This document shows positions 1 to 64,000 of a stretch of 64,000 nucleotides of DNA, piece after piece. The stretch covers positions 256,001 to 320,000 of the forward strand of contig CAVPSJ010000017.1 in assembly GCA_963708295.1 (NCBI GenBank). Direction: 5' to 3'. The notes below the pieces were generated by a model, which did not search any database, was not told where the DNA came from, and saw only the letters and a program-made list of their open reading frames with translations. How positions within the stretch are numbered: position 1 is the first letter of the stretch; each line of letters opens with the position of its first letter. The translations under genes were made by a program, and so were the position numbers. Source of the DNA: an uncultured delta proteobacterium. Lineage in GTDB: Bacteria > Desulfobacterota > BSN033 > UBA1163.

Positions 1-698
1 AGGCCGATTGCATGGTCTATCATCCCAAATACTGCGTCATCAACGTGGGCGACCGGCTGGACCGCACGTCCCAGCTCAAGCCGATGATGTACCTGCGGGG
101 CATCCAGCAGATCTTCGTCGACATGGTGATGAACCCCAAGATCGTTGAGTACATCCGCGATCACATCATCAACTACTTCGTCGAATACAATCACCGCGTC
201 TTCAAGGCGGTCGAGGGTGAAATCGACATCTTCATGATGGGCGACGACATCGGCGCCCAGACCGGCCCACTGCTCAGCCTCGACATGTGGAGAAAGTACT
301 TCAAAAAGGCCTTCAAGACCTACATCGATATCGCCCACCAGTACAAGATCCCGGTCATGTACCACACCTGCGGAGACGTCAAGCAGTTCATCCCGGACTT
401 CATCGAGTGCGGCCTCGACATCCTGCAGTCCCTCCAGCCCAAGGCCACCAATATGGATATCAAGAAACTGAAACAGGAATTCGGCAAAGACATCACCTTC
501 CAGGGCGGAATGGACATCCAGCACGTCCTTCCGCTGGGCAAACCCGAGGATGTCAAGGCCATGGCGAAGTACGCCCTGGATTCGGCCAAGAAAGGAGGCG
601 GCTACATCATCTGCACGGCCCACAATATCCAGATCGACACCCCGATCGAGAACGTGGTGGCCCTCTTCGAGGCCTACCACGAGTATGGAAAATATTGA
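1..698 (+). CDS. Uroporphyrinogen decarboxylase-family / MtaA-CmuA-like methyltransferase (5'-truncated by window)
   Basis: Motifs MGDDIG..GPLLS, YHTCG, FQGGMDIQH.LP.G, GGYI...HNIQ typical of the URO-D-like family; lies next to corrinoid genes. Confidence 0.85.
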   Translation, partial: ADCMVYHPKYCVINVGDRLDRTSQLKPMMYLRGIQQIFVDMVMNPKIVEYIRDHIINYFVEYNHRVFKAVEGEIDIFMMGDDIGAQTGPLLSLDMWRKYFKKAFKTYIDIAHQYKIPVMYHTCGDVKQFIPDFIECGLDILQSLQPKATNMDIKKLKQEFGKDITFQGGMDIQHVLPLGKPEDVKAMAKYALDSAKKGGGYIICTAHNIQIDTPIENVVALFEAYHEYGKY

Positions 699-701
699 AG
701 G

Positions 702-740
702 CCCTCACCGTCCCCTCTCCTGACGGGGAGAGGAGAGGGG
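702..740. repeat. REP-like GC-rich hairpin
   Basis: CCCTCACC..CCCTCTCC / GGGGAGAGG..AGGG imperfect palindrome directly after the stop codon. Confidence 0.55.
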
Positions 741-746
741 AGATTC

Positions 747-1534
747 ATGCTAGATCATCGGCGAAAAGATCAATACTTCCATCAAAGACGTAAAGGAGGC
801 CATTCTCCAGAGAAAGGAATCCTTCATTGAGACTCTGGCCAAGAATCAAAAGACTGGGTGGGGCCGATTATCTGGAGGTGAATTCCGGGCTTCGCGTCAA
901 CCCTGAGGAAGAGGCCGGGGATCTCGACTGGCTGGTTCCCCTTATTCAAAAGGCTACAGACCTTCCCCTCTGCATTGACTCCGCCTCGGCCTCGTCCTCG
1001 AGAAGGCGCTGAAGCTGCATCAGGGGAAGGCGATCGTCAATTCGATGAACGGAGATCCGGCGATGGGGAGAGATTTTTCCTTTGGTAAAACAGTATGGAT
1101 GCAACCTGATTGCCCTCCCATCCGAGCGGAAGGGAATCCCGCCCAGCGAGGGACGGATCAGGATCGCGGAGCGGATCATCGACGGAGTTGCAAGGAAGGG
1201 ATCGCCCAGAACCGTATTTATTTCGATCCTCTGGTGATTCCCCTCTCCTCCGACACCAAGAACGGCCTTGTTCTTGGAAACCCTTAAAGAAATAAACGCT
1301 GCTTCCGGAGGCAAAGACGGTTTCGGGTCTCAGCAATATTTCGTTCGGACTTCCCAAGCGGAGCTGATCAACCAGTCCTTTCTCGTACTGGCCCTGGGGG
1401 CGGGATGGACGCGGCGATCTCAAGCCCCCGGATAAGACCCTCATGGCCCGATGAACAGTACGGAGGCCTTCTCAGCAAGGACACCTTTTGCGCCAAGTAT
1501 ATTGAGGCCTTCAGGAGCGGAAAATTAGGATAGA
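747..1534 (+). pseudogene. Pterin-binding methyltetrahydrofolate:corrinoid methyltransferase (AcsE/MeTr-like), several frameshifts
   Basis: Segments in different frames read M.IIGEKINTS, GADYLEVN, LPLCIDS, IVNS, IYFDPLVIPLS, TVSGLSNISFGLPKR; breaks may be sequencing indels. Confidence 0.8.
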
Positions 1535-1610
1535 GCATAAACTGTTCCAAAAAATCTAAATTTGAGGAGGGAGCATATTGACCGAGATTATTTATCAAAG
1601 GAGGTGTTTT

Positions 1611-2083
1611 ATGAGAAAGACTATGTTCATGGTCATATTAGTACTGGCTTGGGTTGGTATGGTTTTGGTTGCGATCCCATCCCAATCAGCAGACTTGAAG
1701 GAGGTGGCCTGGTTCAGGCAAAGGACGTAAAGGGGGAGGCCAAGGGCAAGCTTATCATTAATACCGCCAACGGCACCGACCTCGAAATCCAGATCACCGG
1801 ACTGGACCCCAAGGGCCTCTATACCGCCTTCTTCGTCAATGTCAAAAGTCAGATGTTCGAAGGCATCGGCCCGGCGCCCCACACTCTCAAGGTCAATGAG
1901 AAGGGGGAGGCGGATTTCAAGGGGACCATGAAGAAGGACATCTACAAACGCTTCGTGGCAGTGGGTATCTATCTCAACCCGGCGGGCAAGCCCATCGGCA
2001 ACCCGGTGGGAGTCAAGGCCGCATTGGGGCCTCTGGTCGCAACGGAAAAACCCAAGCTGATCCTGGAGGGTAAACTCAGATAA
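1611..2083 (+). CDS. Hypothetical exported protein, one frameshift near 1710
   Basis: AGGAGG RBS and ATG at 1611 give signal peptide MRKTMFMVILVLAW..; continues in the ORF 1562..2083 frame if one C is restored. Confidence 0.6.
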
Positions 2084-2151
2084 ACCCGTGACGGGATTGG
2101 CAGAGAGGGGTTCTAAACAACCATAACCATCAAGGATAAGGAGGAGGGATT

Positions 2152-3509
2152 ATGAGCACATTGACGGCATACGATGCCAGTAAAATGACCAAGCCGGACA
2201 TCCTTTCCGCTTGGAAAAGCTGGCAGGTCAGGACCTTCGTCACCATATGGATCACCTACGGTACATTCTACCTGTGCCGCGCCAACATGTCGTTCGCCCT
2301 GCCCGGTCTGAAGACGGAGTTCGGCTATTCCAACACCCTGCTGGGACTTCTGGGCACGTGCCTGTTCATCATGTATTCTATAGGCCAATTCATCAATGGC
2401 CAGTTGGGAGACAAGTACGGGGCCCGCAAGCTCGTCTTCGTGGGCATGATCGCATCGGCCCTGCTCAACATCATTTTCAGCTTTTCCACCGCCTTCGCCT
2501 TCATGATGGTGGTGTGGGGCTTGAACGGCTACTTCCAGTCCATGGGCTGGTCGCCCCAGGTCAAGACCATGGCCAACTGGTTCACCGTGGCGCAGCGCGG
2601 CAAATGGATGGGGTTGATGGGCTCCTGCTACCAGATAGGAAACGCCTACTCCTGGCTATTGGCCTCCTTTCTGGCGGCGCACTACAGCTGGCGCACCCTC
2701 TTCTGGGTGCCGGCCATTTTGTTACTTATCTCTTCCATCCACTTCGTCATCCGCCTGCGCAACGCACCGGAAGAGATAGGGCTGCCGCCCATCGAGCAGC
2801 TCCGGAAGATTGCCTCGGGCGAAGCCCCCGGGCTGCCCCCGGCCCCGCCTCTGCCCCGGGTGGCAAGGTCAAGGTCACCGAAGACAAGCACATGGGCTTT
2901 GGCTACACCATCAAGGTGTGTCTTACCAATCCACGCATCTGGGGCGTATCCGTCGCCTTCTTCTGCCTGGACATCATCCGCTACGGTTTCTTCTACTGGG
3001 CGCCGGTCTTCCTCATCGAGGTCCAGGGGGCCACGATCTCCAGCGCCGGCCTTTCGGTGGCCGTCCTGCCCATTGCTGGTTCGTGCGGCTCCATCGTATG
3101 TGGCTGGGCCACCGGCAGGTTCTTCCACAACCGCCGGGCCCCGGTAGTCTGCCTCTGTCTCTTCGGCCTGGCCATCTTCTCCTATCTGTTCTACTACGCT
3201 CCGCCGGGAGCGTGGCTTTTGAGCCTGTTCTACCTGGCCCTGATAGGGTTCTTTACTTACGGGGCTCACGTGCTCATGGTGGGGCACGCGGCCCAGGACT
3301 TCGCCGGCCGCAAGGCCGCGGCCTCGGCCGCCGGCTTCATCGACGGCTTCGGCTACATCGGCGCGGCCATGACCGGCATTTTCACCGGCTGGCTGGTGGA
3401 TAACTACAGCTGGACCGCCGGATTTTGGTACTGGATCATCGCGGCCCTGGTAGCCGGTTGTATCATGTTGGCTCTCTGGCGGGTCCCCGTCGTAGAGTTA
3501 GAAGAGTAA
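2152..3509 (+). CDS. MFS transporter, organophosphate:Pi antiporter (GlpT/UhpC-like) family, frameshift near 2850
   Basis: N-half YLCRANMS, GQLGDKYGAR, NGYFQSMGW, WF...RG; C-half in the other frame with AAGFIDGFGYIGA. Confidence 0.85.
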
Positions 3510-3654
3510 GTGTTCGTGCGGAAAGTTTGACCCTTAGCGGACGCAAGATGGGGAGCTCCCTTCTCTTAGCCTGGTTTTGGGCGTGAGGGAGGGGGCCCCT
3601 ATCTTTATGATGCTCTTTGCGAGAAGTAAATGTAAAGCGGTGAATACGGAGGAC

Positions 3655-4150
3655 ATGGCATTCCCCCTCATGAGCTGGCGAGACCTCATACCTAAAACCA
3701 CAATCTCCCAGGAAACCATGGAGGCCCTTGGCCCCGTGTTCATGGGCCAGAGGACTGTTCAGCCGCGGCCAGTACCTTGAGGCCGAGGCCATGTACTGCC
3801 AGGCCCTGGAGAACTTCCCTCCTAAAAGCGGCGGTAGGGTTTTAATTTACAACAAACTGGGTATACTTTACGAAAAAATGGGAAACTCCCGTCAGGCCCT
3901 GGATAGTTACGAGAAAGGCGTGAAGGAGGGGGCGCTCACACCCTTCACCTACCAGCGGATGTGCTGCCTGCATCTGGAGGCCGGCCGCCTGCCCCAGGCC
4001 CTGGACTGTGCCCAACAGGGCATCCAGGTATTGAAAAAGGCCCGCACCAACCTTCCCCAGGAGATCTACTTCTGGTTCGTCTTTCAGAGGCTGAAACGGA
4101 AGATCACCCGCCGCATGCCGCCTTCTCAGCAAAAGATGCATGGTTTTTAA
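3655..4150 (+). CDS. Small TPR-repeat protein (probable frameshift near 5' end)
   Basis: TPR-like helices YLEAEAMYCQALE and YNKLGILYEKMG..ALDSYEKG. Confidence 0.55.
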
Positions 4151-4228
4151 ACTTCATCATATTAGGACTCATTGGTTTCCGCGTCTTGGAACCCAGGTCA
4201 TCCTCATTAGGGCCGTGCCCATGGATTT

Positions 4229-4435
4229 TTGGACAAGGCTGCAGTGTCAGCAGCCGGTTTCATCGACTTCTTCGGCTATATCGTTGCAGGCATGGCAGGT
4301 GTTGTTAGCGGTGTTCTCACGGATAGGATCGGATGGCACGCGGCTTTCTGGTTCTGGATTATCGCTGCCTTTGTCTCTTCAGCGATTTGCGTGGCTCTGT
4401 GGAAGTACAAACCACCGCCAGGGAAATATCTCTAA
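4229..4435 (+). pseudogene. C-terminal remnant of a paralogous OPA-type MFS gene
   Basis: KAAVSAAGFIDFFGYI..GW.AAFWFWIIAA closely matches the C-terminus of the 2152-3509 transporter. Confidence 0.75.
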
Positions 4436-4557
4436 GCGTCATCGATATAAATATACACGATGAGGAGGATGTAAAGGGGGAAAAATTTTTCCCCTTTACT
4501 TTTTTGGACGGTGTGATATGGTAATGCCTCAACGTTGGGTTTTAAGGCCGGGTTCGA

Positions 4558-5247
4558 ATGAACGCGATTCGCCAGCTGGAATGCGCCATCGTCAAAGGGA
4601 ACATTAATAGGGCGACGGCCCTCACGGAGAAATGCCTGCAGGAAGGCTATCCTCCTTTGGTCATCATGGAAAAAGGTATCTTAAAGGGAATGGAGGTCGT
4701 TGGTGAAAAATGGAAGACCTATGAATACTTCATCCCGAACGTCCTCGTCTCGGCCATGGCCACGAAACTCTCTCTGAATGCCCTCCATGTCTCCCTGAAG
4801 ACCTTCGGAAATCGGTATAATGGAAAAGCCGTAGCAGGAACCGTCAGGGGAGATGTTCATGACATCGGCAAGAATATTGTCCTCATGTTCATGGATGCTG
4901 CCGGCGTCGAGGTGATCGATCTCGGGATCGATGTCTCTCCCGAGCATTTCATCCGGGCGGTCAGGAAGGAGAAACCCGATCTTCTTCTGCTCTCGTGCCT
5001 CTACACGGTCACGATGCATGCCATGGAGGATACCGTCATCGCTCTCAAGAAAGCAGGGCTGAAGGGAAGGGTGAAAACCATCGTTGGAGGGGCACCCATC
5101 ACCCAGGAGTTCGCTGACAGCATTGGCGCCGACGGGTTTGGAGCGGATGCGGTCGAGGGGGTCAAGAAAGCAAAGGAGCTTCTCAACTATGAGAAGAGCA
5201 ATGGAGAAACCCGGAGTTTCTCCAGTCATTTCGGGAGGGGGCAGTAG
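4558..5247 (+). CDS. Corrinoid (B12-binding) protein of a methyltransferase system
   Basis: Cap domain GMEVVGEKW..YFIP plus GDVHDIGKN (DxHxxG), IDLG.DV and IVGGAP. Confidence 0.92.
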   Translation: MNAIRQLECAIVKGNINRATALTEKCLQEGYPPLVIMEKGILKGMEVVGEKWKTYEYFIPNVLVSAMATKLSLNALHVSLKTFGNRYNGKAVAGTVRGDVHDIGKNIVLMFMDAAGVEVIDLGIDVSPEHFIRAVRKEKPDLLLLSCLYTVTMHAMEDTVIALKKAGLKGRVKTIVGGAPITQEFADSIGADGFGADAVEGVKKAKELLNYEKSNGETRSFSSHFGRGQ

Positions 5248-6544
5248 AGTTCCCTCTCCTCCCTCAGAGGAGTATCTTTTTCCAAGAATCATCGACTCTT
5301 TTCAGAAGGCGATGAGATTAAGGGTCCATCTCGTCCCTGTCAATAAAAAGAGAGGAAAGAGGTCTCTCAACGGAGATGGACACCCTTTTTGTAAAATGAT
5401 CCAAAGCTGCCCAACGGGTAGAAAACGCTGCCTCAAAGAGATCAGTCGTGCCGTCCATGTCTCGGCAAAAACGGGGGAGCCGTATATCTTCCAGTGCCAT
5501 GCCGATATGATTGAATTCACCGCAGCCCTCTTGGACGGGGGGGAAAACGTCTCTGCCTTCGTGTGTGGGCCTATTCTGTTGAGGCACCCCGACTCCTTTT
5601 TTGAAAAGGACATGCTCGCCAAGGTTGAGGATCTTTCGCTGAATCCATCTCTTTTGAGGGAGACCGTGGCGGAAATCCCCGTGTTCTCAGAAAGACGGGT
5701 TCAGGCAGCGGCAGACCTCCTTTTTATGATTGCAAACTATTTCAGCCGGATGGACCCCCTGTCCCAGATGCAACAGCACGAGATTGCCAGACAACAAGCC
5801 TCACTGGCTGAAGAACTCATGACGAGCAAGAAGGCGGATTCCGAGGTGAATGAGCTTCCATCAACTCGTTTTCAATTCGAGGGAGAGATCCACAAGGAAA
5901 AAGAGCTGGTTGATCTGATCAAGTTTGGGGACCGGAAGAAGGCAAAGGTTCTACTGGACGAGCTGCTCGGGACAGCCCTCTTCCGAAGCCATGAACACAC
6001 CGGAATTCTGAAGGCCCGGGCGCTCGAGATCATCTTTGTCATTGCCAGGGCGGCCGTCGAGGCAGGAGCAAACCTGGAGGAGATTCTTGGATTCAAGTAT
6101 CAATGTATCCAGAACCTTTCCAGGGACGATTCCCAGGAAGCGTTGTACTACTTTCTCATGAACGCATTCGATCACCTTTTCGAATGCATCTATCAGAATC
6201 GAAACATACAGCATACCAAGATCTTTGCCAGGGCAAAGGAATACATTTGGAGCAACTACAACCAGGACATATCCTTAAAAAGGCTGTCGGAGGCTGTGGG
6301 AATGAGCCCCTATTATCTGAGCCATCTCTTTCGAAAGGAGATGGGCGTCTCCTTCACGGAATATCTGACCTCCGTGAGGATCTCAGTCGCGAAAAGCCTT
6401 CTGAAACAAACGACGAAAACGGTCCTGGACATCTGCCTCGACGTTGGCTATCAGGATCCGAGCCACTTTGCCAAGGTCTTCAAGAAAAAAGAAGGCCTTC
6501 ACCCGACGGAATATCGTAACAGAACACTGGATTCCAGAGTTTGA
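5201..6544 (+). CDS. PocR ligand-binding domain / AraC-family transcriptional regulator
   Basis: HPFCKMI..C..YIFQCHA (PocR domain) and C-terminal AraC HTH YLSHLFRKEMG..VGYQDPSHFAKVFKK; start uncertain (5189 or 5201). Confidence 0.88.
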   Translation: MEKPGVSPVISGGGSRVPSPPSEEYLFPRIIDSFQKAMRLRVHLVPVNKKRGKRSLNGDGHPFCKMIQSCPTGRKRCLKEISRAVHVSAKTGEPYIFQCHADMIEFTAALLDGGENVSAFVCGPILLRHPDSFFEKDMLAKVEDLSLNPSLLRETVAEIPVFSERRVQAAADLLFMIANYFSRMDPLSQMQQHEIARQQASLAEELMTSKKADSEVNELPSTRFQFEGEIHKEKELVDLIKFGDRKKAKVLLDELLGTALFRSHEHTGILKARALEIIFVIARAAVEAGANLEEILGFKYQCIQNLSRDDSQEALYYFLMNAFDHLFECIYQNRNIQHTKIFARAKEYIWSNYNQDISLKRLSEAVGMSPYYLSHLFRKEMGVSFTEYLTSVRISVAKSLLKQTTKTVLDICLDVGYQDPSHFAKVFKKKEGLHPTEYRNRTLDSRV

Positions 6545-6801
6545 CCGGCCTTCCATAAACCTCTTACCCTCTTCTCCAGCTTTATCAGCGTCCTTGGTGA
6601 CTTTGATAAATTGACGTTTGTTGCTAAAAGGTATAGATTCCAATTGCTGCCCATTACTGATCGATAAGAAGAGACGAAGGGCTTGCGTATTCACAGTCAT
6701 CTGGAGTAAATCACTGCTGTCCAAATTAAGTGGAATTTCCAGGGGGGTAAAGTTGATTTCATTCAGCTATCGGATTAATATTTGCCCTTTTCAACGCCAG
6801 G

Positions 6802-7045
6802 TTTCACCGCAGAGCCGCAGAGATCGCTGAGGAAGATTTTTCTTCTGCTCCGATCGGCCACCGGCTCAGAGAGCCTATGGCTCGGAGAGGAGACGGCGAT
6901 TGGAGCAGGAACTCCGTCCGTTTGATGGCTGTCGTACTATCATGAGTCTTATCTTTTCTTAGAATTAGAAACCTTTTTATTTGGCGGTATCTCCCCGCCA
7001 AACAAAAAGCCCTTTCTCCGCGTTCTCTGCGGCTCCGCGGTGAAA
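6802..7045. mobile_element. MITE/REP-like element with ~22-bp terminal inverted repeats
   Basis: TTTCACCGCAGAGCCGCAGAGA (6802) and TCTCTGCGGCTCCGCGGTGAAA (ends 7045), one mismatch; no credible ORF inside. Confidence 0.65.
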
Positions 7046-7059
7046 ATGTTATTTTTCCC

Positions 7060-7179
7060 TTCGAGTCTCCCATCGAACGAGAGCGTCAGGGACTATCCTC
7101 CTGTGCAGCTCACCCTGACGGGCAGGAAGGATTAAAGGCATTTTCAGAAAAGCGAAAACCAAAATTCAACCTCAAATGA
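7060..7179 (+). pseudogene. C-terminal remnant of an enoyl-CoA hydratase
   Basis: Translates ..ERERQGL..HPDGQEGLKAFSEKRKPKF, the typical crotonase C-terminus; no N-terminal part. Confidence 0.65.
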
Positions 7180-7290
7180 ATCTTATTTATATTTAGATAG
7201 ATCATTAATAAAGGCAGAAATTCATAATTTTACGGATGTCCCCTTTGTCCTTTTCCTAAAAACGAGGTAATCTTTCGTTCTGTTTTTAAA

Positions 7291-7313
7291 TGTCAATATT
7301 TAAGTCTGACCCC
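7291..7313 (-). repeat. Inverted copy of the array-repeat terminal motif
   Basis: Reverse complement GGGGTCAGACTTAAATATTGACA resembles the repeat left end GGGGTCGAATCTTTATCCTTGAC. Confidence 0.5.
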
Positions 7314-7317
7314 ACGC

Positions 7318-7968
7318 TTTCCCTCTAAGGATGCTGAGCCCTGGGGAGATGCGAAGCGTCGTGCCACCGAGTGGTTGGAGGATATACAATGGTTTTTCGC
7401 GGACGAGATGGAGCGGCTAGGCTATGGGCGAAAGACATTTGAGATCGCGAGAGATGAAAGAGGTGAACTTATTTTTCATCAAATTTTAAGCCCTTTACTT
7501 AAAAGAGATTTTAACGGAGATTTTGAATCCAGAAAGGAAAACTGCAAAAAAGTGGCTCAAGACTATAGACTCCAAAAGTCGAACCGTAATGACATTGTCG
7601 TATACATCCATGAGTCATGCTCAATCAGCGGAGGGAAACTTGTCGGCGATGGAGCTAAAAGCACAGGAGGCGATGTGTTTCTTGGTAGTTTACATCTCAA
7701 GCTAGCCATAAGAGAATGGCTGTCAGATAATAGTAAGTTCGATGGTAAATGGATATCTTGGATTAGTTCAGAACCTCTGAAGCGCAAAATGTTAAATAAG
7801 CGGGGCAGCGAAGTAGGAGATGTGAGTGGAGCAGCCTTCGGAATTATGACTCACGAGTTGGCTCATTGCTTTGGACTTCAAGATGAAAGAGATAATAAGA
7901 AAATTGAAAAGGTGAACCTTATGCGTTTGGGTACCGACGAATGCGCGGGTATTTCCGGCCTCATTTGA
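7318..7968 (+). pseudogene. N-truncated HExxH zinc-metallopeptidase-like fragment
   Basis: THELAHCFGL motif; frame is open back to the GACCCC motif with no RBS/start. Confidence 0.55.
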
Positions 7969-8268
7969 CAAATGGTCGATGTATTATCAGCGAAGAGAGC
8001 GCGAAGATTTTTAACAAGACAGACCTCTTTGCGGTAAGAAGGCTGAAGAGGGATGATCCCGTTGCACGTTAACCAGCGATACCATCAAAGAGGATGTGGG
8101 GCAGGAGTATTCTCCAAGGAGCAAGCGTAACAAAAACCGCTTGAACAAGCGGTTTTTGTTACGTCCTCGCCCTGATTGTTAGCACCCGGCACTGGACGGT
8201 CGAACCTAAATGATGGTATTATTGGGACAATTTGATCAAAAGAACAAAGCTGTCTTGAGTAAAATATT

Positions 8269-9522
8269 ATGGGGCCTATCCTTATTTTTGACAAATCGGT
8301 ATTAGAAAGTCTCAATCCGGATGAGGCCATGTGGCTTGATAATTTCTTCCTTTCAAATATTACCCCCCTTTTCTTTGTCGAAACACTCGCTGATTTAGAA
8401 AAGGAAGTTCGGAGAGGTCTTACCCCCGAACAGGTAGTCGGGAGTCTGGCTTATAAAACCCCGGAATGGGGAAAACCAAATGTGCATCACCAAGCGCTGG
8501 TTGAAGCAGAATTGAGCGGCGTGGGTTCAATGGACATGGAATACGGTCGGCCGCATATTCCAGGTGGACGGGTTGTAGAATTAGAACACAAGACCGGGGT
8601 CATCTTTCAACCCTCTCCCGAGGAAGAAGCTCTGTCTCGATGGCAGAAATATCAATTTCTGGATCTGGAGCGGCTGCTTGCCAAGGTTTGGAGGCGGGGT
8701 CTTTCAGGAATTAATTTTGATGAAATCTATAGAGTTTATCAGGCATTTTATCCGATAGGTAAGGCGAAAACGTTCGCTGATGTTAAGAAATTCGTTGACT
8801 TTCACATTGCCAGCCCAGACCAGGAGCGTCTTCTTCTGTTTGGGCTTTCCCTTATTGGGGTATCTCCTCAGTTTCAGGCTGAGATCATAAAGAGATGGAG
8901 AAATAACGGGAAGCCAAAAATCAAGGACTTTGCTCCTTACTTTACACACGTTTTTTCCGTGGATTTTTTCTTTAACCTCGCTATTGCATCGGATCTAATC
9001 AGTCGAGGTAGGCCAAGTCATAAGATTGATCTTGCCTACTTGTACTACCTGCCATTTTGTATGGTTTTCACTTCAAACGACAACTTTCACGCTGATATTG
9101 TGCCTTTCTTCTTGCGAGATAATCAGTCCTTCGTTACTGGGACCGACCTGAAGGCAGATTTGGCCAATTTAGATAAATACTACAGCGCCTTTCCTAAAGA
9201 AGTAAAGGAGCGCGGAGTAATGAGTTTCGCGCACCACCCTCCTCACGATAATTCGTTCCTGACTACCCGGCTGTGGGATAAACACATGGCCACAGATTGG
9301 CGTGAAAAACTAACAACCACCCCAAAACCAGAGGGTCAGGCGGGCAAGAAGATTATTGATGAGATACGGCGGTTTGAAAAAGAAGGGATCCCAGTTTCTG
9401 AGCAAGATCGTGTCGGTAGCGATAAAACTGACATCATGTTAATAAAAAGAATGGTCCGAGCAAAAAAGGGAAAATGGACTCTCTTTCCCCTGGAGGTATT
9501 AAAACGACTGGACTCTGATTAG
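8269..9522 (+). CDS. Hypothetical protein (417 aa)
   Basis: Long uninterrupted AT-richer ORF; no family recognised. Confidence 0.75.
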   Translation: MGPILIFDKSVLESLNPDEAMWLDNFFLSNITPLFFVETLADLEKEVRRGLTPEQVVGSLAYKTPEWGKPNVHHQALVEAELSGVGSMDMEYGRPHIPGGRVVELEHKTGVIFQPSPEEEALSRWQKYQFLDLERLLAKVWRRGLSGINFDEIYRVYQAFYPIGKAKTFADVKKFVDFHIASPDQERLLLFGLSLIGVSPQFQAEIIKRWRNNGKPKIKDFAPYFTHVFSVDFFFNLAIASDLISRGRPSHKIDLAYLYYLPFCMVFTSNDNFHADIVPFFLRDNQSFVTGTDLKADLANLDKYYSAFPKEVKERGVMSFAHHPPHDNSFLTTRLWDKHMATDWREKLTTTPKPEGQAGKKIIDEIRRFEKEGIPVSEQDRVGSDKTDIMLIKRMVRAKKGKWTLFPLEVLKRLDSD

Positions 9523-9591
9523 GGGGACGTTCGTGCGGGGCATGCCTGAAGATTTTTATATTTCAGCCTTACCTCCCCTGGGAATGCCTCT

Positions 9592-9786
9592 GAGATCGAA
9601 TCTTTATCCTTTCCCTATATTTCACGAAAGTTTCCTTTTCACCCCAGACTTTTCCCCTGAAAACGAAGAAATATCTGCACCGCCACCCTGCGGATTTCTG
9701 ATTGGAATATACATATTTTATGAGAGTTGGTCAACCGAAACTTTCAGAAAAAAAAGAGTCAAAGAAGGTGGGCTGGTTGTTCCACC
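9592..9786 (-). repeat. Array repeat copy 1
   Basis: Matches consensus ..CCTATATTTCACGAAAG..GAAAACGAAGAAATATCTGCACCGCCACCCTG..GATTGGAATAT..TTGGTCAACCGAAACTTTCAGAA. Confidence 0.95.
9706..9734 (-). promoter_or_regulatory. sigma70-like promoter inside the repeat (example copy; present in most copies)
   Basis: Minus strand TTGACC-N17-TATATT; other copies have -10 variants TATACT or TATTCT with the same spacing. Confidence 0.75.
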
Positions 9787-9924
9787 TCCTACTAACCCAC
9801 GCCGTTGGTTTGCGGGGAGAAAACCAATTATTTATTGAAAGCAAAAACAGAGGTTCAGGATGAATAGACAACTTTTGCCTCGCTGTGGAGATACTGCATC
9901 CGTTCTTGCGAAAATGAAAGAAGG

Positions 9925-10957
9925 TTAAAAATCATTGATCGAATCAATAAGACTCCTGAGCCTGCCGAAGTCCTTGCGGTTAAAGTCTATCACAAGTCGC
10001 GGCAGATGAATAACATCCGCATCATCCATTTCAGCTTCCAAAGCCTCGGACGCCGCGATTCTTCCCCCGGGCAGAATGATGTCATGAAACTGATCTGTCA
10101 GCTTCTGGATGTCATCGGGGCCGAGCTGAGATGTGAGCCGGATCACGAGTTGGCCATGCACATACCGCATGCTGTGATAGCGGAAATAGAAATGCTGAAT
10201 CTTCTCCACCGCATCATCCACGGAACATACCCGTTCAAAGAGCGCAAAGTCCGATGGGCCAATATAGTTACGAGCCAGGAGCTCTTCCTCGAAGAGCTTG
10301 ATCAGGTGGGACCAGTAGGAACATTCAGGATCGTCCACGAGCACAAGCGGCATGGGATTGCGTTTGCCGGTTTGTACCAGGGTGAGCGTCTCCATCGCCT
10401 CGTCGAGCGTGCCAAAGCCGCCCGGGAAGAGCGCCACGGCATCCGCTTCTTTAAGGAAGGCAACTTTGCGGTTGAAAAAATATTTGTACGTGATGAGCCG
10501 CGGGTTACCCTCGATCACGGAATTCGGCTTCTCCTCGAACGGCAAGCGGATGTTCACACCGAAGGAATGCTCGGCGCCGGCTCCCTCGTTGACGGCCTGC
10601 ATGATGCCTCTTCCTCCGCCGGTGATGACCATATAACCAGTCTCAGCGAGCTTTTTCCCGAAGAGCTTTGCCATCTCGTAGATCGGATCGCCCGGCTGGG
10701 TGCGCGCCGAGCCGAAGACCGTGACCTTGCGAACATTCCGGTAGGAGCCGAAGACCTTGGAAGTGAACCGCATCTCCTTCAGCGTCGTGTTCATGAGCTT
10801 GAGGTCCGCGCCCTCGTCGTCCTCCTGCCCGGCCTTTGAGTGAGGCGATGATCATTTCGCGGACGTATTTCGGCCTCCGGATGCCCCCGGCGGTCTCCAT
10901 CAATTTCTCGATGATCTCGTCAATGGGACCGTTATTTTTTGTGAAATAAATTTTCAT
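9925..10957 (-). CDS. LOG-family (TIGR00730-like) protein, frameshift near 10835
   Basis: VTVFGSART, ITGGG.GIM and PGGFGTLDE motifs; N-terminus MKIYFTK.. lies in the adjacent frame. Confidence 0.9.
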
Positions 10958-11103
10958 GATTTCTCTGTTATCGTGTAGGTACCTGCTTTGATGATAAGCC
11001 TTTTTTAGTCTTTTTTCGAGAAAGATGATGGATTTTCCCCTCTGAACCGTCTCGCCCACTCCATAAAATGGGGACACATACCACTTTCCTTTTTGAGATC
11101 TCC

Positions 11104-11298
11104 GGGGTCGAATCTTTATCCGTAACTTTGCCTATATTTCACGAAAGTTTCCTTCTGACCTCAGGTTTTTTCCCTAAAGCGAAGAAATATCTGCGCCGCC
11201 ACCCTGTGAATTCCTGATTGGAATATATCTATTTTACGGAAATTGGTCAACCGAAACCTTCAGAATGGAAGATTCAAAGAAGCGGGCTGGTTGTTACA
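11104..11298 (-). repeat. Array repeat copy 2
   Basis: Full-length match from GGGGTCGAATC to GGGCTGGTTGTTACA. Confidence 0.95.
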
Positions 11299-11420
11299 AT
11301 TACAGAGAGCTATGAGGGCGGGGATTGCGTGTGAATAAGCCGTTTAAGCCCACCAATAAAACAGGTCAAGATTAGACGGCGCATTCTGCCCTTCATTCTC
11401 TCATCTCTAAAAATCTCTCC

Positions 11421-11948
11421 TCAATATCCCCCGGGATTGACAAGATCAATCATGACATACCCTAATCTTGGGAGATCCCTGTGCTCGAAGGGAAGAGGCA
11501 GTTTATATTTATACGGATCCGGAATCCCCGACTCGAATGTAAACGGAAAAACCGCTATGTTGCTTTCGTTACCCGTTTTGTCGAGAATGGAAACCTTTAA
11601 GGTAATGCTTGTCCACTCGCTGATATATCCAGCTTTTGAACTGTAGGTATTCCATTGAACATATCCTCGAAAGTGCTTCCGAAATTGCGGCTTGAGGTAG
11701 ATCCAATCGGTGGGGTAACGACCTTGGCCGGGCCCATCCGCCACTAAGGCGATTCTAAGCATATTTTCATCGGGATCGTCTGCCTCGATGTAAATTCTCC
11801 AGATATACCCGTAATATCCCTTCTCGACCGCAAAGGCATGGGTAATCACGGGTGCTCTCGTCTCTGATTTAGGTTGCGCCCATCCTGAAGACGCCATGAG
11901 GAGAACCAATAACAATGCACCGACAAAGTAAAGATTATTTTGATTCAT
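11421..11948 (-). CDS. Hypothetical secreted protein
   Basis: AAGGAG RBS, signal peptide, 175-aa ORF. Confidence 0.75.
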   Translation of the reverse strand: MNQNNLYFVGALLLVLLMASSGWAQPKSETRAPVITHAFAVEKGYYGYIWRIYIEADDPDENMLRIALVADGPGQGRYPTDWIYLKPQFRKHFRGYVQWNTYSSKAGYISEWTSITLKVSILDKTGNESNIAVFPFTFESGIPDPYKYKLPLPFEHRDLPRLGYVMIDLVNPGGY

Positions 11949-12131
11949 GCTCGCTCCTTAAACTAAAATTAAGAACTCAAAGTCTCAATTTCAAGGTAGT
12001 AAAAGGCGCTAAGATTGGGGGCAAACGAAGAGAGGTCGGGCTATCCATTTTGAAATAAGGCTAAGACCTTCTCCCACTCTTCACTTTGAGGTAACTCGAT
12101 TAAGTTGACGATGAGGAATGAAAATTTGCAC

Positions 12132-12161
12132 AAAAAAAGCAGAGCCAATTCTGACTCTGCT
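12132..12161 (-). terminator. Rho-independent terminator
   Basis: GCAGAG/CTCTGC stem followed by a T7 tract on the minus strand. Confidence 0.6.
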
Positions 12162-12419
12162 CTGCTCCTGCTCACTCAATCCTTAATTTAAACAAGATTT
12201 GTCTAAGTTCTTAGGTTCTATGTTTTCCCAGTCCCCCTTGCATAATCCACCATACCTTCAAAGTCAACGACAACCACGGACTCATCTCCAACCACCCAGG
12301 CGTCGTGCCCTGTCGGCAGCACGGGGACATCCACTGCTTGTACTCTATTTCGGTACCATCATCCATCCTTACCCTCAAAGTTCCGGATACGTGATACTGG
12401 AAATGAGGAAAGTGGTTCT

Positions 12420-12619
12420 GGAGTCGAATCTTTATCCTTGACTTTGCCGATATTTCACGAACATTTCCTTCTGACCCGAGGCTTTTTCCCCCTGAAAACG
12501 AAGAAATATCTGCGTTGGCGCCCTGTTGATTCTTGATTGGAGAATACAAATTTTATGAGAGTTGGTCAACCGAAACTTTCAGAAAGGAAGATTCAAAGAA
12601 CTGGGCTGTTTGTTTCACC
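12420..12619 (-). repeat. Array repeat copy 3
   Basis: Full-length consensus match. Confidence 0.95.
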
Positions 12620-12733
12620 TCGATTTCGCCAGGTATACCTTAGAACTTATTCTTGTCATCTCATCCACTTTACTCAGAGTTAAGGCTCGAGGGTAATAGT
12701 GTCAGTTAAGAGTCTGCTTAACTGTATATGCCC

Positions 12734-13885
12734 TTAAAGTTTCAAAACCTTTCTGGCGATGTTGACCCTCTGAATTTCTGAGGTCCCTTCCAGAATCTCC
12801 TCAAATTTTACCTCACGCCAGTAACGGGAGATCGGATATTCATCCATCAATCCGTATGCTCCATGGATTTGGACCCCCCTGTCAGCACATCGTTTGGCTG
12901 TCTCCGATGCAAAAATCTTTGCAAAAGTGGAAGTGGCAAAATAGTTCTCATCCTGATCTTTTTGCCAGGCAGCTTTATAAACCATCAATCTTGCTAATTC
13001 GATCTCCATCAACATGTCCGCCAACTTAAATCGAATGGCTTGAAATTCACCGATGTTTCTGCCAAATTGCTTTCTTTCCTTCGCATAAGCCAATGAAACA
13101 TCTAAGATGGCCTGAGCCAATCCCACAGAATGGGCAGCAAACCCAATTCGACTGGTCTGGAGAGCCATCAGAAATTGGGAGATTCCTTTATCGGGGTTCC
13201 CCAAAATATTTTCTTTTGGAATACGGCAGTCATCAAAAATCAGCTCCCTAGTCTCTGAGGACCGATATCCCATCTTTTTATACTTCTGCCCAAAATTGTA
13301 ACCGCCCACCCCTGTCGGGATGATGAAATTGGAAGCCTTCTTCTTTCCTTTCTCTCCCACCCCGGTCACGGCGGCAATGATTACCAGACTATTATGCCTA
13401 AGTCCTGCATTGGTGATGAATTGTTTGGTTCCGTTGATAACCCATTCATCTTCCTCCAAGACCGCTCTCGTCTGAATAGCACTGGTATCTGAACCCGCCT
13501 GAGGCTCCGTCAAACCAAATGCCCCAATCTTTTCCCCTGTGGCCAATGGCATGAGCCATTTCTTTTTCTGCTCCTCTGTTCCGAAGGTGCAGAGGAGATT
13601 CATCGCGAGCGTGACAGAATCTAAAAGGGAGTTTCCCAAGGAGGCATCTCCTCGACTGATCTCCTCGATGGCGATGATCATGGAAAGCCAATCTAATCCC
13701 CATCCTCCGCATTCCTGAGGAAAGGGAATGCCGCAAATCCCCAAATCGCCCATTTTTTTCCATACACCATAAGGGAATTGACCGGTTTTATCCAGCTCCT
13801 CTGCGATGGGCATAATTTCTTTTTTAGCAAAATTCCTGCACAAATCCTTGACCATCACTTGTTCAGCGGAAAGGTTAAAATCCAT
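12734..13885 (-). CDS. Acyl-CoA dehydrogenase
   Basis: GAFGLTEP.AGSD, INGTKQFITN, RKQFG, VQIHGAYG, ILEGTSEIQR. Confidence 0.96.
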   Translation of the reverse strand: MDFNLSAEQVMVKDLCRNFAKKEIMPIAEELDKTGQFPYGVWKKMGDLGICGIPFPQECGGWGLDWLSMIIAIEEISRGDASLGNSLLDSVTLAMNLLCTFGTEEQKKKWLMPLATGEKIGAFGLTEPQAGSDTSAIQTRAVLEEDEWVINGTKQFITNAGLRHNSLVIIAAVTGVGEKGKKKASNFIIPTGVGGYNFGQKYKKMGYRSSETRELIFDDCRIPKENILGNPDKGISQFLMALQTSRIGFAAHSVGLAQAILDVSLAYAKERKQFGRNIGEFQAIRFKLADMLMEIELARLMVYKAAWQKDQDENYFATSTFAKIFASETAKRCADRGVQIHGAYGLMDEYPISRYWREVKFEEILEGTSEIQRVNIARKVLKL

Positions 13886-14000
13886 ATGTTCTTCTCCTTA
13901 CATGGAAAATAGGTTTTGCCAAATCATTAATTCAAATCCGAGGGGATAAAATGATCGGGAGGAGTTAATGCATCCTGGGGACGGTCCTTATATTCTGATC

Positions 14001-14109
14001 GAAGCTCCCCGCCCACGGGGCGGGGCTTCCCGGCATTGTATAATATCATTCATATTGTGCCCCTTAACCCCGCCTATCCCGCAGGGAGCGGGACGGGGCA
14101 CGTTCCGGC
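14001..14109 (-). mobile_element. IS200/IS605-like miniature (PATE-type) element, copy A
   Basis: Reverse complement of the 46618-46714 element; two GC hairpins, ends GAAGCCCCGCCC..GGGCGGGGAGCTTC. Confidence 0.7.
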
Positions 14110-14168
14110 CAATGACAATTAGATACAAACTTTTTTATTGATCTCGCCATTTCCGATTATGAGTGTTA

Positions 14169-14364
14169 GAGGGCAAATCTTCATCCTTGACTTTCCCCAT
14201 ATTTCACGAACATTTCCTTCTGACCCCAGGTTTTTTCCCCTGAAAACGAAGAAATATCTACACCGCCACCCTGCGGATACTTGATGGGAATATACATATT
14301 CTATGAAAATTGGTCACCGAAACTTTCAGGAAAAGGAATAAAAGAAGCGATTTGTTTGTTACAC
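14169..14364 (-). repeat. Array repeat copy 4
   Basis: Full-length consensus match. Confidence 0.95.
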
Positions 14365-14486
14365 GTAATGTTCAACTCAGCATAGTTTGTGAAGCCAACC
14401 GCTATAAAGATGTTTTTTGACAAAGAGTTGTCGATAGGATTTGGGGTTACCCATTTGTTCCCCATTTGTTACAAGGGGTCATTTAG

Positions 14487-14909
14487 TCACTGACTCCCGT
14501 CCGTCGCTGCAAGTCTTTTTAAAATCTCTTTTATCATGCCGTTTCTGTCCTTCCGGATTTCTCCTGCAAGCCGATGAACACGTTCCGGAATTTCGAAATA
14601 TTCGTTACCCCATAAGATGATTTCAAAGAGGATAGGCATGAGATCGATCCCCTTGGGAGTTAATTGGTAAAGGTTTTTTGCCTTATTTCCGGGAAAGGCT
14701 CTTTTTTCGACGATCCCGTTCTTTTCCAGAGTGAGTAGACGATCGGCAAGGATATTCGTCGCGATCTTTTCTTCGGATTGCAAAAACTCGCCGTACGTTC
14801 TTTTTCCTTTGAACATCAGGTCCCGTATGATCAGCAGTGTCCACTTATCGCCCAAGATGTCGAGAGTGGTACTGATAGGACACGTCGATCTCCTGGTGAG
14901 TTTCTTCAT
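14487..14909 (-). CDS. HxlR-family winged-helix regulator
   Basis: RSTCPI..LDILGDKWTLLIIRDL..Y.LT.KG.DL.P. Confidence 0.92.
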   Translation of the reverse strand: MKKLTRRSTCPISTTLDILGDKWTLLIIRDLMFKGKRTYGEFLQSEEKIATNILADRLLTLEKNGIVEKRAFPGNKAKNLYQLTPKGIDLMPILFEIILWGNEYFEIPERVHRLAGEIRKDRNGMIKEILKRLAATDGSQ

Positions 14910-15056
14910 ACTTAAAGAATATACGAATTACTTGCATAAAACAAGTAGATGTTTTATATTACTTGCAATTCGCAAGTATGTCGCCGGGAGAACTCATGGT
15001 CATAAAGCCGGATATGTGCTTCAGAAAATTGATTGTCAGAAGGAGGAGTTATGGTT

Positions 15057-16094
15057 ATGGAAAACAAAATACGGGAAAAGGCTCTGAAACTTGGATACGA
15101 GGACTGCGGTATTATTAGAGTCGGCGCCTTGGCCGGTTATCGCGAAAAGCTGGAGGAGCGCATCTCGCGGATACCCATGGGAGAGAAAATATATGGGCGC
15201 TATAGGAGTTATGCGGACCCCTCGGCGGATAATCCCGAGATAAAATCCATCATCGTCGCTATCGTTCCTACCTACAGGTACAACGTGCCCGGCGAATTCG
15301 ATGGCGTCTACGGCAAGGCCTACATGTTCGATGGCAGAACGGACGAACAGGCGCCCTTTTTCAGCAAACGCAGGGAATTCTCCACGTTTCTCGAAAGCCT
15401 CGGTCTTACATGCATGTTGGGCAGCAGTTTTGGAATCCCGGCGCCAGCCCGCTGGGCAGCGTATCAGGCAGGGCTCGGCATCATCCGCCAGAATAATTTC
15501 TTCTACACCAAAAACGGGTCATATAATCACATAGAGATGTTCGCAGTAGATCGGGAGCTCGAACTCATTCGCGACGTGAAACTCAAAGAGTGCTCGAAAG
15601 ACTGCAACAAATGCATCGGAGCCTGCCCTACCCATACGCTGAGCGCACCCTATACCATGTCGATGATCGGGTGTGCTAGCTTTCAGACTTCCATCTCGGC
15701 GAATACGGGAATGGCCGTACCATCTCCTGAGATGACGGAGCAAATAGGTTGCAGGCTGTACGGCTGCGACGTTTGCCAGGACGTATGCCCCTTTAATAAG
15801 GGCAAATGGACAGGCGGTGAGGACTTCCCGGGGCTTGAGGCGCTGGCGCCGTCAATGCGCCCGGAAAGTATCATGGAGATGAGCTATGATGAGATCGGCC
15901 GCACGTTGGCTCCCAAATATTGGTACATAAAGCCGGAAAACCTCTGGAAATGGAAACTGAACGCGCTGACCGTCATGATGAATGGCTACAGCGAGAAATA
16001 TGAAGCGCCAATAAAGCTCGGGCTTGAAGACCCCAACGAAACTGTGCGCGACTTCACGCGCGGCATCTGCTCGAAGCTGGGAATATCGTTTTAA
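15057..16094 (+). CDS. QueG-like (epoxyqueuosine reductase family) 4Fe-4S dicluster protein
   Basis: AGLG.I..N, C..C..CI.ACPT and YGCD.CQDVCPFN motifs; divergent from the HxlR gene; AGGAGG RBS. Confidence 0.8.
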   Translation: MENKIREKALKLGYEDCGIIRVGALAGYREKLEERISRIPMGEKIYGRYRSYADPSADNPEIKSIIVAIVPTYRYNVPGEFDGVYGKAYMFDGRTDEQAPFFSKRREFSTFLESLGLTCMLGSSFGIPAPARWAAYQAGLGIIRQNNFFYTKNGSYNHIEMFAVDRELELIRDVKLKECSKDCNKCIGACPTHTLSAPYTMSMIGCASFQTSISANTGMAVPSPEMTEQIGCRLYGCDVCQDVCPFNKGKWTGGEDFPGLEALAPSMRPESIMEMSYDEIGRTLAPKYWYIKPENLWKWKLNALTVMMNGYSEKYEAPIKLGLEDPNETVRDFTRGICSKLGISF

Positions 16095-16155
16095 GGCGTG
16101 TATTCTTCTCTCTCCACGATCCTGTTCCGTTTTTGTATTAAACGGAAAAGGGTCC

Positions 16156-16295
16156 GGGTCGAACCTTCTTATATTTCACAACAGTCTTCTTCTGTGCGCA
16201 GGGTTTTTTCCTGAAAATGAAGAAACATTTGCACCGCCACCCTGTTGATTCTTGATTGGAATATACAAATTTTGCGAAAATTGGTCAGCCGAAAC
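16156..16295 (-). repeat. Array repeat copy 5 (degenerate, right-truncated)
   Basis: Core GCACCGCCACCCTG..GATTGGAATATAC..TTGGTCAGCCGAAAC. Confidence 0.9.
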
Positions 16296-16330
16296 AACTA
16301 AAGCTGCACGACCCTTTGCATCGTCCTGTA

Positions 16331-16978
16331 TTATTTGGTTGGTTGGACTGTTTTTGCCAAAGATATTGGAGAACCCTTCATCTGTTTCCTATCGTTACCG
16401 TCAAAATAACTTCCAGTAAGCAAATCTTGGAACATTTCCAAACGGGCCGAGTAAAAAACATGCCCCTTAGACAGAAAAACGAGATAAACTATTTTCCCTG
16501 AGACAACCCCTTTAATATCATAATCACCAATGGCTCCACTTACCTTACCTTGTTCTTGGCGTAGGTAGCCTTCGCCCCAAGTGAAGAAACCACTCCCTTG
16601 TACATCGTGCCATCTTCCAGTAACGTCTATTTCCGATGGCTTACCACCTGATATTGTATTGAGCCAAGGATCAATTTGCAGAGGGTCGGACTGCTTATTC
16701 TCTAAATCTGGCTGTACATAATATTCTCTTTTATTTATTAGCTTTCCATTCTTATCGAAAGTTATATCTACACACATTGTATATGGCTGGTAACTAAACG
16801 ATCTCCGCCCAGTAAAATAATAGTAGTAAATAGTTTTATCATCTACTATTTCTTTCTTTGCTGGTGGCCCGTACTTCTGTTCGACTCTGGCTTGGTTCCA
16901 TTCTGCACATCCCGATAAAAGACTTATCAAAATCACTGTGATAATCGCTGTCAGTCGCACTGAGAACCTTTTTTCCAT
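16331..16978 (-). CDS. Hypothetical lipoprotein
   Basis: Signal peptide with LSGC lipobox. Confidence 0.75.
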   Translation of the reverse strand: MEKRFSVRLTAIITVILISLLSGCAEWNQARVEQKYGPPAKKEIVDDKTIYYYYFTGRRSFSYQPYTMCVDITFDKNGKLINKREYYVQPDLENKQSDPLQIDPWLNTISGGKPSEIDVTGRWHDVQGSGFFTWGEGYLRQEQGKVSGAIGDYDIKGVVSGKIVYLVFLSKGHVFYSARLEMFQDLLTGSYFDGNDRKQMKGSPISLAKTVQPTK

Positions 16979-17049
16979 AAGTCACCCCCAAAAAAGCAGA
17001 AAAGATCGAGGAGGATATATTTTGTGATAAGAGGCCATTTGTACTCAAA

Positions 17050-17187
17050 GTGAAGAAAGATCGACGTCGCCACCCTGTCTGGATTGTCGATTGATGATTG
17101 TTGTTTGGAATATACAAATTCTGTAAAAATTGGTCAACCGAAACTTTCAGAATGGAAGATTCAAAGAAGTGGGCTGTTTGTTACACC
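17050..17187 (-). repeat. Array repeat copy 6 (left-truncated, heptamer-expanded)
   Basis: CGCCACCCTG..TTGGAATATAC..TGGTCAACCGAAACTTTCAG..GTGGGCTGTTTGTTACACC. Confidence 0.92.
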
Positions 17188-17245
17188 TCGTGTCTTTACT
17201 CTAAGTGGGTCAGAGAAATAGAATTCGAACCCAACCTTAATTTCT

Positions 17246-18068
17246 CTAACGCCATTCTACCGCCGGTGGATTCCTCAGTGGCATCCGCACAAACTTGAGT
17301 TTGGGGTATCCGACCATCAGGACTCCGAAGCACTTGTGACCTTCCGGTAAGTTCAGGGCTTCCACCAAAGGTGGATAAAAAATTGTTGCGGTCATCACAT
17401 ATCCCGCCCAGGTTGTCCCCAGGCCCAAAGGCAGTGCAATCAATTCTGCGTAGGCGAGGGCTAAGACGCAATCCACCTGGGCCAACCGAGCGTTTTCAGC
17501 CGCATGAGCGATAATGAGGTGCGGGGCATTGCGGCATATTGGATCTTTTCCCCCATCCCATAATGCAACCACCCGATCGAAATGAAACGTTTTAGCCAAA
17601 GCCGGGGCCTCTTTGATTGTCACACGCATCCAATCCACGACCAAGCCTGAAAGGCGCCTTACCTCTGTCTTATCCTCAATTACCAAAAAATGAACCGGTC
17701 GGGCATTGTGTGCGGACGGAGCATAGCCTGATACTTGAATGAGTTTGTTTAGCTTGTCACGTTCAACAGGGTCGTCCTTGTAATTTCGAATGGAGCGTCT
17801 TGATCGAAGAAACTGTTCAGCTTGCTCCAGATCGATGAGCAGCTCTTTCCTGATTTGAGGACAATCTTCGGGCCTCATGGTATGAAGTGCCAGTGCCCCA
17901 GAGGGACATACAGCCACACAGTGACCACAGTTGATGCATAACTCTTCGGCATCAGCTATCAGGGTTGGCACCGAGTCCTGCTTCCCCCATCTCGATCAGT
18001 CTCCGGCCACAAGCCTCCACACAGATCCCGTCCCGGTTGCACTTCTCTGGGTCAACATAAAAAAGCAT
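17246..18068 (-). CDS. Nitroreductase with N-terminal ferredoxin domain, frameshift in a G run near 17987
   Basis: MLFYVDPEKCNRDGICVEAC..CINCGHCVAVCP..RRSIRNY..APSAHN..GLGTTWAG. Confidence 0.9.
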
Positions 18069-18100
18069 TTCATCCTCCGTTTGATGCGAGTTCTTAATGG

Positions 18101-18227
18101 TGAAAACGAAGAAATATCTGCACCGCCACCCTGGGGATTCTTGATTGGAATATATCTATTTTATGAAAATGGGTCAACCGAAACTTTCAGAAAGAATGAA
18201 TCAAAGAAGCGGGCTGTTTGTAACACC
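18101..18227 (-). repeat. Array repeat copy 7 (left-truncated)
   Basis: Right two-thirds of the consensus. Confidence 0.93.
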
Positions 18228-18394
18228 ACATAGAGTGAAGATTGGTTATTAAAGGTATTGAAGATTTACAATTGGAAAAGATACTAGAATGTATACAGGG
18301 GGTGGTAAAATGGATCCAACGTGTATTCTCCGCAGTCGATGAATCTTTTGCAAAGAAGTAATCAGCGTATTGAAACGAAAATGTCCGGTATTTG

Positions 18395-18970
18395 TCAACG
18401 AAGACTGAATAGTTCTTTCATGCAGGACCAAGCTTCTGGTGAAGACCAATCCCTTTGTCCTATAATCTTTCCTACCAATATCCCTTCTTGATCGACTAGA
18501 AATATTTGAGGAACCCAACCCCTTACTCCATATTGGTCCATCGTCTTTTCCTTCAAGAGTAAGAGGACGGGAAGGGTGATCTTGTTTTGATCGATGATCT
18601 TTTGAGCGGCTGTCTTTCTTTCTCCATCAATGGTAATAAAAAGGAAAACTAACTTATCTCTTTTACCTTGGGAGAATTTTTCAAGAGCTAACAGCTCTTC
18701 TCTGCAAGATTGTCACCAGGTGGCCCAAAATACGATGAGAACAGGTTTCCCTCTAAAGTCACTAAGAGAAATTTGTTTTCCATCCAGCAACTCCTTGAGT
18801 GAAAAAGCAGGAGCTTCTTTCTTTTCCTGAGATCTCTGAACACCAAAAGAATTACAGGACGGACATTCCGGTGGAGAGGGAGAAGCAGCCCTTACGATCT
18901 GAAGGCAAGGGATGAGCATAATAGTCATTCCTATCACGATTGAAAGCGAAAGAACGATTCTTTTTTTCAT
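18395..18970 (-). CDS. TlpA/redoxin-family thiol-disulfide oxidoreductase, selenoprotein (UxxC)
   Basis: APAFSL..ISLSDFRGKPVLIVFWATW-TGA-QSC; frame stays open 105 further codons (..VPQIFLVDQEG..IIGQRDW); hairpin 13 nt after the UGA. Confidence 0.88.
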
Positions 18971-18985
18971 CTCCACCTCCCCAAA

Positions 18986-19468
18986 CTATCTCCTTCTCTT
19001 ATGAAGAGTTGCGGCTCCTTTGGCACCCCAAAGGTAAAACCATCCATCAAGTTTCGATTCACCCTCGATAATGGAACGTTTCGATTCACTTTCAACGAGG
19101 GAAAATTCAGCGAAATTCCCTCCTCGACCCCTAATAATGAGGCCACCTTTATCCGTAACGGTACCAGTATCAAAGTAGCTCTCCCACTCGCTGCCTTCGA
19201 ACCCACCCGGAAAGATATTGGCTGCCTCTCTGGGGATATTTTGAATGGATACCTTCCCTTTTAATGGAAGGGAGTTATTGTAAATGTCTAGGGTCGCCGT
19301 AGTGCGAATACGTTCCGCAAAAATGGCCGAACCTTCCCATCTCCCTTCCAAAATCGACAAATTGTTTTTTGTGAGGATTGTTGTAGTTGTTGGAACTGTG
19401 ACACACCCCGCTATAATTCCCTCCACCAAGAGTAGTAGCACAGCAATTAAACAAGGAATTGTTTTCAT
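18986..19468 (-). CDS. Hypothetical lipoprotein
   Basis: IAGC lipobox; directly upstream of the selenoprotein gene. Confidence 0.7.
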   Translation of the reverse strand: MKTIPCLIAVLLLLVEGIIAGCVTVPTTTTILTKNNLSILEGRWEGSAIFAERIRTTATLDIYNNSLPLKGKVSIQNIPREAANIFPGGFEGSEWESYFDTGTVTDKGGLIIRGRGGNFAEFSLVESESKRSIIEGESKLDGWFYLWGAKGAATLHKRRR

Positions 19469-19670
19469 ACTTATTCTCCCTCTTCTTTCAATATTGCCAT
19501 TCTACTTGCCATTGTAGTAAATCTCATAACCGATGTCCATTAGCTTTTTGTCCAATAGGAGTATCGAAGAAGATTCAAGGAAGAAACATTATGAAGAAGA
19601 ATAAATAGAGGGAGGTTGCTGGAAAATTATTACTTTACAGACGTAGTATCGCTCCGCGCAGTTATTGAAA

Positions 19671-19864
19671 GCGAATCTTTACTCTTCACTTTGCCTATAT
19701 TTCACGAAGGTTTCCTTCTGACCCCAGGCTTTCTTCCTGAAAACGAAGAAATATCTACACCGCCACCCTGCGGATTCCTGATTGGAATATATCTATTTTA
19801 TGAAAATTGGTGAACCGAAACTTTCAGAAAGAACGGGTCAAAGAGGTGGGCTGTTTGTTACACC
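19671..19864 (-). repeat. Array repeat copy 8
   Basis: Near-full consensus match. Confidence 0.95.
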
Positions 19865-19892
19865 AAAGCGATTTCTTGACTCGATCCTCCGT

Positions 19893-20399
19893 TCACCATA
19901 TGAATCTTAATCTTTCTCTCCATGTCTTTGGCAGAAGATTCCCCACAGCTTTCCAGTGACGGACCTCAGAAGGCGCGCACATCACGACCGCCGCAAAGAA
20001 TATCATTGGAAGGTCAAGGAAGATGGTTACAGAGGCCAATGTGTCTCCGAACGCTCCAAAACAACCGCAATCAACGCTACGCCCTTGTAAAAACACAATG
20101 GCCTTGGCAATGAAAAAAGATAAGCTCAGCAGGCCAATCCCCAAAGCCGATAATCGGGTTAACACTCCGAAAAGTAAACCTAATCCACACAGCAGTTCAA
20201 TGAAAGGCAAGGCCAGCCCAAAAGGACGGGCTAAATAGAAGGGCAGGATAACAAAGAAGTAAACGGCCTGCACCGAGTAACGCTCAATATCAACCATTTT
20301 CCCAAAGGCCGCTACAAGAAAAGAAACTGCCAATATCAAGCGAAAGCAGAGAACAACGGTTTTTGCGGTTTTCTTACGTGAATTTTGAATCATATTCAT
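19893..20399 (-). CDS. DoxX/MauE-family membrane protein
   Basis: R.ILA..FL.AA..K, LP.IEL..GL.L and DCGCFG motifs. Confidence 0.88.
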   Translation of the reverse strand: MNMIQNSRKKTAKTVVLCFRLILAVSFLVAAFGKMVDIERYSVQAVYFFVILPFYLARPFGLALPFIELLCGLGLLFGVLTRLSALGIGLLSLSFFIAKAIVFLQGRSVDCGCFGAFGDTLASVTIFLDLPMIFFAAVVMCAPSEVRHWKAVGNLLPKTWRERLRFIW

Positions 20400-20503
20400 C
20401 TCCTCGCCCTATTTCCTGTCGCTATTAGAAAATCAAGCGATTGGGCATCAATATTGAATTGGGAAAGAATTTGGGTATAGGTCTACACTTTTCACTGGGC
20501 TAC

Positions 20504-20705
20504 GGGATCGAATCTTTATCCTCAATTTTGCCTATATTTCACGAAAGTTTTCTTCTGAAAACAAAGAAATATTTACACCGCCACCCTGCGTTGATTGTCG
20601 ATTGCTGATCGAAGATTGTTGATTCTTGATTGGAGTATATCTATTCTATGGAAATTGGTCAACCGGAACTTTCGGAAATAAAGAGTCAAGAAGTGGGCTG
20701 TTTGG
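20504..20705 (-). repeat. Array repeat copy 9 (internal deletion plus heptamer expansion)
   Basis: Consensus ends present; six GATTxxx-like heptamers in the middle. Confidence 0.93.
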
Positions 20706-21233
20706 ACTTTCTAGTGATTCCTTTTTGGTCTTTTTCTCTTTCTGGAAAAATACCGATTCAATCATCTTTTGTGCAGCTATCACACCAGTAAAATTCATAA
20801 GCTTCCAGAGTCGCATTTTTACAGCACTAAACAGGTAAAGCATGTCATCCAAAGGAGAAGAAAGACTTCTTAGAAGATTTCTCAACTTAGTCCCATCTTC
20901 TGGAGAGATATCGACAAATTTTACCCCATACGGATAATAAGCGCCGTCCTTACTCAAATCACTATCCTTCCAAGCCACCTTAACCACCGCTTTAATTGTA
21001 TCCAATTCAGAACCTAAAGAAAAAAAGAGTTTCAAACTTAGATATTGATTTACATCCATTTCTTCGGGGAAATAAATCAGAAACCCACCCTCGCTGATAT
21101 TGCCAGTGTGAGCAATGGATGATCTGATTTGAGAATATTCTATCGGCAGATGGACATCAAACCTCGGATATCTTCTGTTCTCTGAGTCAATAGCTTCAAT
21201 CCGTGGCGTGGTATCTTGTTCCCTTGTTTCCAT
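20646..21233 (-). CDS. PilZ-domain protein; C-terminus reads into repeat copy 9
   Basis: RRYPR (RxxxR) and NISEGG (D/NxSxxG) motifs, YGVKF. Confidence 0.85.
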   Translation of the reverse strand: METREQDTTPRIEAIDSENRRYPRFDVHLPIEYSQIRSSIAHTGNISEGGFLIYFPEEMDVNQYLSLKLFFSLGSELDTIKAVVKVAWKDSDLSKDGAYYPYGVKFVDISPEDGTKLRNLLRSLSSPLDDMLYLFSAVKMRLWKLMNFTGVIAAQKMIESVFFQKEKKTKKESLESPNSPLLDSLFPKVPVDQFP

Positions 21234-21339
21234 TTGTTTTCGTCCTGTCCAAATTCGGGTTTAAGAAACTTCCTATTTGGCAGAGCACCCCCTTATTTCT
21301 CTTGTTCTCCCGATAAACTGCTCACAAATGAAGATTGTT

Positions 21340-21356
21340 CGCAATTAGTATACCAA
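21340..21356 (-). promoter_or_regulatory. sigma54 -24/-12 promoter of the PilZ gene
   Basis: Minus strand TTGGTATACTAATTGCG (GG-N10-GC). Confidence 0.6.
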
Positions 21357-21600
21357 GAATTAGGTTATATTCTTTCATTCGTACAACTACTTAGAATTAT
21401 AAGTTTTCTCTCAAAATCGGCTGCATATAGTCCAAAGGCAAGTGTATGCATTACCCTACGATGAGCTGCACAATTTCGTTCACAGAGACGGGATCAACTC
21501 CTCGGTGAAATTATGGGAGTTTCCTCAAAGAAGTGTAATTTCTGGACTGTCTTCATGGAGAGTAAGGCAAAGCCATTTAGAGGAATATAGAAAAGCATTT

Positions 21601-21762
21601 GGGGTCGAATTTCTATTCTCGACTCTGCCTATATTTCACGAAAGTTTCCCTCTGACTCCTGGCTTTCTTTCCATGAAAGCGAAGAAGTATCTGCGCCGCC
21701 ACCCTGATGATCGTTGATTGGAGTATATAAATTTTATGAAAATTGATCAATTGAAACTTTCA
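21601..21762 (-). repeat. Array repeat copy 10
   Basis: GGGGTCGAAT through GAAACTTTCA. Confidence 0.93.
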
Positions 21763-21772
21763 TCAGAACATC

Positions 21773-21802
21773 TTGACAATATACAAGGTTTGTATATATA
21801 CT
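21773..21802 (+). promoter_or_regulatory. Toxin-antitoxin operon promoter with palindromic operator
   Basis: TTGACA-N18-TATACT enclosing the palindrome ATACAA-GGT-TTGTAT. Confidence 0.65.
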
Positions 21803-21825
21803 TTATCAAAAGGGAGGTATTGAAG

Positions 21826-22071
21826 ATGAAGTCAAGTACGGTGAATATCTCTTTCAGCGATGACCTCCTGAAGAAGATAGATCAAACGGCACGAGAAGAG
21901 TCTCGATCACGGTCGGAACTCATTCGGGAGGCGGCGCGAGGATACATTGATCGAAAGCGTCGGTGGAAGCAGATATTTGATTTCGGCAAAATCAACGCCG
22001 CCAAGAAAGGGATTGCCGAGGCCGATATCGAGACTGAAATTGCTGCCTACCGCAGAGAGAAAAAGAAATAG
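21826..22071 (+). CDS. CopG/ribbon-helix-helix antitoxin
   Basis: VNISF...LL..ID..A....SRSELIREA; GGAGG RBS. Confidence 0.88.
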   Translation: MKSSTVNISFSDDLLKKIDQTAREESRSRSELIREAARGYIDRKRRWKQIFDFGKINAAKKGIAEADIETEIAAYRREKKK

Positions 22072-22479
22072 ATGCTCAAGGTCGTTTTGGATACGAATGT
22101 CCTGATCTCGGCCATTCTCTTCGGAGGTAAACCCAGAAAGATTTTGGAGAAAGCCATCCGTGGGGAGATACGATTGTGTCTATCAGAACCAATGCTGGAA
22201 GAACTCAGTGGGGTTTTGCGAAGGTCGAAATTTGACTACTCTCCTGAGATGATCCAATTCATCCTCACGGAACTGATGGGTATTGCAGATTTCGTGAATC
22301 CATCGGAGACCATTCACGTAGTATTGGAAGATCCCGAGGACAACAAGATCCTGGAATGCGCGGTAGAAGCCAAAGCGAATTATATCATTACTGGAGATTC
22401 TCACCTTCTGAAGCTAAGCAGGTACCTCCATATAGAAGTCCTGAATGCGGCTGCTTTTTTAGAAAAAACCGAGGCGTGA
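22072..22479 (+). CDS. PIN-domain toxin (TIGR00305-like)
   Basis: VVLDTNVLISA..DPEDNKILECA..YIITGDSHLL. Confidence 0.92.
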   Translation: MLKVVLDTNVLISAILFGGKPRKILEKAIRGEIRLCLSEPMLEELSGVLRRSKFDYSPEMIQFILTELMGIADFVNPSETIHVVLEDPEDNKILECAVEAKANYIITGDSHLLKLSRYLHIEVLNAAAFLEKTEA

Positions 22480-22481
22480 TC

Positions 22482-22766
22482 ATGATCAAGAACGGTATGC
22501 GTCCTATTCATCCAGGCGAGATATTGCGTGAGGATTACATGGTGCCGCTGGGGCTGTCAGCCGTCGCTTTGGCCCACGCGTTGGGTGTGACGCCCGCCCG
22601 CATCAACGACATTGTGCGGGAACGGCGCGGCATCACAGCGGATACGGCGTTACGTCTGGCGCGGTACTTCGGAACGGATGCGCAATCGTGGATTAACCTG
22701 CAGACCGCATGCGATCTCCGCGTGGCTTCGCCGACACCCTCAGGATTGACGATTGATGATTGTTGA
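22482..22766 (+). pseudogene. higA: HigA-family antitoxin; C-terminus replaced by repeat sequence; no higB
   Basis: MRPIHPGEILREDY..ITADTALRLARYFGT..W.NLQ, then runs into repeat copy 11. Confidence 0.8.
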
Positions 22767-22868
22767 TTGGAGTATATAAATTTTAGGAAATCAAGGGGAC
22801 ATTGGTTCTAAAACAACTTGTGACATATCAATCAGGGATTTGGGGTTGAACCTTTATCCTTGACTTTG
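22729..22868 (-). repeat. Array repeat copy 11 (central fragment) plus separate left-end stub at 22842
   Basis: CACCCT..heptamers..GATTGGAGTATATAAATTTT; then GGGGTTGAACCTTTATCCTTGACTTTG. Confidence 0.85.
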
Positions 22869-22966
22869 ATAGTGGACGCCTGACACCTTATCTCCCCCTT
22901 CTCGAATAAGAGGTTGAGCAGAAAACGCAGTGGACAAAAGAATCATACTGCCTCTTGTTTACGCTT

Positions 22967-23854
22967 TTACTGCTTCCTGATTACAAGTTTGGTTGCTTCC
23001 AAGCAGGCGGTATTCGGATTTCTTTCAAACAATTCCGACAATATCGAAGCATTTTCCTCTTTTGTCTTTTCGTTCGCTTGTAAAGCCTTGAGCCAATTTG
23101 ACTCAAGTTCTTGCAGATTGCTCCCAAAACCTTCTTCCCATGGCCGTTTCCGACCGGAAAGCTCATAAAACCGCTTCATCTTGTTGACACCATATGTCAA
23201 AATTATATAGTTGCCAAAGGAACCTGCTTCGGCATAGGTTTTTGATTGTTTGGCTCTATCAACAACCATAGGAAAGCCTTCCCCTGTGTCTTTCTGCCCC
23301 CATGATACATGATCTGGCCCCAATTCAGTGAGGGGAATAAACGACTTCATCTTCAAGAACGCCCGTACCCAGTCGTCGCTATAGAATCCACACCCAGGAT
23401 GCGATAGAAGATTGCCGACTTTTTCCTCGGTAGGGACACCCATCATATTGCGAATCAATTTATCCTCATGGGAAAATATTGCGCTTGTAAGTTTGTGTGC
23501 CATATCTTGTGGTGCTCGTTCGGAACCGAAAACCCGAACGATACGTATACGCCGGCCATCCCCTTTTCCCCAATAGAAGACACTGACATAATAGTCACGC
23601 CTACGTGGTACATCGAAAACGACCCGTATCTTTCCTAATTGACTTATTCCGGAATCGGCAGACCAGAACTCGAGGACTTTATTTAGTGTTTCTTGTGCAT
23701 GGTTGGCTAATTGTCTTAGCCGCGCATCTGAAAGATTACCTGTGTTGTCGCTGACTATGAGTTGAGGAGTTTCCAATATCAAGTTAGACGCCTGAGACAG
23801 GGCCGATGTTAGTAGTCCGGCCACAAAAATCGACAACATTGTCGCTATTCTCAT
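22967..23854 (-). CDS. Hypothetical secreted protein, distantly peptidase-MA-like
   Basis: Signal peptide; degenerate AHKLT and Y.EAGSF..Y....YG..K segments. Confidence 0.7.
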   Translation of the reverse strand: MRIATMLSIFVAGLLTSALSQASNLILETPQLIVSDNTGNLSDARLRQLANHAQETLNKVLEFWSADSGISQLGKIRVVFDVPRRRDYYVSVFYWGKGDGRRIRIVRVFGSERAPQDMAHKLTSAIFSHEDKLIRNMMGVPTEEKVGNLLSHPGCGFYSDDWVRAFLKMKSFIPLTELGPDHVSWGQKDTGEGFPMVVDRAKQSKTYAEAGSFGNYIILTYGVNKMKRFYELSGRKRPWEEGFGSNLQELESNWLKALQANEKTKEENASILSELFERNPNTACLEATKLVIRKQ

Positions 23855-23937
23855 GATCGCTTCCTCCCCATATTCAATTTTTCATCCTCGAATGTCTTGC
23901 GCACGGCAGTTATTCAGATGATAAGAATGCTTAATAT

Positions 23938-24110
23938 GGGGTCGAATCTTATGGGCTTCGCCTATACTTCACCAAAGTTTCCTTCTCACCCCGGCTTTTT
24001 TCCCCTGAAAGCGAAGGAACATCTGCACCGCCACCCATTTCATTGACAATTGATGATTGTTGATTGGAATATTACAAATTTTGTGGGAGTTGGTCAACCG
24101 AAACTTACAG
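23938..24110 (-). repeat. Array repeat copy 12
   Basis: Consensus match with heptamer expansion. Confidence 0.93.
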
Positions 24111-24190
24111 GGCAAAGGTTGAGTGCTTGCTAAAAATCCGCACATTTCCTATACTCAACGAAAGAAGAATTCGAACACAGGGGGTAACGA

Positions 24191-24796
24191 GTGAGCAGGC
24201 TTAAGGAGTTGCGTACGCCGATTTTCTGGGCGGAAGGCCATCCGGGCAAACTCAACCGGGAGAGGTGGGTCATCGAGGTGAGCGGTCTCTGCGCGAATCC
24301 GAAAGAATTTACCTGGCAGGAACTGATCGCATTACCGAAATCGATTGCCGACGCACGCCTGACGAGTGTCACCAGATTCTCAGTGCGAGGGAGGTGGGGC
24401 GGCGTGAAGGTTGCCGATTTACTCGAAGCGGTCCAGGCTGACTCGGGAAGCCATTATGTCCGTTTCTGGTCTTACAGGATGGTATACGATACCACCCTTC
24501 CTATGGATGTGGCCCTTCGTGAGAGAACGCTTCTCGCTTACGAGTTCGACGACGAATATCTCGAAGAAGATTACGGAGGCCCTGTCAGGGGATTTTGCCC
24601 TTATCTGTGGGGCTACAAGTCAGCGAAGAGTGTTGTTAAGGTCGAATTGCTGGACCGTTATATATCCGGATTCTGGGAACAGCGGGGATATCCCGACGAT
24701 GCCCTCATTACGGCCGGAAAAGTCCGTGACATGAACCAAGGCGGTCGCCTCAGGTCTATTCCAAACGGGGAAGTGATACGATTTCTTGATGAATAG
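24191..24796 (+). CDS. Molybdopterin-binding oxidoreductase domain protein (sulfite oxidase/MsrP-like family)
   Basis: W.IEVSG, W.GV...DLL, GGPVR..P.LWGYKSAK, GFWE.RGY. Confidence 0.85.
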   Translation: MSRLKELRTPIFWAEGHPGKLNRERWVIEVSGLCANPKEFTWQELIALPKSIADARLTSVTRFSVRGRWGGVKVADLLEAVQADSGSHYVRFWSYRMVYDTTLPMDVALRERTLLAYEFDDEYLEEDYGGPVRGFCPYLWGYKSAKSVVKVELLDRYISGFWEQRGYPDDALITAGKVRDMNQGGRLRSIPNGEVIRFLDE

Positions 24797-24838
24797 GTTT
24801 TCCTTGGAGAAAGGGTCCGCTGTCGAATTTTATTCTTC

Positions 24839-26104
24839 TTATTCCGGTTTTCCCACGTACGTCTGGACGGATGACGCCAGCCGCCCCCGTACCTGCCACC
24901 ATATGGCCAGACCCAGCGGCACCACCGCCGCAGCCGCCGCTGCGAGCCCCATGATCCCATAACCGCCCGCAGCATACACCACCCCGCTCCCGATCTGGCT
25001 GGCTCCCGAGGACAGGTTCAAGAGCAAGTCATTGAATCCCTGGGTCTTCGCCCTTTCCCCGGGCGAGAGTTGATCTGCCAGCAGGGTGGAGCCGGCCACA
25101 TAAGCGAAGTTCCAGCCCAGCCCCAGGAGGAAGAGGGCGACTACCAGCGGCAGGAGATTGACGGAAGGCGCCGCCATCAGGCAGGAAAGGATCATGACTG
25201 TCGAGCCCAGGATCATGACCGGGCCTCGCCCCCGCCGGTCGGCCATCCTCCCGGAGAGGACGGAGAAAGCGTACATCCCGAAAGTGTGGGCGGAGATCAC
25301 CAGCGACACGGCGGTCAAAGGGTGCTGGTGAACCTTCATATGAACCGACGTGATGGACATGGGCACCACCATCACCATCTGGGCAAAAGCCATGGTGACC
25401 ATGGCCACGATCACGCCCGGCTGCCGAACGATCTCCGCGAGGGAACGGGTCGCCTCCCGGGGGATCGACGCGGGATGGATCCGGGCGAGCTCCCGCCCGA
25501 CATCGCGGGGGTCCGGCTTCAGTCCACTGAAGATCAGGATCGCCGCCACAACCAGGACGGCGCCACCGACGATGTAAGCCCCCGCCAATTCCGGGTACCC
25601 GGCCCACGTCGCCAGCTGCCCCATCGGGCCCACCAGGAGCGGCCCGAAGATGGCACCCACCGTACTCCCCAGTACCACGTTCGAAATGGCCCGGCCCCGC
25701 TTCGCCGGCAGATAAACCTCGGCGGCGGCAAAGCGACCCAGGTCCACGGCCGACCTGGCCATGCCTACCAGGACGAGTCCGAACAGGAAGAAGGGGAAGG
25801 AACGATCGACCACCGCGGCGACCGCGATGACGGATCCGACAACCCCGACCACCTGTCCCAGTGCCAGCCCCAGTCGCCGTCCGATCCGCTCCATGGTGAA
25901 GCCCCAGACCATCGCCCCGCAGGCCTGTCCTACCACATAGAGGCCGCCGGGCACCCCGGCCATGGCCTGTTTTCCACTCAGGTCAACGCCGACCAGGGCG
26001 TTGACGGTAAAGGCGGCGATGAAGCCAGCGGAGCTGAGGCTCTGGGACAGGAAGAGTACGATAGTAATCTTCCTGGCGATGCGGTCGTAATCCTTCATCT
26101 TCAT
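24839..26104 (-). CDS. MFS transporter
   Basis: Multiple transmembrane segments; MERIGRR, RFAAAE..RGRAIS, GLGWNF. Confidence 0.9.
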   Translation of the reverse strand: MKMKDYDRIARKITIVLFLSQSLSSAGFIAAFTVNALVGVDLSGKQAMAGVPGGLYVVGQACGAMVWGFTMERIGRRLGLALGQVVGVVGSVIAVAAVVDRSFPFFLFGLVLVGMARSAVDLGRFAAAEVYLPAKRGRAISNVVLGSTVGAIFGPLLVGPMGQLATWAGYPELAGAYIVGGAVLVVAAILIFSGLKPDPRDVGRELARIHPASIPREATRSLAEIVRQPGVIVAMVTMAFAQMVMVVPMSITSVHMKVHQHPLTAVSLVISAHTFGMYAFSVLSGRMADRRGRGPVMILGSTVMILSCLMAAPSVNLLPLVVALFLLGLGWNFAYVAGSTLLADQLSPGERAKTQGFNDLLLNLSSGASQIGSGVVYAAGGYGIMGLAAAAAAVVPLGLAIWWQVRGRLASSVQTYVGKPE

Positions 26105-26115
26105 GAATGTGCTTT

Positions 26116-26203
26116 GGGGTCGAAATATCTGCGTTGGCACCCTGTTGATTCTTGATTGGAGAATACAAATTTTATGAGACTTGGTCAACCGAAACTTTCA
26201 GAA
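26116..26203 (-). repeat. Array repeat copy 13 (internal deletion)
   Basis: GGGGTCGAA joined directly to ATATCTGCG through GAA microhomology. Confidence 0.92.
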
Positions 26204-26263
26204 CGAAAGGGAAGGGCAGTAGCAGGTTGACTTTGTCGCTGATGATTATCGAAGGAAATAAAT

Positions 26264-26293
26264 AAAAAAGGCAGAGCCTCATTGACCCTGCCT
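26264..26293 (-). terminator. Rho-independent terminator after the CocE gene
   Basis: AGGCAG/CTGCCT stem plus T tract. Confidence 0.75.
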
Positions 26294-26308
26294 CTTCCGC
26301 TTTCAATC

Positions 26309-28021
26309 CTATCCTTTTGAACTGAAAGGCAGGAGCAGATGAGATACATGCTTCGATGTGTGATGGATGGTATGTACCGTTTCCTTCGGGTTAGGCAAAT
26401 GGCTCCAAACCGGCCATGCAAGAGTCATGTCCAGGCCATCCTTTTGCATTGGATAATCGCAACCCCAGACTTCCAGCTTGATTTTGTGCCCCGCCTTAAA
26501 GAGGTAAGCGATGGGTCGAATGGCAATGGCATATTCATTTATCTCTCCTGGGACGACAGGCACAGAACGCCTGTGAGGATGGTAGGGCTGCCAAAACTTC
26601 GATTTATCCTTATCAAGTTCTCGATGAGATGCTTTCAGCCAACCTCTGCTTAATACAAACTCGGAGCCATCAGGTCTCACGTCTTTCAGTTTGACTATCC
26701 AATTTGCGTCGTCGGAACTGATCGAAGCGTAGAGGGTTAGCGCAATAGGGCCGACGACTTCTGTATCTTTCGTCAATGCCTCGGTAGCATATTCAAGGTA
26801 CTTGGGCGGAGGATTCATGGGATAGATATTGTTAACAACAGGGAAAAGGGGTTTATAATCGAAGCTGTCAGAGGACTCTTCAGTGCTGGGCGGAGCCTCA
26901 CTGAGAAGGTTGTTGGCACTCAGGTAATACCTAGCCCACTTCGCGTTCTTGGGCGGCCACTCATCATAATGCCGCCACTCATCGGCAACCGTAACCCATA
27001 CGCGAATCGGCGGTTCGTCCATGATCCCGGTATCAATCCCTTTTAGCCAGTAGTCATACCATCTCAGGATATCCTCATGGTATTCGTAGAACGGCCTCTC
27101 AGGAACTTTAGGACGGATCACGAGTTTCTTGGGTGCTTTTATCCCCTCCCACGCGTTAAAAGCCCCCGGCAGATGCATCGCGACGGGATAGTGCTGCATC
27201 TCTGAACCCAGGTAGGTTGGCACCTTGATTTTTCCCAATTTCGTATGCGCTGACCTTTCCCAGTAGAATGGGCCATCGAAGGGATGGAGCATAAAGTCGA
27301 AAGTCCCGGGGTCATGGTTAGGAGCGATCAGCGTGCCGTAAAGATAGGGACTTTTGTTGAAGGGCTCGGTATTTTTCATTTTTTCTACGAGACGCTTCAA
27401 CTTGTCCTTGCTATACATTTTTTCCGATGCCGGCTTAGCGTTATTATCATAGATATTATTCCGCAGCGTACGGGTCCATGTCGGGGAAAAGATTCCCCCG
27501 TGATAAACGGTATCCCGGTACAGATCCGTCCAGCCGTCGTGGGGATTGATGGCCTTCAAGTGAGGAGGGCGTTGAGCTGCTACCAGATATTGAATGATCG
27601 CAAACCAGGATATTCCAATCATGCCCACCTTACCGTCGCACCACGGCTGCTTGGCAATCCACTCCACGAGGTCATAGCCATCCTCCTGTTGCTCCTTGGC
27701 AAACCAGGTCCGAAACTCCCCGCCTGACTGGCCTGTCCCCCGATGATCCGCAATAATGTGCGCGTATCCCCTGGTTACCCAAAATTCACTATCCCCCGCC
27801 TCTATGTGAGCCATCTCCGAAGTGAACCCGTGACCTTTTGGTAACTTAAGGGCTTGAACATCCTTACTGTACGGGCACATGCTCAAGAGTGCAGGGAATT
27901 TCCCTTTTGAATCGGGACGACGAACATCGACAGCTACCTTCACACCGTCCCGCATCTTAACGTAAACATTCTTTTCAGTCTTGACTTTGTGGACAGGCTT
28001 TGATCCTTCCTTTGCTTCCAT
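26309..28021 (-). CDS. CocE/NonD-family hydrolase
   Basis: VKMRDGVK, RGTGQSGG, QPWCDGKVGMIGISW, PepX_C-like C-terminal domain. Confidence 0.93.
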   Translation of the reverse strand: MEAKEGSKPVHKVKTEKNVYVKMRDGVKVAVDVRRPDSKGKFPALLSMCPYSKDVQALKLPKGHGFTSEMAHIEAGDSEFWVTRGYAHIIADHRGTGQSGGEFRTWFAKEQQEDGYDLVEWIAKQPWCDGKVGMIGISWFAIIQYLVAAQRPPHLKAINPHDGWTDLYRDTVYHGGIFSPTWTRTLRNNIYDNNAKPASEKMYSKDKLKRLVEKMKNTEPFNKSPYLYGTLIAPNHDPGTFDFMLHPFDGPFYWERSAHTKLGKIKVPTYLGSEMQHYPVAMHLPGAFNAWEGIKAPKKLVIRPKVPERPFYEYHEDILRWYDYWLKGIDTGIMDEPPIRVWVTVADEWRHYDEWPPKNAKWARYYLSANNLLSEAPPSTEESSDSFDYKPLFPVVNNIYPMNPPPKYLEYATEALTKDTEVVGPIALTLYASISSDDANWIVKLKDVRPDGSEFVLSRGWLKASHRELDKDKSKFWQPYHPHRRSVPVVPGEINEYAIAIRPIAYLFKAGHKIKLEVWGCDYPMQKDGLDMTLAWPVWSHLPNPKETVHTIHHTSKHVSHLLLPFSSKG

Positions 28022-28100
28022 GGCTCGTTCCTCCTTTCGCCTGCTGTGTGGGTGCGGAGGATACGCCGACAACAGCGGCTTGGTAGCGCTGATCTATTTC

Positions 28101-29300
28101 CTATCTGCTCCAGGCTGGTCTGGGGTAAACAAAAGGTGTTGTGGCTATGCTCTTGGGCCACACGAGTTCTACCCTGCCACCCTTCGTCTGGACAGCAAAA
28201 CAGAAAGGAGGGGGCAATCCTCTCTTGTCGAAGGTAATTCCTTTTCCGTAAGGCAAATCGAATTTATTTAACCTCAGATAATCCCTTATCTTCGTATTGT
28301 CCAATGTCCCCGCCCCCTGCACGGCCAACTCCAGTGTCTTCATCCAGCTGTAGGCAAAGCCAAAAAAAAGCGGGCCTGCCGGGATTCCCAGCTTCGCTTT
28401 TGCGCCTTCATTGATTTCACGGTTACCGGCAAACGGGAGACGATCATGCCAGAACGCGCTGTTGACCACATGGTTGCCGTCCTCGCCCAGCTCCTTCATC
28501 CAGGCGGGGACAATGGAGGCCAATTGCTGGAAGACGAGTTTGGGATTGTAATTCAAAGCCTTGGCGGCTCTCATGATCATGACGGCATCATCAAAAAAAC
28601 TAAGGCAACAGAGGATCTCAGCTCCTTTGCTTTTGGCCTTGCTTACCAAAGGAGTGGCATCGCCCAAGGGGAGATTATACATCTCATCGACCACCACCGG
28701 TATCCCTCGTTCTTCCATTGCCTTGATGATGTTCCCTTTCGCGGATAAACCCATCACGTTATTCGCCGTCAACAGGGCGATCGATTTCGGCCATTCCGGC
28801 CTGGGAATCAGGTCGTCAAGAACCCCGTTTAAGGACAAATAGATCCAGTCGCTCATGAGAGGCGGGCTGGCAAAGCTGTAAGTAAAACCCTGTTCAAACG
28901 ATTTCATGTGGGCGCCCATTCCAATAAAGACCTTCTTATACTTCTCCACGAGAGGCATCAACGCGACATTCGACGTTCCAGGATAGCCTCCGAAAACCAG
29001 GTCCACCGTATCGATGGTGATAGCCCTCTCATAGTAAGTGACCGCTTCCTCCGTCGTGCCCTGGTCGGGATAGACGGTCATTTTTACAGGACGCCCCAAA
29101 AGCCCTCCCCTCCGATTGACGTCCTCCACCCAGAAATCATACCCTTGCTTGATCCATCTCGATGTTTCCGTATGTATCCCGGTCGCCGGCAATGACCCTC
29201 CTATCTTGATCGGCTGTGCGGATGCCTCTGGATAGCCACAGACCAGGAGAGTCAATAGGGCAAGAATAATTGCTGCAAAAGCGATCTGTCTTCTTTTCAT
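28101..29300 (-). CDS. Branched-chain amino-acid-type ABC substrate-binding protein (orphan)
   Basis: Signal peptide, IKIGGSLP.TG, N..GGLLGRPV; no permease genes nearby. Confidence 0.9.
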   Translation of the reverse strand: MKRRQIAFAAIILALLTLLVCGYPEASAQPIKIGGSLPATGIHTETSRWIKQGYDFWVEDVNRRGGLLGRPVKMTVYPDQGTTEEAVTYYERAITIDTVDLVFGGYPGTSNVALMPLVEKYKKVFIGMGAHMKSFEQGFTYSFASPPLMSDWIYLSLNGVLDDLIPRPEWPKSIALLTANNVMGLSAKGNIIKAMEERGIPVVVDEMYNLPLGDATPLVSKAKSKGAEILCCLSFFDDAVMIMRAAKALNYNPKLVFQQLASIVPAWMKELGEDGNHVVNSAFWHDRLPFAGNREINEGAKAKLGIPAGPLFFGFAYSWMKTLELAVQGAGTLDNTKIRDYLRLNKFDLPYGKGITFDKRGLPPPFCFAVQTKGGRVELVWPKSIATTPFVYPRPAWSR

Positions 29301-29486
29301 TCCAGCCTCCCTTCTTTTCGTCATCCCGAGAGAAGGTTCTTTCCCCCTTTACAGGGCGGATAGATCATTCTTCCGAGACGGTTGAGTTCTTTTCATCGCC
29401 CAAATTCTTTCCAGGAAATTATCCTCCTCCCCCTTCATTCGACTACTGACTCCACTCTGGCCTCGGGTAGACCAGAGGACGGATTT

Positions 29487-29687
29487 GGGGTCCCAATCTT
29501 CATCCAGGACTTTGCCTGTACTAACACGAGCATTTCCTTCTGACCCCAGGTTTCTTTCCCGAAAAACGAAGAAATATCTGCACCGCCACCCTGTGGATTG
29601 TTAATTGGAATATATCTATTTTGTGAAAATTGGTCAACCGAAACTTTCAGAAAGAGGGACTCACAGAAGCGGGCTAGTTGTCACACC
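29487..29687 (-). repeat. Array repeat copy 14
   Basis: Full-length consensus match. Confidence 0.95.
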
Positions 29688-29930
29688 CAGAAGTCATTAT
29701 CCAAAGACAACTCTTAGACTCAATAATTACTGGAAGGAGTATTTACGCGGATGCTTGGCCGGGAGGCAAATCGCATTTACTCAACAAACTTGACTATGTT
29801 CCATAGGATTAACACATCCCCCGAGATTAACGCTGAATAAATCTTAAAATTACATTGAAAATTATGCCGGGGTATTTCCTTTGCCCCGCTCGTACGACGG
29901 GGCAAAGGAATGGGCACCCATATTACATGC

Positions 29931-31679
29931 TCACTTGATTGGGGACCTATAGCGAGAGGTATCCCAAAATGGTTGTATTTCCTTTGCCCGGGGTTCCGCC
30001 TTCAGGGCCATTTCAATGTCTTCTTCGGTAAGCTCCTTACTGGACATCTCTATCTTAAGGTTGTTGAAATCTGCATCCAGCAGGATGGTTTTCGGGGAGC
30101 TTTCGACATTGGACCACGGTTTCCATTCAGGCAGACCAGAACCCTCACGGTTGGGATTGCTCGTCTTAGCAAATTGGGCCCAATAGCCCATCATCGCATT
30201 TGACAGGGCGACTCGGCCGGGGCGATTTTTTTCATCAAAGGCGACCCCGCCAAGGGATACGGCTTCCGTTCCGAAGACGAAATCGATCTCCATGGCGTGG
30301 CAGGCGCCCATCAACAGATTAAAGGGCGAAGGCATCACACTTTTCTTCATCCCCCCGGCTCCCCACAAGAATTGGTAGGCGTAGATGGGGGGCTGGTCAG
30401 TATTCGATCTCAGGATTCTTGCCAACTGGTCCACTGCCATTACCTTCCAGCCGTCGCTCTGATATCGGGCGACCAGGTCGTACAGCTCGGTCTTGGCTGG
30501 ATCCTTAAACAGGGAACCGTCGTTTCGCCAGGGGGTGAATCTCGGATTAAAATTGAGAAATAGTTTCGCCTCCTCTTTGTTCGTTCCCAAGATGATCGGT
30601 ACTTTGTTGTAGCTTCCAGCCTTCAAGGTACCGTAGAAATCAACAGGGAGCACCGTACCGTCGCCGAAACAGTTGGGAAACATGATCATCCCCATCAGCT
30701 TGCCTTCGGGGTACACTTCCAGGAAGTCCTGGGCACTTTTCAACCTTAAGTATTTTTCTATTTCTTTCCCGGACATACTCTGCAGCTTGGCCAGGGCCGT
30801 TTTTTCGTCCGGGGCGCCCCCGTCTTTCACAAGTAGTTTCTCGATGACCCCATCCGCATGTCCCGCGCCCTGAGCGGGCGTCGGCCATCCAGCAACCCCG
30901 CTTTCAGAAATGGCCCGCTGAAAAAGATTTTTCGCCAGAGGCGAAGCGATAAGGGAAATGACGTTTCTCGCTCCTGCCGACTCCCCCACGATCGTTACAT
31001 TCTCGGGATCGCCACCGAAACCTTTAATATTGGCCTTCACCCAGTAAAGAGCCTGAATCAGATCCAAGATCGCAAAATTTCCTGAATCGCTTGTCTCGTC
31101 ACCCTTCTTCCCTGTTCGAAGGGCTGGATGACTGAAGAAGCCCATCGGTCCCAAGCGATAACTGACCGTAACGATGACCATGTTGGATTTGTTGGCGAGG
31201 GCGGCCGTATCCGTATAGGAGAGCAGAGGCCACTGGATGCTGTTTCCGCCGCCGTGGATCCAAAAATAAACCGGCAGATTGGCCGCCCTGGTCTTTGGAC
31301 GCCAGATATTCAGATACAGGCAGTCTTCATTACCCTGGATAACCGCCGGCGTGGCTGGATTACTATCATGGTCAGTATACTGGGGACATATCTCACAAAA
31401 ACTGACGGTCTTCAAAGGCGTCGAACGTTTTTCGGGTACTTCGGGAGCCTTCCAGCGGAGATCGCCGACAGGGGGCTTAGCATAGGGAATCCCTTTCCAG
31501 GACAGGGTATTGGTGGCTCTGTGTTCCGCGCCTATGACGACTCCCTCCGTGGTCTCCTGATCCGGCCGCATTGAATAAACAGCCTTCTCCTGTGCGATCG
31601 AGGTGATCACACCCAAAGCAAAGATTAGGGGGAGATTGATGAGTATTATAATTAATCTTCTGGATTTAAGTAGTTGCAT
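29931..31679 (-). CDS. Type-B carboxylesterase, secreted
   Basis: GIPYAKPPVGDLRW, EDCLYLNIW, WIHGGG, GESAG, ACHAMEI. Confidence 0.95.
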   Translation of the reverse strand: MQLLKSRRLIIILINLPLIFALGVITSIAQEKAVYSMRPDQETTEGVVIGAEHRATNTLSWKGIPYAKPPVGDLRWKAPEVPEKRSTPLKTVSFCEICPQYTDHDSNPATPAVIQGNEDCLYLNIWRPKTRAANLPVYFWIHGGGNSIQWPLLSYTDTAALANKSNMVIVTVSYRLGPMGFFSHPALRTGKKGDETSDSGNFAILDLIQALYWVKANIKGFGGDPENVTIVGESAGARNVISLIASPLAKNLFQRAISESGVAGWPTPAQGAGHADGVIEKLLVKDGGAPDEKTALAKLQSMSGKEIEKYLRLKSAQDFLEVYPEGKLMGMIMFPNCFGDGTVLPVDFYGTLKAGSYNKVPIILGTNKEEAKLFLNFNPRFTPWRNDGSLFKDPAKTELYDLVARYQSDGWKVMAVDQLARILRSNTDQPPIYAYQFLWGAGGMKKSVMPSPFNLLMGACHAMEIDFVFGTEAVSLGGVAFDEKNRPGRVALSNAMMGYWAQFAKTSNPNREGSGLPEWKPWSNVESSPKTILLDADFNNLKIEMSSKELTEEDIEMALKAEPRAKEIQPFWDTSRYRSPIK

Positions 31680-31789
31680 GGTTTTACCCTCCGTTCTTTT
31701 AAAGGCTGGCCCGCATTTTTACCCACCCTCTTATTTTCAATCTCGAAATAGCGGTTATTTTTCTATTTATGAATGACTCATTCAAAGAA

Positions 31790-31900
31790 GGGGCCTCCGA
31801 GGGGATACAACTATCGCGCGGAGGCCTCTTGTACGGGCATCTTTTGGGAACTCCTTCTCATACGACACTCCAGAAGGTTGGAGGTTAAGTTGTAAGGTTA
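31790..31900 (-). promoter_or_regulatory. Leader with 16-codon uORF (31861-31811) and hairpin, copy 1
   Basis: GGAG plus ATG, MRRSSQKMPVQEASAR*; GCCTCC/GGAGGC stem spans the stop; homologous to 39680-39795. Confidence 0.55.
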
Positions 31901-32052
31901 ATTAGGTCCAGGTGGGCAATACTATAAATAGAACGTACTCTCATGTGCACAGACAGTCAAGGGGAAAATTCCATTCATAATTTACCCCGTATTGCTGATT
32001 TTCGTTTGGAATGTTGCATTCTGAAGGAAGATACCGAAAACAATTTGGCTTT

Positions 32053-32237
32053 GGGGTCGAATCTTTATCCTCAATTTTGCCTATATTTCACGAAAGTATT
32101 CTTCTGCCCCTAGGTTCTTCTCTTGAAAATGAAGGTATATCTGCACCGCCACCCGTCGGATTGGAATATATCTATTTTATGAAAATGGGTCAACCGAAAC
32201 TTTCGGAAAGAATGAGTCAAAGAAGTGGGCCGGTTGT
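32053..32237 (-). repeat. Array repeat copy 15
   Basis: Full-length consensus match. Confidence 0.95.
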
Positions 32238-32322
32238 CCCAGCGACAACTCTTCACTTTAAGATAGCTTTATGAGATAATGATTATTATTTGATTCTACA
32301 GCCCCTTTACGACTTGTAGGGG

Positions 32323-33579
32323 ATGCCTGTGGAAACTCCACTCATCGAATTTAGAGATGTTACCAAGCGTTTTGGCGACCGGACTGTCCTTGACCAGGTC
32401 AATCTGAAGATTTACGAGAATCAGATCACCACGATCATGGGCAAAAGCGGTGCAGGCAAGAGTGTTCTCCTCAAACACTTTATCGGTTTGCTCTCCCCTG
32501 ATGCGGGGACCATCTTTTTCCTAGGGGGACCCCTTGACAAGATGAAAAGGGGAGAATGGGATCGATACAGAAGTCAGATCAGTTACCTGTTTCAAAACAA
32601 CGCACTTTTCGACTCCATGACAGTGTTCGACAATATCGCACTGCCGCTGAGGCAAACGACAAGCTTAAGCAGGAAGGAAATTGAGCAAAGGGTGATGGCC
32701 AGGATAGAGCAAACCGAACTCATGGAAGCGGCAGATAAATATCCGTCAGAACTCTCGGGTGGCATGCAGAAGCGTGTGGCCCTGGCACGATCTCTCGTGA
32801 CAGACCCAAAGATCGTGCTCTTTGATGAGCCGACAGCCGGACAGGACCCGATCCGGAAAAATGCGATCCTGAGCATGATCGCCCATTATAGGAAAAAGTT
32901 CGGTTTTACTGCGGTCCTCGTCAGCCACGACATTCCCGATGTTTTTTTCATTTCTGACCGGATCATTCTTCTCTGGGAGGGAAGGATAGCCTTTCAGGGG
33001 TCCTATGAAGAAGTCGCCAGGTTGGATCATCCCATGGCAGAGGAGTTTCTCCGGAGCCTCGAAGGGCTTCAGGATGAATTAACGGGTCTTCTTTCGAAAC
33101 AGATGTTCAAGGCCAAGTATGCCATGACGTTAAATCAGACGCAGGCAAAACAAACCGTTACGGCTGCGCTGTTCAGCGTGGAAATAGATCTTGTTACCGA
33201 AACACTTGGACCCTTGGCAGCGGCTGAGGTTGTCAAGGCCTTAGGAAAATACATCAATACAAACTTAGGTGCCTTAGAAGGATTCTCGGTCAGAAATCAT
33301 ACAGGGCAAATTCTGGCGATACTCCCCTATACCGATCTCCAGGAGGCGGAACAACTGGTGGATAATTTGGGGAGTGGACTTCAGAAGGAGGCATTATCAA
33401 ACATTCAGGCCCTCACTCAAGCGAAGATCGGTGCCAGTGCCTGTTTTGAAATCAACATTTATGCCGGTATCTCGGAAGCCAAGCCCGATGACGATATTGA
33501 CAATATCAGTGAAAGGGCAAGAGCTACCCAAAAAATCATTGGAACCTTTCGATGTGATTCGAAAGGTGGACGAATATGA
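32323..33579 (+). CDS. MlaF/Ttg2A-like ABC ATPase with C-terminal extension (degenerate GGDEF-like)
   Basis: GKSGAGKS, FQNNALFDSMTV, LSGGMQKRVALAR, FDEPT; about 170 extra residues. Confidence 0.88.
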   Translation: MPVETPLIEFRDVTKRFGDRTVLDQVNLKIYENQITTIMGKSGAGKSVLLKHFIGLLSPDAGTIFFLGGPLDKMKRGEWDRYRSQISYLFQNNALFDSMTVFDNIALPLRQTTSLSRKEIEQRVMARIEQTELMEAADKYPSELSGGMQKRVALARSLVTDPKIVLFDEPTAGQDPIRKNAILSMIAHYRKKFGFTAVLVSHDIPDVFFISDRIILLWEGRIAFQGSYEEVARLDHPMAEEFLRSLEGLQDELTGLLSKQMFKAKYAMTLNQTQAKQTVTAALFSVEIDLVTETLGPLAAAEVVKALGKYINTNLGALEGFSVRNHTGQILAILPYTDLQEAEQLVDNLGSGLQKEALSNIQALTQAKIGASACFEINIYAGISEAKPDDDIDNISERARATQKIIGTFRCDSKGGRI

Positions 33580-33663
33580 AAAAATACTCTATAGAAACAA
33601 TCGTCGGCGTCGTCGTTGTCTCAGAAGGTTTTCTCCCGGATTTACCACATATCTTGGAATAGT
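33576..33663 (+). pseudogene. 5' stub of an MlaD-like gene
   Basis: Overlapping ATGA start, MKKYSIETIVGVVVV, then breaks off. Confidence 0.55.
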
Positions 33664-33719
33664 ACCTGGGTTCAGACTTAAAAATTGAGATCTAGATCGA
33701 GTAACTGAGTCGGGGTTCC

Positions 33720-33874
33720 GAGATCAATCCTTATTCTTGACTTCCCATATATCACGAAAGTTTGCTTCTGCCCCCAGGCCTTTTTACCTGAAAACGAAGA
33801 AATATCTAGACCACCACCCTGCGGATGTTGATTGGAATATACAAATGTTATGAAAATAGGTCAACCGAAACTTT
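33720..33874 (-). repeat. Array repeat copy 16
   Basis: Consensus match, right-truncated. Confidence 0.93.
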
Positions 33875-33929
33875 GCGGGGTATCCCGGCATTTAATAAAT
33901 CTTCATTAATTATCTTTAAATCTACAATA

Positions 33930-35870
33930 CTAATAATTTCTATAAATAACCTTACCATCCTCATCGATATATTTATAAATTTTATCCTTTTTTTCAGAAC
34001 TATCTTTTGTGACGTATCCAATATAGAAATTAGAACCTTTGTAGACACCCTGAAACTTCGTTATATTACAACCGGTTTTTTGCTTTACAACCTCAGCTAA
34101 AGAACTTGGCATGTTGCCACGTATTGAATGTCTTGAGCTTGATACATTGGGGTCTTTGTAAGCATATGCTTCACCTATGTAACTTACTTTAGTGTTCTGT
34201 ATTCCTTCAACCCGGCTATCGTTCGATCCGGAAAAATAGATCTCTGAAAGACGCGCGTCGGGTAAAATATGTAAGCGCCATATTACTGGTTGATGAGAAC
34301 TTAAAACTAATTTCACAGGCAGATCTGTGTGACTAATAGTGACATCGGCATAGCCAGCAATTTTCTCCCCAAAACCTCTGCTGCGATTGTCTGGCAAACT
34401 TCCTTCATAAACACCAATTGCCTCTGTCTGGAAGTTTTGACAATTTATCTGCGGTGGTACAATAACTTTATCACTCTCCTTTTCAGGGGCTCCGATAGGC
34501 ATATCTTGAGAGATTACCTCTCCTATGATATCGCTAAACTTACCGAAACTAGTCTTTGAAGGCACATTTAATATCTTTAATTCATAGGGTGTGGCAAGAA
34601 GTAGTTGCCCGTTTGCTAAGACGGCCATTTTACTACTTGTGCCTGTGTACTCAGCCATTTTTTGGGCAGTTCCCCTACCCATGTCAACATAAAATGCTTC
34701 CCTTGAATGCGAGACCGATGTTTCCATGAGCAATAGATCTGTATTCTTAATCTGCGTCAGCGTAGCATACTCAAGCTTGCGAAACTTCAGTTGACGCATC
34801 TTTTTCAAGTCCGGCAAACTTCTTTGCACTATTAAACCGTGCGGCAAAGTGCCGTAAAATGACTTATTATCATTGGCAAATGCTATCGCACGCGGCTGAT
34901 AATCATAATTTGTCACTGGTTCTGCCGCACGCATGACTAAAGAAAGCTTTTCATCCATTGTTTTGATCAGTTCCCAGCTCTCTATATGACGATGTCGAAC
35001 TGCAATCAAGTACTTGTCATCAGGACTCATTACTATTAAGGAAGTTTTCTCTTTGCCTTCCACATTCCAAGCAACTTCTCCCTTTATTACGTCATAAATG
35101 CCAATGCTCTCTTTGCCGGAATATATAAAATATTGTCCCAGAGACATAGGCAATTGTTGGTATTGAGGAAGAGTTTTATGTCTGAGCAATTCGCCGGTCC
35201 TAACATCCCACATCGCGAGTTCCGTCTTGGGCGTGTAAACACACCAGATTAATATTCTACCGTTTGGAGTCAAAAAGAAACGATCGCCGAAACCCTTGTT
35301 TTTAATATACTTGGTGTTTATTCGATTAATGGCTTGCCCATTTACAAGGTCAAATATCTCTGTCGTATCATTTTGGAATGTGACAGCGGCCACCGGGGCG
35401 TCCGCGGATACAACAACTGAGCGAGGTGTACTCGGCCTAAGCTTTAGTTCCCCTGAAAAGCTTATGTTAATTGTGTTATTTGGAAGCGTGGCTTTCGAGG
35501 GGATGTCATACAAAAGACTGATTCTTTGGTCATTATATATTTCGATCCGCTGGGCATCGAAAGCTTCATAACATCCTATAAGGGTCTTATTGTCCTTAAT
35601 TAATCCAGCACAGTGACTTTTTCTCAATCTAAGCCAATCTTTGTGTGCAATTCTTAAAGCTTTTACTCTCTCGGGATTTGTTTCTAACGCGAGCAACGAT
35701 GAAAATACGGATTCTACTTTGGTTGCAGCAATGATCTGTTTTTCGCTGTCAGGGGTTTTGGTTTCACTGTCGAGCTGCATCAAATCCTGCGCGTAAGCAT
35801 TCAAGCAAATGGAAAATAGCACTGCAGCCAGCAAAACTCCTAGAGAATTCGACCGGTATCTTTTTGTCAT
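33930..35870 (-). CDS. Secreted LprI-like + beta-propeller protein, paralog 2
   Basis: Signal peptide from MTKRYRS; ..WLRLR..C..C helical domain, WD-like repeats, C-terminal GVYEG domain; the longer ORF-track start overlaps the upstream gene. Confidence 0.75.
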   Translation of the reverse strand: MTKRYRSNSLGVLLAAVLFSICLNAYAQDLMQLDSETKTPDSEKQIIAATKVESVFSSLLALETNPERVKALRIAHKDWLRLRKSHCAGLIKDNKTLIGCYEAFDAQRIEIYNDQRISLLYDIPSKATLPNNTINISFSGELKLRPSTPRSVVVSADAPVAAVTFQNDTTEIFDLVNGQAINRINTKYIKNKGFGDRFFLTPNGRILIWCVYTPKTELAMWDVRTGELLRHKTLPQYQQLPMSLGQYFIYSGKESIGIYDVIKGEVAWNVEGKEKTSLIVMSPDDKYLIAVRHRHIESWELIKTMDEKLSLVMRAAEPVTNYDYQPRAIAFANDNKSFYGTLPHGLIVQRSLPDLKKMRQLKFRKLEYATLTQIKNTDLLLMETSVSHSREAFYVDMGRGTAQKMAEYTGTSSKMAVLANGQLLLATPYELKILNVPSKTSFGKFSDIIGEVISQDMPIGAPEKESDKVIVPPQINCQNFQTEAIGVYEGSLPDNRSRGFGEKIAGYADVTISHTDLPVKLVLSSHQPVIWRLHILPDARLSEIYFSGSNDSRVEGIQNTKVSYIGEAYAYKDPNVSSSRHSIRGNMPSSLAEVVKQKTGCNITKFQGVYKGSNFYIGYVTKDSSEKKDKIYKYIDEDGKVIYRNY

Positions 35871-36108
35871 CTTTTTGTGTTCGCCGCTGTTCTCCATGCC
35901 GCCCTCCGGGTTTCCAAAATCTTCCGCCATCTGCCACGATAAGAACGTTTCGTCATAGCAATAAACGTCCTTAGGTTTCTCGTCCTCCACTGCAATGGAC
36001 TCCTGTCTAGGGGGGACGTCGAAATGAACCTCCCAATGCTCCGTTTTCGACCGTAAAAGGGAAAAAACTTGATCTGAAACTTCCCCTCTCAACCTCGGAA
36101 GGTCATTC

Positions 36109-38070
36109 CTAATAATTTCTGTAAGTGACATTACCGTTCTCATCGATCTGTCTATAGATTTTGTCCTTTGTTCCAGAAATATCTTTTGTGATGTATCCAA
36201 TATAGAAGTTAGAACCTCGATACACGCCCTGAAACTTCGTTATATTACATCCGATTTTTTGCTTCACAACATCAGCTAAACTTGGGATGTAAGGATATCT
36301 TGACCTTGATACATTGGAATCTTCGTAAGCAAACGCGTCGCCTATATGGATTATTGTTATGCTTTGTGCTCCTCCGACTCTGCTGTCCTTTGAACCAGAA
36401 AGATAGATTTCCGAGAGACGTGCGTCTGATGAAATATGTAAGCGCCATATTACTGGTTCATGAGAACTCAAAACTAATTTCACAGGCAGATCTGTATGAC
36501 TAATATGGATGTCCACATTGCCGGCAATTTTCTCCGCCCCACCCCTGCTGCGATTGTCTGCTAAGCTTCCTTCATAGACACCGATTGCCTCTATTTGGAA
36601 ATTCTGACAATTTATCTGCGCTGGTGCAATACCTTTATCCCTATCCTTGTCAGGGGCTTTGATAGGCATATCTTGAGAGATTACCTCTCCTATAATATTG
36701 CTAAACCTATCTAAGCCCGTCTTAGAGGGCACTTTTAATGTCTTTAATTCATGGGGTGTGGCAAGAAGCACCTGGCCGTTTGCTAAAGGCGCTGTTCTAC
36801 TATTTGCGCCTGTGTGCTCAGCTATCTTTTTAGCGGTTTGTGCAACCATATCAACATAAAATGCTTCCATGTTTTGATCCGAGAACCATGCTTCCATAAG
36901 TAATAGATCTGTATGTTTAATCTGTGTCAGGATAGCATGCGAGAGGTTTGGAAACTTCAGTTGACGAATCCCCTTCAAGTCCGGCAATCTTCTTTGTACT
37001 ATCAAACCTCGCGGCAAAGTAGCGTAAAATGATTTATTATCATTAGCGAAAGCTATCGCAAGCGGCTTAAGATTAGAACCCTCCACCTGTTCTGTTGCAC
37101 GCAGAACGAAAGAGGGGGCTTCATCCATTGCTTTCACGAGTTCCCAGCTCTCTATGGAATGATCTCGAACTGCAATCAAGTACTTGTCGTCAGAGCTCAT
37201 TGCCATCAAAGAAATCCACTCCCTACCTTCTGCCACGTTCCAGGTAGCTTCTCCTTTTATTACATCATAAATGCCAATTCTGTATCTGTCGGGGAAAGAA
37301 TCGGAATAGACAAAATATCGTCCTTGAGAGGTAAGTAAGTGGTTATGTTGCGTAAGTGTTTTGTGTCTAAGCAATTCACCGGTCCTAACATCCCACATCA
37401 TCAGCTTTGCCCTTGGCACATAAAAAGAGCCAATCAATATTCTGCCGTTTGGATCCAAGAAGAAATGAACACCAGGCCTGCTGATTTTGGCATCGAAGGT
37501 TTCTATTCGATTAATAAGCCGCCTGCTAGCAAGGTCAAATATCTCTGTCATATTATTATTGAATTCGACGGCGGCTATTGGAGCATCTGCTGATACGACA
37601 ACTGAGCGAGGCACGGCCCGATTCGTGTTGTATTCTTGTGAATAGGTTAGGTCCGTTGTGTTGTCTGGAAGCGTGCCTTGCGAGGGGATGTCATACAAGA
37701 GGCCTATTCTCTGGTTATTTAAGGCTTCAATCCGCTGGATATCGAAAGCTTCATAACATTCTGAGAGCTTCTTGTCGTCTTTCTTAACGTCCTCATCCAT
37801 TAATTCAGAACAGTGGCTTTTTCTCAATCTGAGCCAATCTTTATGCTCGAGTGTTAAAGCTTTTACTCTCGCTGGATTTTTTTCCAAGGCGAGCAATGAT
37901 GAAAATGCGGATTCTACTTTGTTTGCCGCAATGATTCGTTTGTCGCCGTCAGGGGTTGATTTTGTTATGTCGGTGATATCTTGATTACATCCGTTTAAAG
38001 TGAAAAATAGGAAGAGGAAAGCACTAAGGGGAATAATAAAAATAATCGTTACAGTTTGTCGTTCTGCCAC
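36109..38070 (-). CDS. Secreted/lipoprotein LprI-like + beta-propeller protein, paralog 1
   Basis: Collinear and similar to 33930-35870; LNGC lipobox; GTG start with GAGG RBS. Confidence 0.78.
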   Translation of the reverse strand: MAERQTVTIIFIIPLSAFLFLFFTLNGCNQDITDITKSTPDGDKRIIAANKVESAFSSLLALEKNPARVKALTLEHKDWLRLRKSHCSELMDEDVKKDDKKLSECYEAFDIQRIEALNNQRIGLLYDIPSQGTLPDNTTDLTYSQEYNTNRAVPRSVVVSADAPIAAVEFNNNMTEIFDLASRRLINRIETFDAKISRPGVHFFLDPNGRILIGSFYVPRAKLMMWDVRTGELLRHKTLTQHNHLLTSQGRYFVYSDSFPDRYRIGIYDVIKGEATWNVAEGREWISLMAMSSDDKYLIAVRDHSIESWELVKAMDEAPSFVLRATEQVEGSNLKPLAIAFANDNKSFYATLPRGLIVQRRLPDLKGIRQLKFPNLSHAILTQIKHTDLLLMEAWFSDQNMEAFYVDMVAQTAKKIAEHTGANSRTAPLANGQVLLATPHELKTLKVPSKTGLDRFSNIIGEVISQDMPIKAPDKDRDKGIAPAQINCQNFQIEAIGVYEGSLADNRSRGGAEKIAGNVDIHISHTDLPVKLVLSSHEPVIWRLHISSDARLSEIYLSGSKDSRVGGAQSITIIHIGDAFAYEDSNVSRSRYPYIPSLADVVKQKIGCNITKFQGVYRGSNFYIGYITKDISGTKDKIYRQIDENGNVTYRNY

Positions 38071-38112
38071 TTTCTTCCTCTTCAGATAGCTTTCATTTCT
38101 GGTGCCTTTGTA

Positions 38113-38268
38113 AAGCAACAATTATGCCAGCTTAATAATGTTTGTAACATATTGCAATTAAATTGCATTTTGAGCGATTGCCAAACAAATTCCCTCAAAA
38201 TGGCTAATTCCTATATGTCTCGTGACAATCTTGAACCTATTATTCCCGGGCCACTGATCCGCTTCAGG
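38113..38268 (-). promoter_or_regulatory. sigma54 promoter and upstream module, copy 1
   Basis: TGGCATAATTGTTGCT; about 155 bp homologous to 62563-62717. Confidence 0.7.
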
Positions 38269-38370
38269 GGCTTCTGATCCACCTTCTCATAGTTGCCTCT
38301 GTGCGCAGGAACCCAGACTTTCCGTTCAAGAAGGGAGAGAAATATAGAATCATGGAATTTGCCGGAATTT

Positions 38371-38427
38371 GGGGTCAACCGAAACTTTCAGAAAGAGGGA
38401 CTGAAAGAAGTGGTTGCTTTGTTACAC
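38371..38427 (-). repeat. Array repeat copy 17 (collapsed)
   Basis: GGGGTC fused to AACCGAAACTTTCAG through GGTC microhomology. Confidence 0.85.
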
Positions 38428-38567
38428 TTACACTGTTCGTTGAGAGATATCATGGAAAACAATGATGACGGGTCGAAATGTGCATGAGTATAACCGAAAA
38501 AACCAAGAGGAGTGGGCTATGGTCAACAACCCACTCCTCCTTGCTTACCGGACACGATCACTTTCGT

Positions 38568-39599
38568 TTAGGCCGAGATGATATATCTCGTACCAACCGT
38601 ATTCAATATAAACTGATCGGGCATCTCTCGCGCGAAAGCCCCGACGGCCTCATACCCTGTACAGTGGATAGGGACTATATAGTCTGGTTGTATGGCCTTG
38701 ATATCCGCAATGGTTTTCTGAATGAGTTCAGGTTTGGCCCCTGTTAAGTGGAACCCTCCAACGACTAGGTGAACCTTCTCGGTGCCGGTCATCCTTTGAG
38801 CCTGCTTCACCGTATTCACAATCCCTCGATGGGCGCACGCGGAGAGCACGACCAATCCCTTCCCTTTGGCATTGAACACGATCGCCTGCTCTCCGATAAA
38901 ATCCTCCTGAACATACTCATCTCCTCTCTTCTTCACGAACATAGGCGGTATCTTTTCATAATCCGTGACTTGCTCAACCCTGCCTGCCAGGTAGGCCCCC
39001 TGAACGATGGGCGTGGGTGCCTTTACCTCTGTAATCTTGACGAGGCCCAACCCCTCAACGTCCTCCCTTTTCAACGCGAAGATGCTTCTAATCTTACCAT
39101 CGGGCATTCTCATATAGGTTCCTACAAAGAACTGCTCTCCCACGTAAAAGGGGATACCCCGGGGAATCTCTTCCCGCTTTGCCTTAAGAAGTTCTACCAG
39201 GGCTGCCTGGTGGTCACGGTGGTCATGGCTCAAGGCTATGGCCTCGATATTCTTTAGGTCTAGCTGCAGTAACTCTATATTATTTTTCATCCCCTGAGCA
39301 TCACTCGCAAAATCGAAGAGAAAGGAATGAACCCGGCCCTCCACAGTGGTCTCCACATGATATGCCAGGCCGTGCTCGCCATGCAGTCCGCGATTGGTCG
39401 TGGCTGCATATCTCTTCGCTATCTTATAATCCGGTCTGAGTGCGTCGGCGTAGTTGTCCGTGATGACGGTGATGACTATCTTCTCCGCTTCGGGTATCTT
39501 GACTGTTCCTTGCGCAAAGGCACGGTTCCGAAAGATATCGCCTGTCAAAAGGACAGTGCTGGTAACTGCTGTAGTCTTCAAAAAATCCCTTCGATTCAT
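38568..39599 (-). CDS. MBL-fold metallo-hydrolase with Tat signal
   Basis: NRRDFLK, GEHGL, SHDHRDH, CAHRGIVN, GGFHL, HCTG. Confidence 0.92.
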   Translation of the reverse strand: MNRRDFLKTTAVTSTVLLTGDIFRNRAFAQGTVKIPEAEKIVITVITDNYADALRPDYKIAKRYAATTNRGLHGEHGLAYHVETTVEGRVHSFLFDFASDAQGMKNNIELLQLDLKNIEAIALSHDHRDHQAALVELLKAKREEIPRGIPFYVGEQFFVGTYMRMPDGKIRSIFALKREDVEGLGLVKITEVKAPTPIVQGAYLAGRVEQVTDYEKIPPMFVKKRGDEYVQEDFIGEQAIVFNAKGKGLVVLSACAHRGIVNTVKQAQRMTGTEKVHLVVGGFHLTGAKPELIQKTIADIKAIQPDYIVPIHCTGYEAVGAFAREMPDQFILNTVGTRYIISA

Positions 39600-39679
39600 T
39601 TCTTTTAACATATATATACACCCCCTTTCTTGGGCATCTAAGAGCATTAATGGATTCTCGCGAAATAAGAGATCCCCAG

Positions 39680-39795
39680 AGAGTCAAAAGCCTCCAAAGG
39701 GATAGTCAATTCCCTTGGAGGCTTTTGACTCGGAACCTCTGGAAGTCCCTTTTCATAGCCCTCTCCAAAAGGTTGAGGTTAGGTTGTGAGGTTGG
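39680..39795 (-). promoter_or_regulatory. Leader with 16-codon uORF (39756-39706) and long hairpin, copy 2
   Basis: GGAG plus ATG, MKRDFQRFRVKSLQGN*; stem GAGTCAAAAGCCTCCAA/TTGGAGGCTTTTGACTC. Confidence 0.55.
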
Positions 39796-39887
39796 CTTTC
39801 AAAAACGATGTGATTTAATAAGAGGGTACTGATTCTAATTGAAAAAGTCAACAAGAATTATTCAAGAATTATTGGTTAGAATTTGCG

Positions 39888-40817
39888 TTACGGGGTCACT
39901 TTTGGCCGATGGAAACTGAGATATGCGCGCCTTGCGGTCCAACTGTAACTTCCCTTAAGGGGTCCCCCTTGAACTTCGACATTGCCTTGAATGGTATCAC
40001 TACGGATGCGTCCATTGAGGCGCATTACGGCGTTCTGTTTATCAGTTCTATCTCTAAAAGTAAAACTCAATTGATCTCCCATTAAGCGGGCATTACCCAT
40101 GGGGATTTCTTGACCCTTGATCATCACATTACCACTGACTTCCTGGAATTGCTGATCAAGACGTAGGACGTAGTCACGCATGCCCGTTGACGTGGTCAGG
40201 GTCCAGCACCACGTGCCGGCGGCATCTGCAGGGATGACCCAATAATAATAATTGGTATCTTTTGTCGTAGGATTGGGTTTGTAATAAAGCTTGACGTTAT
40301 GAACCGTCCCCATGTTGTCTGGTTTCCAGTCATCCATGTCAAATTCATGAGACACGATGCGGGTGCCGGGCCTGAGTTCGCGAAATAGCTTGGGCCGGAG
40401 TCGCAAATTCAATTCAGGATAGAGGTAAAGGGTGACGACAGTCGCTTTGCTTATGTCGGTCTTGAAGAGATCCTGCTCAATGAACTTCAGACGGTCAGTC
40501 ACTCCAGCTTTCCGGGCATTCTCGTTGCTTTCCTTAATACGAACTGGATCGATGTCCACGCCGACACCACGAGCGCCGAAAACTTTCGCTGCCGTGATGA
40601 CGATACGACCGTCTCCACACCCAAGATCATAGACAATATCGTTCGGGGTCACTTTCGCCATTTTGAGCATCTCTATGACAACCTCTTCGGGGGTTGGTAC
40701 GTAATTCACATCAGGTTGGCGTTCCTGGCTGTACCCTGTGACGCAGGATATCCAAACGCTTACTATGAGAATGATGGACAAGGAAACGCGTTCAAACCAG
40801 ACCATTTTCTCCTCCAT
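39888..40817 (-). CDS. Class I SAM-dependent methyltransferase with signal peptide and C-terminal beta domain
   Basis: DV.YVPTP, YDLGCGDGRI, RIVSHEF. Confidence 0.9.
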   Translation of the reverse strand: MEEKMVWFERVSLSIILIVSVWISCVTGYSQERQPDVNYVPTPEEVVIEMLKMAKVTPNDIVYDLGCGDGRIVITAAKVFGARGVGVDIDPVRIKESNENARKAGVTDRLKFIEQDLFKTDISKATVVTLYLYPELNLRLRPKLFRELRPGTRIVSHEFDMDDWKPDNMGTVHNVKLYYKPNPTTKDTNYYYWVIPADAAGTWCWTLTTSTGMRDYVLRLDQQFQEVSGNVMIKGQEIPMGNARLMGDQLSFTFRDRTDKQNAVMRLNGRIRSDTIQGNVEVQGGPLKGSYSWTARRAYLSFHRPKVTP

Positions 40818-40830
40818 TTGCTGGACATTC

Positions 40831-41021
40831 GAGGCCGAATCTATTCTTTACTTTGTCTGTATTCCACGAAAGCCTTATTCTGACCCCCGTTTATTTCCGG
40901 GAAATGAAGAAATGTCTGCGCCGCCCCCCTGCGAATTTCTGATTGGAATATATAAATGTTATGAAAATTGGTCAACCGAAACTTTCAGAGAGAAAGAGTC
41001 AAAGAGGTGCCCCCCTTGTTA
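40831..41021 (-). repeat. Array repeat copy 18
   Basis: Degenerate full-length match. Confidence 0.92.
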
Positions 41022-41040
41022 GGTGTATGTCGCCGATGGG

Positions 41041-41985
41041 TTATCGAAACCCATAATAGTTGGCAACCTGCTCGGCAATTCGACCGATGGCGTCCTCAAG
41101 GTAGGGACCGATGCCGTAGTGATGGGCCGTAAAGATCGAGAGCACGACGTGAGACTTCTCACTTTCAAACAGTCCCACATCATTGGCGATAAAGGGCAAG
41201 AAATCGCCCGTCTTATGGGGCACGACATAGCCCGTCACATACTTGGGAATACGGGTTCCATAAATCTGCCCACGCATGATGGTCAGCATCTGCTCGCTTG
41301 CCTTCCGACTCACAGCTTTTCCACGGGAGATTTTCTCGAGCAGTTTTCCCGCGTCCCGTGCGGAGGAGAGCCCGAATGGCGTCTTTCCCTCAGCATGAAA
41401 AGCAGCCGCATTCGGGGCGGCCTGCAACGCAGTGAACCAGGCCTCGGTAGTCCCGGTGGCTCGAATCGTTTTCAGGCCATAGCTCTGCATTAATTTGTTC
41501 ACGGGTTCAATGCCGCCGACCTTTTCAAAAAGAATATCGGTCGCGGAGTTGTCACTGAGGATGTTCATCAGGACGATCAGATCTTTGATCGTCAAAGTGC
41601 CGCCGTCGGCGAGGGTCCGGATAATCCCGGTTCCGGGTCGTTTGTCTTGGGCTTGGATCGTGTAGCGATCGTCTAAGGAGAAGCGGCTTGCTTCGATCTG
41701 ACGGAAGACTTCAACCATGAGGGGAAGCTTGATCACACTCATCGTGTCCATCGTTTCATCCGCGTTGATGGCGATTTCCTCATCGGTTTCCAGGCATTTG
41801 ATGTAAATCCCCCACTGGGCATCCACACTCTTGCTGATCCGTTCGATGTTCGAGCGCAGACGCTGTAGAGGTGTCTGGGGTGGTGACTGTTGGGCGTCGA
41901 GGGGCTTGCTCAGGGAAAAAAGCAAGAAGACACAGAAAGCGAGTCCAACGCGGTGAACCCTTGCCGAACCCGAGCGGATCATCAT
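41041..41985 (-). CDS. Class A beta-lactamase-related serine hydrolase
   Basis: SVIK (SxxK), SDN and KTG motifs; signal peptide. Confidence 0.88.
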   Translation of the reverse strand: MMIRSGSARVHRVGLAFCVFLLFSLSKPLDAQQSPPQTPLQRLRSNIERISKSVDAQWGIYIKCLETDEEIAINADETMDTMSVIKLPLMVEVFRQIEASRFSLDDRYTIQAQDKRPGTGIIRTLADGGTLTIKDLIVLMNILSDNSATDILFEKVGGIEPVNKLMQSYGLKTIRATGTTEAWFTALQAAPNAAAFHAEGKTPFGLSSARDAGKLLEKISRGKAVSRKASEQMLTIMRGQIYGTRIPKYVTGYVVPHKTGDFLPFIANDVGLFESEKSHVVLSIFTAHHYGIGPYLEDAIGRIAEQVANYYGFR

Positions 41986-42018
41986 GAAGTGGTGCTCCTT
42001 ACATGGATCTGGGGACCT

Positions 42019-42216
42019 GGGGCCAAATTTTTATTCTTGGCTTTGCCTATATTTCACGAACATTTCCTTCTGACCCCAGGCTTTTTCCCTGAAAACGAAG
42101 AAATATCTACGCCGCCACGCTTCCGGATTCCTGATGGGGAATATATCTATTTTATGAACATTGGTCAACCGAAACTTTCAGAGAGAGGCTCACATCAGTG
42201 GGCTGCTTGGAACACC
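42019..42216 (-). repeat. Array repeat copy 19
   Basis: Full-length consensus match. Confidence 0.95.
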
Positions 42217-42277
42217 TACCGATCCTTGATATCGGCTAATATCGGCTATTGAAGATTATAGTTTGAAATGTGGAAAT

Positions 42278-42307
42278 AAAAAGGCAGGCTCAAATTGGGC
42301 CTGCCTT
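42278..42307 (-). terminator. Rho-independent terminator
   Basis: AAGGCAGGC/GCCTGCCTT stem plus T tract. Confidence 0.75.
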
Positions 42308-42418
42308 GGATGTCTGATTGACAGGATTAATTATATCTACTGCCTTTCTGAATTGCCATAATCTTACTTCAATTTAAATTCGAGGTAGCTTACCTCTGCC
42401 TATTGGCATGTCCAACCG

Positions 42419-44275
42419 CTACTTCGGAATTACAGGTACCTGCAGATAGGAGTCGTACTTGCCACCGGTGTAGATGATGTGCTCGCCCTTGTTGATCAGC
42501 CAGTCGTAGTAGAGCAACGGGTGATCCGCCACCGGGCAGTGGCCCTGGACGTACAGGCGCAGGCTCTCTCCCTTGCGGAACAGGGTGCTCGAAGGAAGAA
42601 TGGCGATCTCTACCGGCACGATTTCACCCGGCTTCAGCTTTTTCTCGCCCTGGACCTTCGGGACCGGCTGCCAGGGGGTGGACAACTTCTCGTCCAGCTC
42701 CCTCTGGGAGACCCTCATCTGGCCTCTGGCAACCATATCAGAGTGATGGCCGTTCATGCCGCGGAACTGGATTTCGTTGCCCTTCGCTATACGTTCCTTC
42801 CCGACTACCTCCTCGAGGGACCTGCAGGTCGGAGTGTCCGCATCACAGGGACCTGCGAACTTTTTGACCGCCACGAAGAGGTCCATGTCATCGGCATCCT
42901 TGGCCGATACCCACAGCTTGACCTTGATGTAGCCCGTTAGCTCGGTGTCCTCGTCAAACGTGATGCCAAAGGACGCATCGCCGCCCTGCGTTGAGTTGTA
43001 CACTGCCTTTGCGTCCTTTCCGGGTTTCGGAGTCAGGGAACCGTTTCGGGCATTCAGGTAGAGCTTCTTGTATTGCGTGCGGGCCAGGGGGAAATCGTTC
43101 TCAAGACGAACTTGATACTCATCCCGGGTCTCGCGGATCTCCATCCGGACCCGTGGTGTATCCTTCCATCCGTTTTCTATGCCTTTAAGATAATGATCGA
43201 AGAACTTCTTCTGGTACTCAAGACCATCCTCACTATAAAACCGATCCCATTTGCTGCCGCCGTGAGTATAAAGCCACTTTTCCTTGGAGGCGATCCTCCG
43301 AAAGACCTCGAAGGTGCCCCGGGTGTGAAGACCCTTATCCGACCAGCTGGCACAGATCAAGGCAGGAACGGTGATGAGATCGAGCCTCGGATTTCCCTGC
43401 ATCATCTTCTGATTTACAACGGGGTCCATCGCGGCGGCCCAGGCCTTTGCGGCCTGATCAGGAGGCATCTTCTCCACGGATTCCTTGAAAGGGCCGAGAC
43501 TTTGCGAGAAGTTTGTTTCAGGAATTCCCCCCCAAAACAAGATATCCCTGTAACGGTCTGATGCGCCTTCCCAAGGAATGATCGCCTTGAGGTGAGGCGG
43601 CGGTGGCTGATGGCTGGCCGCGTAATATTGGTTGGTGGCCAGCGCGGACACACCCACCATACCCACGTTGCCGTTGCTCCATTCCTGGACGGCGGCCCAT
43701 TCGATCAGGTGAAATAAGTCATCCCCGCCCTGGACAGGACTCGGCGGCTTTCCCTCAGACTTAAAGCCGCCCCTTTGATCGACGATTATGACCACGTAGT
43801 CGTTCGGTACCCAGAAGGCAGGATCAGGACCTTCCCAAGGCGTGAGCATGGATATTTTCATGTGGCCGAGATCAGCGCCATGCGCATGAACCCTGTACAT
43901 AAAAGGGGTATATGCGTTTGGAAGAGGGGAGCCATCAGGTTTATAACTGGGAGGAGTTTGATCCTTCCCGTAAGGTGTCATGGACAGGATGACGGGAAAC
44001 TTTCCGGATTTGTCGGGACGAAAGACGTTGCACGCCAACTTGACGCCGTCCGGCATGGTCACCATTACGTCTTTTTCGATCCGCAATCCGTCAGGGGTAG
44101 GGATGATTTGATAAGGAAGGAATCCGTCGGGGCTAGGGCGCGTTTCATAGGGATTACTGGTAGGGTGGTCAATGGCCGAGGAAACTGCTGACACGAACAC
44201 GAGGCAAGCAACAATCAGCATGGTAAGGGGAAATATCCTGGATTTCCTCCGGTTAGAATAAACGTTTTTGCTCAT
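42419..44275 (-). CDS. CocE/NonD-family hydrolase, secreted
   Basis: MPDGVKL, TPYGKD, WSNGNVGMVGVSA, IPWEG. Confidence 0.93.
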   Translation of the reverse strand: MSKNVYSNRRKSRIFPLTMLIVACLVFVSAVSSAIDHPTSNPYETRPSPDGFLPYQIIPTPDGLRIEKDVMVTMPDGVKLACNVFRPDKSGKFPVILSMTPYGKDQTPPSYKPDGSPLPNAYTPFMYRVHAHGADLGHMKISMLTPWEGPDPAFWVPNDYVVIIVDQRGGFKSEGKPPSPVQGGDDLFHLIEWAAVQEWSNGNVGMVGVSALATNQYYAASHQPPPPHLKAIIPWEGASDRYRDILFWGGIPETNFSQSLGPFKESVEKMPPDQAAKAWAAAMDPVVNQKMMQGNPRLDLITVPALICASWSDKGLHTRGTFEVFRRIASKEKWLYTHGGSKWDRFYSEDGLEYQKKFFDHYLKGIENGWKDTPRVRMEIRETRDEYQVRLENDFPLARTQYKKLYLNARNGSLTPKPGKDAKAVYNSTQGGDASFGITFDEDTELTGYIKVKLWVSAKDADDMDLFVAVKKFAGPCDADTPTCRSLEEVVGKERIAKGNEIQFRGMNGHHSDMVARGQMRVSQRELDEKLSTPWQPVPKVQGEKKLKPGEIVPVEIAILPSSTLFRKGESLRLYVQGHCPVADHPLLYYDWLINKGEHIIYTGGKYDSYLQVPVIPK

Positions 44276-44340
44276 TTAAATACCTCCTTTTTGATAAGAT
44301 TTGATAAGAATTCCCTTCAGGGGGAGCATTCTGTGTATAT

Positions 44341-44538
44341 GGGGTCGGATCTTTATCGTTTGCTTTGAGTATATTTAACGAAGGTTTCCTTCTGACCTCA
44401 GGCTTTTCCCTCGAGAATGAAGAAATATTTACACCGCCACCCTGTTGATTGCTGATTGAAATATATCTATTTTATGAACATTGGTCAATCGAAACTTTCA
44501 GAAACGAAGTGTCCAAGAAGTGGGCGGTTTGTGGCACC
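44341..44538 (-). repeat. Array repeat copy 20
   Basis: Full-length consensus match. Confidence 0.94.
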
Positions 44539-44750
44539 TGCAAGTCCTTATCTTTAGATCGAACACAAAACTGAGGGTTATTGGTTAAAATCTTGAATAG
44601 AGGATTGGCGAGTTATCAGCCCATAGGAGAATGGATTAGGCAATGGGGGCCTGGATAGAAGTGAGGGGGGTTGGGACATGCGATGTCATGGCCGCAAGCC
44701 AATCGAGAGCATCACTCTCTCGTCGTTTCAAAGGCATTTACTCGCATCGC

Positions 44751-45437
44751 TCAGCTAATGAGCACTGCAAGGATCTTCGCAGGCTTACCTCCGTGAGCTT
44801 TCACCAAATGCATGCTCGTTGAATCGTAGTAGACAGAGTCTCCGGGTTTCAGGATGTCTCTGGTGTCCTCTATGACGACTTCCATTTCGCCATCCAGGAC
44901 GTAGATGAACTCCTGCCCGTCGTGCGAAGAAGGCTCATCGGCTCCGGAGGAATGGAGCGTAACAATGAATGGCTCCATCGCCCGATCTTTCTTTCCGGCA
45001 GCCAGGGATTCGTATTCGTATCCGCAGCTGGCCTCCCTGGCTTTTCCGAATCGAGAAAAACTCAGACGCTGATCCGATCTCACGATGGTAAACGACTCTT
45101 TGCCTGTAGATATGACATCCGCCATCCGAAGAGAAAGGGCCTTGCTGAGTTTAATTAGCTGCCCCAGAGGCAGCATGAACTCACCGACTTCAACTCGGGC
45201 CAGCGCGTCTCGCGAAATGCCGGTTCTTGCGGCCAACTCGTCAAGGGAAAACCCGCGCTTTTCCCGGGCTGCGCGGAGCATATCCCCGTGGCTCACCGCC
45301 TTTTCGCGTTCCGCTTTTTCGCTGGCCTTTGCGATAGCGGCAGGGTCAGTGAGAAAGTCGGGTCCCTTGTCTTCGCCGCAGTCTGACGCTGTCTCTTGAA
45401 ACTCTTCGTAAGACATCGCGTTTTTTTTCTCATCCAT
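44751..45437 (-). CDS. XRE-family HTH plus cupin regulator
   Basis: LR.ARE.RG.SL.ELA HTH; MEPF, H.GQEFIYVL.G, GDS.YYDS..H. Confidence 0.92.
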   Translation of the reverse strand: MDEKKNAMSYEEFQETASDCGEDKGPDFLTDPAAIAKASEKAEREKAVSHGDMLRAAREKRGFSLDELAARTGISRDALARVEVGEFMLPLGQLIKLSKALSLRMADVISTGKESFTIVRSDQRLSFSRFGKAREASCGYEYESLAAGKKDRAMEPFIVTLHSSGADEPSSHDGQEFIYVLDGEMEVVIEDTRDILKPGDSVYYDSTSMHLVKAHGGKPAKILAVLIS

Positions 45438-45515
45438 GTTTGATCCTTTCAGCCGCTGTGTATGGCACGCTGTCTCCTGGCGCAGTCCTACATGGATCTG
45501 CCGGCAAATGGCTCT

Positions 45516-45705
45516 GGGGTCGAATCGTTATCCTTGACTTTGCCTATATTTCGAAAAAGTTTCCTTCAGGTTTTTTCCTCGAGAATGAAGAAATGTTTAC
45601 ACCGCCACCCTGTTGATTCCTGATTGGAATATATCTATTTTATGAAAATTGGTCAACCGAAACTTTCGGAAAGAGAGACTCAAGGAAGTGGGCTGTTTGT
45701 TACAC
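45516..45705 (-). repeat. Array repeat copy 21
   Basis: Full-length match with a short internal deletion. Confidence 0.95.
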
Positions 45706-46055
45706 TCCACAAGGAGTGGGGATCGGTCTGCACTAAGGGTTGATGATTTCATTAGAAATCTGGAATAGCGATGTGGATTCCCAACTTGTTAACTTCAGCA
45801 AGAAGTCACCAAGACGCCTGACAGTCCGTAGGGTTGAACATAAGTCTTTCCAGAATAATCCCGAGACAGGGTCATTCTACGGCTCGTTCCTGGACTTCTC
45901 CGGTTTCGCGGAATAGTTCGTCCCGCTCACAATAATCAACTTGGCTCAATAGATTCCCAACCTTTACGGAGATCAGGGGGTGATACCCTAATTATAAAGT
46001 TCTCCCAAACTCCTAGACCTGACACTAGACCCACTACCGAGGTGAAGCCAAGTCC

Positions 46056-46559
46056 TTATGCCTCCCGCATCTTCATCTTCCAGGTAAACGTAAAACGGGC
46101 AACCTCCTCTCCCGCCTTTGAATATCCAACCGTTTTGCACAATACCTCCTGAGGTTCGCCCGTGTTTATCGCCTTTCTTACCGTTTCGGCTATGCGCTTT
46201 CCGTCATTACAGACAAACGTCGTAAGACCCCTGGCTTTGGCGACGAACTCTGCGGAACAATCACCCACAATGATGGAAACAGAAGGGTGGAGCTGATAGG
46301 TGTACATCTTAACCAATGCGCCGGTGCTCATCTCCGCCGCCATACCCAATACGGCCCAGAACGTCGACTTAAAAGGGTTTTTGTTGAGCCATCTATATGG
46401 AACGGAGACTTTACACGATTCTTCACTTAGTTCTCTGAGTCTCATTCCTATCATGAAGTTTATAGGTACCTGGAAAAGCAGCACGATCTTGAAGAGCACG
46501 CGGTTGTTCAAGATCCGCCGAACAAACTTTAATTTCTTCTCATCAAATTGAAAATCCAT
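46056..46559 (-). CDS. DUF4442/hotdog-fold thioesterase-like protein
   Basis: PYRWLNKNPFKST.WA...MAAE.STG..F..KA.G. Confidence 0.8.
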   Translation of the reverse strand: MDFQFDEKKLKFVRRILNNRVLFKIVLLFQVPINFMIGMRLRELSEESCKVSVPYRWLNKNPFKSTFWAVLGMAAEMSTGALVKMYTYQLHPSVSIIVGDCSAEFVAKARGLTTFVCNDGKRIAETVRKAINTGEPQEVLCKTVGYSKAGEEVARFTFTWKMKMREA

Positions 46560-46596
46560 GCCCTTCCTTGCATAGGTTCTTGTATCGGGGGTTCTG

Positions 46597-46822
46597 GGGG
46601 TCAAACTCTTATCCTTGGCCGGAATGTGCCCCGTCCCGCCAAAGCGGGGTCGAGGGGCACAATATGAAAGAAACTTCCTCTCCGGGAAGCCCCGCCCTGT
46701 GGGCGGGGAGCTTCACTTTGCCTATATTTCACGAAAGTGTCCTTCCGATCCCAGGCTTTTTTGCCTGAAAACGAAAAAATATCTGCGCCACCCCCCTGCG
46801 GATTCCTGATTGGAATATACAC
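46597..46822 (-). repeat. Array repeat copy 22, interrupted by a 97-bp element
   Basis: ATCCTTG|insert|ACTTTGCCTATATTTCACG restores the consensus exactly. Confidence 0.93.
46618..46714 (+). mobile_element. IS200/IS605-like miniature (PATE-type) element, copy B
   Basis: Clean insertion with no target duplication; subterminal hairpin CCCCGCCC-TGT-GGGCGGGG followed by AGCTTC. Confidence 0.75.
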
Positions 46823-47353
46823 TTCGAACAGGCGAAACAGGGGATTGAAGGGGCGATCGTGGTCGCCTCCCGTTTCGCAACTCTCTTTAGTTTTGTCTCA
46901 GACCATTTTACCGGAGGAGATTTTGGAACCAATCCCCTCGAATTGATCTTGTATCCCGGCAAGATGGAAGTTGCCTACTTTACAAGCTCTTCATTAAACA
47001 GAACGATGAAATTTGGGGTCTATCTTCCTCCCGGATACTCGAAAAGCAGAACAGATTATTATCCTGTCCTCTATCTCGTCTTAGGTTACAATATGTCCGT
47101 CGATGGCATGACCAATTCTTGGATGAAATCAGTTCTTGATGGTCTCATCCTAACCGATGAGATGCAGAAGGTGATTATTGTCATCCCGGATGGATTAAAT
47201 TACAAGAATCAAAGGGAGCAGTTCTTCGTCAACCAGATCGACCGAGAACGAGGGGACAAATTCAGAGGACTATTTCTTCGACCTGGTCACTTTTATCGAC
47301 ACCTACTACAAAACGAAATAGACCTTAAATCGGGGCATCTACCTTCTCATTGA
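46823..47353 (+). pseudogene. Fragment of a putative esterase (alpha/beta hydrolase)
   Basis: F.S..L.R....VYLPPGY....YPVLY..G..IIVIPDG; no nucleophile motif and no proper start. Confidence 0.7.
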
Positions 47354-47595
47354 AGGGCCCTCGTTAAAGATGGCACTGGGGTCGAAGCTCTACGATGTCT
47401 TTTTTGGATACCCCACCGACAGTGCCAGGATGATCTTCTGATCGGGCCGCACTTTCATGACTTTTGAGAGAGCCGGAATGTCGATGAATGCCAGAACGAT
47501 AGTCGCCAATCCCTCTGAAACGCAGGAGAGGTACACATTCTCTGAGATGGATCCCGCAAGGGAACCCGAGCCCTGCTGCGTTGACGGGAAGAACC

Positions 47596-48120
47596 CTACT
47601 TGACGATCGCAGCGCCCGCCTTGGCCACCACTTCGTCCTGCGAACCGGTGCCGCCGGAGCAGCCGATGGCACCGATCATCTTGCCGCCTTCCACCAGCGG
47701 AATGCCGCCGCGCGAAGCGATGGCATCATCCAGCGTTGGGATGTAGTAGAAGTTGTTGAGCTGCATCCCGTTCTCGAAGATCTTGGTCTCGCGGCGGAAC
47801 TTGGCGGCGGCGCGGGCCTTGTGCTCGGCGATCGAAATCGAAGCAAGCTGGGCCCCGTCCATGCGCTTGAACGACACGAGGTTGGCTCCGGAGTCCACCA
47901 CGGCGCAGACCAGCTTCCAGTCGTGCTTCTTGGCCTCGGCCACGGCTGCAGCAAGCACCGCGTCAGCGCGCTCAAGCGAGATCGGCGCGCCGTACGGTAC
48001 ATCGAACGGCATCTTTTCCGGGACGGTATCAAGCGGATTGGGCTGTTGTGCGCGGGTCACGCCGGCAATAAGTAAAGTAGCGCAGAGTGATGCAATGATT
48101 AAAACGGATTTCAGCGACAT
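47596..48120 (-). CDS. GlcG/HbpS (DUF336) heme-binding protein
   Basis: AVVD.G..L..F.RMDGA..S..IA..KA..A, GGIPL..IGAIGCSG. Confidence 0.92.
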   Translation of the reverse strand: MSLKSVLIIASLCATLLIAGVTRAQQPNPLDTVPEKMPFDVPYGAPISLERADAVLAAAVAEAKKHDWKLVCAVVDSGANLVSFKRMDGAQLASISIAEHKARAAAKFRRETKIFENGMQLNNFYYIPTLDDAIASRGGIPLVEGGKMIGAIGCSGGTGSQDEVVAKAGAAIVK

Positions 48121-48357
48121 GGTGAATTTCCTCCTTTCGTTGACTGCAAAATGAAGGTGAAACTGGAAATTGAAATTCCATCGGGCTTACGAATTCCGCT
48201 TGGCCACGCTCAGTCCTGCCATGGCGACCTATCCGCCCATGACAAGAACTCGCTTTTTTCATTTCTCAAATATTGTACATAGGGTGGATCTTCTTATCAA
48301 GACAATTCTCTTGTGAGGAAAACTTCACAGAATGCACAAGAAAAAACCTAGTGCTCT

Positions 48358-48475
48358 GGGGTCAAAGCTTTATCCTTGACTTACCTCTATTTCACGAAAG
48401 TTTCTTTGTGACCCAGGCTTTCTTTCTGAGGACAAAAAAATACCTTCACCGCCACCCTGCGGATTCCTGACTGAA
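48358..48475 (-). repeat. Array repeat copy 23 (right-truncated)
   Basis: GGGGTCAAAGCTTTATCCTTGAC..CCGCCACCCTGCGGATTCCTGA. Confidence 0.9.
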
Positions 48476-48499
48476 CATCACTTCATACATCCCGTTCAA

Positions 48500-49228
48500 T
48501 TAAAGATATTCGATCCCACCTCTCAACGGAGCCGACGGGGCAAGGAATTTGAACAGCCCCGATAATAAGAAGGGGTCACTTTGATTTCCGATATCATCCT
48601 TTGAAGTAATTCCGATATAGTAGGTGCCCGATTCTGTTGGAAACTGAGGCCACTCATCCGGGACGACCAACTCCGTCTTTCCAATGACCGGTTTTGAAAT
48701 TATCCCCGGTGTTCTCTCCCACGAAAAGCTGGCAGGTTCAAAAAAGGTTCTGTCGTTGCTAACATACACTACGTAGCTGCTTGCTCCGGGAACGGGTTCC
48801 CACCAAATTTTTCGTTTAAGAATCAATGGCGCAATTTTCTCTCCCCTCGTCCACGGATATGCTTCTGTTGAATCATTCGCATGAAACCCTTTTTCTAATA
48901 AAATTGGTTTGACCGATGCGGCGATCTCTCCGGTTGCGATTGAACCTTTTGAAAGGAGATCGTCGGCTTGGCCTTGGGTTGCTACCTCTTGAGTTTCTTT
49001 TAAATCACAAACCCCCCTGTCCTGATCCTTCGAATTTTGTTTGCTTCTCAACCGCTCCTCAATCCGTCGCCAAACATCTTCCCCGTTGTTGCCCGGATTG
49101 TTTCGAAAGAAATCATCCCACGCCAGGATCATTTCCTCTCTCATTTGTTGCTTTACATACAAAAATGCAGCCTCTCGTTTCAATGAGGCGTTCTCCATGT
49201 CTATTCCCACTTTTGCTTTATGGTCCAT
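48500..49228 (-). CDS. Hypothetical protein with C-terminal FN3-like domain
   Basis: WEPVPGASSYVVY..YYIGITS.D..GN.S pattern. Confidence 0.6.
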   Translation of the reverse strand: MDHKAKVGIDMENASLKREAAFLYVKQQMREEMILAWDDFFRNNPGNNGEDVWRRIEERLRSKQNSKDQDRGVCDLKETQEVATQGQADDLLSKGSIATGEIAASVKPILLEKGFHANDSTEAYPWTRGEKIAPLILKRKIWWEPVPGASSYVVYVSNDRTFFEPASFSWERTPGIISKPVIGKTELVVPDEWPQFPTESGTYYIGITSKDDIGNQSDPFLLSGLFKFLAPSAPLRGGIEYL

Positions 49229-49475
49229 CGAAGAACTCTCCGATATACAAGTTAACGATCAATGAATAATCATGACGTACTGTTGGGAGATTTCCAAACA
49301 AACTTCAGCAGCGGAAAACCTTCAAGCCGGACAGGAATTTGAAATCGCGACAGGAACTAAAATCTGAAGAAGAATTCTACGCCACGGAGAGAATCTTAAA
49401 GGTCTTTCTCCGTCCGCCGCCTCCTCGTTTTCCTCTTTTTTGAAGGATCATTGACCTTTTATCTTCCAACATTAC

Positions 49476-49946
49476 CTAGGGTCGGCAAGACTCTGGCCTA
49501 ATCAGGAGCACAGGGATATGGGATTGATGGAGAACACCGAATGCCACGCTGCCCAACATCAGCTTTTTCAGTCCGGTATAACCGTGGGTCCCGATGATGA
49601 TCATATCCATACCTTTTTTCTGAGCGTACTCAGTGATCGTATCGGCAGGGCGGTTACCCTCCAGCGACTCCGTTTTTACCTTCATCCCCTCGGATCTGAG
49701 CCGGGATTCAATATCCGCAAGATACTTCCTTGATGCAATGAAGAGCGGTTTCCTGATCGCTTCGAGATCAATGCCTCTGGTGGGAATGTCATCGGACCCC
49801 ATTCTGGCCCATGGCAGATCAACTTTGACTACATTGAGAAGGGTTATTTCTCCCACGGAACCATCTTTAGAAAGGTTCTTGACATGAGACAACGTACACT
49901 CGGCTAACGGTGAACCATCCAGTGGAACTAAGACTTTTCCATACAT
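49476..49946 (-). CDS. Universal stress protein
   Basis: KVLVPLDGS..IIGTHG.TG..LGSVA..V. Confidence 0.95.
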   Translation of the reverse strand: MYGKVLVPLDGSPLAECTLSHVKNLSKDGSVGEITLLNVVKVDLPWARMGSDDIPTRGIDLEAIRKPLFIASRKYLADIESRLRSEGMKVKTESLEGNRPADTITEYAQKKGMDMIIIGTHGYTGLKKLMLGSVAFGVLHQSHIPVLLIRPESCRP

Positions 49947-50084
49947 ATCTCTACCTCCTTTTCAAAATTTTCACTTGTTTTTGCTTCTGTACTAAAAGGG
50001 ATATAACAATGACTGAATATGATGTGCATATTTACCAAAAATAGTCAATCGAGAAGTTCAGGAACCAATAGGGTAGGTGGTTCT

Positions 50085-50284
50085 GGGATCGAATCATTAT
50101 CCTTGACTTCGTCTATGTTTCACGAACGTGTCCTTCTGACCCCAGGTTTTTTTCTCTGAAAACGAAAAAATATCTACGCAGCCACCCTGTGGATCCCTGA
50201 ATCGAATATATCTATTTTATGAAAGTCGGTCAACCGAAACTTTCAGAAAGAACACGCTAAGAAAGGGGGCTGTTTGTTAACGCC
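50085..50284 (-). repeat. Array repeat copy 24
   Basis: Full-length consensus match. Confidence 0.95.
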
Positions 50285-50392
50285 TACAAGTCTTTGCTCA
50301 AGGTCCGAAGATGACGAGCTGAAAGTGAGGATAGGGTCCGGGTTGAGTGGACGCAAACCCGCAATTCAATTCTTGAAACGGTGTCCGGCGGG

Positions 50393-52346
<1,954 letters not shown>

Positions 52347-52542
52347 ACACCTTATCCTTTCCGACAGATTTTGCCTTGAACGCCATAGCATAGCCGCACT
52401 GTTTATTTGTCATTCATAATATAACTTTTATTTTAAAACTAGGGAAGTGAATGTTTCAAGGAAGGAGTGCTCAGGCAAGGGGTTGCGGACTTTTGGGCAA
52501 TCCGCCCCATCGGAATCAAGTATTCCGGGATGGACTTTGGGG

Positions 52543-53307
52543 TCAGTCCCGCTCATGATCTTTGTTGACAATGCTCCATTCCCTCTTTGGCCATTTTAAG
52601 AGAGGTACGAGCATCGGCACTCTCTTCTGGTATTCCCGATAGGCATCACCGAATTCGACGATGAGGTCGATTTCTTCGAAGTATGAGCCGATCACGATCC
52701 AGACCGTCCACAGAAGGTTGAACAGTAGCCTGTCCCTTGTCAGATCCGGGCAAGACCAGATCATTAGTATCATGAAAAGGTAAAGCGGGTGGCGTACCCA
52801 GCGGTAAGGTCCTGCGACTGTAATAGGCATTGGCGTCGGATTCCTGCCTCGCAAACGATTCAAGATTGGTCTCAGGCCGAAGGGGTCGAAGAACCGCAGT
52901 GCTTTAACACCCCAATAAAACCCGAGAAGGGAAAGGAAAGAGACTGCGCGGAGCGACCAGCGAAGGAGACCGGATGGTGTAATGACTGTCTGAGTCGACG
53001 TCTGCCACAGCAGAATCACTAACAACAACACGATTCCTGAGGCAATCGCATAAATGGCGCCGGCATATTCTTCCGGAATGAAGCGTGCCAACCAGCGGCG
53101 GAACGGCTTTCGGATCATCCCGCTGTGTTGAATGAAAAACAAGAGGGAGAGACCGGCATCAAGCCATAAGATCCCACTTTCATCCAGATGCATGTCCAAG
53201 AGATTTAAAGACCCCACAAATAGAAAGATCATAAATACGAGTAGCGACATTCCACCCAAAATTCGAGCCAGACCAATGATTATGTACGCTGTATATTTAC
53301 TCATCAT
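52543..53307 (-). CDS. Isoprenylcysteine carboxyl methyltransferase / NnrU family membrane protein (MddA-like)
   Basis: QHS.M.R..F, GPYRWVRHPLY, EE.DL...FG..Y..Y...VPM. Confidence 0.82.
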   Translation of the reverse strand: MMSKYTAYIIIGLARILGGMSLLVFMIFLFVGSLNLLDMHLDESGILWLDAGLSLLFFIQHSGMIRKPFRRWLARFIPEEYAGAIYAIASGIVLLLVILLWQTSTQTVITPSGLLRWSLRAVSFLSLLGFYWGVKALRFFDPFGLRPILNRLRGRNPTPMPITVAGPYRWVRHPLYLFMILMIWSCPDLTRDRLLFNLLWTVWIVIGSYFEEIDLIVEFGDAYREYQKRVPMLVPLLKWPKREWSIVNKDHERD

Positions 53308-53650
53308 CCTCTTCCTGTGAAATCCACTCCTACTACCAAAGTGTAATGATCGGTCTGTGCTAAGAGGTATTGATTTTGCTTGAGATAATAGCGGCAAAAT
53401 CCAGATAAACATATCTGTCGAGGACACGAATGCCCCTCGGAAGTGTTTTCTTTCCTCCTGCCGTCAATCTTACGAAAGGCAACTTTTGAATTGTATTGCC
53501 GTGCGAAAGTCTATTTTTCCTTCTTGCTCTTCCGCTTCATGTCCAGGCTGTGTGCACGTTTATAAGTCTGAATGTCCTTGAAACGACCTTTGCTGTCCCT
53601 TACGGCATAGAGCTTCGTTCCCGATACACTGCGGTGCGTTGTACGACGTG

Positions 53651-53884
53651 CCTACATCGCCACCCGGTTGATTTCTGATTTGAATATACAAATTCTATGA
53701 AGATTGGTCAACCGAAACTTTCAGAAAGAAAAAGTCAACCCTTCGACTCCGTGGCCTGGAGGTCGGTGCTCTTGTTCGACCCAATCTCAGCCGACGGGCT
53801 CAGGGTTGACTGAACGGCGCTTCGTACCTTCACCGGTGCTTGGCGCCGCCGAACGGGTCAAAAAGGGGAGCTGGTTGTTTAACC
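53651..53884 (-). repeat. Array repeat copy 25 (left-truncated, interrupted)
   Basis: CGCCACCC..TTGGTCAACCGAAACTTTCAGAAAG..GTCAA|insert|..GCTGGTTGTT. Confidence 0.88.
53739..53861. mobile_element. 123-bp palindromic insertion flanked by GTCAA direct repeats
   Basis: GTCAA at 53734 and 53857; inverted repeat GTCAACCCT/AGGGTTGAC; REP-like CCCTTCGACTCCG..CTCAGGG arms. Confidence 0.6.
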
Positions 53885-54277
53885 TGCAAGTCCTCACTGA
53901 AAGATAATCTTGCAAGTTTGACCATCACGAATAGAAAGCAAGCAGAGGGAGCGAAATAAAAATGTTACCTTTTTGGAAGGGTAACTTCGACACAGAGGAG
54001 GGCGAGGATAAAAAAAGCATACAAGCTTTTTTCCATTGGCCAGCGAGGCGGGGGGGGGTAGTGAAGTGAAAGTCACAGGAAGGAACCACACATTTGGTAA
54101 ACCTGGGGACGGCCCTTACATTCTGGTTCAATAACGAAATGAGACACACACTCACTCTCGTCCGAAGGAGGAGTCTCAACGCAGAGACGCAAAGGACGCG
54201 GAGGAACTGATTTTAGCCACCCTGAACGAAAGCTCCAGGGAAGTAGTTCAATGGGCGTATTTCCCCGGAGCTGGTTT

Positions 54278-54958
54278 TCAGGAAATATTCTCTTTGTTCC
54301 CTTTCACAAAGGCATTCAACGTGGAAAGAATACTTCTCACATTTACAATGTAGACCCTGGATTTGATGCCGTTGCCCCGATGGTATTTGCCAAAATCCTT
54401 CCCGAAGAACTTATAGACATGGCAGGTTAAAAAGATATTGATCGATGGATCCAAGAGTTGGTGGGGCATCAATCCAAAGTCCTTGCCCCAGTGCTCCCAA
54501 TTGATCTGTCCGAGACCGTAGTCGCCGGTCTCCTTGTTGATGCAATCCTCTCTGAAATTGCTTTCGGCCATAATGATCGCAATGATTTCAAGAGGGTTTA
54601 CGCCATTTTTCTGGGAAGCATGGGAGATCAAACCGGCATACCTCAACAGTTTAGCTTCGGGAAGCTGGTTTCCGGTAATGAACCGAATCACATTCGCCAG
54701 ATGCAGAACTTCCTTCACGCTGGAATCGGAGGATTTTGTGATGGAAAGAAATTCCTCCATTCCGGCTGGAAAGTCCGTTCGCAGGCTCTTTTGGGCCAGA
54801 GGCGCAATATATTCGAGCACGAAAAAAGCGGTAACGGCCACGAGGAAGACGACTTTAACAGATTCCAGGACGGTGTGGAGAATCATCCTTTTCTTAAATT
54901 TCGAGTTAAAGTCATGCACCGAGTTACACGTAATCACATGGATGTTGAAAAGCTTCAT
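54278..54958 (-). CDS. SLT-domain lytic transglycosylase-like protein
   Basis: AII.AES.F, DYGLGQIN, LLDP.INI. Confidence 0.82.
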   Translation of the reverse strand: MKLFNIHVITCNSVHDFNSKFKKRMILHTVLESVKVVFLVAVTAFFVLEYIAPLAQKSLRTDFPAGMEEFLSITKSSDSSVKEVLHLANVIRFITGNQLPEAKLLRYAGLISHASQKNGVNPLEIIAIIMAESNFREDCINKETGDYGLGQINWEHWGKDFGLMPHQLLDPSINIFLTCHVYKFFGKDFGKYHRGNGIKSRVYIVNVRSILSTLNAFVKGNKENIS

Positions 54959-55006
54959 TCCCCCTCCTCCTCTTTCAAAATATCCATTCCCTTCATTTAG
55001 TTATGA

Positions 55007-55318
55007 TCAGACCACAACCCTTCTATGAACGGTGCTTTTGGACGGCAGCGGCCCTTTCCTGTTAATCCGGATTTTCTTCTGCAGCTTTCTAAATGCCTCT
55101 TCTTCGGACCGCCTGATCGCCTCTCCCGTTAGACCCCATGCATCACCAATTTCCTCCGGAGTCCAGGGGTATGTGATCCTGCAGCAGCAGTTTCTTATCT
55201 CAAGCGCCTTGTCCGTCATTTGGATTTTGTCTCTATCGAGGCTTAACTCTTCCCAGAATAAGTTGTGAGGACATTTGAAATTCGTACAATATAAATCCGA
55301 ACTCAATCCTGTGCACAT
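55007..55318 (-). CDS. Small Cys-rich protein with sigma70 region-4-like HTH
   Basis: C..F.C.HNL..CCC; T.EEIG..WGLT.E.IR..E..A.RKL. Confidence 0.65.
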   Translation of the reverse strand: MCTGLSSDLYCTNFKCPHNLFWEELSLDRDKIQMTDKALEIRNCCCRITYPWTPEEIGDAWGLTGEAIRRSEEEAFRKLQKKIRINRKGPLPSKSTVHRRVVV

Positions 55319-55487
55319 CTCTCAGCCCTCCTCTCGGCTACTTCTTGCAAAAGAGTGTAATGGTTTTGTGATATTGATATACAAATCCATCTTTCTCTCT
55401 TCTTTCCGATCACCCTCTAGGCGGTACCGTAAACAAATGACCTTATTCATGATGCAATCTCTCACAACTAAAGAATCCCCCAAAAAC

Positions 55488-55518
55488 AAAAAAGCCCGTG
55501 TCAAAGTTGACCACGGGC
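55488..55518 (-). terminator. Terminator-like hairpin upstream of the 55318 gene
   Basis: GCCCGTG(G)TCAA/TTGACACGGGC stem followed by T6. Confidence 0.6.
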
Positions 55519-55972
55519 GAATATTAATGCGATACTTTTTGTTAACCGGGAGACTCCTCATTCATATCACCGTTCATTGTAATTATAAGTTTATTTTTTA
55601 AACAACTTCTTCCTCCAGCATTCTGCAATCGGCACGTTATGTAGTTATTCAAGTCCCGTGCCACAAAAACCATCCGGCAGATCTATTATGCCACTTGACA
55701 ACACCGCACTATTTTTTCACACCTCTTGACAAAACAAGTTTAAGAAATCTTGGGGCGGTTTAGAAGAAATGTGCCGATCGGGCAAACGATTGAGCCAAAA
55801 GGTAAAGAAGGTTTAATAAGTATCAGTAATTACATTTGTTTTTCTAGACTAAAAAGGAGAGTCCTTTTTGGAAATAGGTTTTTATGTAAGTATCCAATTT
55901 TAAAGCAAGAAAGAGGGACCGATGAAAGGTCAGACCTCTGGGGTCGAATTTTTAAAGTCTGGGTCCGCAGAA

Positions 55973-56281
55973 TTAGCCTTCGGCTGGGATGAAGGGTTGG
56001 GCACAATGTTCATTAGAGATCATTTCCTCTTTCTTGGACCGAGGCATCGCTTTTATCTGTGCTTCTCGAATAAGAGCTTCGGAATGCGTCAAACCTCCTT
56101 GTTGATATAACAGCCGGACGGGCAGGCGAGTTCGGGTGTAGGCCGCTCCCCGCCCCTCACCATGTTGCTTGATCCGAACCTGCACATCTTTTGCTATCCC
56201 CGTGTAGAGCGACCCATCCCCGCAGCGGAGGATGTAGACTGTCCAATCCTTTCTCCCCCCTCTCGTCATCCCTTGGATCAT
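55973..56281 (-). CDS. Small GIY-YIG nuclease (UPF0213-like)
   Basis: WTVYILRC.DGSLYTGI..R...H..G.GA.YTR.R.PV..A..RE..IK. Confidence 0.92.
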   Translation of the reverse strand: MIQGMTRGGRKDWTVYILRCGDGSLYTGIAKDVQVRIKQHGEGRGAAYTRTRLPVRLLYQQGGLTHSEALIREAQIKAMPRSKKEEMISNEHCAQPFIPAEG

Positions 56282-56371
56282 TTTCAGGTATTTCGTCTCC
56301 ACATTCTCTCCGGATTGGGGCTTCAAAGGCAATGCAATATCTCGCTTAAGTGCATTCGAGTTTCCCATTCA

Positions 56372-56494
56372 GGAAACGAGGAAATATTTATGCCCACACC
56401 CTGTTGATGGTTGATTGGAATATACAAATTTTATGAAAATTGGTCAACCGAAACCTTTTCAGCAACAAAGACTCAAAGAGGTGGGCTGTTTGTT
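56372..56494 (-). repeat. Array repeat copy 26 (left end apparently displaced to stub at 55940)
   Basis: Right two-thirds of the consensus; GGGGTCGAATTTTTA lies on the far side of the GIY-YIG gene. Confidence 0.9.
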
Positions 56495-56530
56495 AGGATT
56501 ACCAGTAGAAAAGTTGAAAGGAGGATAAAT

Positions 56531-56561
56531 AAAAAGGCAGAGTCTTGTGTGGTCCTGCCTT
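56531..56561 (-). terminator. Rho-independent terminator
   Basis: AAGGCAG/CTGCCTT stem plus T tract. Confidence 0.65.
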
Positions 56562-56585
56562 GGCTTTTGACGATTGAAGATAGGA

Positions 56586-56825
56586 TTAATTCTTAATGGG
56601 CATGTGAGATGGAATGACCCGGGAGAATTTGCCTGTATATTCACTTAGGGTTACCTTTTTGTAAAAAATAGTTTTTTTGCTCTCATTATCACCTAAAAGC
56701 ATTTTCCCCCATTTCATGACCGATGCATCGGTTATTCTTCTTGGGTCTTTTCTCCTTTCTGGTAGTATTCCTATTAAATCGTATTCCTTTACCGGGTCAC
56801 TGCAATAAAATTGATAGACTACCAT
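56586..56825 (-). CDS. Small hypothetical protein
   Basis: GGAGG RBS, 79 aa, LIGILPERRKD..RIT motif. Confidence 0.65.
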   Translation of the reverse strand: MVVYQFYCSDPVKEYDLIGILPERRKDPRRITDASVMKWGKMLLGDNESKKTIFYKKVTLSEYTGKFSRVIPSHMPIKN

Positions 56826-56990
56826 GAGAACTACCTCCCGATCTCGGTTTAAAATTTGTTCTAGGCATCATTCTCTGTTCCTGCATCGATGCTGGTCGAG
56901 GTCATCCATCGCCTTCCGGAAGCCGTTAATGTTTCTTTCTTCTGACAGTCTCTTTCTGCATAGCGGCGCTAAACTCTCCTTCGAACAGGG

Positions 56991-57920
56991 CTACTTGTTG
57001 CGGGATTTATTCTTGAGTTTTTGAGCCACTGCGAGAACGGTGTTGGCATAGATGGAACTCTTGTTGTAACGGAGGATCACTTCGCGCTGAGTGCCTTTAT
57101 CCATGGTGACCTTCCAGCCGTGCTCCCGCAGATAATTGGCAATGCTGTAGGAGGCATCGGCCTTTGTAAAGAGATCGATGCGGCCGTCATGATCGGCGTC
57201 TACTCCATAGGATAAGATATTGGAGGGTAAAAACTGGCAGAGGCCAATTGCTCCGTAGATGGAACCCGGAAAAGTCAACGGGTCGAATTCACTCTGGTTG
57301 GCATACAGGATCAGGGCTTTGAGCTCTGCGTAGGCCCAATCTGCTTTTTTCCGGCAGATGGTTCTGGCAAAGTCTTCATTCCCGGGATTGATCAGTTTTC
57401 TGGGAAGGTAAGGCCTAACGGTTTCGAGGTCTGCGCTGAGTGCCATGGAAGCCAGAGTATTGAAAGCCCGCTTCCCTCCCACGCTATCCCCGAGGTGGGT
57501 TTCCACCAGAAGTATGGAAACGATGATTTCCTTGGGCACGCAGTATTGATGGTTGATGTTTTCCAGAAGCTCTGCGTTCTCCTGGAGGTAAGAGTGCGCT
57601 TGGGCTATCACATTTTCTTTCAGATAACATGAATAGACAACTTTTGGATTGTCGGAGGGAAGTCTTGGCACTTTTTCCATCAACTCCTTGAGCTTGCTGG
57701 ACATGGGAGACGGCTCAAACGTTACCTCAGCCCGGGAGAAAAGAATCCGTACGGTGGTCTCATCAAAACCATCGGCTACTAAACGGTCAATAACAGGAGA
57801 CCAGTCGGCGAACACCCAGCAAGGCGATAATAGGAGGGCGGTGAGGACTGAGACGAATAGGAGCATCCTGAATCTTAGGTGAACTGTTGTTTGGTGCATA
57901 TCCCAATATCCTGATTTCAT
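56991..57920 (-). CDS. mltB: MltB-family lytic murein transglycosylase
   Basis: IIVSIL.VET..G, GS.YGA.G.CQFLPS, D.D.DGRIDL, SIANYL..HGW, YN.S..Y. Confidence 0.88.
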   Translation of the reverse strand: MKSGYWDMHQTTVHLRFRMLLFVSVLTALLLSPCWVFADWSPVIDRLVADGFDETTVRILFSRAEVTFEPSPMSSKLKELMEKVPRLPSDNPKVVYSCYLKENVIAQAHSYLQENAELLENINHQYCVPKEIIVSILLVETHLGDSVGGKRAFNTLASMALSADLETVRPYLPRKLINPGNEDFARTICRKKADWAYAELKALILYANQSEFDPLTFPGSIYGAIGLCQFLPSNILSYGVDADHDGRIDLFTKADASYSIANYLREHGWKVTMDKGTQREVILRYNKSSIYANTVLAVAQKLKNKSRNK

Positions 57921-57951
57921 GGAGGTCCAAATCTCTTATGGGTATGGTATT

Positions 57952-57967
57952 TGCAACTTTGGTGCCG
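57952..57967 (-). promoter_or_regulatory. sigma54 promoter of the mltB-like gene
   Basis: Minus strand CGGCACCAAAGTTGCA (GG-N10-GC). Confidence 0.6.
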
Positions 57968-58243
57968 CATTTTTGTAGCACCGTAACTATTTGTTATTAT
58001 AAATTTATCTTGAACTGCCCGATATTTTAACCAAACTCAAAATTGAAAGGCTTTTCCACAAAAGTCCCGAATTACTTCCCCTAAAGGGGAAGATCTGTTT
58101 TCATTTCTTGTTGTGGGTCGAGGGGATTGTTGATTATCAGAAATCTGGCGAGAAGTGTAGATTCCTAACTTGACGGCTTCAGGAAATACTTCCGACCGCA
58201 GGCCCTTTCACGTTTCAAGGTCAGCGGGGAGGGAGGGTTGGAC

Positions 58244-58663
58244 TCAGATATAATCCTCCCACTTCTGTCCTGTGTCGACCAGGGGTCTAATATCATAGAC
58301 TTCAAATTCTACCGCGGCGTAGATGGCCTTTGCTGCCTCCTCTGAAACTCTCGCAGCAACCTGTTTTCGAAAAGCAATCAGTTCATCTCCCTCGGTCTTG
58401 TAACCGGTCATTCTTAGATAAACTCTGAGTCCCCTCCATTCACTGGTGGTCTTTCCTGGCTCCATAATCATAAAGACAGCGTAAGGGTTCTCCTGAAGGT
58501 TAGCAAAGGTCCGGTTCTTTCTTGTTGCCATGATGACTCTTTTTTCACCTGTCATCCTGGGAGAGCCGAAAATAGCTACATTGACCCGTCCGTCTTTCTC
58601 GGCTGTACTGAGCGAACCGAGCCTGGGCATCTTGTTAAAATATTCCATCAGTTTTGCTGACAT
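58244..58663 (-). CDS. Pyridoxamine 5'-phosphate oxidase-family (FMN split-barrel) protein
   Basis: LSTA..DG.VNVA..GSP..RT..NL.ENP.A. Confidence 0.85.
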   Translation of the reverse strand: MSAKLMEYFNKMPRLGSLSTAEKDGRVNVAIFGSPRMTGEKRVIMATRKNRTFANLQENPYAVFMIMEPGKTTSEWRGLRVYLRMTGYKTEGDELIAFRKQVAARVSEEAAKAIYAAVEFEVYDIRPLVDTGQKWEDYI

Positions 58664-58701
58664 AAAACCCTCCTTCCGTACCAATTAAGCAAATGATTGT
58701 A

Positions 58702-59436
58702 TTATTCTGCCTTCCTCGAATGTGTCCCGATGGTCCAGTTCCTCGTTCTTTTTACAAAATCCTTTACCTCATTTTCATCCCTGAAATCCCCTTGGCCGCA
58801 ATCATCATAATGAACCATCTTTTTCGGATCCCTCATGAACTTCTCACTGGGATGAAGGGCAGGGTAGCCAATGGCCATCATGTCATAAGGCTCCATCTCG
58901 ACCGGAACTCCCAATAGATCCTTTACCATGCAACTTGTGAAGGGAGTGGTGACCGCAGATACCCACTGAGAGGCCAATCCCAGGGTGGCAGCGGCCAAAT
59001 GCATGTATAAAAAAGCACTGGCAAGGCTTGAGGTGAAAGTCAACTGGCAACGATTTTGATCATACCTGAGGCCCATCGGGAGTCCTACCTTGGTTCGGGT
59101 ATCCCCAAGAAGGATGATGAACACAGGCGCTGTGGTAAAATCCATTCCCGCGTCGAGTACGCCCGAAGTCGTCCAGGGTTTTCCCTGCCAGGATTCTCTG
59201 GTGCCCTCCATGCTTTTTGCCAGTTTCCAATATTCGCCGATATATTCAACAATCTTTTTCCTCAGCTCCGGCTTTTTAACCACGACAAACTCCCAAGGTT
59301 GCAGGTTGAAACCCGATGGCGCCCAGCGGGCAACCTCAATGATCTTGTCTATGGACTCATCAGGGATCGGGTCCGGCTTGAAACGACGTATACTCCTTCT
59401 CTTTTTCACCAGCGTCAGCAGGCTATCGTAATCCAT
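58702..59436 (-). CDS. Nitroreductase-family protein
   Basis: RRSIRRF, ARWAPSG.N.QPWEF, LAA..LGL.SQW, IGYP. Confidence 0.92.
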   Translation of the reverse strand: MDYDSLLTLVKKRRSIRRFKPDPIPDESIDKIIEVARWAPSGFNLQPWEFVVVKKPELRKKIVEYIGEYWKLAKSMEGTRESWQGKPWTTSGVLDAGMDFTTAPVFIILLGDTRTKVGLPMGLRYDQNRCQLTFTSSLASAFLYMHLAAATLGLASQWVSAVTTPFTSCMVKDLLGVPVEMEPYDMMAIGYPALHPSEKFMRDPKKMVHYDDCGQGDFRDENEVKDFVKRTRNWTIGTHSRKAE

Positions 59437-59470
59437 GCCAATCTCCTTCTTTTTATCCCCTGTCATTCTC

Positions 59471-59562
59471 TTGGAATATATCTATTTTATGAGAATTGGT
59501 CAACCGAAACCTTCAGGAAGGATGAGCCAGAAAAATGAAGGGATTTGGGGTCAACTCTTTAC
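59471..59562 (-). repeat. Array repeat copy 27 (promoter part only) plus left-end stub at 59547
   Basis: TTGGAATATATCTATTTTATGAGAATTGGTCAACCGAAAC; then GGGGTCAACTCTTTAC. Confidence 0.88.
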
Positions 59563-59669
59563 GGCCGTTGCGCAAATGATGCTTATAACGATCACACATT
59601 CGAGCTGCTTTCAGTTTGCTTTGCTACGAGCTGAGTTGGAGTTCTCCCAAAAGGTTAGCAGGTTAGTTT

Positions 59670-62423
59670 TTAATCCAATAAGGCTAGCTTTCTCTTTATT
59701 TCTTCGGCGTTTTTTGAATTGGGAGAAATCTGAAGATAGTGTTGAAAGGCTTTCTTGGCTTCTGGTTTTCGGTCTAATTTTAAACAAGCATCCCCCAGGT
59801 TAACATAAGCAATGGCACGGTGCGGATCCAGAACAATGGTCTTTTCGAACCAGTTTATTGCTTCTTCATGTTGTTCCAGTTTGTAATACATAAAGCCGGC
59901 ATTATTGGCGGCTAATACGTTGAATTCATCCAACTGGATGACCGCTAAAAACTCTTTTAGCGCTTCGGCATATTTTTTCTCCTTAAACAAAGCATCGCCC
60001 CTTTCTGTGTGTTTCCCGATATCGACACCCATGGATGGGGTTTGGCCTTTTTCTGTTTTGGCCTCAAGATGCTTGTTGACGGATTGGGCATAAGCCAATT
60101 TCTGGTGCAGTTTTTTATTCCGAAGACTTTTTTCTGCGATTTGTTTTCGAATTTGTTCCAACTGGTTATTTATTTCAATTGCTTCTCCATCCAGCTGGGT
60201 GGAGAGTTCGCTCAAAAATTCATTTTCCTGTTTCGGCTCAAAAATAAATTCGCCTCCTTCGCTTCCCGGGAGGTTGCCAAATGCAGGCGTCTGTTTTGAC
60301 AATGCTGAAACACTGGGGCCGACATAGGCCGCCAATTCCGAAGCAGTGATAAACCCATCGCCGTTCAAATCCGCCCGGCCCTCTAACCCTTGCAGAAGCG
60401 TCCAGGTAAAAACAGAATGGCCGTTCGGGCCGTCGTCTGCTACCTGCTCACTCGCTCCGCCGGCAGTCAGCATCTGGCGGGAAATTCGGCGTGAAATCTC
60501 CCGCAGGTAGTTTTCGGTTCGCACGTTACCCGATCCCCGCATTAAGGCCAAGCCGCTGTAGCAGGAATCCATGACGAATAGGACATGTTTGGCAAAGATG
60601 GCTTCCGAGATATCCTGAAAGTTTGTCATGGAAATGGATCGCCCCTGATAATTCTCTACATCCGCCTCCACCGGGACAATGTAGCCCAGATCGCGCCCGC
60701 TGGACAGCTTGCGAGTAATGCCGTGACCCGCAAAAAATACGAAGACCCGGTCATCTCGCTTGACCTTTTCAGGATTACCCATGGTGTCTCCGAGAACCGA
60801 AAGAATTTTTTCACGGGTGGCTTCTTCATTCAGTAACGTGATTATACATTCGGGTTTGAATTTATATTTTCGAATCAATAGTTCGCGGATGGCTTTTGCA
60901 TCGTTGACGGCATAGTTGAGCTTGGGCCAACTCCGGTAATCGTCAATTCCAATGATCACCGCCCAGCTTTCCCTGTACAATGCGGTGATCGCAGGTTGAC
61001 GAGAAGTAGGGGGCTCCGGAGGGGTTTCATCGATAAAATCCTTGCCATTCCAGGTCAGAAAATGATAGCCGTCATTCTTCAAGGTCTCCAGGACGAGAGG
61101 TAGCGCTTCAATGGTACGTTGATGAATGTCGTGGAAGAGAATGATCCCGCGATCCTGTTTGAATACTTCACCCAGCACCCGATTGGCAATGGATTTAGGA
61201 ATCGGATCGGCCCAATCCCTGGAGTCAACATTCCATAAAATGGATTTCAAATGGCTCTCTTGCAAAGCCGCGAGCAATTTCTCATTCTGCGCCCCATACG
61301 GGGGACGAAACAAGGTGATCGGGGTCTGGGTTACCGCTTGAAGCAGTTGATTGGGACGTTCGATTTCATCCAGCAATTCTTTGTCGGCGAGTTTCGGGAG
61401 AAAGGGATGGGTATGACTATGATTCCCAAGAGAAAAACCGGATTTTATGGCACGCTCACTGGCGGCAGCGGCACGGGTGTGCTGAATCGTTTTGTCTTTT
61501 CTAAAAGTGCCCAAATTTTGACCCACTTCAAAAAAGACCGCCTTGACCTGATATTTTTTCAGGATGTTTATGATGCGATCCGTATAGCTTGGGTGAGGAC
61601 CGTCGTCAAAGGTGAGCACCAGTGTTTTGGGAGGGAGTCGGGTGCCTGTCATTCCACGCGAAGAAGATTGCTTTTGAGTGTTTTTGTCGGCTTCTTTCGC
61701 GGGAGAGGGCAACAAATGCGAGTATTCCTTCAAAATATCTTCCCTTTTGAATTTGGTTTTTAGATAGGCCACATACCGCTCCCATGCTTCACGGCGTACA
61801 ATCATCCCCCGGGTTTCAAAACGGCCAAAGATCTTTTCCAGTTCTTTCTCGTAAAGGGCCTGAATTTCGAGCATTGCTTTTCGGTCACCCTCCAATCGAT
61901 CTTGAAGATCCATCTTTAGTTTTTGACTGCCTGGGAGGCCATGCAGTGATTCAGCCATTTGATCAACACTATCCCGAAAGACCAGCTTGTCGGCATCACG
62001 CCATTCAGCAAAGTCTTCCAGTGTGTTGAGGAATTGTTCGACATCAGAGGGTACGATACTAAAATCGGCCATGGATGCACGTTCAAGCTCTCCGTTCAAT
62101 TGTTCTACGAGATCGTTGAGGCGTTGCTGATTTTCATGAAAAAGCATTTCTCCAACGATGGAGGCGGACTCAAGCTGCTGAGCATCCAGTGAAGCATCAT
62201 TTTCGAGTAAAACAATAATTTTCCGATAGGTGTTGACCATGTTTGAAAGATTCTCTTTCAGGGAGGCACTTTCTACCTGAATCGTCTGCTGTGTAGAAGA
62301 GGCTATCTTTAAAGAAGAAGGAGAATGGAGCAACCAGATGAATCCGGCCAGGGCAATGAGTATCGCAACAGAAATAGAAATGATGAGGCGTTTACCCGGT
62401 TTATTCAATGACAATTTACCCAA
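59670..62423 (-). CDS. Polysaccharide deacetylase + caspase-like (C14) + TPR fusion protein
   Basis: TFDDGP, HSHTH, FRPPYG; FFAGHG and DSCYSG dyad; C-terminal TPRs; N-terminal transmembrane segment. Confidence 0.9.
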   Translation of the reverse strand: MGKLSLNKPGKRLIISISVAILIALAGFIWLLHSPSSLKIASSTQQTIQVESASLKENLSNMVNTYRKIIVLLENDASLDAQQLESASIVGEMLFHENQQRLNDLVEQLNGELERASMADFSIVPSDVEQFLNTLEDFAEWRDADKLVFRDSVDQMAESLHGLPGSQKLKMDLQDRLEGDRKAMLEIQALYEKELEKIFGRFETRGMIVRREAWERYVAYLKTKFKREDILKEYSHLLPSPAKEADKNTQKQSSSRGMTGTRLPPKTLVLTFDDGPHPSYTDRIINILKKYQVKAVFFEVGQNLGTFRKDKTIQHTRAAAASERAIKSGFSLGNHSHTHPFLPKLADKELLDEIERPNQLLQAVTQTPITLFRPPYGAQNEKLLAALQESHLKSILWNVDSRDWADPIPKSIANRVLGEVFKQDRGIILFHDIHQRTIEALPLVLETLKNDGYHFLTWNGKDFIDETPPEPPTSRQPAITALYRESWAVIIGIDDYRSWPKLNYAVNDAKAIRELLIRKYKFKPECIITLLNEEATREKILSVLGDTMGNPEKVKRDDRVFVFFAGHGITRKLSSGRDLGYIVPVEADVENYQGRSISMTNFQDISEAIFAKHVLFVMDSCYSGLALMRGSGNVRTENYLREISRRISRQMLTAGGASEQVADDGPNGHSVFTWTLLQGLEGRADLNGDGFITASELAAYVGPSVSALSKQTPAFGNLPGSEGGEFIFEPKQENEFLSELSTQLDGEAIEINNQLEQIRKQIAEKSLRNKKLHQKLAYAQSVNKHLEAKTEKGQTPSMGVDIGKHTERGDALFKEKKYAEALKEFLAVIQLDEFNVLAANNAGFMYYKLEQHEEAINWFEKTIVLDPHRAIAYVNLGDACLKLDRKPEAKKAFQHYLQISPNSKNAEEIKRKLALLD

Positions 62424-62562
62424 TAAAAACTCTTTTGGTATAGTTTTGTTACAAATTTATTGAATTCATGGATAAAACCAACAAGAAATAATTGTTCTCA
62501 AGCGAAAATAACACCTGCTTAAAACTCCTCCTTCGCCAACCATTGAACTTTTAAAGGTGTTA

Positions 62563-62717
62563 AAGCAATAGTCGTGCCAGCCGAATAATGTTTGTAACAG
62601 ATTGAATTTACGTTAAATGTTGAGCTTTTCTTGAACAAAATCCCTCAAAACGGCTAATTCTTATATGTCTCATGACAATCTTGAACTGCCATTCCCCGGC
62701 CACTGACCGGGTTCAGA
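62563..62717 (-). promoter_or_regulatory. sigma54 promoter and upstream module, copy 2
   Basis: TGGCACGACTATTGCT; homologous to 38113-38268. Confidence 0.75.
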
Positions 62718-62900
62718 ATGTCGAGGATCAAATGGGTGCTGAAGAATCAGTTCAAACATCTCAATTCTCAGAGGACGATGAAAACGTGTGTTCTCTTCGA
62801 TTTAATTGACAAGTAAAAAGTGCCGGTCTAGAATGTGAACGAGTGAAATCGGGCAAGTGCCCCCCGCGCCTTGCGGAAAAAGGGGAGGTATTCGAGCAAC

Positions 62901-64000
62901 ATGGCTGATATCAGGCGGATGTTCGATCCCAAAACAATCGCTCTCATTGGTGCAAGCGAGAGAGAGAACTCTACCGGTCGAAACCTGCTTCAGAACCTGT
63001 TGTCCACGAACGGCAGGGAAAGAACAATCTATCCCGTAAACCCAAACAGGAAGAGCGTCCTTAACCTGGAATGCTTTCCCAGTGTTTCTGCCCTACCGAG
63101 AGCCGTCGATCTTGCCGTGATCGTCTCTCCCGCTTCCACGGTCCCCTCGGCTGTCGAAGAATGCGCCAACGCCGGCGTGCAAGGCGTGCTGATCGTTTCC
63201 GGTGGTTTCAGGGAAGCCGGACCCGAGGGCGAGAAGCTTGAGCAAGAAGTAAGTGCGATCGCCAAGCGACATGGACTCAGGATCCTGGGGCCCAATAGTC
63301 TTGGCCTGGTGCGCCCCCACATTGGCTTGAATGCAACCCCATTGAAGACAAACCCGGAAAAAGGCAATATCGCCTTCATTTCGCAGAGCGGCGCATTTGG
63401 AAGGGCCTTGCTCGACTGGGGTATGGACGTGCACATGGGGTTTAGCATGTTTGCGTCGCTGGGCTCTATGATCGACATCGACTTCGGCGATCTGATTGAT
63501 TTTCTCGGACACGATACGCACACGCGCAGTATCATGCTTTACATAGAAGAGGAGGTCGGGGATGTCAAACAATTCGCGAGTGCAGCCCGGGGCTTCGCGC
63601 GCAACAAGCCGATTGTCGTTCTGAAGCCTCCCCGCCGTACGGCGCGAGCCAACCATGCCCTCTCTCACACGGGGCAGATGGCCACCCATGAGAGGGTCTA
63701 CGATGCGGTATTCAAAAGGGTCGGGGTCGTGAGGGTCAAATCTGCTGCCGATCTCTTTAACACGGCGGGCGTGCTTGAGGCCAGACACTTGCCCAAAGGC
63801 ACGAGGCTCATGATCATTACCAATGCATCGGGCCTGGGCGTCATGGCCACGAACGCGTTGAATGAAATCGGAGGACGACTGGCAAGGTGTTCGGAGGAGA
63901 ATGAGCAAAAATTCAGGGCCACTTTGCCCTCGTACTGGAAGCCAACAAATCCCATGGATATCCTGAGGGATGCAGATGTTGAGAGATATGAGCGCGTTGT
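62901..64000 (+). CDS. Acyl-CoA synthetase (NDP-forming) / Pat-type acetyltransferase N-terminal part (runs off window)
   Basis: Translated by eye, absent from the ORF track: MADIRRMFDPKTIALIGASE..YPVNP..VDLAVI..GPNSLG..FISQSGA..SHTG..NPMDI; GGAGG RBS. Confidence 0.9.
   Translation, partial: MADIRRMFDPKTIALIGASERENSTGRNLLQNLLSTNGRERTIYPVNPNRKSVLNLECFPSVSALPRAVDLAVIVSPASTVPSAVEECANAGVQGVLIVSGGFREAGPEGEKLEQEVSAIAKRHGLRILGPNSLGLVRPHIGLNATPLKTNPEKGNIAFISQSGAFGRALLDWGMDVHMGFSMFASLGSMIDIDFGDLIDFLGHDTHTRSIMLYIEEEVGDVKQFASAARGFARNKPIVVLKPPRRTARANHALSHTGQMATHERVYDAVFKRVGVVRVKSAADLFNTAGVLEARHLPKGTRLMIITNASGLGVMATNALNEIGGRLARCSEENEQKFRATLPSYWKPTNPMDILRDADVERYERV

Follow-up and report, generated by a model that had tools for sequence, protein, structure and literature searches.

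A one-directional array of promoter-like repeats and gene-sized genomic pieces in an uncultured delta proteobacterium

The window, a stretch of 64,000 nucleotides from the genome of an uncultured delta proteobacterium of soil, encompasses a region of about 50 kb in which 27 copies of one repeat with a predicted promoter were located by nhmmer, all in the same orientation and with single-gene spacing of 0.8–4.5 kb; copies 9, 11, 16 and 22 agree with the numbering of a preliminary description of this DNA. The same search exposed two further partial copies outside the array, on other contigs of the genome. Open reading frames were called mechanically, without a gene finder, and every genome considered is a metagenome bin, so that assembly errors and frameshifts are possible. 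The array and its repeat copies, with the part of the repeat model that each copy covers, are as follows.

9586..59536, functional strand minus: whole array, 27 direct repeat copies and 26 inter-repeat cargo units (nhmmer, repeat finding, ORFs and Pfam)
9586..9788, minus: copy 1, model 3-208, full; promoter-like site 9734-9706
11100..11302, minus: copy 2, model 5-208; promoter scan
12413..12622, minus: copy 3, model 2-209; promoter scan
14164..14367, minus: copy 4, model 4-208; promoter scan
16159..16295, minus: copy 5, model 13-163; lacks the upstream D part
17042..17189, minus: copy 6, model 77-208; lacks the distal leader
18076..18228, minus: copy 7, model 55-207; promoter scan
19663..19866, minus: copy 8, model 5-208; query for searches in relatives
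20498..20706, minus: copy 9, model 3-201; PilZ ORF terminates within
21595..21762, minus: copy 10, model 3-168; truncated upstream of the promoter
22726..22790, minus: copy 11, model 97-147 only; in place of the HigA 3' end
23935..24116, minus: copy 12, model 6-175; promoter scan
26122..26211, minus: copy 13, model 90-179; promoter part only
29482..29690, minus: copy 14, model 3-209
32047..32246, minus: copy 15, model 3-209
33714..33874, minus: copy 16, model 3-166
38358..38431, minus: copy 17, model 138-209
40827..41023, minus: copy 18, model 5-204
42013..42219, minus: copy 19, model 3-209
44335..44542, minus: copy 20, model 3-210
45509..45708, minus: copy 21, model 2-208
46711..46820, minus: copy 22, model 26-134; promoter lost
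48354..48475, minus: copy 23, model 5-128; promoter lost
50078..50283, minus: copy 24, model 2-206
53649..53738, minus: copy 25, model 94-183
56363..56499, minus: copy 26, model 72-206
59458..59536, minus: copy 27, model 108-189; promoter part only

Read on the minus strand, the repeat of about 210 nt comprises an invariant palindrome, CTGAAAGTTTCGG, a sigma70-like promoter and a conserved leader (roughly 130 nt, as estimated from the repeat consensus) that reads into the cargo. The promoter-like TTGACC-17-TATATT, a consensus match only, was found in 12 of the 13 copies scanned, with 9–10 matches out of 12, and the columns of the palindrome and the -35 box are invariant across 34 copies from six genomes. 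Copies in front of unrelated genes share 60–96% identity over 56–193 nt, and a solo promoter copy at C4:588203-588312 likewise precedes an unrelated gene. No terminator was flagged in the upstream part of the 13 scanned copies, and a single weak terminator-like site is located at the leader end of copy 5. Folding of the copy 8 DNA gave local hairpins only on both strands (z = -1.7 and -2.1), with no end-to-end, attC-like hairpin, and the repeat consensus folds at -2.2 kcal/mol with 0 compensatory pairs. A common outer boundary (model position 201 or beyond) is present in 17 of the 27 copies, whereas 10 are truncated, at scattered positions and from both ends; the leader end of copy 22 is split by the insertion of a hairpin element at 46619-46714. 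Some copies end in a GTTAGG-like motif, and conservation extends about 14 nt past the putative GTT. Judged by its sequence, the repeat is a promoter-operator-leader module, the promoter being predicted, and not the end of an IS.

The cargo consists mainly of hydrolase, oxidoreductase and regulator genes that are mutually unrelated and mostly intact, and 37 of the 44 array ORFs are co-oriented with the repeat promoter. Units and genes of note are listed below.

14368..16102: unit of an HxlR regulator (14487-14909, minus) and a divergent Fer4_16 gene (15033-16094, plus), both whole
18396..18976, minus: TlpA/thioredoxin-like gene with an in-frame TGA at 18713-18715 (W-A-T-W-U-Q-S-C)
21765..22467, plus: RHH antitoxin and PIN toxin unit with its own promoter-like site at 21773-21802
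44548..45489, minus: XRE-cupin regulator unit, whole, 93% identity to G010 and G004
48476..49232, minus: 242-aa gene of unknown kind, adjoining truncated copy 23
50393..52391, minus: OYE-type flavin reductase, split by a frameshift, genuine or from faulty assembly, beside a T run
7330..7968, plus: metallopeptidase-like pseudogene (HELAH), without its start and about 18 N-terminal codons, the C-terminal ~50 residues diverging
20646..21233, minus: PilZ gene without its native stop, 195 aa, with 68 extra codons into copy 9
22471..22725, plus: HigA-like gene piece (gene 22482-22766), both ends cut relative to the higBA locus on C20
32247..33620, plus: MlaF-like ABC ATPase with a GGDEF-like tail (32323-33579, whole) and a 15-codon mlaD stub from 33575
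46823..47325, plus: internal esterase gene piece, 89.6% identity to C14:81682-82191

Relatives hold counterparts of several units: the HxlR/Fer4_16 unit and the RHH/PIN unit match units in G010 arrays at 92.5% and 87% identity, respectively, and toxin-antitoxin units occur within arrays both in the window and in G010. The TlpA/thioredoxin-like gene is probably a selenoprotein gene rather than a broken one. The homology of the 242-aa gene to C15:266206-267277 (80–85%) begins at the first base past truncated copy 23.

The preliminary description had listed genes truncated at or near the repeats and had taken arbitrary cutting to be the rule for the cargo; the truncations are real, and the generalisation to all cargo is too broad, as about 5 genes are cut among about 47 ORFs and most cargo is whole. 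Random cut points in a gene-dense genome would place most unit ends inside genes, an expectation reasoned without a computation of coding density. The cut genes are chiefly antisense to the array (4 of 10 plus-strand against 2 of 38 minus-strand genes, Fisher p = 0.013, from small counts and with "cut" assigned by the analyst's judgement). The HigA gene, without higB, indeed reads into copy 11, which replaces its last ~18 codons; it has 92% identity over 255 nt to C20:30990-31244 of the same genome, where a HigB-like toxin gene (PF05015) lies directly upstream of higA, and the homology begins just past the higB stop and stops at 22725. The PilZ ORF ends inside copy 9, its native stop being absent and its frame continuing into the repeat, while the six PilZ paralogs of the genome are 123–133 aa long and end at a ...SLS motif. 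The mlaD-like gene breaks before copy 16, the homology of MKKYSIETIVGVVVV (start 33575) being gone after about 15 codons; a paralogous operon on C4 has the order MlaE, ABC-GGDEF-like, MlaD, MlaC, and the MlaF/mlaD-stub unit recurs in G006 with 92% amino acid identity, the homology stopping there at about the same place. Directly after copy 22, and 2 nt from this truncated repeat, lies the reported esterase fragment, a 503-nt internal piece whose match on C14 is itself the internal part of a longer ORF.

The metallopeptidase gene, described as a fragment, lacks both ends; its homology begins near 7330 rather than at 7313, and positions 7375-7968, with the HELAH motif, align to residues 34–219 of a 270-aa homologue. 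A weak repeat-like relic was seen beside this pseudogene, at 7295-7331. The SBP gene and the MlaF-like gene are both without transporter partners, although the 60% paralog of the former on C4 is equally solitary. The segments had also been credited with their own sigma54 promoters and terminators: sigma54-like sites exceed expectation in the window (5 against 1.67, a number reached in 3 of 100 shuffles), whereas terminator-like sites there are not enriched (13 against 21.7 expected).

Homology had been expected to stop at the repeat edges, and 7 of 13 homology block ends in the window lie at most 75 nt from an edge, as do 57 of 181 block ends overall, against 9.3% of positions, an enrichment inflated by the masking of repeats before BLAST, by which part of the block ends were forced to coincide with repeat edges; 69% of the ends lie away from any repeat. 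Breakpoints also occur inside repeats, at varying model positions. Three joints with look-alike loci in the same genome adjoin truncated repeats, and no clear microhomology was found at the three joints inspected. Consistent with the early view of genomic fragments rather than ORF-precise cassettes, each unit is a genomic piece of about the size of a gene that brings along its own UTRs and regulators, in some cases also promoters, and several joints cut genes; nor do the segments derive from one contiguous locus, since different relatives match different segments.

Outside this genome, the repeat family forms arrays in 11 of the 14 congeneric genomes searched, and it also occurs in 2 of 10 other genera belonging to the same taxonomic family. 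Window units have 91–93% DNA identity to those of other species, against 82.7–84.9% for the rpoB locus (7.4 kb). Unit order differs between G004 and G010 and units sit in different arrays, the same unit has other neighbours or lies in another array in relatives, and few window units recur among the five relatives sampled.

On balance, the region is probably a genus-specific, integrase-less array of expression units, each led by the predicted promoter of the repeat. The repeats would act as portable homology, and homologous recombination inside them would allow units to be swapped, lost and imported. Incoming DNA may be anchored at one end in a repeat and joined illegitimately at the other, by HFIR or PeSL-type shuffling, and such joins would leave truncated repeats and occasional cut genes. 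Selection would then keep whole the genes driven by the repeat promoter, and the antisense passengers (the HigA piece, the mlaD stub, the esterase piece and the metallopeptidase) would be debris.

It is less probable, indeed unlikely, that the region is a static regulon, in which the promoter-operator was copied in place, as a putative mobile promoter or by tandem duplication, before resident accessory genes, with the pieces as ordinary decay and the units immobile. Shared regulation would lead one to expect the palindrome and promoter boxes to be the best-conserved columns, as they are; the searches made found no recombinase, 114 informative sites, put to a PHI-type test, showed no sign of recombination between repeats (1.11 observed against 0.97 permuted, p = 1.0), and the GC spread of the units (sd 0.047) falls inside the range of random genome chunks (mean 0.036, maximum 0.054). 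Immobility is hard to reconcile with the excess of unit identity across species over the 83–85% at rpoB, with the changed neighbours or array of the same unit in relatives and with the rarity of window units in the five sampled relatives, and the ~200 nt conserved at 60–90% are far more than a binding site needs.

An integron-like cassette system, run by a site-specific recombinase that is dedicated to the repeat but has escaped recognition, would account for the single orientation of the direct repeats, the single-gene spacing, the toxin-antitoxin units, the shared outer boundary, which units adjoin within 1–6 nt at 14368 and 44548, and the GTTAGG-like ends. It appears quite improbable, however, as the search for an integron integrase (TIGR02249) gave 19 weak matches, all outside the window, the best scoring 86.4 bits where the cut-off is 265 and the nearest lying 77 kb away; no tyrosine or serine recombinase was found among the 66 window ORFs and no constant one across the G010 arrays. 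The missing end-to-end hairpin, the scattered truncations, the varying crossover points and the conservation beyond the putative GTT also speak against it. The preliminary description had drawn the analogy to ISCR/IS91 rolling-circle capture, in which the repeat would be the fixed end, and several units do meet a repeat on one side and break off within a gene, at an arbitrary point, on the other, with the repeat supplying a predicted outward promoter. This analogy is not supported: no Y2/HUH transposase occurs in the 66 window ORFs or in 115 ORFs of the G010 arrays (0 matches in a genome-wide PF04986 search, whose control likewise gave none, carry no weight here), 27 non-coding modules in one orientation without a transposase copy are unlike ISCR, and the repeat itself is truncated at both ends; such capture is very improbable.

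The array of promoter-led units favoured above might even represent a new kind of chromosomal gene cassette in uncultured soil and peat Thermodesulfobacteriota, a tentative and rather doubtful extension: a module of ~210 nt would serve as both expression signal and recombination handle, and dozens of genes for hydrolases, reductases and regulators would stand under one regulator and be traded between species without an integrase, possibly by an unrecognised dedicated mechanism. If this is true, bacteria outside the integron-bearing groups own another route to stockpile, express and trade accessory enzymes, in which a shared promoter repeat provides both a single control over captured genes and the homology for swapping them. 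In that case the cut pieces would record capture in raw form and the whole sense-strand genes would be the product of selection, a natural system separating the two, and annotators would read lone or truncated array genes, such as an orphan MlaF or a HigA without HigB, as array debris rather than degenerate operons.

Sedentary chromosomal integrons and CALINs (attC clusters without an integrase) form long one-directional arrays of mostly single-gene units, with toxin-antitoxin units inside, high turnover between relatives and cassettes that depend on Pc. An integron has IntI at the head of its array, its attC sites are imperfect palindromes that fold end to end as single strands, and its cassettes lack promoters and are bounded precisely at a core site. 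The present array shares the direction, the mostly single-gene units, the toxin-antitoxin units and the turnover, but it has no IntI (which a CALIN does not require), and no attC hairpin, its boundaries are imprecise, and every unit comes with a predicted promoter in place of dependence on Pc. ISCR1 and the IS91 family pick up adjacent DNA from one end and carry outward promoters, a mode that would yield cut cargo next to a fixed end; here there is no transposase and no IS copy, and the repeat is non-coding and truncated. Homology-facilitated illegitimate recombination (HFIR), which integrates one end through homology and joins the other illegitimately (PMC3240628), predicts one tidy and one ragged joint, but it is a general process rather than a system, and the three joints inspected lack clear microhomology. 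Putative mobile promoters (Nijveen, Matus-Garcia and van Passel 2012, PMC3575422) form families that are mostly pairs scattered in a genome; the likeness lies in highly similar upstream regions before unrelated genes (the definition asks for 80% identity or more across 50 nt or longer in front of non-homologous genes, to which the repeats here conform with 60–96% over 56–193 nt), in the absence of an Rfam match and in a spread mechanism that is not known, whereas here 27 copies stand in one oriented array, with arrays across the genus. The PeSL (promoter-early stem-loop) elements of T4-type phages, which are mobile regulatory cassettes (Arbiol et al. 2010, PMC2839356) and give mini-circles when one module exchanges with its neighbour, differ in belonging to phages rather than to a bacterial chromosome and in the form of the module, which here is ~210 nt long with a long leader and a palindrome and without a terminator stem-loop. 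The two are alike in a repeated intergenic module with a sigma70-like promoter (strong in PeSL, a consensus match only here) that flanks non-essential genes in hypervariable regions, in having no dedicated recombinase known and in a gene content that differs between relatives at the modules, such module-bounded gain, loss and replacement being seen here in the 57 of 181 block ends near repeats and in the reordering between G004 and G010.

The window lies in a genome bin of 4.9 Mb on 20 contigs and carries 27 copies of the repeat of about 210 nt, all in one orientation, between 9586 and 59536. The same search of the bin exposed only two partial copies elsewhere, on contigs C12 (110623-110708) and C4 (588203-588312). 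The copy numbering of the preliminary description was matched, with copies 9, 11, 16 and 22 beginning at 20498, 22726, 33714 and 46711. The repeat comprises five parts.

Parts of the repeat in minus-strand order
Part 1: upstream block GGTGTAACAAACAGCCCAC
Part 2: invariant palindrome CTGAAAGTTTCGG, abutting the -35 box
Part 3: promoter-like pair TTGACC, 17 nt, TATATT
Part 4: conserved leader, by eye about 130 nt long in the consensus, that contains GGGTGGCGGTGCAGATATTTCTTCG and, some 114 nt past the first palindrome, a second one, GAAACTTTC
Part 5: terminus at GATTCGACCCCAG

The conservation of the repeat is at the sequence level and peaks in the palindrome and the promoter boxes, a pattern that would fit a shared promoter and operator and not an RNA element or a recombination hairpin, and from which we infer promoter activity of the repeat. 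In 9000-28000, a consensus scan picked up this promoter-like pair in 12 of 13 copies, and the span as a whole has 37 sites versus 23.5 ± 5.0 in shuffles. The two palindromes, GAAAGTTTC at the -35 box and its partner in the leader, are among the best-conserved columns (e.g., 19663-19866, minus strand), and the pair suggests a dimeric regulator with two operators, between which looping might be guessed. Among array genes, those of the HxlR, XRE-cupin, MarR and TetR types are candidates for the regulator. The promoter module is also found outside arrays, as the C4 partial copy represents a solo promoter part (positions 100-209 of the repeat model), followed after about 45 nt by an unrelated ORF of 111 aa. 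The leader harbors a possible 8-codon upstream ORF (GTG AAA TAT AGG CAA AGT CAA GGA TAA) after an AGGA motif (e.g., 19700-19740, minus strand), whose frame is retained in many copies with mostly non-synonymous changes. Searches of the whole window yielded no Rfam match at gathering thresholds and no tRNA or tmRNA, and the RNAalifold consensus of 34 copies from six genomes was essentially unstructured (-2.16 kcal/mol, 13 pairs, none compensatory), so that a structured, riboswitch-like leader was rejected on present evidence. Single-strand DNA folds gave local hairpins only, with no end-to-end pairing and hence no sign of attC-like folding.

ORFs were called mechanically, and the 66 window ORFs were scanned against Pfam; most array ORFs display full domain coverage, and 37 of the 44 in-array ORFs are on the minus strand with a repeat upstream of them. 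The enzymes include an acyl-CoA dehydrogenase, two nitroreductases, two S15 peptidases, a carboxylesterase, a class A beta-lactamase-family protein, an MBL-fold protein, a methyltransferase and an OYE-type reductase, accompanied by DoxX, HbpS-like, Usp, PNPOx, MFS and MddA-like methyltransferase proteins and by HxlR and XRE-cupin regulators. Cargo of like kind was observed in the arrays of G010, a relative, where 115 ORFs encompass tannases, S53/S8 peptidases, serine beta-lactamase-family proteins, molybdoenzymes, aldo-keto and OYE reductases, MarR/TetR regulators, PIN toxin-antitoxin pairs and two IS families, and no constant recombinase. Distances vary widely, from 9 to 464 nt between repeat and start codon and from 17 to 347 nt between stop codon and next repeat, and units therefore bring their own untranslated regions. 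Three non-coding stretches between repeat and gene or between genes (12130-12409, 31766-32044 and 39690-39861) have look-alikes of 74-88% elsewhere in the genome. The following genes were considered individually.

Genes considered individually
2152-3509, plus strand: MFS gene, outside the array
7375-7968: metallopeptidase piece with HELAH motif
18396-18976, minus strand: thioredoxin-fold (TlpA/AhpC-TSA-like) gene
22482-22766: HigA gene
24191-24796: molybdopterin oxidoreductase gene
32323-33579, plus strand: MlaF-like ABC ATPase gene
33930-38121, minus strand: two tandem paralogs of unknown function in one unit (756 and 670 aa, 76.7% DNA identity)
46823-47325: esterase piece
50393-52391, minus strand: OYE-type reductase gene
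55973-56368, minus strand: small GIY-YIG nuclease-domain gene

The region upstream of the paralog unit (38111-38267), with a sigma54-like site, is 79.6% identical to 62561-62716, the upstream region of a 917-aa deacetylase-caspase-TPR gene outside the array.

The preliminary description held the cargo to be arbitrarily cut DNA, and its seven observations all hold, with nuances; cut genes are the exception in the array. They are enriched on the plus strand, which is antisense to the repeat promoter: 4 plus-strand genes are cut and 6 whole, versus 2 and 36 for the minus strand (Fisher p = 0.013; counts are small, "cut" is the analyst's own call, and a recount lowers the whole minus-strand genes to 35 with the picture unchanged). 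HigA lacks higB and indeed runs into copy 11, its last 18 or so codons replaced by a 65-nt repeat fragment (model 97-147); its joints are with a PIN gene upstream and with this fragment downstream, at 22725/22726. Over 255 nt the HigA piece shares 92% identity with C20:30990-31244 of the same bin, where the homology begins two bases past the end of a HigB-like toxin gene, which is followed by a HigA of 100 aa, and an intact 100-aa HigA, likewise after a PIN gene and without higB, occurs in arrays of G010 and G003. The PilZ ORF does end inside copy 9: its native stop is gone and the frame continues 68 codons into the copy, giving 195 aa versus 123-133 aa in six paralogs, which stop directly after ...SLS. 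The esterase piece starts right after copy 22, as had been described, at a distance of two to three bases, and matches C14:81682-82191, a stretch inside a longer ORF, at 89.6% identity; copy 22 is itself cut at model position 134.

The reported mlaD break was found at an MlaD-like start, MKKYSIETIVGVVVV, at 33575, with homology lost after about 15 codons. The paralogous operon on C4 runs MlaE, ABC with GGDEF-like tail, MlaD and MlaC; the array ABC gene is whole, with no mlaE remnant upstream. The relative G006 has the same ABC/mlaD-stub unit (92% amino-acid and 92.8% DNA identity), and the homology ends near 33600 with different DNA beyond, so that the mlaD cut is an old one, after which the unit moved as one piece. 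A C-terminal GGDEF-like domain of about 170 aa is present in both the array ATPase and C4:60342-61583, the latter belonging to the complete mlaE-F-D-C operon. The metallopeptidase gene is cut, and in-frame similarity begins near 7330, not at the motif at 7313 that had been taken as its start. Its alignment with a 270-aa homologue spans residues 34-219 of the latter, with about 18 codons and the start missing and a diverging C-terminus; the search, confined to 108-345 aa, gave 52 homologues, mostly of about 230-310 aa among those listed, and a weak repeat relic (3.3 bits) lies at 7295-7331. Partners of the two orphan transport genes are absent, as claimed, and the solitude of the binding protein is no sign of cutting, since its 60% paralog on C4 is equally solitary and likewise next to hydrolases. 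The promoters and terminators ascribed to individual segments are present as sites, such as a sigma70-like site matching 11/12 in the RHH-PIN unit, sigma54-like sites at 38114, 55648 and 57952, and terminator-like hairpins at 26298-26264 and 12163-12136; the sigma54-like (5 versus 1.67 expected, 5 being reached in 3/100 shuffles) and terminator-like (13 versus 21.7 expected) classes are not clearly above chance. The hairpin at 12163-12136 is strong and lies between a repeat leader and its gene.

The "broken peroxiredoxin" was rejected as a cut gene: in the thioredoxin-fold gene an in-frame TGA (18713-18715) replaces the first Cys of CxxC (WATWUQSC), the G010 orthologue has TGA at the same position and the C4 paralog has Cys, so this is probably a selenoprotein. 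Truncation was not upheld for the molybdopterin oxidoreductase, whose Pfam domain is complete (5-169 of 169) and which shares just 27% identity with the longer protein of G010; proteins of this type also come in short forms. The OYE-type reductase gene is split into two overlapping frames, the frameshift adjoining a T run, and the MFS gene is split in the same manner outside the array as well, so that both may be assembly errors in the bin.

A repeat edge is no more than 75 nt away from 7 of the 13 block ends in the window and from 57 of 181 (31%) in 14 array pieces from seven genomes, versus 9.3% of all positions; the enrichment is an upper estimate because repeat masking before BLAST forces some ends onto edges. 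Unmasked identity profiles show homology ending, case by case, exactly at the repeat edge, 20-70 nt outside or 35-170 nt inside. Of the 27 window copies, 10 lack sequence on the promoter-upstream side, cut at model positions scattered from 128 to 189, and 9 are cut on the leader side; a tenth, copy 22, only seems cut there, its leader end being split by an inserted hairpin element. There is therefore no single crossover point. The element in copy 22, splitting CCTTG/ACTTTG, is a GC-rich double hairpin of about 100 nt that looks like a MITE or REP-type sequence, with at least 15 copies in the genome (in the window 13998-14118, minus strand, and 46619-46714, plus strand). Two further elements lie to the left of the array.

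Elements to the left of the array
6611-7253: multi-copy element of 350-450 nt at the left array edge, with an 89-aa ORF and hairpins, in at least 10 copies in this bin and many in G010; its part 7057-7243 is 88-92% identical to sites in three relatives, one 16 kb from a G010 array
7257-7320: motif of about 60 nt ending TCTGACCCCAC, recurring every 1.4-4 kb in G010:C2:1396948-1407825 and G003:C3:1175749-1183914; it resembles another family of array-forming repeats in the genus

Within the genus, the repeat was detected in 11 of the 14 other genomes. Outside it, 2 of the 10 other genera of the same taxonomic family had the repeat, and none of the 16 genomes searched from other families did. Its arrays occupy several loci per genome. 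In an exact-pattern scan, the multi-copy relatives came from bins of uncultured Thermodesulfobacteriota, "delta proteobacterium" and Syntrophales; isolated hits to unrelated phyla appear fortuitous. Of the window units, few have counterparts in 20 array stretches from five relatives, and these few are strikingly similar.

Shared units and their identities
HxlR + Fer4_16: 92.5% to G010
XRE-cupin: 93.2% to G010, 92.7% to G004
HigA piece: 91-92%
GIY-YIG: 88-91%
RHH-PIN: 87%

The rpoB locus (7.4 kb), in contrast, shows just 82.7% identity to G010, G006 and G004 and 84.9% to G003. Neighbours of the shared units differ from genome to genome, and between G004 and G010 the unit order has changed and two units sit in different arrays, which argues for horizontal exchange and shuffling of units. 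Most of the flanks gave no DNA match in a synteny comparison with relatives. GC heterogeneity of the units (sd 0.047 versus random chunks with mean 0.036 and maximum 0.054) is not decisive as a sign of foreign origin.

The ISCR analogy of the preliminary description, a one-ended capture, fails because no transposase was found: neither the window ORFs nor the G010 arrays contain recombinase or Y2 transposase domains. A genome-wide PF04986 search had no match but does not bear on this, as its control matched nowhere either. No integron integrase scored above the cut-off (best 86 bits versus 265), the nearest weak match on the contig being 77 kb off. Unknown ORFs as hidden recombinases were discarded, with 12 of the 16 searched proteins lacking an NCBIfam match and the 417-aa edge protein belonging to a widespread hypothetical-protein family; so was the GIY-YIG gene as an array-linked nuclease, single-copy in 11 of 15 genus genomes at 79-84% amino-acid identity, with repeats adjoining only 6 of the 11 loci. 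The repeats would instead serve as portable homology for recombination, the other end being joined illegitimately; tidy joints at repeat ends, ragged ones elsewhere and truncated repeats abutting foreign pieces fit this proposal. Homology-facilitated illegitimate recombination, with homology at one end and illegitimate joining at the other, is treated in PMC3240628, and such recombination is described for the promoter-bearing PeSL modules of T4-type phages in PMC2839356. No recombination signal came from a PHI-type test of the aligned repeats, which is probably saturated, 57% of site pairs being incompatible, and three joints inspected had no clear microhomology.

In the literature searched, this type of array is not described in these bacteria. 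Among known systems, the array resembles a sedentary integron in layout but fails the defining tests of that family. It functions like the PeSL shuffling of T4-type phages (PMC2839356) and represents an extreme, clustered case resembling the putative mobile promoters (PMC3575422).

Follow-up and report, generated by a model that had tools for sequence, protein, structure and literature searches.

The window, i.e., the whole stretch of 64,000 nucleotides that was analysed, carries an array of about 50 kb made of some 26 unrelated gene cassettes, with one repeat of about 205-215 nt at each junction, in the genome of a soil or wetland bacterium of the sulfate-reducer type. An nhmmer profile built from 12 full repeat copies and searched against the whole genome (4,946,535 bases, E<=1e-3) gave 29 matches, 27 of them in the window and all of these (27/27) on the plus strand, which agrees in number and orientation with the first-pass annotation of this DNA. 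The two matches elsewhere, C4:588194-588312 (minus strand) and C12:110637-110708 (plus strand), are partial, so that the family is clustered, as had been supposed, rather than spread genome-wide; the solo copy on C4 has the same hairpin and promoter as the array copies, about 75 nt upstream of a Shine-Dalgarno sequence and an ATG. The repeat had also been described as missing from both ends of the window. This holds for the main family, with zero nhmmer matches in 1-9584 and 59537-64000, but a single plus-strand copy of a second, related family (type B), which forms its own arrays in two relatives (G010:C2 and G003:C3), lies at 7257-7320. Of the window copies, 15 span nearly the whole repeat (from profile position <=13 to >=201) and the other 12 have lost one end or both; the spacing is 0.83-4.65 kb. 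The copies diverge from one another by 15-35%, and similarity is no greater within a genome than between genomes.

All copies are given here as plus-strand nhmmer matches. The leftmost, copy 1 (9585-9794, profile 4-216, E=2.6e-61), is near full length, has its promoter TTGACC-17-TATATT at 9734-9706 on the minus strand (consensus scan) and is the end of the array in the gene sense, no gene lying downstream of that promoter. Full-length copies are 2 (11099-11314, E=4.9e-67, promoter at 11250-11222, minus strand), 3 (12412-12639, E=3.8e-64, promoter found by the scan), 4 (14162-14370), 8 (19662-19876, the query for other genomes), 14 (29481-29701), 15 (32046-32255), 18 (40826-41041), which directly adjoins the stop codon of a minus-strand gene of the class A beta-lactamase family (41041-41985), 19 (42011-42235), 20 (44333-44559), 21 (45509-45726) and 24 (50077-50302). 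According to the alignment, copy 5 (16152-16345) has its T part partly deleted and no hairpin 3' arm, copy 7 (18024-18242, profile 12-223) has a non-homologous 5' part, and copy 9 (20497-20707) combines an expanded GATTG heptad run with the deletion of one leader hairpin. Copy 6 (17038-17192, profile 75-213) lacks the first ~70 nt and copy 26 (56360-56504) matches profile 71-213; copies 10 (21594-21762, profile 4-170) and 16 (33712-33874, profile 3-168) lack the 3' arm, and copy 12 (23935-24116) covers profile 8-177. Copies 11 (22726-22790, profile 99-149) and 13 (26122-26211, profile 92-181) are fragments, copy 17 (38359-38435, profile 141-215) is the hairpin part alone, and copies 22 (46711-46821, profile 28-137) and 23 (48353-48475, profile 6-130) are 5' halves. 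A stray T-like motif is present near copy 11, at 22846-22867. Copy 25 (53652-53893) matches the profile at 53652-53738 (99-185), its loop being interrupted by an insert of ~125 nt that contains a strong AGTCAACCCT/AGGGTTGACT hairpin (53733-53811), after which the 3' arm resumes at about 53851-53893. The rightmost, copy 27 (59458-59536, profile 110-191), consists of promoter and 5' arm, and is located between the stop of a 917-aa gene and the start of the ORF 58702-59466. The positions listed in the first-pass annotation fall within about 15 nt of the profile match starts except for two: that at 46597, where the match starts at 46711, and that at 18101, where the profile gives 18024 and repeat finding 18111, within the copy whose 5' part is non-homologous. 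Its consensus agrees with that of the alignment.

The repeat is modular, and in the gene sense (the minus strand of the window) three parts follow each other. The first is the boundary motif (...GTTTG TTA CACCTAC AAGTC in reverse complement), just past the stop of the upstream gene, and then an imperfect 56-nt hairpin flanked by AAC...GTT, just 3' of the preceding gene and thus at the 3' end of the repeat in the plus sense. This hairpin is weak (folding z-scores of -2.3 to -2.7 for the whole copy), and since its 5' arm is invariant across copies, covariation is unable to support it. The second part is TTGACC-17-TATATT, a predicted promoter of the sigma-70 type whose -35 box is adjoined by a palindrome, CGAAAnTTTC. 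In the third, a leader of ~125 nt, CAATC heptads occur in varying number, the palindrome is present once more, and a 9-8-9 inverted repeat forms the end. The promoter is conserved and faces the cargo from the minus strand of the repeat; its -35 box, -10 box and fixed 17-nt spacer are among the top-conserved columns, and the consensus scan called it in 12/13 repeats within 9000-28999. The repeat had been described as non-coding, which holds in so far as no ORF is conserved across the copies, but the promoter-like element within it had been overlooked; with a sigma-70-like promoter and leader aimed at the cargo genes, it is no inert spacer.

Between the copies lie 26 cargo segments (9795-59457, minus strand; ORFs and Pfam) of 0.6-4.5 kb with 1-3 genes each, whose edges fall ~10 nt past a stop codon and 45-65 nt ahead of a start codon. 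The Pfam families include LOG, acyl-CoA dehydrogenase, HxlR, nitroreductase, DoxX, PilZ, PIN toxin, MFS, S15 peptidases, carboxylesterase, ABC-GGDEF, methyltransferase, the class A beta-lactamase family, cupin-HTH, thioesterase-like, HbpS-like, Usp and OYE-type reductase; several proteins have no family, and an NCBIfam search of eight of these matched none (0/8). In 23/26 segments the gene beside the right-hand repeat, the nearest to the promoter, is on the minus strand and co-directional with that promoter; most of the cargo genes are on the strand opposite to that first described. In the three exceptions (HxlR/4Fe-4S, the plus-strand PIN toxin-antitoxin pair right of copy 10, and ABC-GGDEF) only plus-strand genes stand beside the promoter, which would therefore read antisense there. 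Since every junction module contains the promoter and the next gene comes after the leader, we infer that one regulated promoter, present in a copy per cassette, would drive the cassettes individually, in place of a lone promoter at the array head.

This arrangement could also be accounted for without any dedicated recombinase, if the repeat were a regulatory module used again and again, as a “mobile promoter” that includes operator sites, ahead of the genes of one regulon, and the arrays grew and swapped cargo via homologous recombination between conserved repeat stretches after uptake of DNA from relatives. The top-conserved columns (the -35 and -10 boxes, the two CGAAAnTTTC palindromes and a 30-nt leader block) speak for it, as does the lack of greater similarity within than between genomes, which fits functional selection and not recent copying; the available part of PMC3575422, reporting groups of near-identical promoters ahead of unrelated genes, also counts in its favour. 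Nevertheless, strict clustering in a single orientation in every examined array is unexpected for promoter reuse, at the leftmost copy there is no gene for the promoter to act on, and cargo trimmed so regularly with respect to stop and start codons is cassette-like. Together with the boundary data given below, this makes the explanation quite unlikely.

Mapping of the repeat in related genomes, as had been suggested, found arrays in 24/54 genomes of the host's family. A near-complete relative (G010) has four co-oriented arrays of about 62, 6, 9 and 18 kb, and in all loci with at least two copies (those of G010 and G003, plus further scored loci) all copies within a locus are on the same strand. 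Other species' arrays contain no fewer than 12 of the window's cargo blocks, at 81-95% identity and beside different neighbours, and for single shared cargo segments the identity is 86-97%: the HxlR and 4Fe-4S protein cargo (14474-16102, right of copy 4) is common to G010 (90%) and G003 (95%), the DoxX/MauE cargo (19891-20443, right of copy 8) to two other contexts (89-92%), and the cupin-HTH cargo right of copy 20 to three (90-93%). The rpoB identity of the window's genome (G000) is 83% with G010 and 85% with G003, and the window flanks (1-6600 and 59600-64000) have no comparable DNA in five congeners. Cargo identity above that of rpoB, with flanks lacking a DNA match, implies that cassettes move horizontally and singly, that is, that arrays acquire them unit by unit. 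At the level of sequence comparison this shows single-cassette exchange between arrays of different species. The earlier proposal of array growth is thus upheld for acquisition one unit at a time, and not for the duplicated end sequence that it invoked.

A chimeric contig, in which reads of many strains or species were joined via the common repeat, could mimic such a locus. The assembly has 20 contigs (91% complete, 5.6% contamination), and in the metagenome contigs of three DNA runs the stretch is covered only piecewise, with many repeat-to-repeat joints. Against this, independent assemblies have the same architecture, including a 2-contig genome (with a 62-kb array) and a 10-contig genome, a copy divergence of 15-35% is too high for assembly collapse, the uniform repeat orientation argues against a chimera and no composition or coverage signs of chimerism were seen. 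Such an artefact is therefore extremely improbable.

Where the exchange takes place was approached through pairs of repeats, which in all loci have their right-hand cargo in common in 24 cases, their left-hand cargo in 10 and both in none; identity at variable repeat columns was compared between cargo-sharing pairs and background. Pairs sharing right-hand cargo are more alike in the columns after ...GTTTG (0.83 vs 0.52, p=2.5e-5) and in the 3' half of the loop (0.74 vs 0.59, p=3e-4); further 5' they do not exceed background. This gradual fading of the linkage into the repeat, with no single-base stop, suits homologous exchange between reused promoters; on the other cargo side, however, homology ends 5-90 nt before the repeat, which leaves no common sequence for such exchange. 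Left-sharing pairs (n=6) reach 0.49 vs 0.58 in the leader columns, left-hand cargo homology continues into the repeat in three pairs, and two well-conserved left-sharing pairs have unrelated repeats. The repeat body thus shows poor linkage to both flanking cargoes, and because of this and of those unrelated repeats, a single crossover point per repeat cannot explain all pairs. At the array boundary, the commonest heptamer is CACCTAC (exact in 14/120 copies), the next-commonest being one or a few positions off it, and the site around it is non-palindromic.

The layout of the locus as a gene library is similar to that of an integron, yet lacks the integron's known parts. The possibility to be weighed is a true integron remnant (CALIN), i.e., an attC cluster without integrase, whose 56-nt hairpin would be a diverged attC, recombined by IntI formerly or still in trans, and whose promoter-leader would be the conserved 5' part of each cassette. 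Integron integrases above the curated cut-off occur in 21/55 family genomes, with fragments persisting in G000, G010 and G003, and canonical attC sites stand beside IntI in the same genus. The hairpin fits attC in size and in its position 3' of a gene, starts (gene sense) with GTGTAACAAAC vs GCCTAACAAAT in canonical attC sites and ends in GTTGACC, and the compact cargo of mostly 1-2 genes, mostly in one orientation and with a reversed toxin-antitoxin pair, is chromosomal-integron-like. CALINs are, according to the available part of PMC4889954, frequent in genomes without IntI and in 95% without a nearby intI pseudogene, which counts for this reading as well. However, an attC covariance model made from 10 canonical sites of the host's family, which detected further attC on the expected strand in IntI loci, gave one chance-level match in the 64 kb (default filters) and 0/16 repeats in 9000-34000 (filters off), and a scan for RYYYAAC...GTTRRRY hairpins found no strict site in the window and one relaxed site, the insert at 53733-53811. 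Only 4/7 R-box positions are able to pair and the L-box helix is absent. IntI is missing from the array loci (0 tblastn matches in 102 loci; none near the arrays of G000, G010 and G003), full-length IntI occurs within the genus only in genomes with 0-3 repeat copies, and the seven genomes with at least 13 scored copies have IntI fragments, one partial gene or none. Since no integrase lies near the examined arrays and the family attC model finds no repeat site, the system is not a canonical integron, and descent from one appears rather unlikely. A CRISPR reading of the array does not fit. Hence, the earlier exclusion of integrons and CRISPR is right for canonical attC and CRISPR, but dismissed the integron likeness (the hairpin, the 21/55 genomes with integrases) too quickly.

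Neither the window array nor the DNA next to it encodes a recombinase, in line with the expectation of an enzyme outside the window, and the proposed HUH or tyrosine recombinase genes were not found at either end of the window array, the four arrays of G010 or the two of G003 (for one G010 array, within ~1.1 kb on each side). The candidate is an Xer-like tyrosine recombinase pair encoded by a mobile unit of 2.1 kb that lies in other parts of the genome (C8, C5 and C12). Its 7-bp flanking repeat, CACCTAC, is the consensus at the cassette boundary, whose conserved ~20-nt motif is also used by a mobile recombinase unit, a further point against mere promoter reuse. If circular, the unit would have the 11-7-11 core GTTACGTATAG-CACCTAC-CTATACGTAAC. 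Its ends are identical in six genera, with proteins only 55-88% identical, and its 11-nt arms have no match in the window at <=3 mismatches. Three of 14 unit copies stand directly behind a hairpin-3'-arm-like sequence (p<0.004, 0.008, 0.012; binomial 5e-4), and the other 11 have no repeat-like sequence in front. Among the 54 family genomes, 12 have both unit and repeat, 12 the repeat only, 3 the unit only and 27 neither (Fisher p=0.0018, the related genomes being non-independent), while the 18 genomes in which repeats were scored once this idea had come up give 2/4 vs 4/14 (p=0.57); the 12/24 repeat-bearing genomes without the unit include the array-rich G012. The link of the Xer-like pair with the arrays is, on these sequence data, circumstantial.

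Most probably, the exchange would proceed by site-specific recombination around CACCTAC, at the end of the repeat that carries the hairpin, through an enzyme acting in trans, for which that pair is the candidate. Recombination between two directly repeated array sites would release a circle with one cargo and one repeat, which could then enter any other such site. Neither excision circles nor other products of recombination were observed, and no start of a transcript; in public metagenome runs contigs are short, and repeat-to-repeat joints are indistinguishable from those of other copies or organisms. The gene-capture reading of the first-pass annotation is in this way partly supported, by the unit-wise sharing of cargo but not as regards the duplicated end or a recombinase at the array ends. 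On balance, we lean towards the locus being a sedentary array of mobile gene cassettes, of an integron-like build with different parts, whose recombinase would act in trans at the hairpin end.

The window holds an integron-like cassette array of a type that is widespread in one lineage. A profile built from 12 full copies of the repeat and searched over the whole genome of the window (G000; 4,946,535 bases, 20 contigs) at E<=1e-3 returned 29 matches, 27 of them in the window, all on the plus strand and spanning 9585-59536, the remaining two being partial copies on contigs C4 and C12. Every one of the 27 positions proposed in the first-pass annotation was recovered in this way, and the consensus offered there agrees with that of the alignment. 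The co-oriented array is real, a chance origin being impossible, and it is more structured than originally described, with 15 copies near full length and 12 truncated at one or both ends. With a repeat of 205-215 nt and copies spaced 0.83-4.65 kb apart with genes in between, the locus is not a CRISPR, as had been argued from the start, CRISPR repeats measuring 20-50 nt and alternating with spacers of similar size; dispersed MITE or REP insertions, which spread over the genome in both orientations and have terminal inverted repeats, are likewise ruled out, since 27 of the 29 genomic matches lie in one locus and on one strand.

The 26 segments between copies carry one to three genes each, from unrelated families: LOG, acyl-CoA dehydrogenase, HxlR, nitroreductase, DoxX, PilZ, a PIN toxin pair and MFS; two S15 peptidases, a carboxylesterase, ABC-GGDEF, a methyltransferase and a class A beta-lactamase-family protein; cupin-HTH, Usp, an OYE-type reductase and others, in addition to several proteins without any family. 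In 23 of the 26 segments the gene adjoining the right-hand repeat is on the minus strand, and it is therefore co-directional with the promoter predicted in the repeat (see below), the three exceptions being the HxlR/4Fe-4S pair, the PIN pair and ABC-GGDEF. Read in gene sense, i.e., along the minus strand, the junction thus presents, in this order, a stop codon, a hairpin, the putative promoter, a leader and the next gene. As for individual cargo, the LOG/lysine-decarboxylase-like gene (9925-11077, minus strand) is split into overlapping ORFs, 9925-10794 and 10643-11077, and is likely a frameshift or a pseudogene, and one segment holds tandem paralogues of 756 and 670 aa (33930-36200 and 36109-38121, minus strand), which are 71-86% identical in blocks at the DNA level and have no confident family. 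A 126-nt stretch is present in two copies that are 81% identical, one at 38111-38236, overlapping the start of ORF 36109-38121 and extending ~115 nt upstream, and the other at 62561-62686, upstream of a gene for a 917-aa deacetylase-caspase-TPR protein just outside the array.

In plus-strand sense, the repeat is composed of a 9-8-9 inverted repeat termed T (GGGGTCGAATC-TTTATCC-TTGAC), a leader block, in which GAAAACGAAGAAATATCTGCACCGCCACCC is strongly conserved and a small hairpin varies, GATTG heptads in variable number, a part termed P (TTGGAATATAT...ATGAAAATT), the hairpin arm H5 (GGTCAACCGAAACTTTCAG) followed by a loop of ~30 nt, and the arm H3 (GGGCTGTTTG), after which comes TTA CACCTAC AAgTC. 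On the minus strand, P and H5 together read TTGACC-17 nt-TATATT; across copies, both hexamers are conserved and so is the length of the spacer, though not its sequence, and a consensus promoter scan gave a minus-strand call in 12 of the 13 repeats within 9000-28999. Conserved -35 and -10 boxes at a spacing of 16-18 nt and with a gene downstream are what characterizes a sigma-70 promoter, and one is accordingly predicted here on sequence grounds. The palindrome CGAAAnTTTC is found twice per repeat, next to the -35 box and again in the leader, ~105 nt further downstream. H5 and H3 can pair at 10 positions into a weak hairpin of ~56 nt whose foot consists of AAC and GTT, and the pairing is kept in 89% of the cells in the alignment of copies; since H5 is invariant, covariation speaks neither for nor against it. 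The consensus fold of 15 copies has -3.3 kcal/mol and 1 compensatory pair in 22, and single-copy DNA folds gave z-scores of -2.7 and -2.3. A leader helix, TGGGGTC/GACCCCA, was rejected after failing a by-eye comparison of the aligned copies. Rfam 15 gave no gathering-score match in the window and just two chance-level ones at E<=1 in 6300-9900, and no tRNA or tmRNA was found in the window. The junction repeat is predicted to join a recombination-prone hairpin end to a promoter and leader serving the gene that follows.

When one copy was used as a BLAST query (E<=1e-6), the repeat was matched in 24 of 54 other genomes of the family, including 11 of 14 congeners. The matching contigs, from metagenome genomes, are assigned to Thermodesulfobacteriota, 'delta proteobacterium' or Syntrophales, and the genomes bearing the repeat come mostly from wetland, peat and soil samples. 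By profile search, the congener G010 (two contigs) has four arrays of ~62, 6, 9 and 18 kb, each internally co-oriented, and G003, another genome of the family, has two arrays and solo copies; all copies are on one strand in every fetched locus with two or more of them. In G000 and G010, the identity among copies within a genome equals that between genomes in every segment of the repeat, so concerted evolution was rejected for both; the copies of G003 are somewhat more alike among themselves. Type B, a second repeat family related to the first, makes up separate arrays in G010:C2 and G003:C3, and one copy of it is present in the window, at 7257-7320. The type B loci are L150 and L151 (G010:C2:1.397-1.410 Mb) and L152 (G003:C3:1.176-1.184 Mb), with a spacing of 1.3-4 kb in the relatives, and the type B core is GATGTCAATATTTAAGTCTGACCCCAG, the blocks in common with the main repeat being CCTGGGGTCAGA and a promoter-like TTGAAA-16-TATGGA. 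Another repeat, with an invariant core CCAACTTTTTT.TGGA, a T-like motif and runs of CAATAAC heptads, is present in seven copies between small genes at 7035-13400 of L042, a locus fetched from a relative (G011:C108) in which an intact gene for integron integrase (IntI) stands at the contig edge, 5.5 kb upstream of these copies. These repeats are detected neither by the main-repeat profile nor by an attC model of the family, and what they have in common with the main repeat is only the T-like motif and a CCAAC...TTTT block; the array was dropped as a tie between the repeats and IntI, as its genes face the opposite way.

Several smaller elements lie in or beside the array. The ~250-nt element at 6800-7050, with terminal inverted repeats TTTCACCGCAGAGCCGCAGAGA ... 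TTCTCTGCGGCTCCGCGGTGAAA, is probably a MITE; dozens of copies, 64-84% identical and in both orientations, are present in G010 and other congeners. The non-coding, single-copy stretches 7057-7243 and 6611-6673 are 88-93% identical in the congeners G004, G009, G010 and G012, where the genes beside them have no DNA match; the G010 counterpart is located 16 kb before the largest array. Neither stretch has an Rfam match, and they may represent a conserved RNA or regulatory element. Just left of copy 4, a short element at 13971-14160 has 71-74% matches beside repeats in G010 and reaches a summed depth of ~1100-1700 in wetland metagenome contigs, vs. tens to a few hundred elsewhere, with many loose ends, and is probably another small repeat family.

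Blocks of window cargo reappear in the arrays of other species with different neighbours: 14169-16102 in G010 (90%), 14474-16102 in G003 (95%), 19891-20443 (89-92%), 21734-22467 (87%), 32289-33377 (93%), 44420-45504 (90-93%, in three contexts), 46030-46587 (93%), and 54247-54988 and 56991-57910 (89-91%). The identity of rpoB is 83% between G000 and G010 and 85% between G000 and G003, and the window flanks (1-6600 and 59600-64000) have no comparable DNA in five congeners, with the exception of one gene match at 67-69%. Among 229 non-redundant copies, pairs of repeats have the right-hand cargo in common in 24 cases, the left-hand cargo in 10 and both in none. As the cargo is more alike than rpoB and its contexts are shuffled, these comparisons demonstrate horizontal exchange of single cassettes, which pass between species one at a time. 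Where do the moving units begin and end? On the H3 side, shared cargo starts at or just past ...GTTTG, and in repeats sharing right-hand cargo the identity of the variable columns after GTTTG is 0.83 vs. a background of 0.52 (p=2.5e-5) and that of the 3' half of the loop 0.74 vs. 0.59 (p=3e-4), the leader columns being at background. On the other side, homology ends 5-90 nt short of T in some pairs and continues through T in three, in one of them as far as H5; the cargo is trimmed tightly, ~10 nt past the stop codon or 45-65 nt ahead of the start codon. This identity pattern, together with the trimmed cargo, maps the junctions to the hairpin end of the repeat. The break points differ by pair (at about columns 125-175, inside the loop, or at about columns 201-204), and one crossover base could not be fixed; two well-conserved left-sharing pairs carry unrelated repeats. 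Regarding public sequencing runs, 20 of the 24 listed contain at most 32% of the sampled words of the stretch. The four runs examined consist of short contigs with repeat-to-repeat joints (e.g., 14233>16210 and 19737>20556), which, being short-sided and matched at 90% likeness, may derive from other copies or other organisms, and contigs from RNA libraries overlap parts of some cargo genes, carrying no start or strand information. Both the joints and the RNA pieces neither support nor oppose excision or transcription.

A co-oriented array of compact, individually moving cassettes is what integrons display, as well as CALINs (clusters of attC sites without integrase). Is the array, then, a CALIN, that is, an integron remnant that is left without its integrase? 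The family is rich in integrons, with an IntI passing the curated cut-off in 21 of 55 genomes and canonical attC sites of 58-91 nt adjoining IntI, also in the same genus, and the first bases of the repeat's hairpin in gene sense, GTGTAACAAAC, resemble canonical GCCTAACAAAT, which leaves room for an integron ancestry. Nevertheless, no IntI or other tyrosine recombinase is encoded near the arrays of G000, G010 or G003, none of 102 array-bearing and control loci gave an IntI match, and full-length IntI is found in the genus only in genomes with 0-3 repeat copies. In the window there is no match to PF00589 or TIGR02249, the nearest on C17 being fragments more than 70 kb away, and the adjacent IntI (TIGR02249) and attI of a complete integron are absent from the array, whose flanking ORFs encode a 417-aa protein without family and the deacetylase-caspase-TPR protein. 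The sites themselves were also compared. The folded length of attC is 57-141 nt, with ends that pair, L boxes and an unpaired spacer. A strict scan for attC-type hairpins (RYYYAAC...GTTRRRY) found no site in the 64-kb window and a relaxed scan found one, an insert at 53733-53811 in the loop of copy 25; the control, with both strands counted, gave 2-9 matches per locus in four loci with IntI and a single match in three others. In the repeat hairpin, 4 of the 7 R-box positions pair, and attC-like pairing of the R and L boxes is lacking. A covariance model (R1), built from 10 attC sites of the same family, found five non-seed sites at E<=0.035 beside IntI in the relatives' loci L039, L044 and L045 and had no match on the repeats, either in a default search or with filters off. 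The repeats therefore show neither the paired boxes of attC nor recognition by the family's own model; the array is no canonical integron, and its being a CALIN is unlikely. Two side observations concern such traces: the window site 53733-53811 folds into a strong hairpin of 79 nt whose foot is perfect over 10 bp (AGTCAACCCT/AGGGTTGACT), and the only IntI trace in G000 is an 87-aa fragment (C4:1007421-1007618, 86 bits over positions 250-315), adjoined by a 335-aa ORF with a weak Y1/HUH transposase domain (C4:1008279-1008599), one of about seven such ORFs of ~320-338 aa dispersed over G000.

If not IntI, which enzyme could act on the array? The first-pass annotation pointed to the array ends, HUH enzymes included, and this lead was not borne out: a comparison of the ends of the window array with those of six arrays in G010 and G003 (one G010 array being covered for only ~1.1 kb on each side) gave no recurrent gene family, and neither HUH (Y1) transposases nor serine resolvases are found near the arrays in G000, G010 and G003. 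The 417-aa flanking protein (8269-9522), to which neither Pfam nor NCBIfam assigns a family, was rejected as the enzyme; no relative is found beside other arrays, nor is there a second copy in the genome. The earlier proposal of an enzyme encoded outside the window has fared better, in that a candidate Xer-like pair is encoded elsewhere in G000, its role being plausible and unproven. G000 has three copies (on C8, C5 and at the start of C12) of two adjacent tyrosine recombinase genes, and in G010 this mobile unit, of 2.1 kb, is present in four copies. The two proteins (360 and 306 aa) have catalytic and SAM-like domains and score best against Xer-type models, below every curated cut-off. The ends of the unit, 5' CACCTAC-CTATACGTAAC ... 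GTTACGTATAG-CACCTAC 3', would form a perfect 11-7-11 core if the unit were circular, and they are identical across six genera, with proteins just 55-88% identical. At the array boundary, CACCTAC is the commonest heptamer (exact in 14 of 120 copies), the next most frequent ones are one or few positions off it, and the consensus GTTTG TTA CACCTAC AAgTC has a conserved context of ~20 nt.

On a position matrix of the 20 nt ahead of the boundary heptamer, the C8 copy of the unit scores 14.0, a value reached by none of the 260 other CACCTAC sites of the genome used as control, and two G010 copies have p=0.008 and p=0.012; the other 11 of the 14 unit copies have unremarkable flanks, the chance of at least three such flanks among 14 copies being 5e-4. 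Over 54 genomes of the family, 12 have both repeat and unit, 12 only the repeat, 3 only the unit and 27 neither (Fisher p=0.0018, with genomes that are related and not independent), and the split was 2/4 vs. 4/14 (p=0.57) in those 18 genomes whose repeats were scored once the idea had been formed. The 11-nt arms of the unit are absent from the window. A dif/Xer-type core site consists of two inverted, recombinase-binding arms of ~11 nt around a central region of 6-8 nt; the array boundary has the 7-mer of the unit and a conserved context of ~20 nt, lacks the unit arms and is not palindromic. At G000:C8:162450-165868 and C5:98775-102192, the copied segment comprises the unit and another 1.3 kb, at the end of which stands a diverged promoter and 5'-arm fragment of a repeat (…AATCAACATTTCAGGAAGAA), so that the unit and one cassette-like neighbour seem to have moved jointly. 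That the Xer-like pair is the enzyme of the array has about even chances, and the pair is best regarded as a candidate. In the mechanism proposed, cassettes would be captured and shuffled at the ~20-nt site …GTTTG TTA CACCTAC AAGTC…, by the two Xer-like tyrosine recombinases of the mobile unit, which would work in trans on the array sites. Each cassette would gain the same regulated promoter and leader along with its junction repeat, and the whole library might be expressed or silenced together, not by distance from one promoter.

Several known systems invite comparison. The VCRs of Vibrio cholerae, ~120-nt true attC sites beside intI, were first noticed as species-specific long intergenic repeats separating unrelated ORFs in one orientation. 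A long co-oriented intergenic repeat is common to that superintegron and to the array studied here, which, however, lacks IntI and the attC signature and occurs as several arrays per genome. The pdif modules of Acinetobacter plasmids are 28-bp sites in alternating orientation, subject to Xer/dif-type exchange, and Tn554 is an element with paired tyrosine recombinases. As in Xer/dif modules, distant Xer-like enzymes may act here on short core sites, and the 11-7-11 core of the unit is dif-like; unlike in pdif modules, the sites are direct repeats inside a 205-nt module, the array site lacks the unit arms, and the recombinase pair forms a 2.1-kb mobile unit. Paired tyrosine recombinases also feature in 'integron-like elements' of Pseudomonas (PMC4542609) and in strand-biased circularising elements (PMC9345347). 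Chromosomal integrons and CALINs (PMC4889954) are similar in their long co-oriented arrays of compact, mostly promoterless-looking and functionally unrelated cassettes, in the one conserved repeat per junction, 3' of the gene and ending in an imperfect hairpin flanked by AAC...GTT, in the single cassettes common to several species and in the lack of an integrase nearby. They differ in the length of the repeat (205-215 nt here, 58-91 nt for the canonical attC of the family), in the promoter and leader that each junction would aim at the next gene, and in the co-occurring recombinase, a Xer-like pair instead of IntI. In Vibrionaceae superintegrons, gene-less promoter cassettes relieve the reliance on a single array promoter; these are occasional separate cassettes (PMC11014356), whereas here the same predicted promoter is part of every junction repeat. 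Reused or 'mobile' promoters, with one promoter region ahead of unrelated genes, are, as far as described, dispersed (PMC3575422), unlike the clustered, co-oriented ones found here, which are tied to cassette boundaries. No description of such arrays was found in the literature searched.

To our knowledge, integrons are the one well-understood bacterial way to store and shuffle single genes as cassettes, and they pose two puzzles, namely the expression of cassettes far from the single promoter and the origin of cassettes and sites. A tentative reading, somewhat short of an even chance, is that the array belongs to an undescribed cassette platform of Syntrophales-like Thermodesulfobacteriota, parallel to integrons but independent of them, with capture in trans by Xer-like enzymes and a shared promoter; in scope, its library comprises several arrays per genome, of up to ~62 kb, and at least two repeat families. 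If the Xer-like pair is indeed the enzyme, genes would be captured here by a new site-specific system whose target is short and defined; this would matter for mobile-element biology and for the annotation of metagenome genomes, where tools of the IntegronFinder type may miss such arrays, and the system could perhaps serve as a recombination tool. The arrays, which are common in the lineage, carry many genes whose function is unknown, besides genes for metabolism and signalling, toxin-antitoxin genes and genes of the beta-lactamase family, and they suggest a second solution to the storage of cassettes, in which a promoter and a leader are provided at each junction and an integrase is neither adjacent nor, apparently, required.

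Follow-up and report, generated by a model that had tools for sequence, protein, structure and literature searches.

Correia elements of Neisseria are intergenic repeats able to give an adjacent gene a promoter; they are MITEs with terminal inverted repeats and are dispersed in both orientations. In T4-like phages, the promoter-early stem-loops (PeSLs) are promoter-terminator repeats that mediate gene shuffling, and the published work describes them as active promoters, with both mini-circles and promoter activity demonstrated experimentally (Arbiol et al. 2010, PMC2839356; Comeau et al. 2014, PMC4122927). Intra-array promoters are also described for sedentary chromosomal integrons and CALINs (Michael and Labbate 2010, PMC2945992; Blanco et al. 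2024, PMC11014356). As portrayed in these two accounts, integron cassettes are generally promoterless, and the internal promoters are diverse and occur in particular or gene-less cassettes; in Vibrio sp. DAT722, one promoter spans an attC junction, with the -35 inside attC and a -10 unique to one cassette (PMC2945992).

We analyzed a window of 64,000 nt (GCA_963708295.1, contig CAVPSJ010000017.1, positions 256,001-320,000, forward strand) from an uncultured delta proteobacterium (Desulfobacterota; BSN033; UBA1163), a relative of sulfate-reducers. Units of ~245 nt recur here between unrelated accessory genes strung out over 50 kb. With an nhmmer profile (E ≤ 0.01), 29 copies or fragments were recovered between 9585 and 59538 of the window, every one of them on the minus strand; an earlier sequence-only reading had recognized the same array and counted 27 copies. 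A representative full-length copy lies at 19662..19894 (minus strand; model positions 11-243). Outside this array, the host genome holds a single solo copy, on contig C4. Co-oriented arrays of the repeat with unrelated genes in between occur in at least seven species, and the repeat is limited to one lineage. Four copies from another genus, all on the same strand, span ~60 nt each and consist only of a palindrome, -35, spacer, -10, and first heptad.

A sigma-70-like block, TTGACC-N17-TATATT or a near variant, is present in 23 of the 28-29 window copies. Searching the window for TTGACC-N17-TATANT with at most one mismatch returned 23 matches, 22 of them on the minus strand within repeats and one unrelated on the plus strand (58581). 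Shuffled sequences predicted 0.82 matches, and 23 were reached in 0 of 100 shuffles, bearing out the minus-strand block that the sequence-only reading had singled out. Across the 4.95-Mb genome, the exact motif TTGACC-N17-TATATT occurs at 20 sites, 16 of which are repeat copies. Among the 23 promoter-bearing copies, the -35 is TTGACC in 19 and GTGACC, CTGACC, TTCACC, or TTGATC in one each; the -10 is TATATT in 18, TATACT in two, TATTCT in two, and TAATAT in one copy with a 1-nt insertion. Their spacing is 17 nt in every case (23/23).

All of these blocks lie on the minus strand. Motif matches at 11222..11250, 29609..29637, 32165..32193, 40947..40975, 44460..44488, and 50205..50233 are joined by one in a leader-truncated copy (53683..53711) and by variants with TATTCT (12541..12569), GTGACC (14289..14317), TATACT (20634..20662), and TTGATC paired with TATACT (21722..21750). 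The representative copy has TTCACC in place of the consensus TTGACC, a 17-nt spacer, and TATATT (19786..19814), and the 1-nt insertion copy reads TAATAT at 17 nt (24069..24097). Recognizable genes follow the blocks at 26160..26188 (TATTCT; MFS transporter), 42140..42168 (class A beta-lactamase family), and 45628..45656 (XRE-HTH/cupin).

Conservation was measured over 144 aligned copies representing seven species; the window supplied 28 of them, and the six other species the remaining 116. The 12 hexamer columns had a mean top-base frequency of 0.967, compared with 0.847 in the spacer, 0.788 over the 18 nt downstream, and 0.829 elsewhere in the repeat. At its spacing, the hexamer pair is the best conserved of 182 offsets, and it ranks first again when the window copies and those of the relatives are each taken separately; the possibility that the hexamers are no more conserved than flanking columns was thus not borne out. 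Within the -10, T1, A2, and T6 reach 0.99, 0.99, and 1.00, as the sequence-only reading had anticipated, and position 5 is the weakest (0.80). The spacer measures exactly 17 nt in all but one of the copies scored (125/126), whereas length is preserved in 35-94% of copies for other segments of 17 nt. The accompanying remark that spacer bases vary needs correction: top-base frequencies are 0.81-0.98, except in the 3 nt directly before the -10 (0.50-0.56). Coverage peaks at model positions 98-105 (134/144 copies), stays at or above 130 over 85-131, and declines on both sides, although core coverage is somewhat inflated because the copies were gathered with a profile strongest in the core. Within- and between-genome identities were 0.660/0.678 for module A, 0.864/0.863 for B, 0.773/0.753 for C, and 0.756/0.762 for D. 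Since identity within genomes does not exceed identity between species, long-term selection, rather than recent spread or homogenization, has kept the core.

The hexamers are framed by further conserved elements. A 13-bp palindrome, CTGAAAGTTTCGG, adjoins the -35 (19815..19827, minus strand; model positions 76-88; frequency 0.85-1.00 in 116-131 copies); in the overall architecture, it reads CnGAAAnTTTCnG and is centered near -42. These 13 nt upstream of the -35 have a top-base frequency of 0.951, on par with the hexamers, and the AT-rich spacer is itself near-palindromic. Because this upstream segment and most spacer columns are conserved, part of the constraint must have a source other than RNA polymerase contacts; on this conservation pattern, the block has a role beyond polymerase binding, and a second function overlaps the predicted promoter. 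At the predicted start site, the representative copy has two heptads (nnAATCn; 19772..19785, minus strand), which appear as insertions in the alignment. Heptad number differs among copies in 7-nt steps, giving lengths of 17, 24, 31, 38, and 45 nt for model positions 117-135. A second palindrome (GGAAACCTTCGTG in the representative copy, GGAAACTTTCGTG in the consensus; 19703..19715, minus strand) lies in the leader near +70. It resembles the first and is ~112 nt downstream of it. Flanking the predicted promoter as they do, the two palindromes look operator-like.

In 20 of the 23 promoter-bearing window copies, the first gene downstream shares the minus strand. The exceptions, with -10 ends at 9706, 16260, and 33836, each face the 3′ end of a plus-strand gene: the terminal orphan copy (9706..9734) faces gene 8269-9522, the CTGACC copy (16260..16288) faces gene 15033-16094, and the block at 33836..33864 faces gene 32323-33579. 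The orientation bias that had been put at 23 of 27 copies thus stands among promoter-bearing copies; the fourth exception then listed is a fragment, 22790-22726, without a -35. By a crude longest-ORF test across all species, 94 of 125 promoter-bearing copies point to a gene on the same strand and 26 to the 3′ end of one on the opposite strand; the other five are so close to the end of a sequence that no call was made, leaving 120 evaluable. Truncated copies had been described as keeping the block directly before a gene, and four leader-lacking copies do so, at 9-178 nt. The -10 end is 131 nt ahead of an ORF start at 16978 (block 17109..17137) and 178 nt from the start codon of a nitroreductase/ferredoxin gene (18149..18177), both in copies without the distal leader; it is 51 nt ahead of the ORF start of a GIY-YIG gene (56419..56447) and 9 nt from the ATG of a nitroreductase ORF, 58702-59466 (59475..59503). 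In the solo copy on contig C4, an ATG follows after 70 nt, and 8 nt before this ATG lies a stretch rich in purines, GGGAAGGG. Several other promoter-to-start distances are long (404-593 nt). The sequence-only reading had given most units their own promoter and leader; the sequence supports the predicted promoters, but the generality is overstated, as only 23 promoter-bearing copies serve roughly 45 genes and several units do without the ~120-nt leader.

The block is compatible with what is visible of host transcription. Two RpoD matches above the family cut-off are present in the host genome, and TTGACA-N18-TAATAT and TTGACA-N17-TATTCT lie upstream of the host 16S rRNA gene. Metatranscriptome contigs from four RNA-library runs derive from relatives 90-99% alike, at low depth; they are assembled, without molecule ends, and may include DNA carry-over. 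The repeat has no terminator of its own, and terminator-like sites show no excess (14 versus 22.6 expected). Read-through from upstream could drive cargo expression anyway.

Cargo is mosaic among relatives. The commonest shared cassette is an XRE-HTH plus cupin gene identified by Pfam (44751..45437, minus strand), a candidate regulator. Orthologs of at least 90% identity occur in six other genomes (G010, G012, G004, G006, G009, and G005), and the ortholog contigs of the four checked (G010, G012, G004, and G006) also carry repeat copies. Units 14169-16102, 18326-18980, 21734-22467, and 44420-45489 recur in other species at 85-92% identity with different neighbors. A one-cassette insertion/deletion between two species has repeat sequence at its bounds. 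The link between cargo and repeat module is weak (module A downstream of shared cargo, 0.759 versus a background of 0.681; n = 9), and 5′ truncation points are scattered, so that the case for exchange at the repeats is indirect. Because the module stands between unrelated genes in at least seven species and cargo is shared across neighborhoods, the repeats probably supply homology for exchange.

From the anatomy, conservation pattern, orientation, and distribution of the repeat, together with cargo mosaicism, we infer that the block is active as a promoter, that the palindromes regulate it, and that recombination takes place at the repeats. Specifically, we think it likely that the core truly is a sigma-70 (RpoD-type) promoter, probably a regulated one, and that the repeat probably doubles as homology for cargo exchange. 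Each promoter-bearing copy would fire into the same-strand cargo gene or genes downstream. Full-length copies would yield a ~120-nt common leader without a conserved fold, and truncated copies a shorter leader specific to their cargo. Regulation would act through the palindromes. Cargo would be gained, lost, and swapped by general recombination between repeats, with no need for a dedicated integrase. Each gene would thereby probably get its own switch without integron machinery, and a captured gene, if this is correct, would be expressed at once under shared control logic.

The conserved palindrome and spacer could also mean that the core is primarily a protein-binding or site-specific recombination site, its promoter likeness being incidental or secondary; the constraint not owed to polymerase could then reflect the primary function. 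The similar palindrome ~112 nt downstream fits such a site, as do interspecies homology of high identity that often ends inside or beside the core and 5′ truncation points that cluster at model positions 75-85. We nevertheless regard this reading as unlikely. The truncation points are otherwise scattered, with no single fixed junction, no recombinase is linked to the arrays, and the flanking genes are not conserved. A recombination site would moreover leave unexplained the TAnnnT pattern, the invariant 17-nt spacing, the variable 3 nt before the -10, the orientation, and the start-codon distances. A degenerate integron (CALIN), with the repeats as unusually long attC sites left after integrase loss, would account for co-oriented, mostly single-gene units of accessory-type cargo, the conserved repeat between them, and the toxin-antitoxin unit that the array holds on the opposite strand. 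Fragments resembling the integron-integrase C terminus occur in two relatives (191 bits, model 188-315, open frames of 135-141 aa), and a weaker one in the host genome (86 bits). These fragments lie hundreds of kilobases from the arrays, however, and neither the host genome nor five relatives contain an IntI above the family cut-off. The repeat, at ~245 nt, is well above the 57-141 nt of attC sites, and its partial copies stop at many different positions. RNAalifold gave -3.1 kcal/mol with no compensatory pairs for 16 copies and 0.0 kcal/mol for 49-75 copies; single-stranded DNA folds of 150-nt pieces were small local stems, with z-scores of -2.0 to +0.8 in six of eight. With neither an IntI above cut-off nor an attC-type hairpin, integron identity was rejected, as the sequence-only reading had held in contrasting the array with integrons, and we judge a CALIN origin highly improbable.

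Another possibility is that the promoter is real and that the point of the repeat is the RNA, either a ~120-nt noncoding RNA or a structured cis-regulatory leader of the riboswitch or attenuator type. The leader is conserved (75-77% pairwise identity, many columns above 0.9), and the 7-nt repeats at its 5′ end could form a protein-binding platform on RNA. Yet no Rfam family matches the repeat at gathering thresholds, 50 leader sequences gave neither a consensus fold nor covariation, and the leader's single short frame (GTG plus seven codons) has column frequencies without codon periodicity. Many copies that retain the promoter lack the leader or have it shortened, and we find this account improbable. 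The abundance of copies, many of them partial, and their restriction to one lineage would suit a selfish or neutral MITE-like dispersed element with no host role. The copies, however many, stand in a small number of co-oriented arrays instead of being dispersed (21 of 22 host-genome matches to a repeat-core 15-mer, at most one mismatch, lie in one array), terminal inverted repeats are absent from fold and alignment, and conservation differs greatly between columns, from 0.43 to 1.00, although the copies diverged long ago; this origin seems very doubtful. A regulated promoter that also serves exchange remains our preferred reading.

Among known systems, integron arrays resemble this one, as far as the published descriptions go, in being long, co-oriented, and made of mostly single accessory genes with a conserved repeat between, in having opposite-strand toxin-antitoxin units, and in array-internal transcription, which is predicted here. 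They differ in that this array has no IntI above cut-off and no attC fold, and a complete -35/-10 is the most conserved part of its repeat, whereas integron internal promoters, as described, are not built into each recombination site as a conserved feature. Correia elements share the repeated intergenic character and the possible promoter for a neighboring gene; the present repeat is without inverted termini and stands in one-way arrays. The closest known analog appears to be the PeSL. PeSL activity is known from experiment and the repeat from sequence alone; the PeSL, as reported, is a short phage element of promoter plus terminator stem-loop, whereas the repeat is chromosomal, ~245 nt long, and without a stable stem-loop or terminator. 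Additional palindromes, a tract of heptads, and a long leader common to the copies further set it apart from the PeSL, and its arrays run one way over long stretches, 50 kb here and ~62 kb in a relative. On the published descriptions, PeSL and repeat alike are regulatory cassettes that recur between genes and have a strong sigma-70-type promoter (predicted in our case), and both precede non-essential, variable genes and cluster in hyperplastic regions. PeSLs are described as homologous exchange points at which genes are inserted, deleted, and replaced among close relatives, and the cargo mosaicism and repeat-bounded insertion/deletion seen here are consistent with a similar role.

The repeat, a ~245-nt element that separates unrelated cargo genes, was located with an nhmmer profile built from the window copies. 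It occurs as 29 copies and fragments between 9585 and 59538 of the window, which belongs to contig C17, every one on the minus strand. Outside this array the genome holds one further repeat, a solo partial copy on contig C4 that lies 70 nt ahead of an ATG, with a purine-rich GGGAAGGG 8 nt upstream of that codon; among the adjoining ORFs that were scanned with Pfam there is no transposase and no recombinase. The relatives that carry the repeat are MAGs of uncultured Thermodesulfobacteriota or delta proteobacterium.

Between repeats, most units hold one accessory gene, encoded on the minus strand and unrelated to those of other units. The cargo products are mostly enzymes of types that act on foreign or unusual small molecules (esterases, nitroreductases, and peptidases) and transporters, which makes the arrays a possible major store of adaptive functions for Thermodesulfobacteriota of soil and peat. 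Pfam searches identified an acyl-CoA dehydrogenase, nitroreductases, an HxlR regulator, a PilZ protein, an MFS transporter, a periplasmic binding protein, S15 peptidases, a carboxylesterase, a methyltransferase, an XRE-cupin regulator, a USP protein, an OYE-type reductase, SLT transglycosylases, and a GIY-YIG protein. One cargo unit of this environmental genome is a class A beta-lactamase-family gene (41041–41985, minus strand; Beta-lactamase2, E 2.8e-55). One toxin–antitoxin-like unit (RHH, PIN, HTH; 21718–22766) lies inside the array on the opposite (plus) strand and has its own promoter-like site, TTGACA-N18-TATACT, at 21773–21802. Two overlapping minus-strand frames (50393–52054 and 51738–52391) make up a split OYE/2,4-dienoyl-CoA-reductase-type gene, one encoding the N-terminal FMN domain and the other the remainder with the FAD/NAD domains; the split is probably a frameshift or sequencing error. 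Within one long repeat-free array unit, two tandem paralogous genes on the minus strand (33930–36200 and 36109–38121; 756 and 670 aa, without a clear Pfam family) share 71 to 86% nucleotide identity in blocks ~2.17 to 2.2 kb apart. A 126-nt direct repeat of 81% identity, distinct from the main repeat, lies directly upstream of two different large minus-strand genes (38111–38236 and 62561–62686). The genes beside arrays are not conserved: tblastn searches with 10 proteins from the flanks turned up a single shared flank gene, a CoA ligase at nonsyntenic positions, and the flanking 417-aa protein (8269–9522), for which no Pfam family was found, had a match in one of four relatives searched, far from that genome's arrays and with no array linkage. 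A tRNA scan gave no matches.

The sequence-only reading had placed a minus-strand TTGACC-N17-TATATT block in the repeat core and taken it for a sigma-70-like promoter aimed at the adjacent cargo, and the counts bear out the block and its direction. A search for TTGACC-N17-TATANT with at most one mismatch returned 22 minus-strand matches, all within repeat copies, against 0.82 expected. The block is present in 23 window copies, with a spacing of 17 nt in all of them. Among these copies the −35 reads TTGACC in 19 and GTGACC, CTGACC, TTCACC, or TTGATC in one each; the −10 reads TATATT in 18, TATACT in two, TATTCT in two, and TAATAT in a single copy with a 1-nt insertion. Genome-wide (4.95 Mb), an exact TTGACC-N17-TATATT occurs 20 times, and 16 of these sites belong to the repeat. 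As expected of sigma-70 promoters, the consensus −35 matches TTGACA at five of six positions, and the consensus −10 is close to TATAAT, with T1, A2, and T6 most constrained. For 20 of the 23 block-bearing copies the next downstream gene is on the minus strand, and the three exceptions, whose −10 ends lie at 9706, 16260, and 33836, point at the 3′ end of a gene on the plus strand; a fourth exception listed in the sequence-only reading proved to be a fragment lacking the −35. A crude orientation test over all species gave 94 copies on the same strand versus 26 on the opposite strand. Copies with truncated leaders keep the block in front of a gene, as had been proposed, with the −10 lying 9 to 178 nt ahead of the start codon. 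The proposed leader length also holds: given a start ~7 nt past the −10 and 128 nt from the −10 to the repeat 3′ end, the copies would share a leader of ~120 nt.

The alignment to the profile comprised 144 copies: 28 window copies and 116 taken from arrays of six other species of the same genus. The mean top-base frequency is 0.967 over the 12 hexamer columns, against 0.847 in the spacer, 0.788 in the 18 nt downstream, and 0.829 in all other columns, so the hexamers exceed all three means, as the earlier claim predicted. The −35 columns reach 0.97 to 1.00 over ~130 copies; in the −10, T1 and A2 stand at 0.99 and T6 at 1.00, with the minimum at position 5 (0.80). Local variability is greatest in the three bases immediately preceding the −10 (0.50–0.56). 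Among 182 possible placements of a hexamer pair 17 nt apart along the repeat, the real one ranks first, and it does so for the window copies alone and for the relatives alone. The spacer measures 17 nt in 125 of 126 copies, and equal-sized segments elsewhere are constant in 35 to 94%. Coverage is greatest at profile columns 98 to 105 (134 of 144 copies), stays at or above 130 across columns 85 to 131, and falls on both sides, which marks the core as the part retained by partial copies, with the caveat that the copy-finding profile is strongest there and somewhat favors core coverage. The minimal form of the promoter module is compact: a different genus of the family has four copies, all on one strand, that comprise hardly more than the promoter block, ~60 nt.

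Pairwise identities within and between genomes were 0.660 and 0.678 for module A of the repeat, 0.864 and 0.863 for B, 0.773 and 0.753 for C, and 0.756 and 0.762 for D. Since identity is the same within as between genomes, the copies are old and are not being homogenized, and concerted evolution was rejected on this ground. Judged from these alignments, purifying selection must be maintaining the core.

Host features are compatible with a promoter of this type. The genome encodes RpoD, and TTGACA-N18-TAATAT and TTGACA-N17-TATTCT lie upstream of the 16S rRNA gene; canonical hexamers at this locus, including a −10 variant found in the repeat, indicate that such hexamers fit the host. Among public RNA-library runs, 6 of 15 contain only 5 to 9% of the words sampled from a 9.9-kb stretch, and four yielded short, low-depth assembled contigs of relatives, without molecule ends; some of these contigs join repeats in other orders. 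As a prediction, the assignment of the block as a sigma-70-type promoter is well supported by sequence and comparison.

The promoter is embedded in further conserved elements. A 13-nt palindrome (CTGAAAGTTTCGG) directly adjoins the −35; it is centered near −42, and its conservation (0.951) is level with that of the hexamers. A second, similar palindrome, GGAAACTTTCGTG, lies near +70 in the leader. The spacer is mostly conserved and is itself nearly palindromic. Directly after the −10 are 7-nt units (nnAATCn, minus strand; for example at 19772–19785, with long versions at 20590–20630 and 24040–24068). Copies carry ~1 to 6 units, and their segment lengths accordingly step by exactly 7 nt (17, 24, 31, 38, and 45); this heptad tract could reflect slippage or a binding platform. 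By their sequence, the palindromes, spacer, and heptads suggest either that DNA-binding proteins exert regulation here or that another function overlies the promoter. The upstream palindrome (GAAAGTTTCGG) has 15 sites in the array and only two elsewhere in the genome, versus eight for the reversed control, which rules out a genome-wide regulon. A leader peptide was likewise rejected, as an 8-codon GTG-initiated frame shows no codon periodicity in a reading of the column frequencies. The leader of one copy (46600–46720, minus strand) is interrupted by ~95 nt with two GC-rich hairpins, after which the repeat 3′ end resumes; the interruption looks like a small inserted palindromic element.

Comparison among species suggests that cargo moves between arrays. 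Single window units recur in other species at 85 to 92% nucleotide identity with different neighbors. Where two species have ~20 kb of array in common, a single ~1-kb cassette sets them apart; its ends fall within repeat sequence, and across the repeat at this indel identity drops below that of the surrounding cargo. The breakpoints do not fall at one fixed base, and cargo is only weakly linked, in statistical terms, to particular repeat modules. We therefore favor, as an inference, cargo exchange by general recombination at the conserved module over the action of a site-specific enzyme.

The cargo gene encoding an XRE-HTH and cupin protein (44751–45437, minus strand) has orthologues of at least 90% identity in six other array-rich genomes, and in four genomes (G010, G012, G004, and G006) the orthologues share contigs with repeat copies. 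High identity of this unit starts ~50 nt before the start codon, spans the gene and its 3′ region, and enters the next repeat up to the GGGTGGCGG tract, where it ends. In two relatives a promoter-like site, TTGACA-N17-TATTCT, stands upstream of the gene in place of the repeat. It might have been a diverged repeat copy; this was rejected, since the site recurs with the gene's upstream region in another genus, which argues that it is the cargo's own promoter. The XRE-cupin protein is a candidate regulator of the array.

Other identities for the repeat were weighed against that of a promoter-bearing exchange module. The layout agrees with that of an integron or CALIN, as repeat start-to-start spacings are mostly 850 to 2000 nt, with co-oriented, mostly single-gene cassettes between repeats. 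An integron would be expected to show an integrase beside the array and attC sites, whose imperfect inverted repeats fold as single strands into a long hairpin with R/L boxes, and integron/attC identity was rejected on both. The TIGR02249 integron integrase model gave no matches above cut-off in the window's genome and five relatives, and the best integrase fragments lie far from the arrays. Short open frames whose similarity is confined to the model's C-terminal part (at most 191 bits; genome:contig:positions G010:C1:720402–721045, G003:C3:782919–783275, and G000:C4:1007421–1007618) look like integrase relics. Single-strand DNA folds of eight 150-nt pieces gave small local stems only and no attC-like hairpin, with z-scores between −2.0 and +0.8 in six of the eight.

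A structured RNA such as a riboswitch was considered for the shared leader and rejected. At gathering thresholds Rfam had no matches anywhere in the window, RNAalifold of 16 copies and of sub-regions from 49 to 75 copies returned no supported structure, and the alifold energy over 50 leaders was 0.0 kcal/mol, with no conserved structure. Terminator-like sites are not enriched (14 versus 22.6 expected), and none lies within the repeat. A Correia-like MITE, with copies dispersed in both orientations, was rejected because all copies within each array lie on a single strand and the folds contain no terminal inverted repeats. The reading as a promoter module is retained. The block also carries conserved operator-like features and probably serves, in addition, as the recombination handle for a cassette array that has no integrase, which we file as a PeSL-like or integron-like regulatory cassette array.

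A broader interpretation, which we offer tentatively and regard as rather unlikely, is that the arrays represent integrase-free chromosomal gene capture, in which a regulated promoter module is the recombination handle and places captured cargo under common control. General recombination at the repeats that bear promoters would exchange the accessory genes that circulate within this genus of uncultured Thermodesulfobacteriota. Each captured gene would be expressed at once and under one shared control, possibly acting through the palindromes and exerted by the array-borne XRE-cupin protein.

Integrons are the textbook route by which bacteria stockpile and express accessory genes, and their weakness is that distal cassettes are expressed poorly from the single Pc promoter. 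A conserved, probably regulated junction promoter would bypass weak distal expression without a dedicated integrase. According to two integron studies, cassettes are generally promoterless and Pc-dependent, and intra-array promoters are diverse and cassette-specific (PMC2945992, PMC11014356). For Vibrio sp. DAT722, one promoter is reported that bridges an attC junction, with a −35 common to several attC sites and a −10 unique to one cassette (PMC2945992). The repeat fragment at 38373–38454 (minus strand) is reminiscent of this attC-bridging promoter, in that its sequence stops directly past the −35 and CATGAT, 18 nt on, comes from the cargo, giving a hybrid promoter-like junction.

By analogy, the closest functional counterpart of the repeat is the PeSL of T4-like phages. 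As the phage reports describe it, a repeated sigma-70-like promoter and stem-loop precede variable genes, and PeSLs mediate modular shuffling by recombination, their activity having been demonstrated experimentally (PMC2839356; PMC4122927). The likeness lies in the promoter as the probable point of exchange and in a repeated sigma-70-like promoter before variable genes, which for the repeat is read from sequence. Unlike the PeSL, the repeat is chromosomal, is, when complete, four to five times longer, lacks a terminator or conserved stem in place of the stem-loop, and forms one-way arrays of 50 to 60 kb. If the gene-capture interpretation is true, the arrays would correspond in cells to the PeSLs of phages and would serve as an alternative to integrons in function. 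An array whose junction repeat is itself a conserved, probably regulated promoter would also place the PeSL principle on bacterial chromosomes, at the 50- to 60-kb scale.
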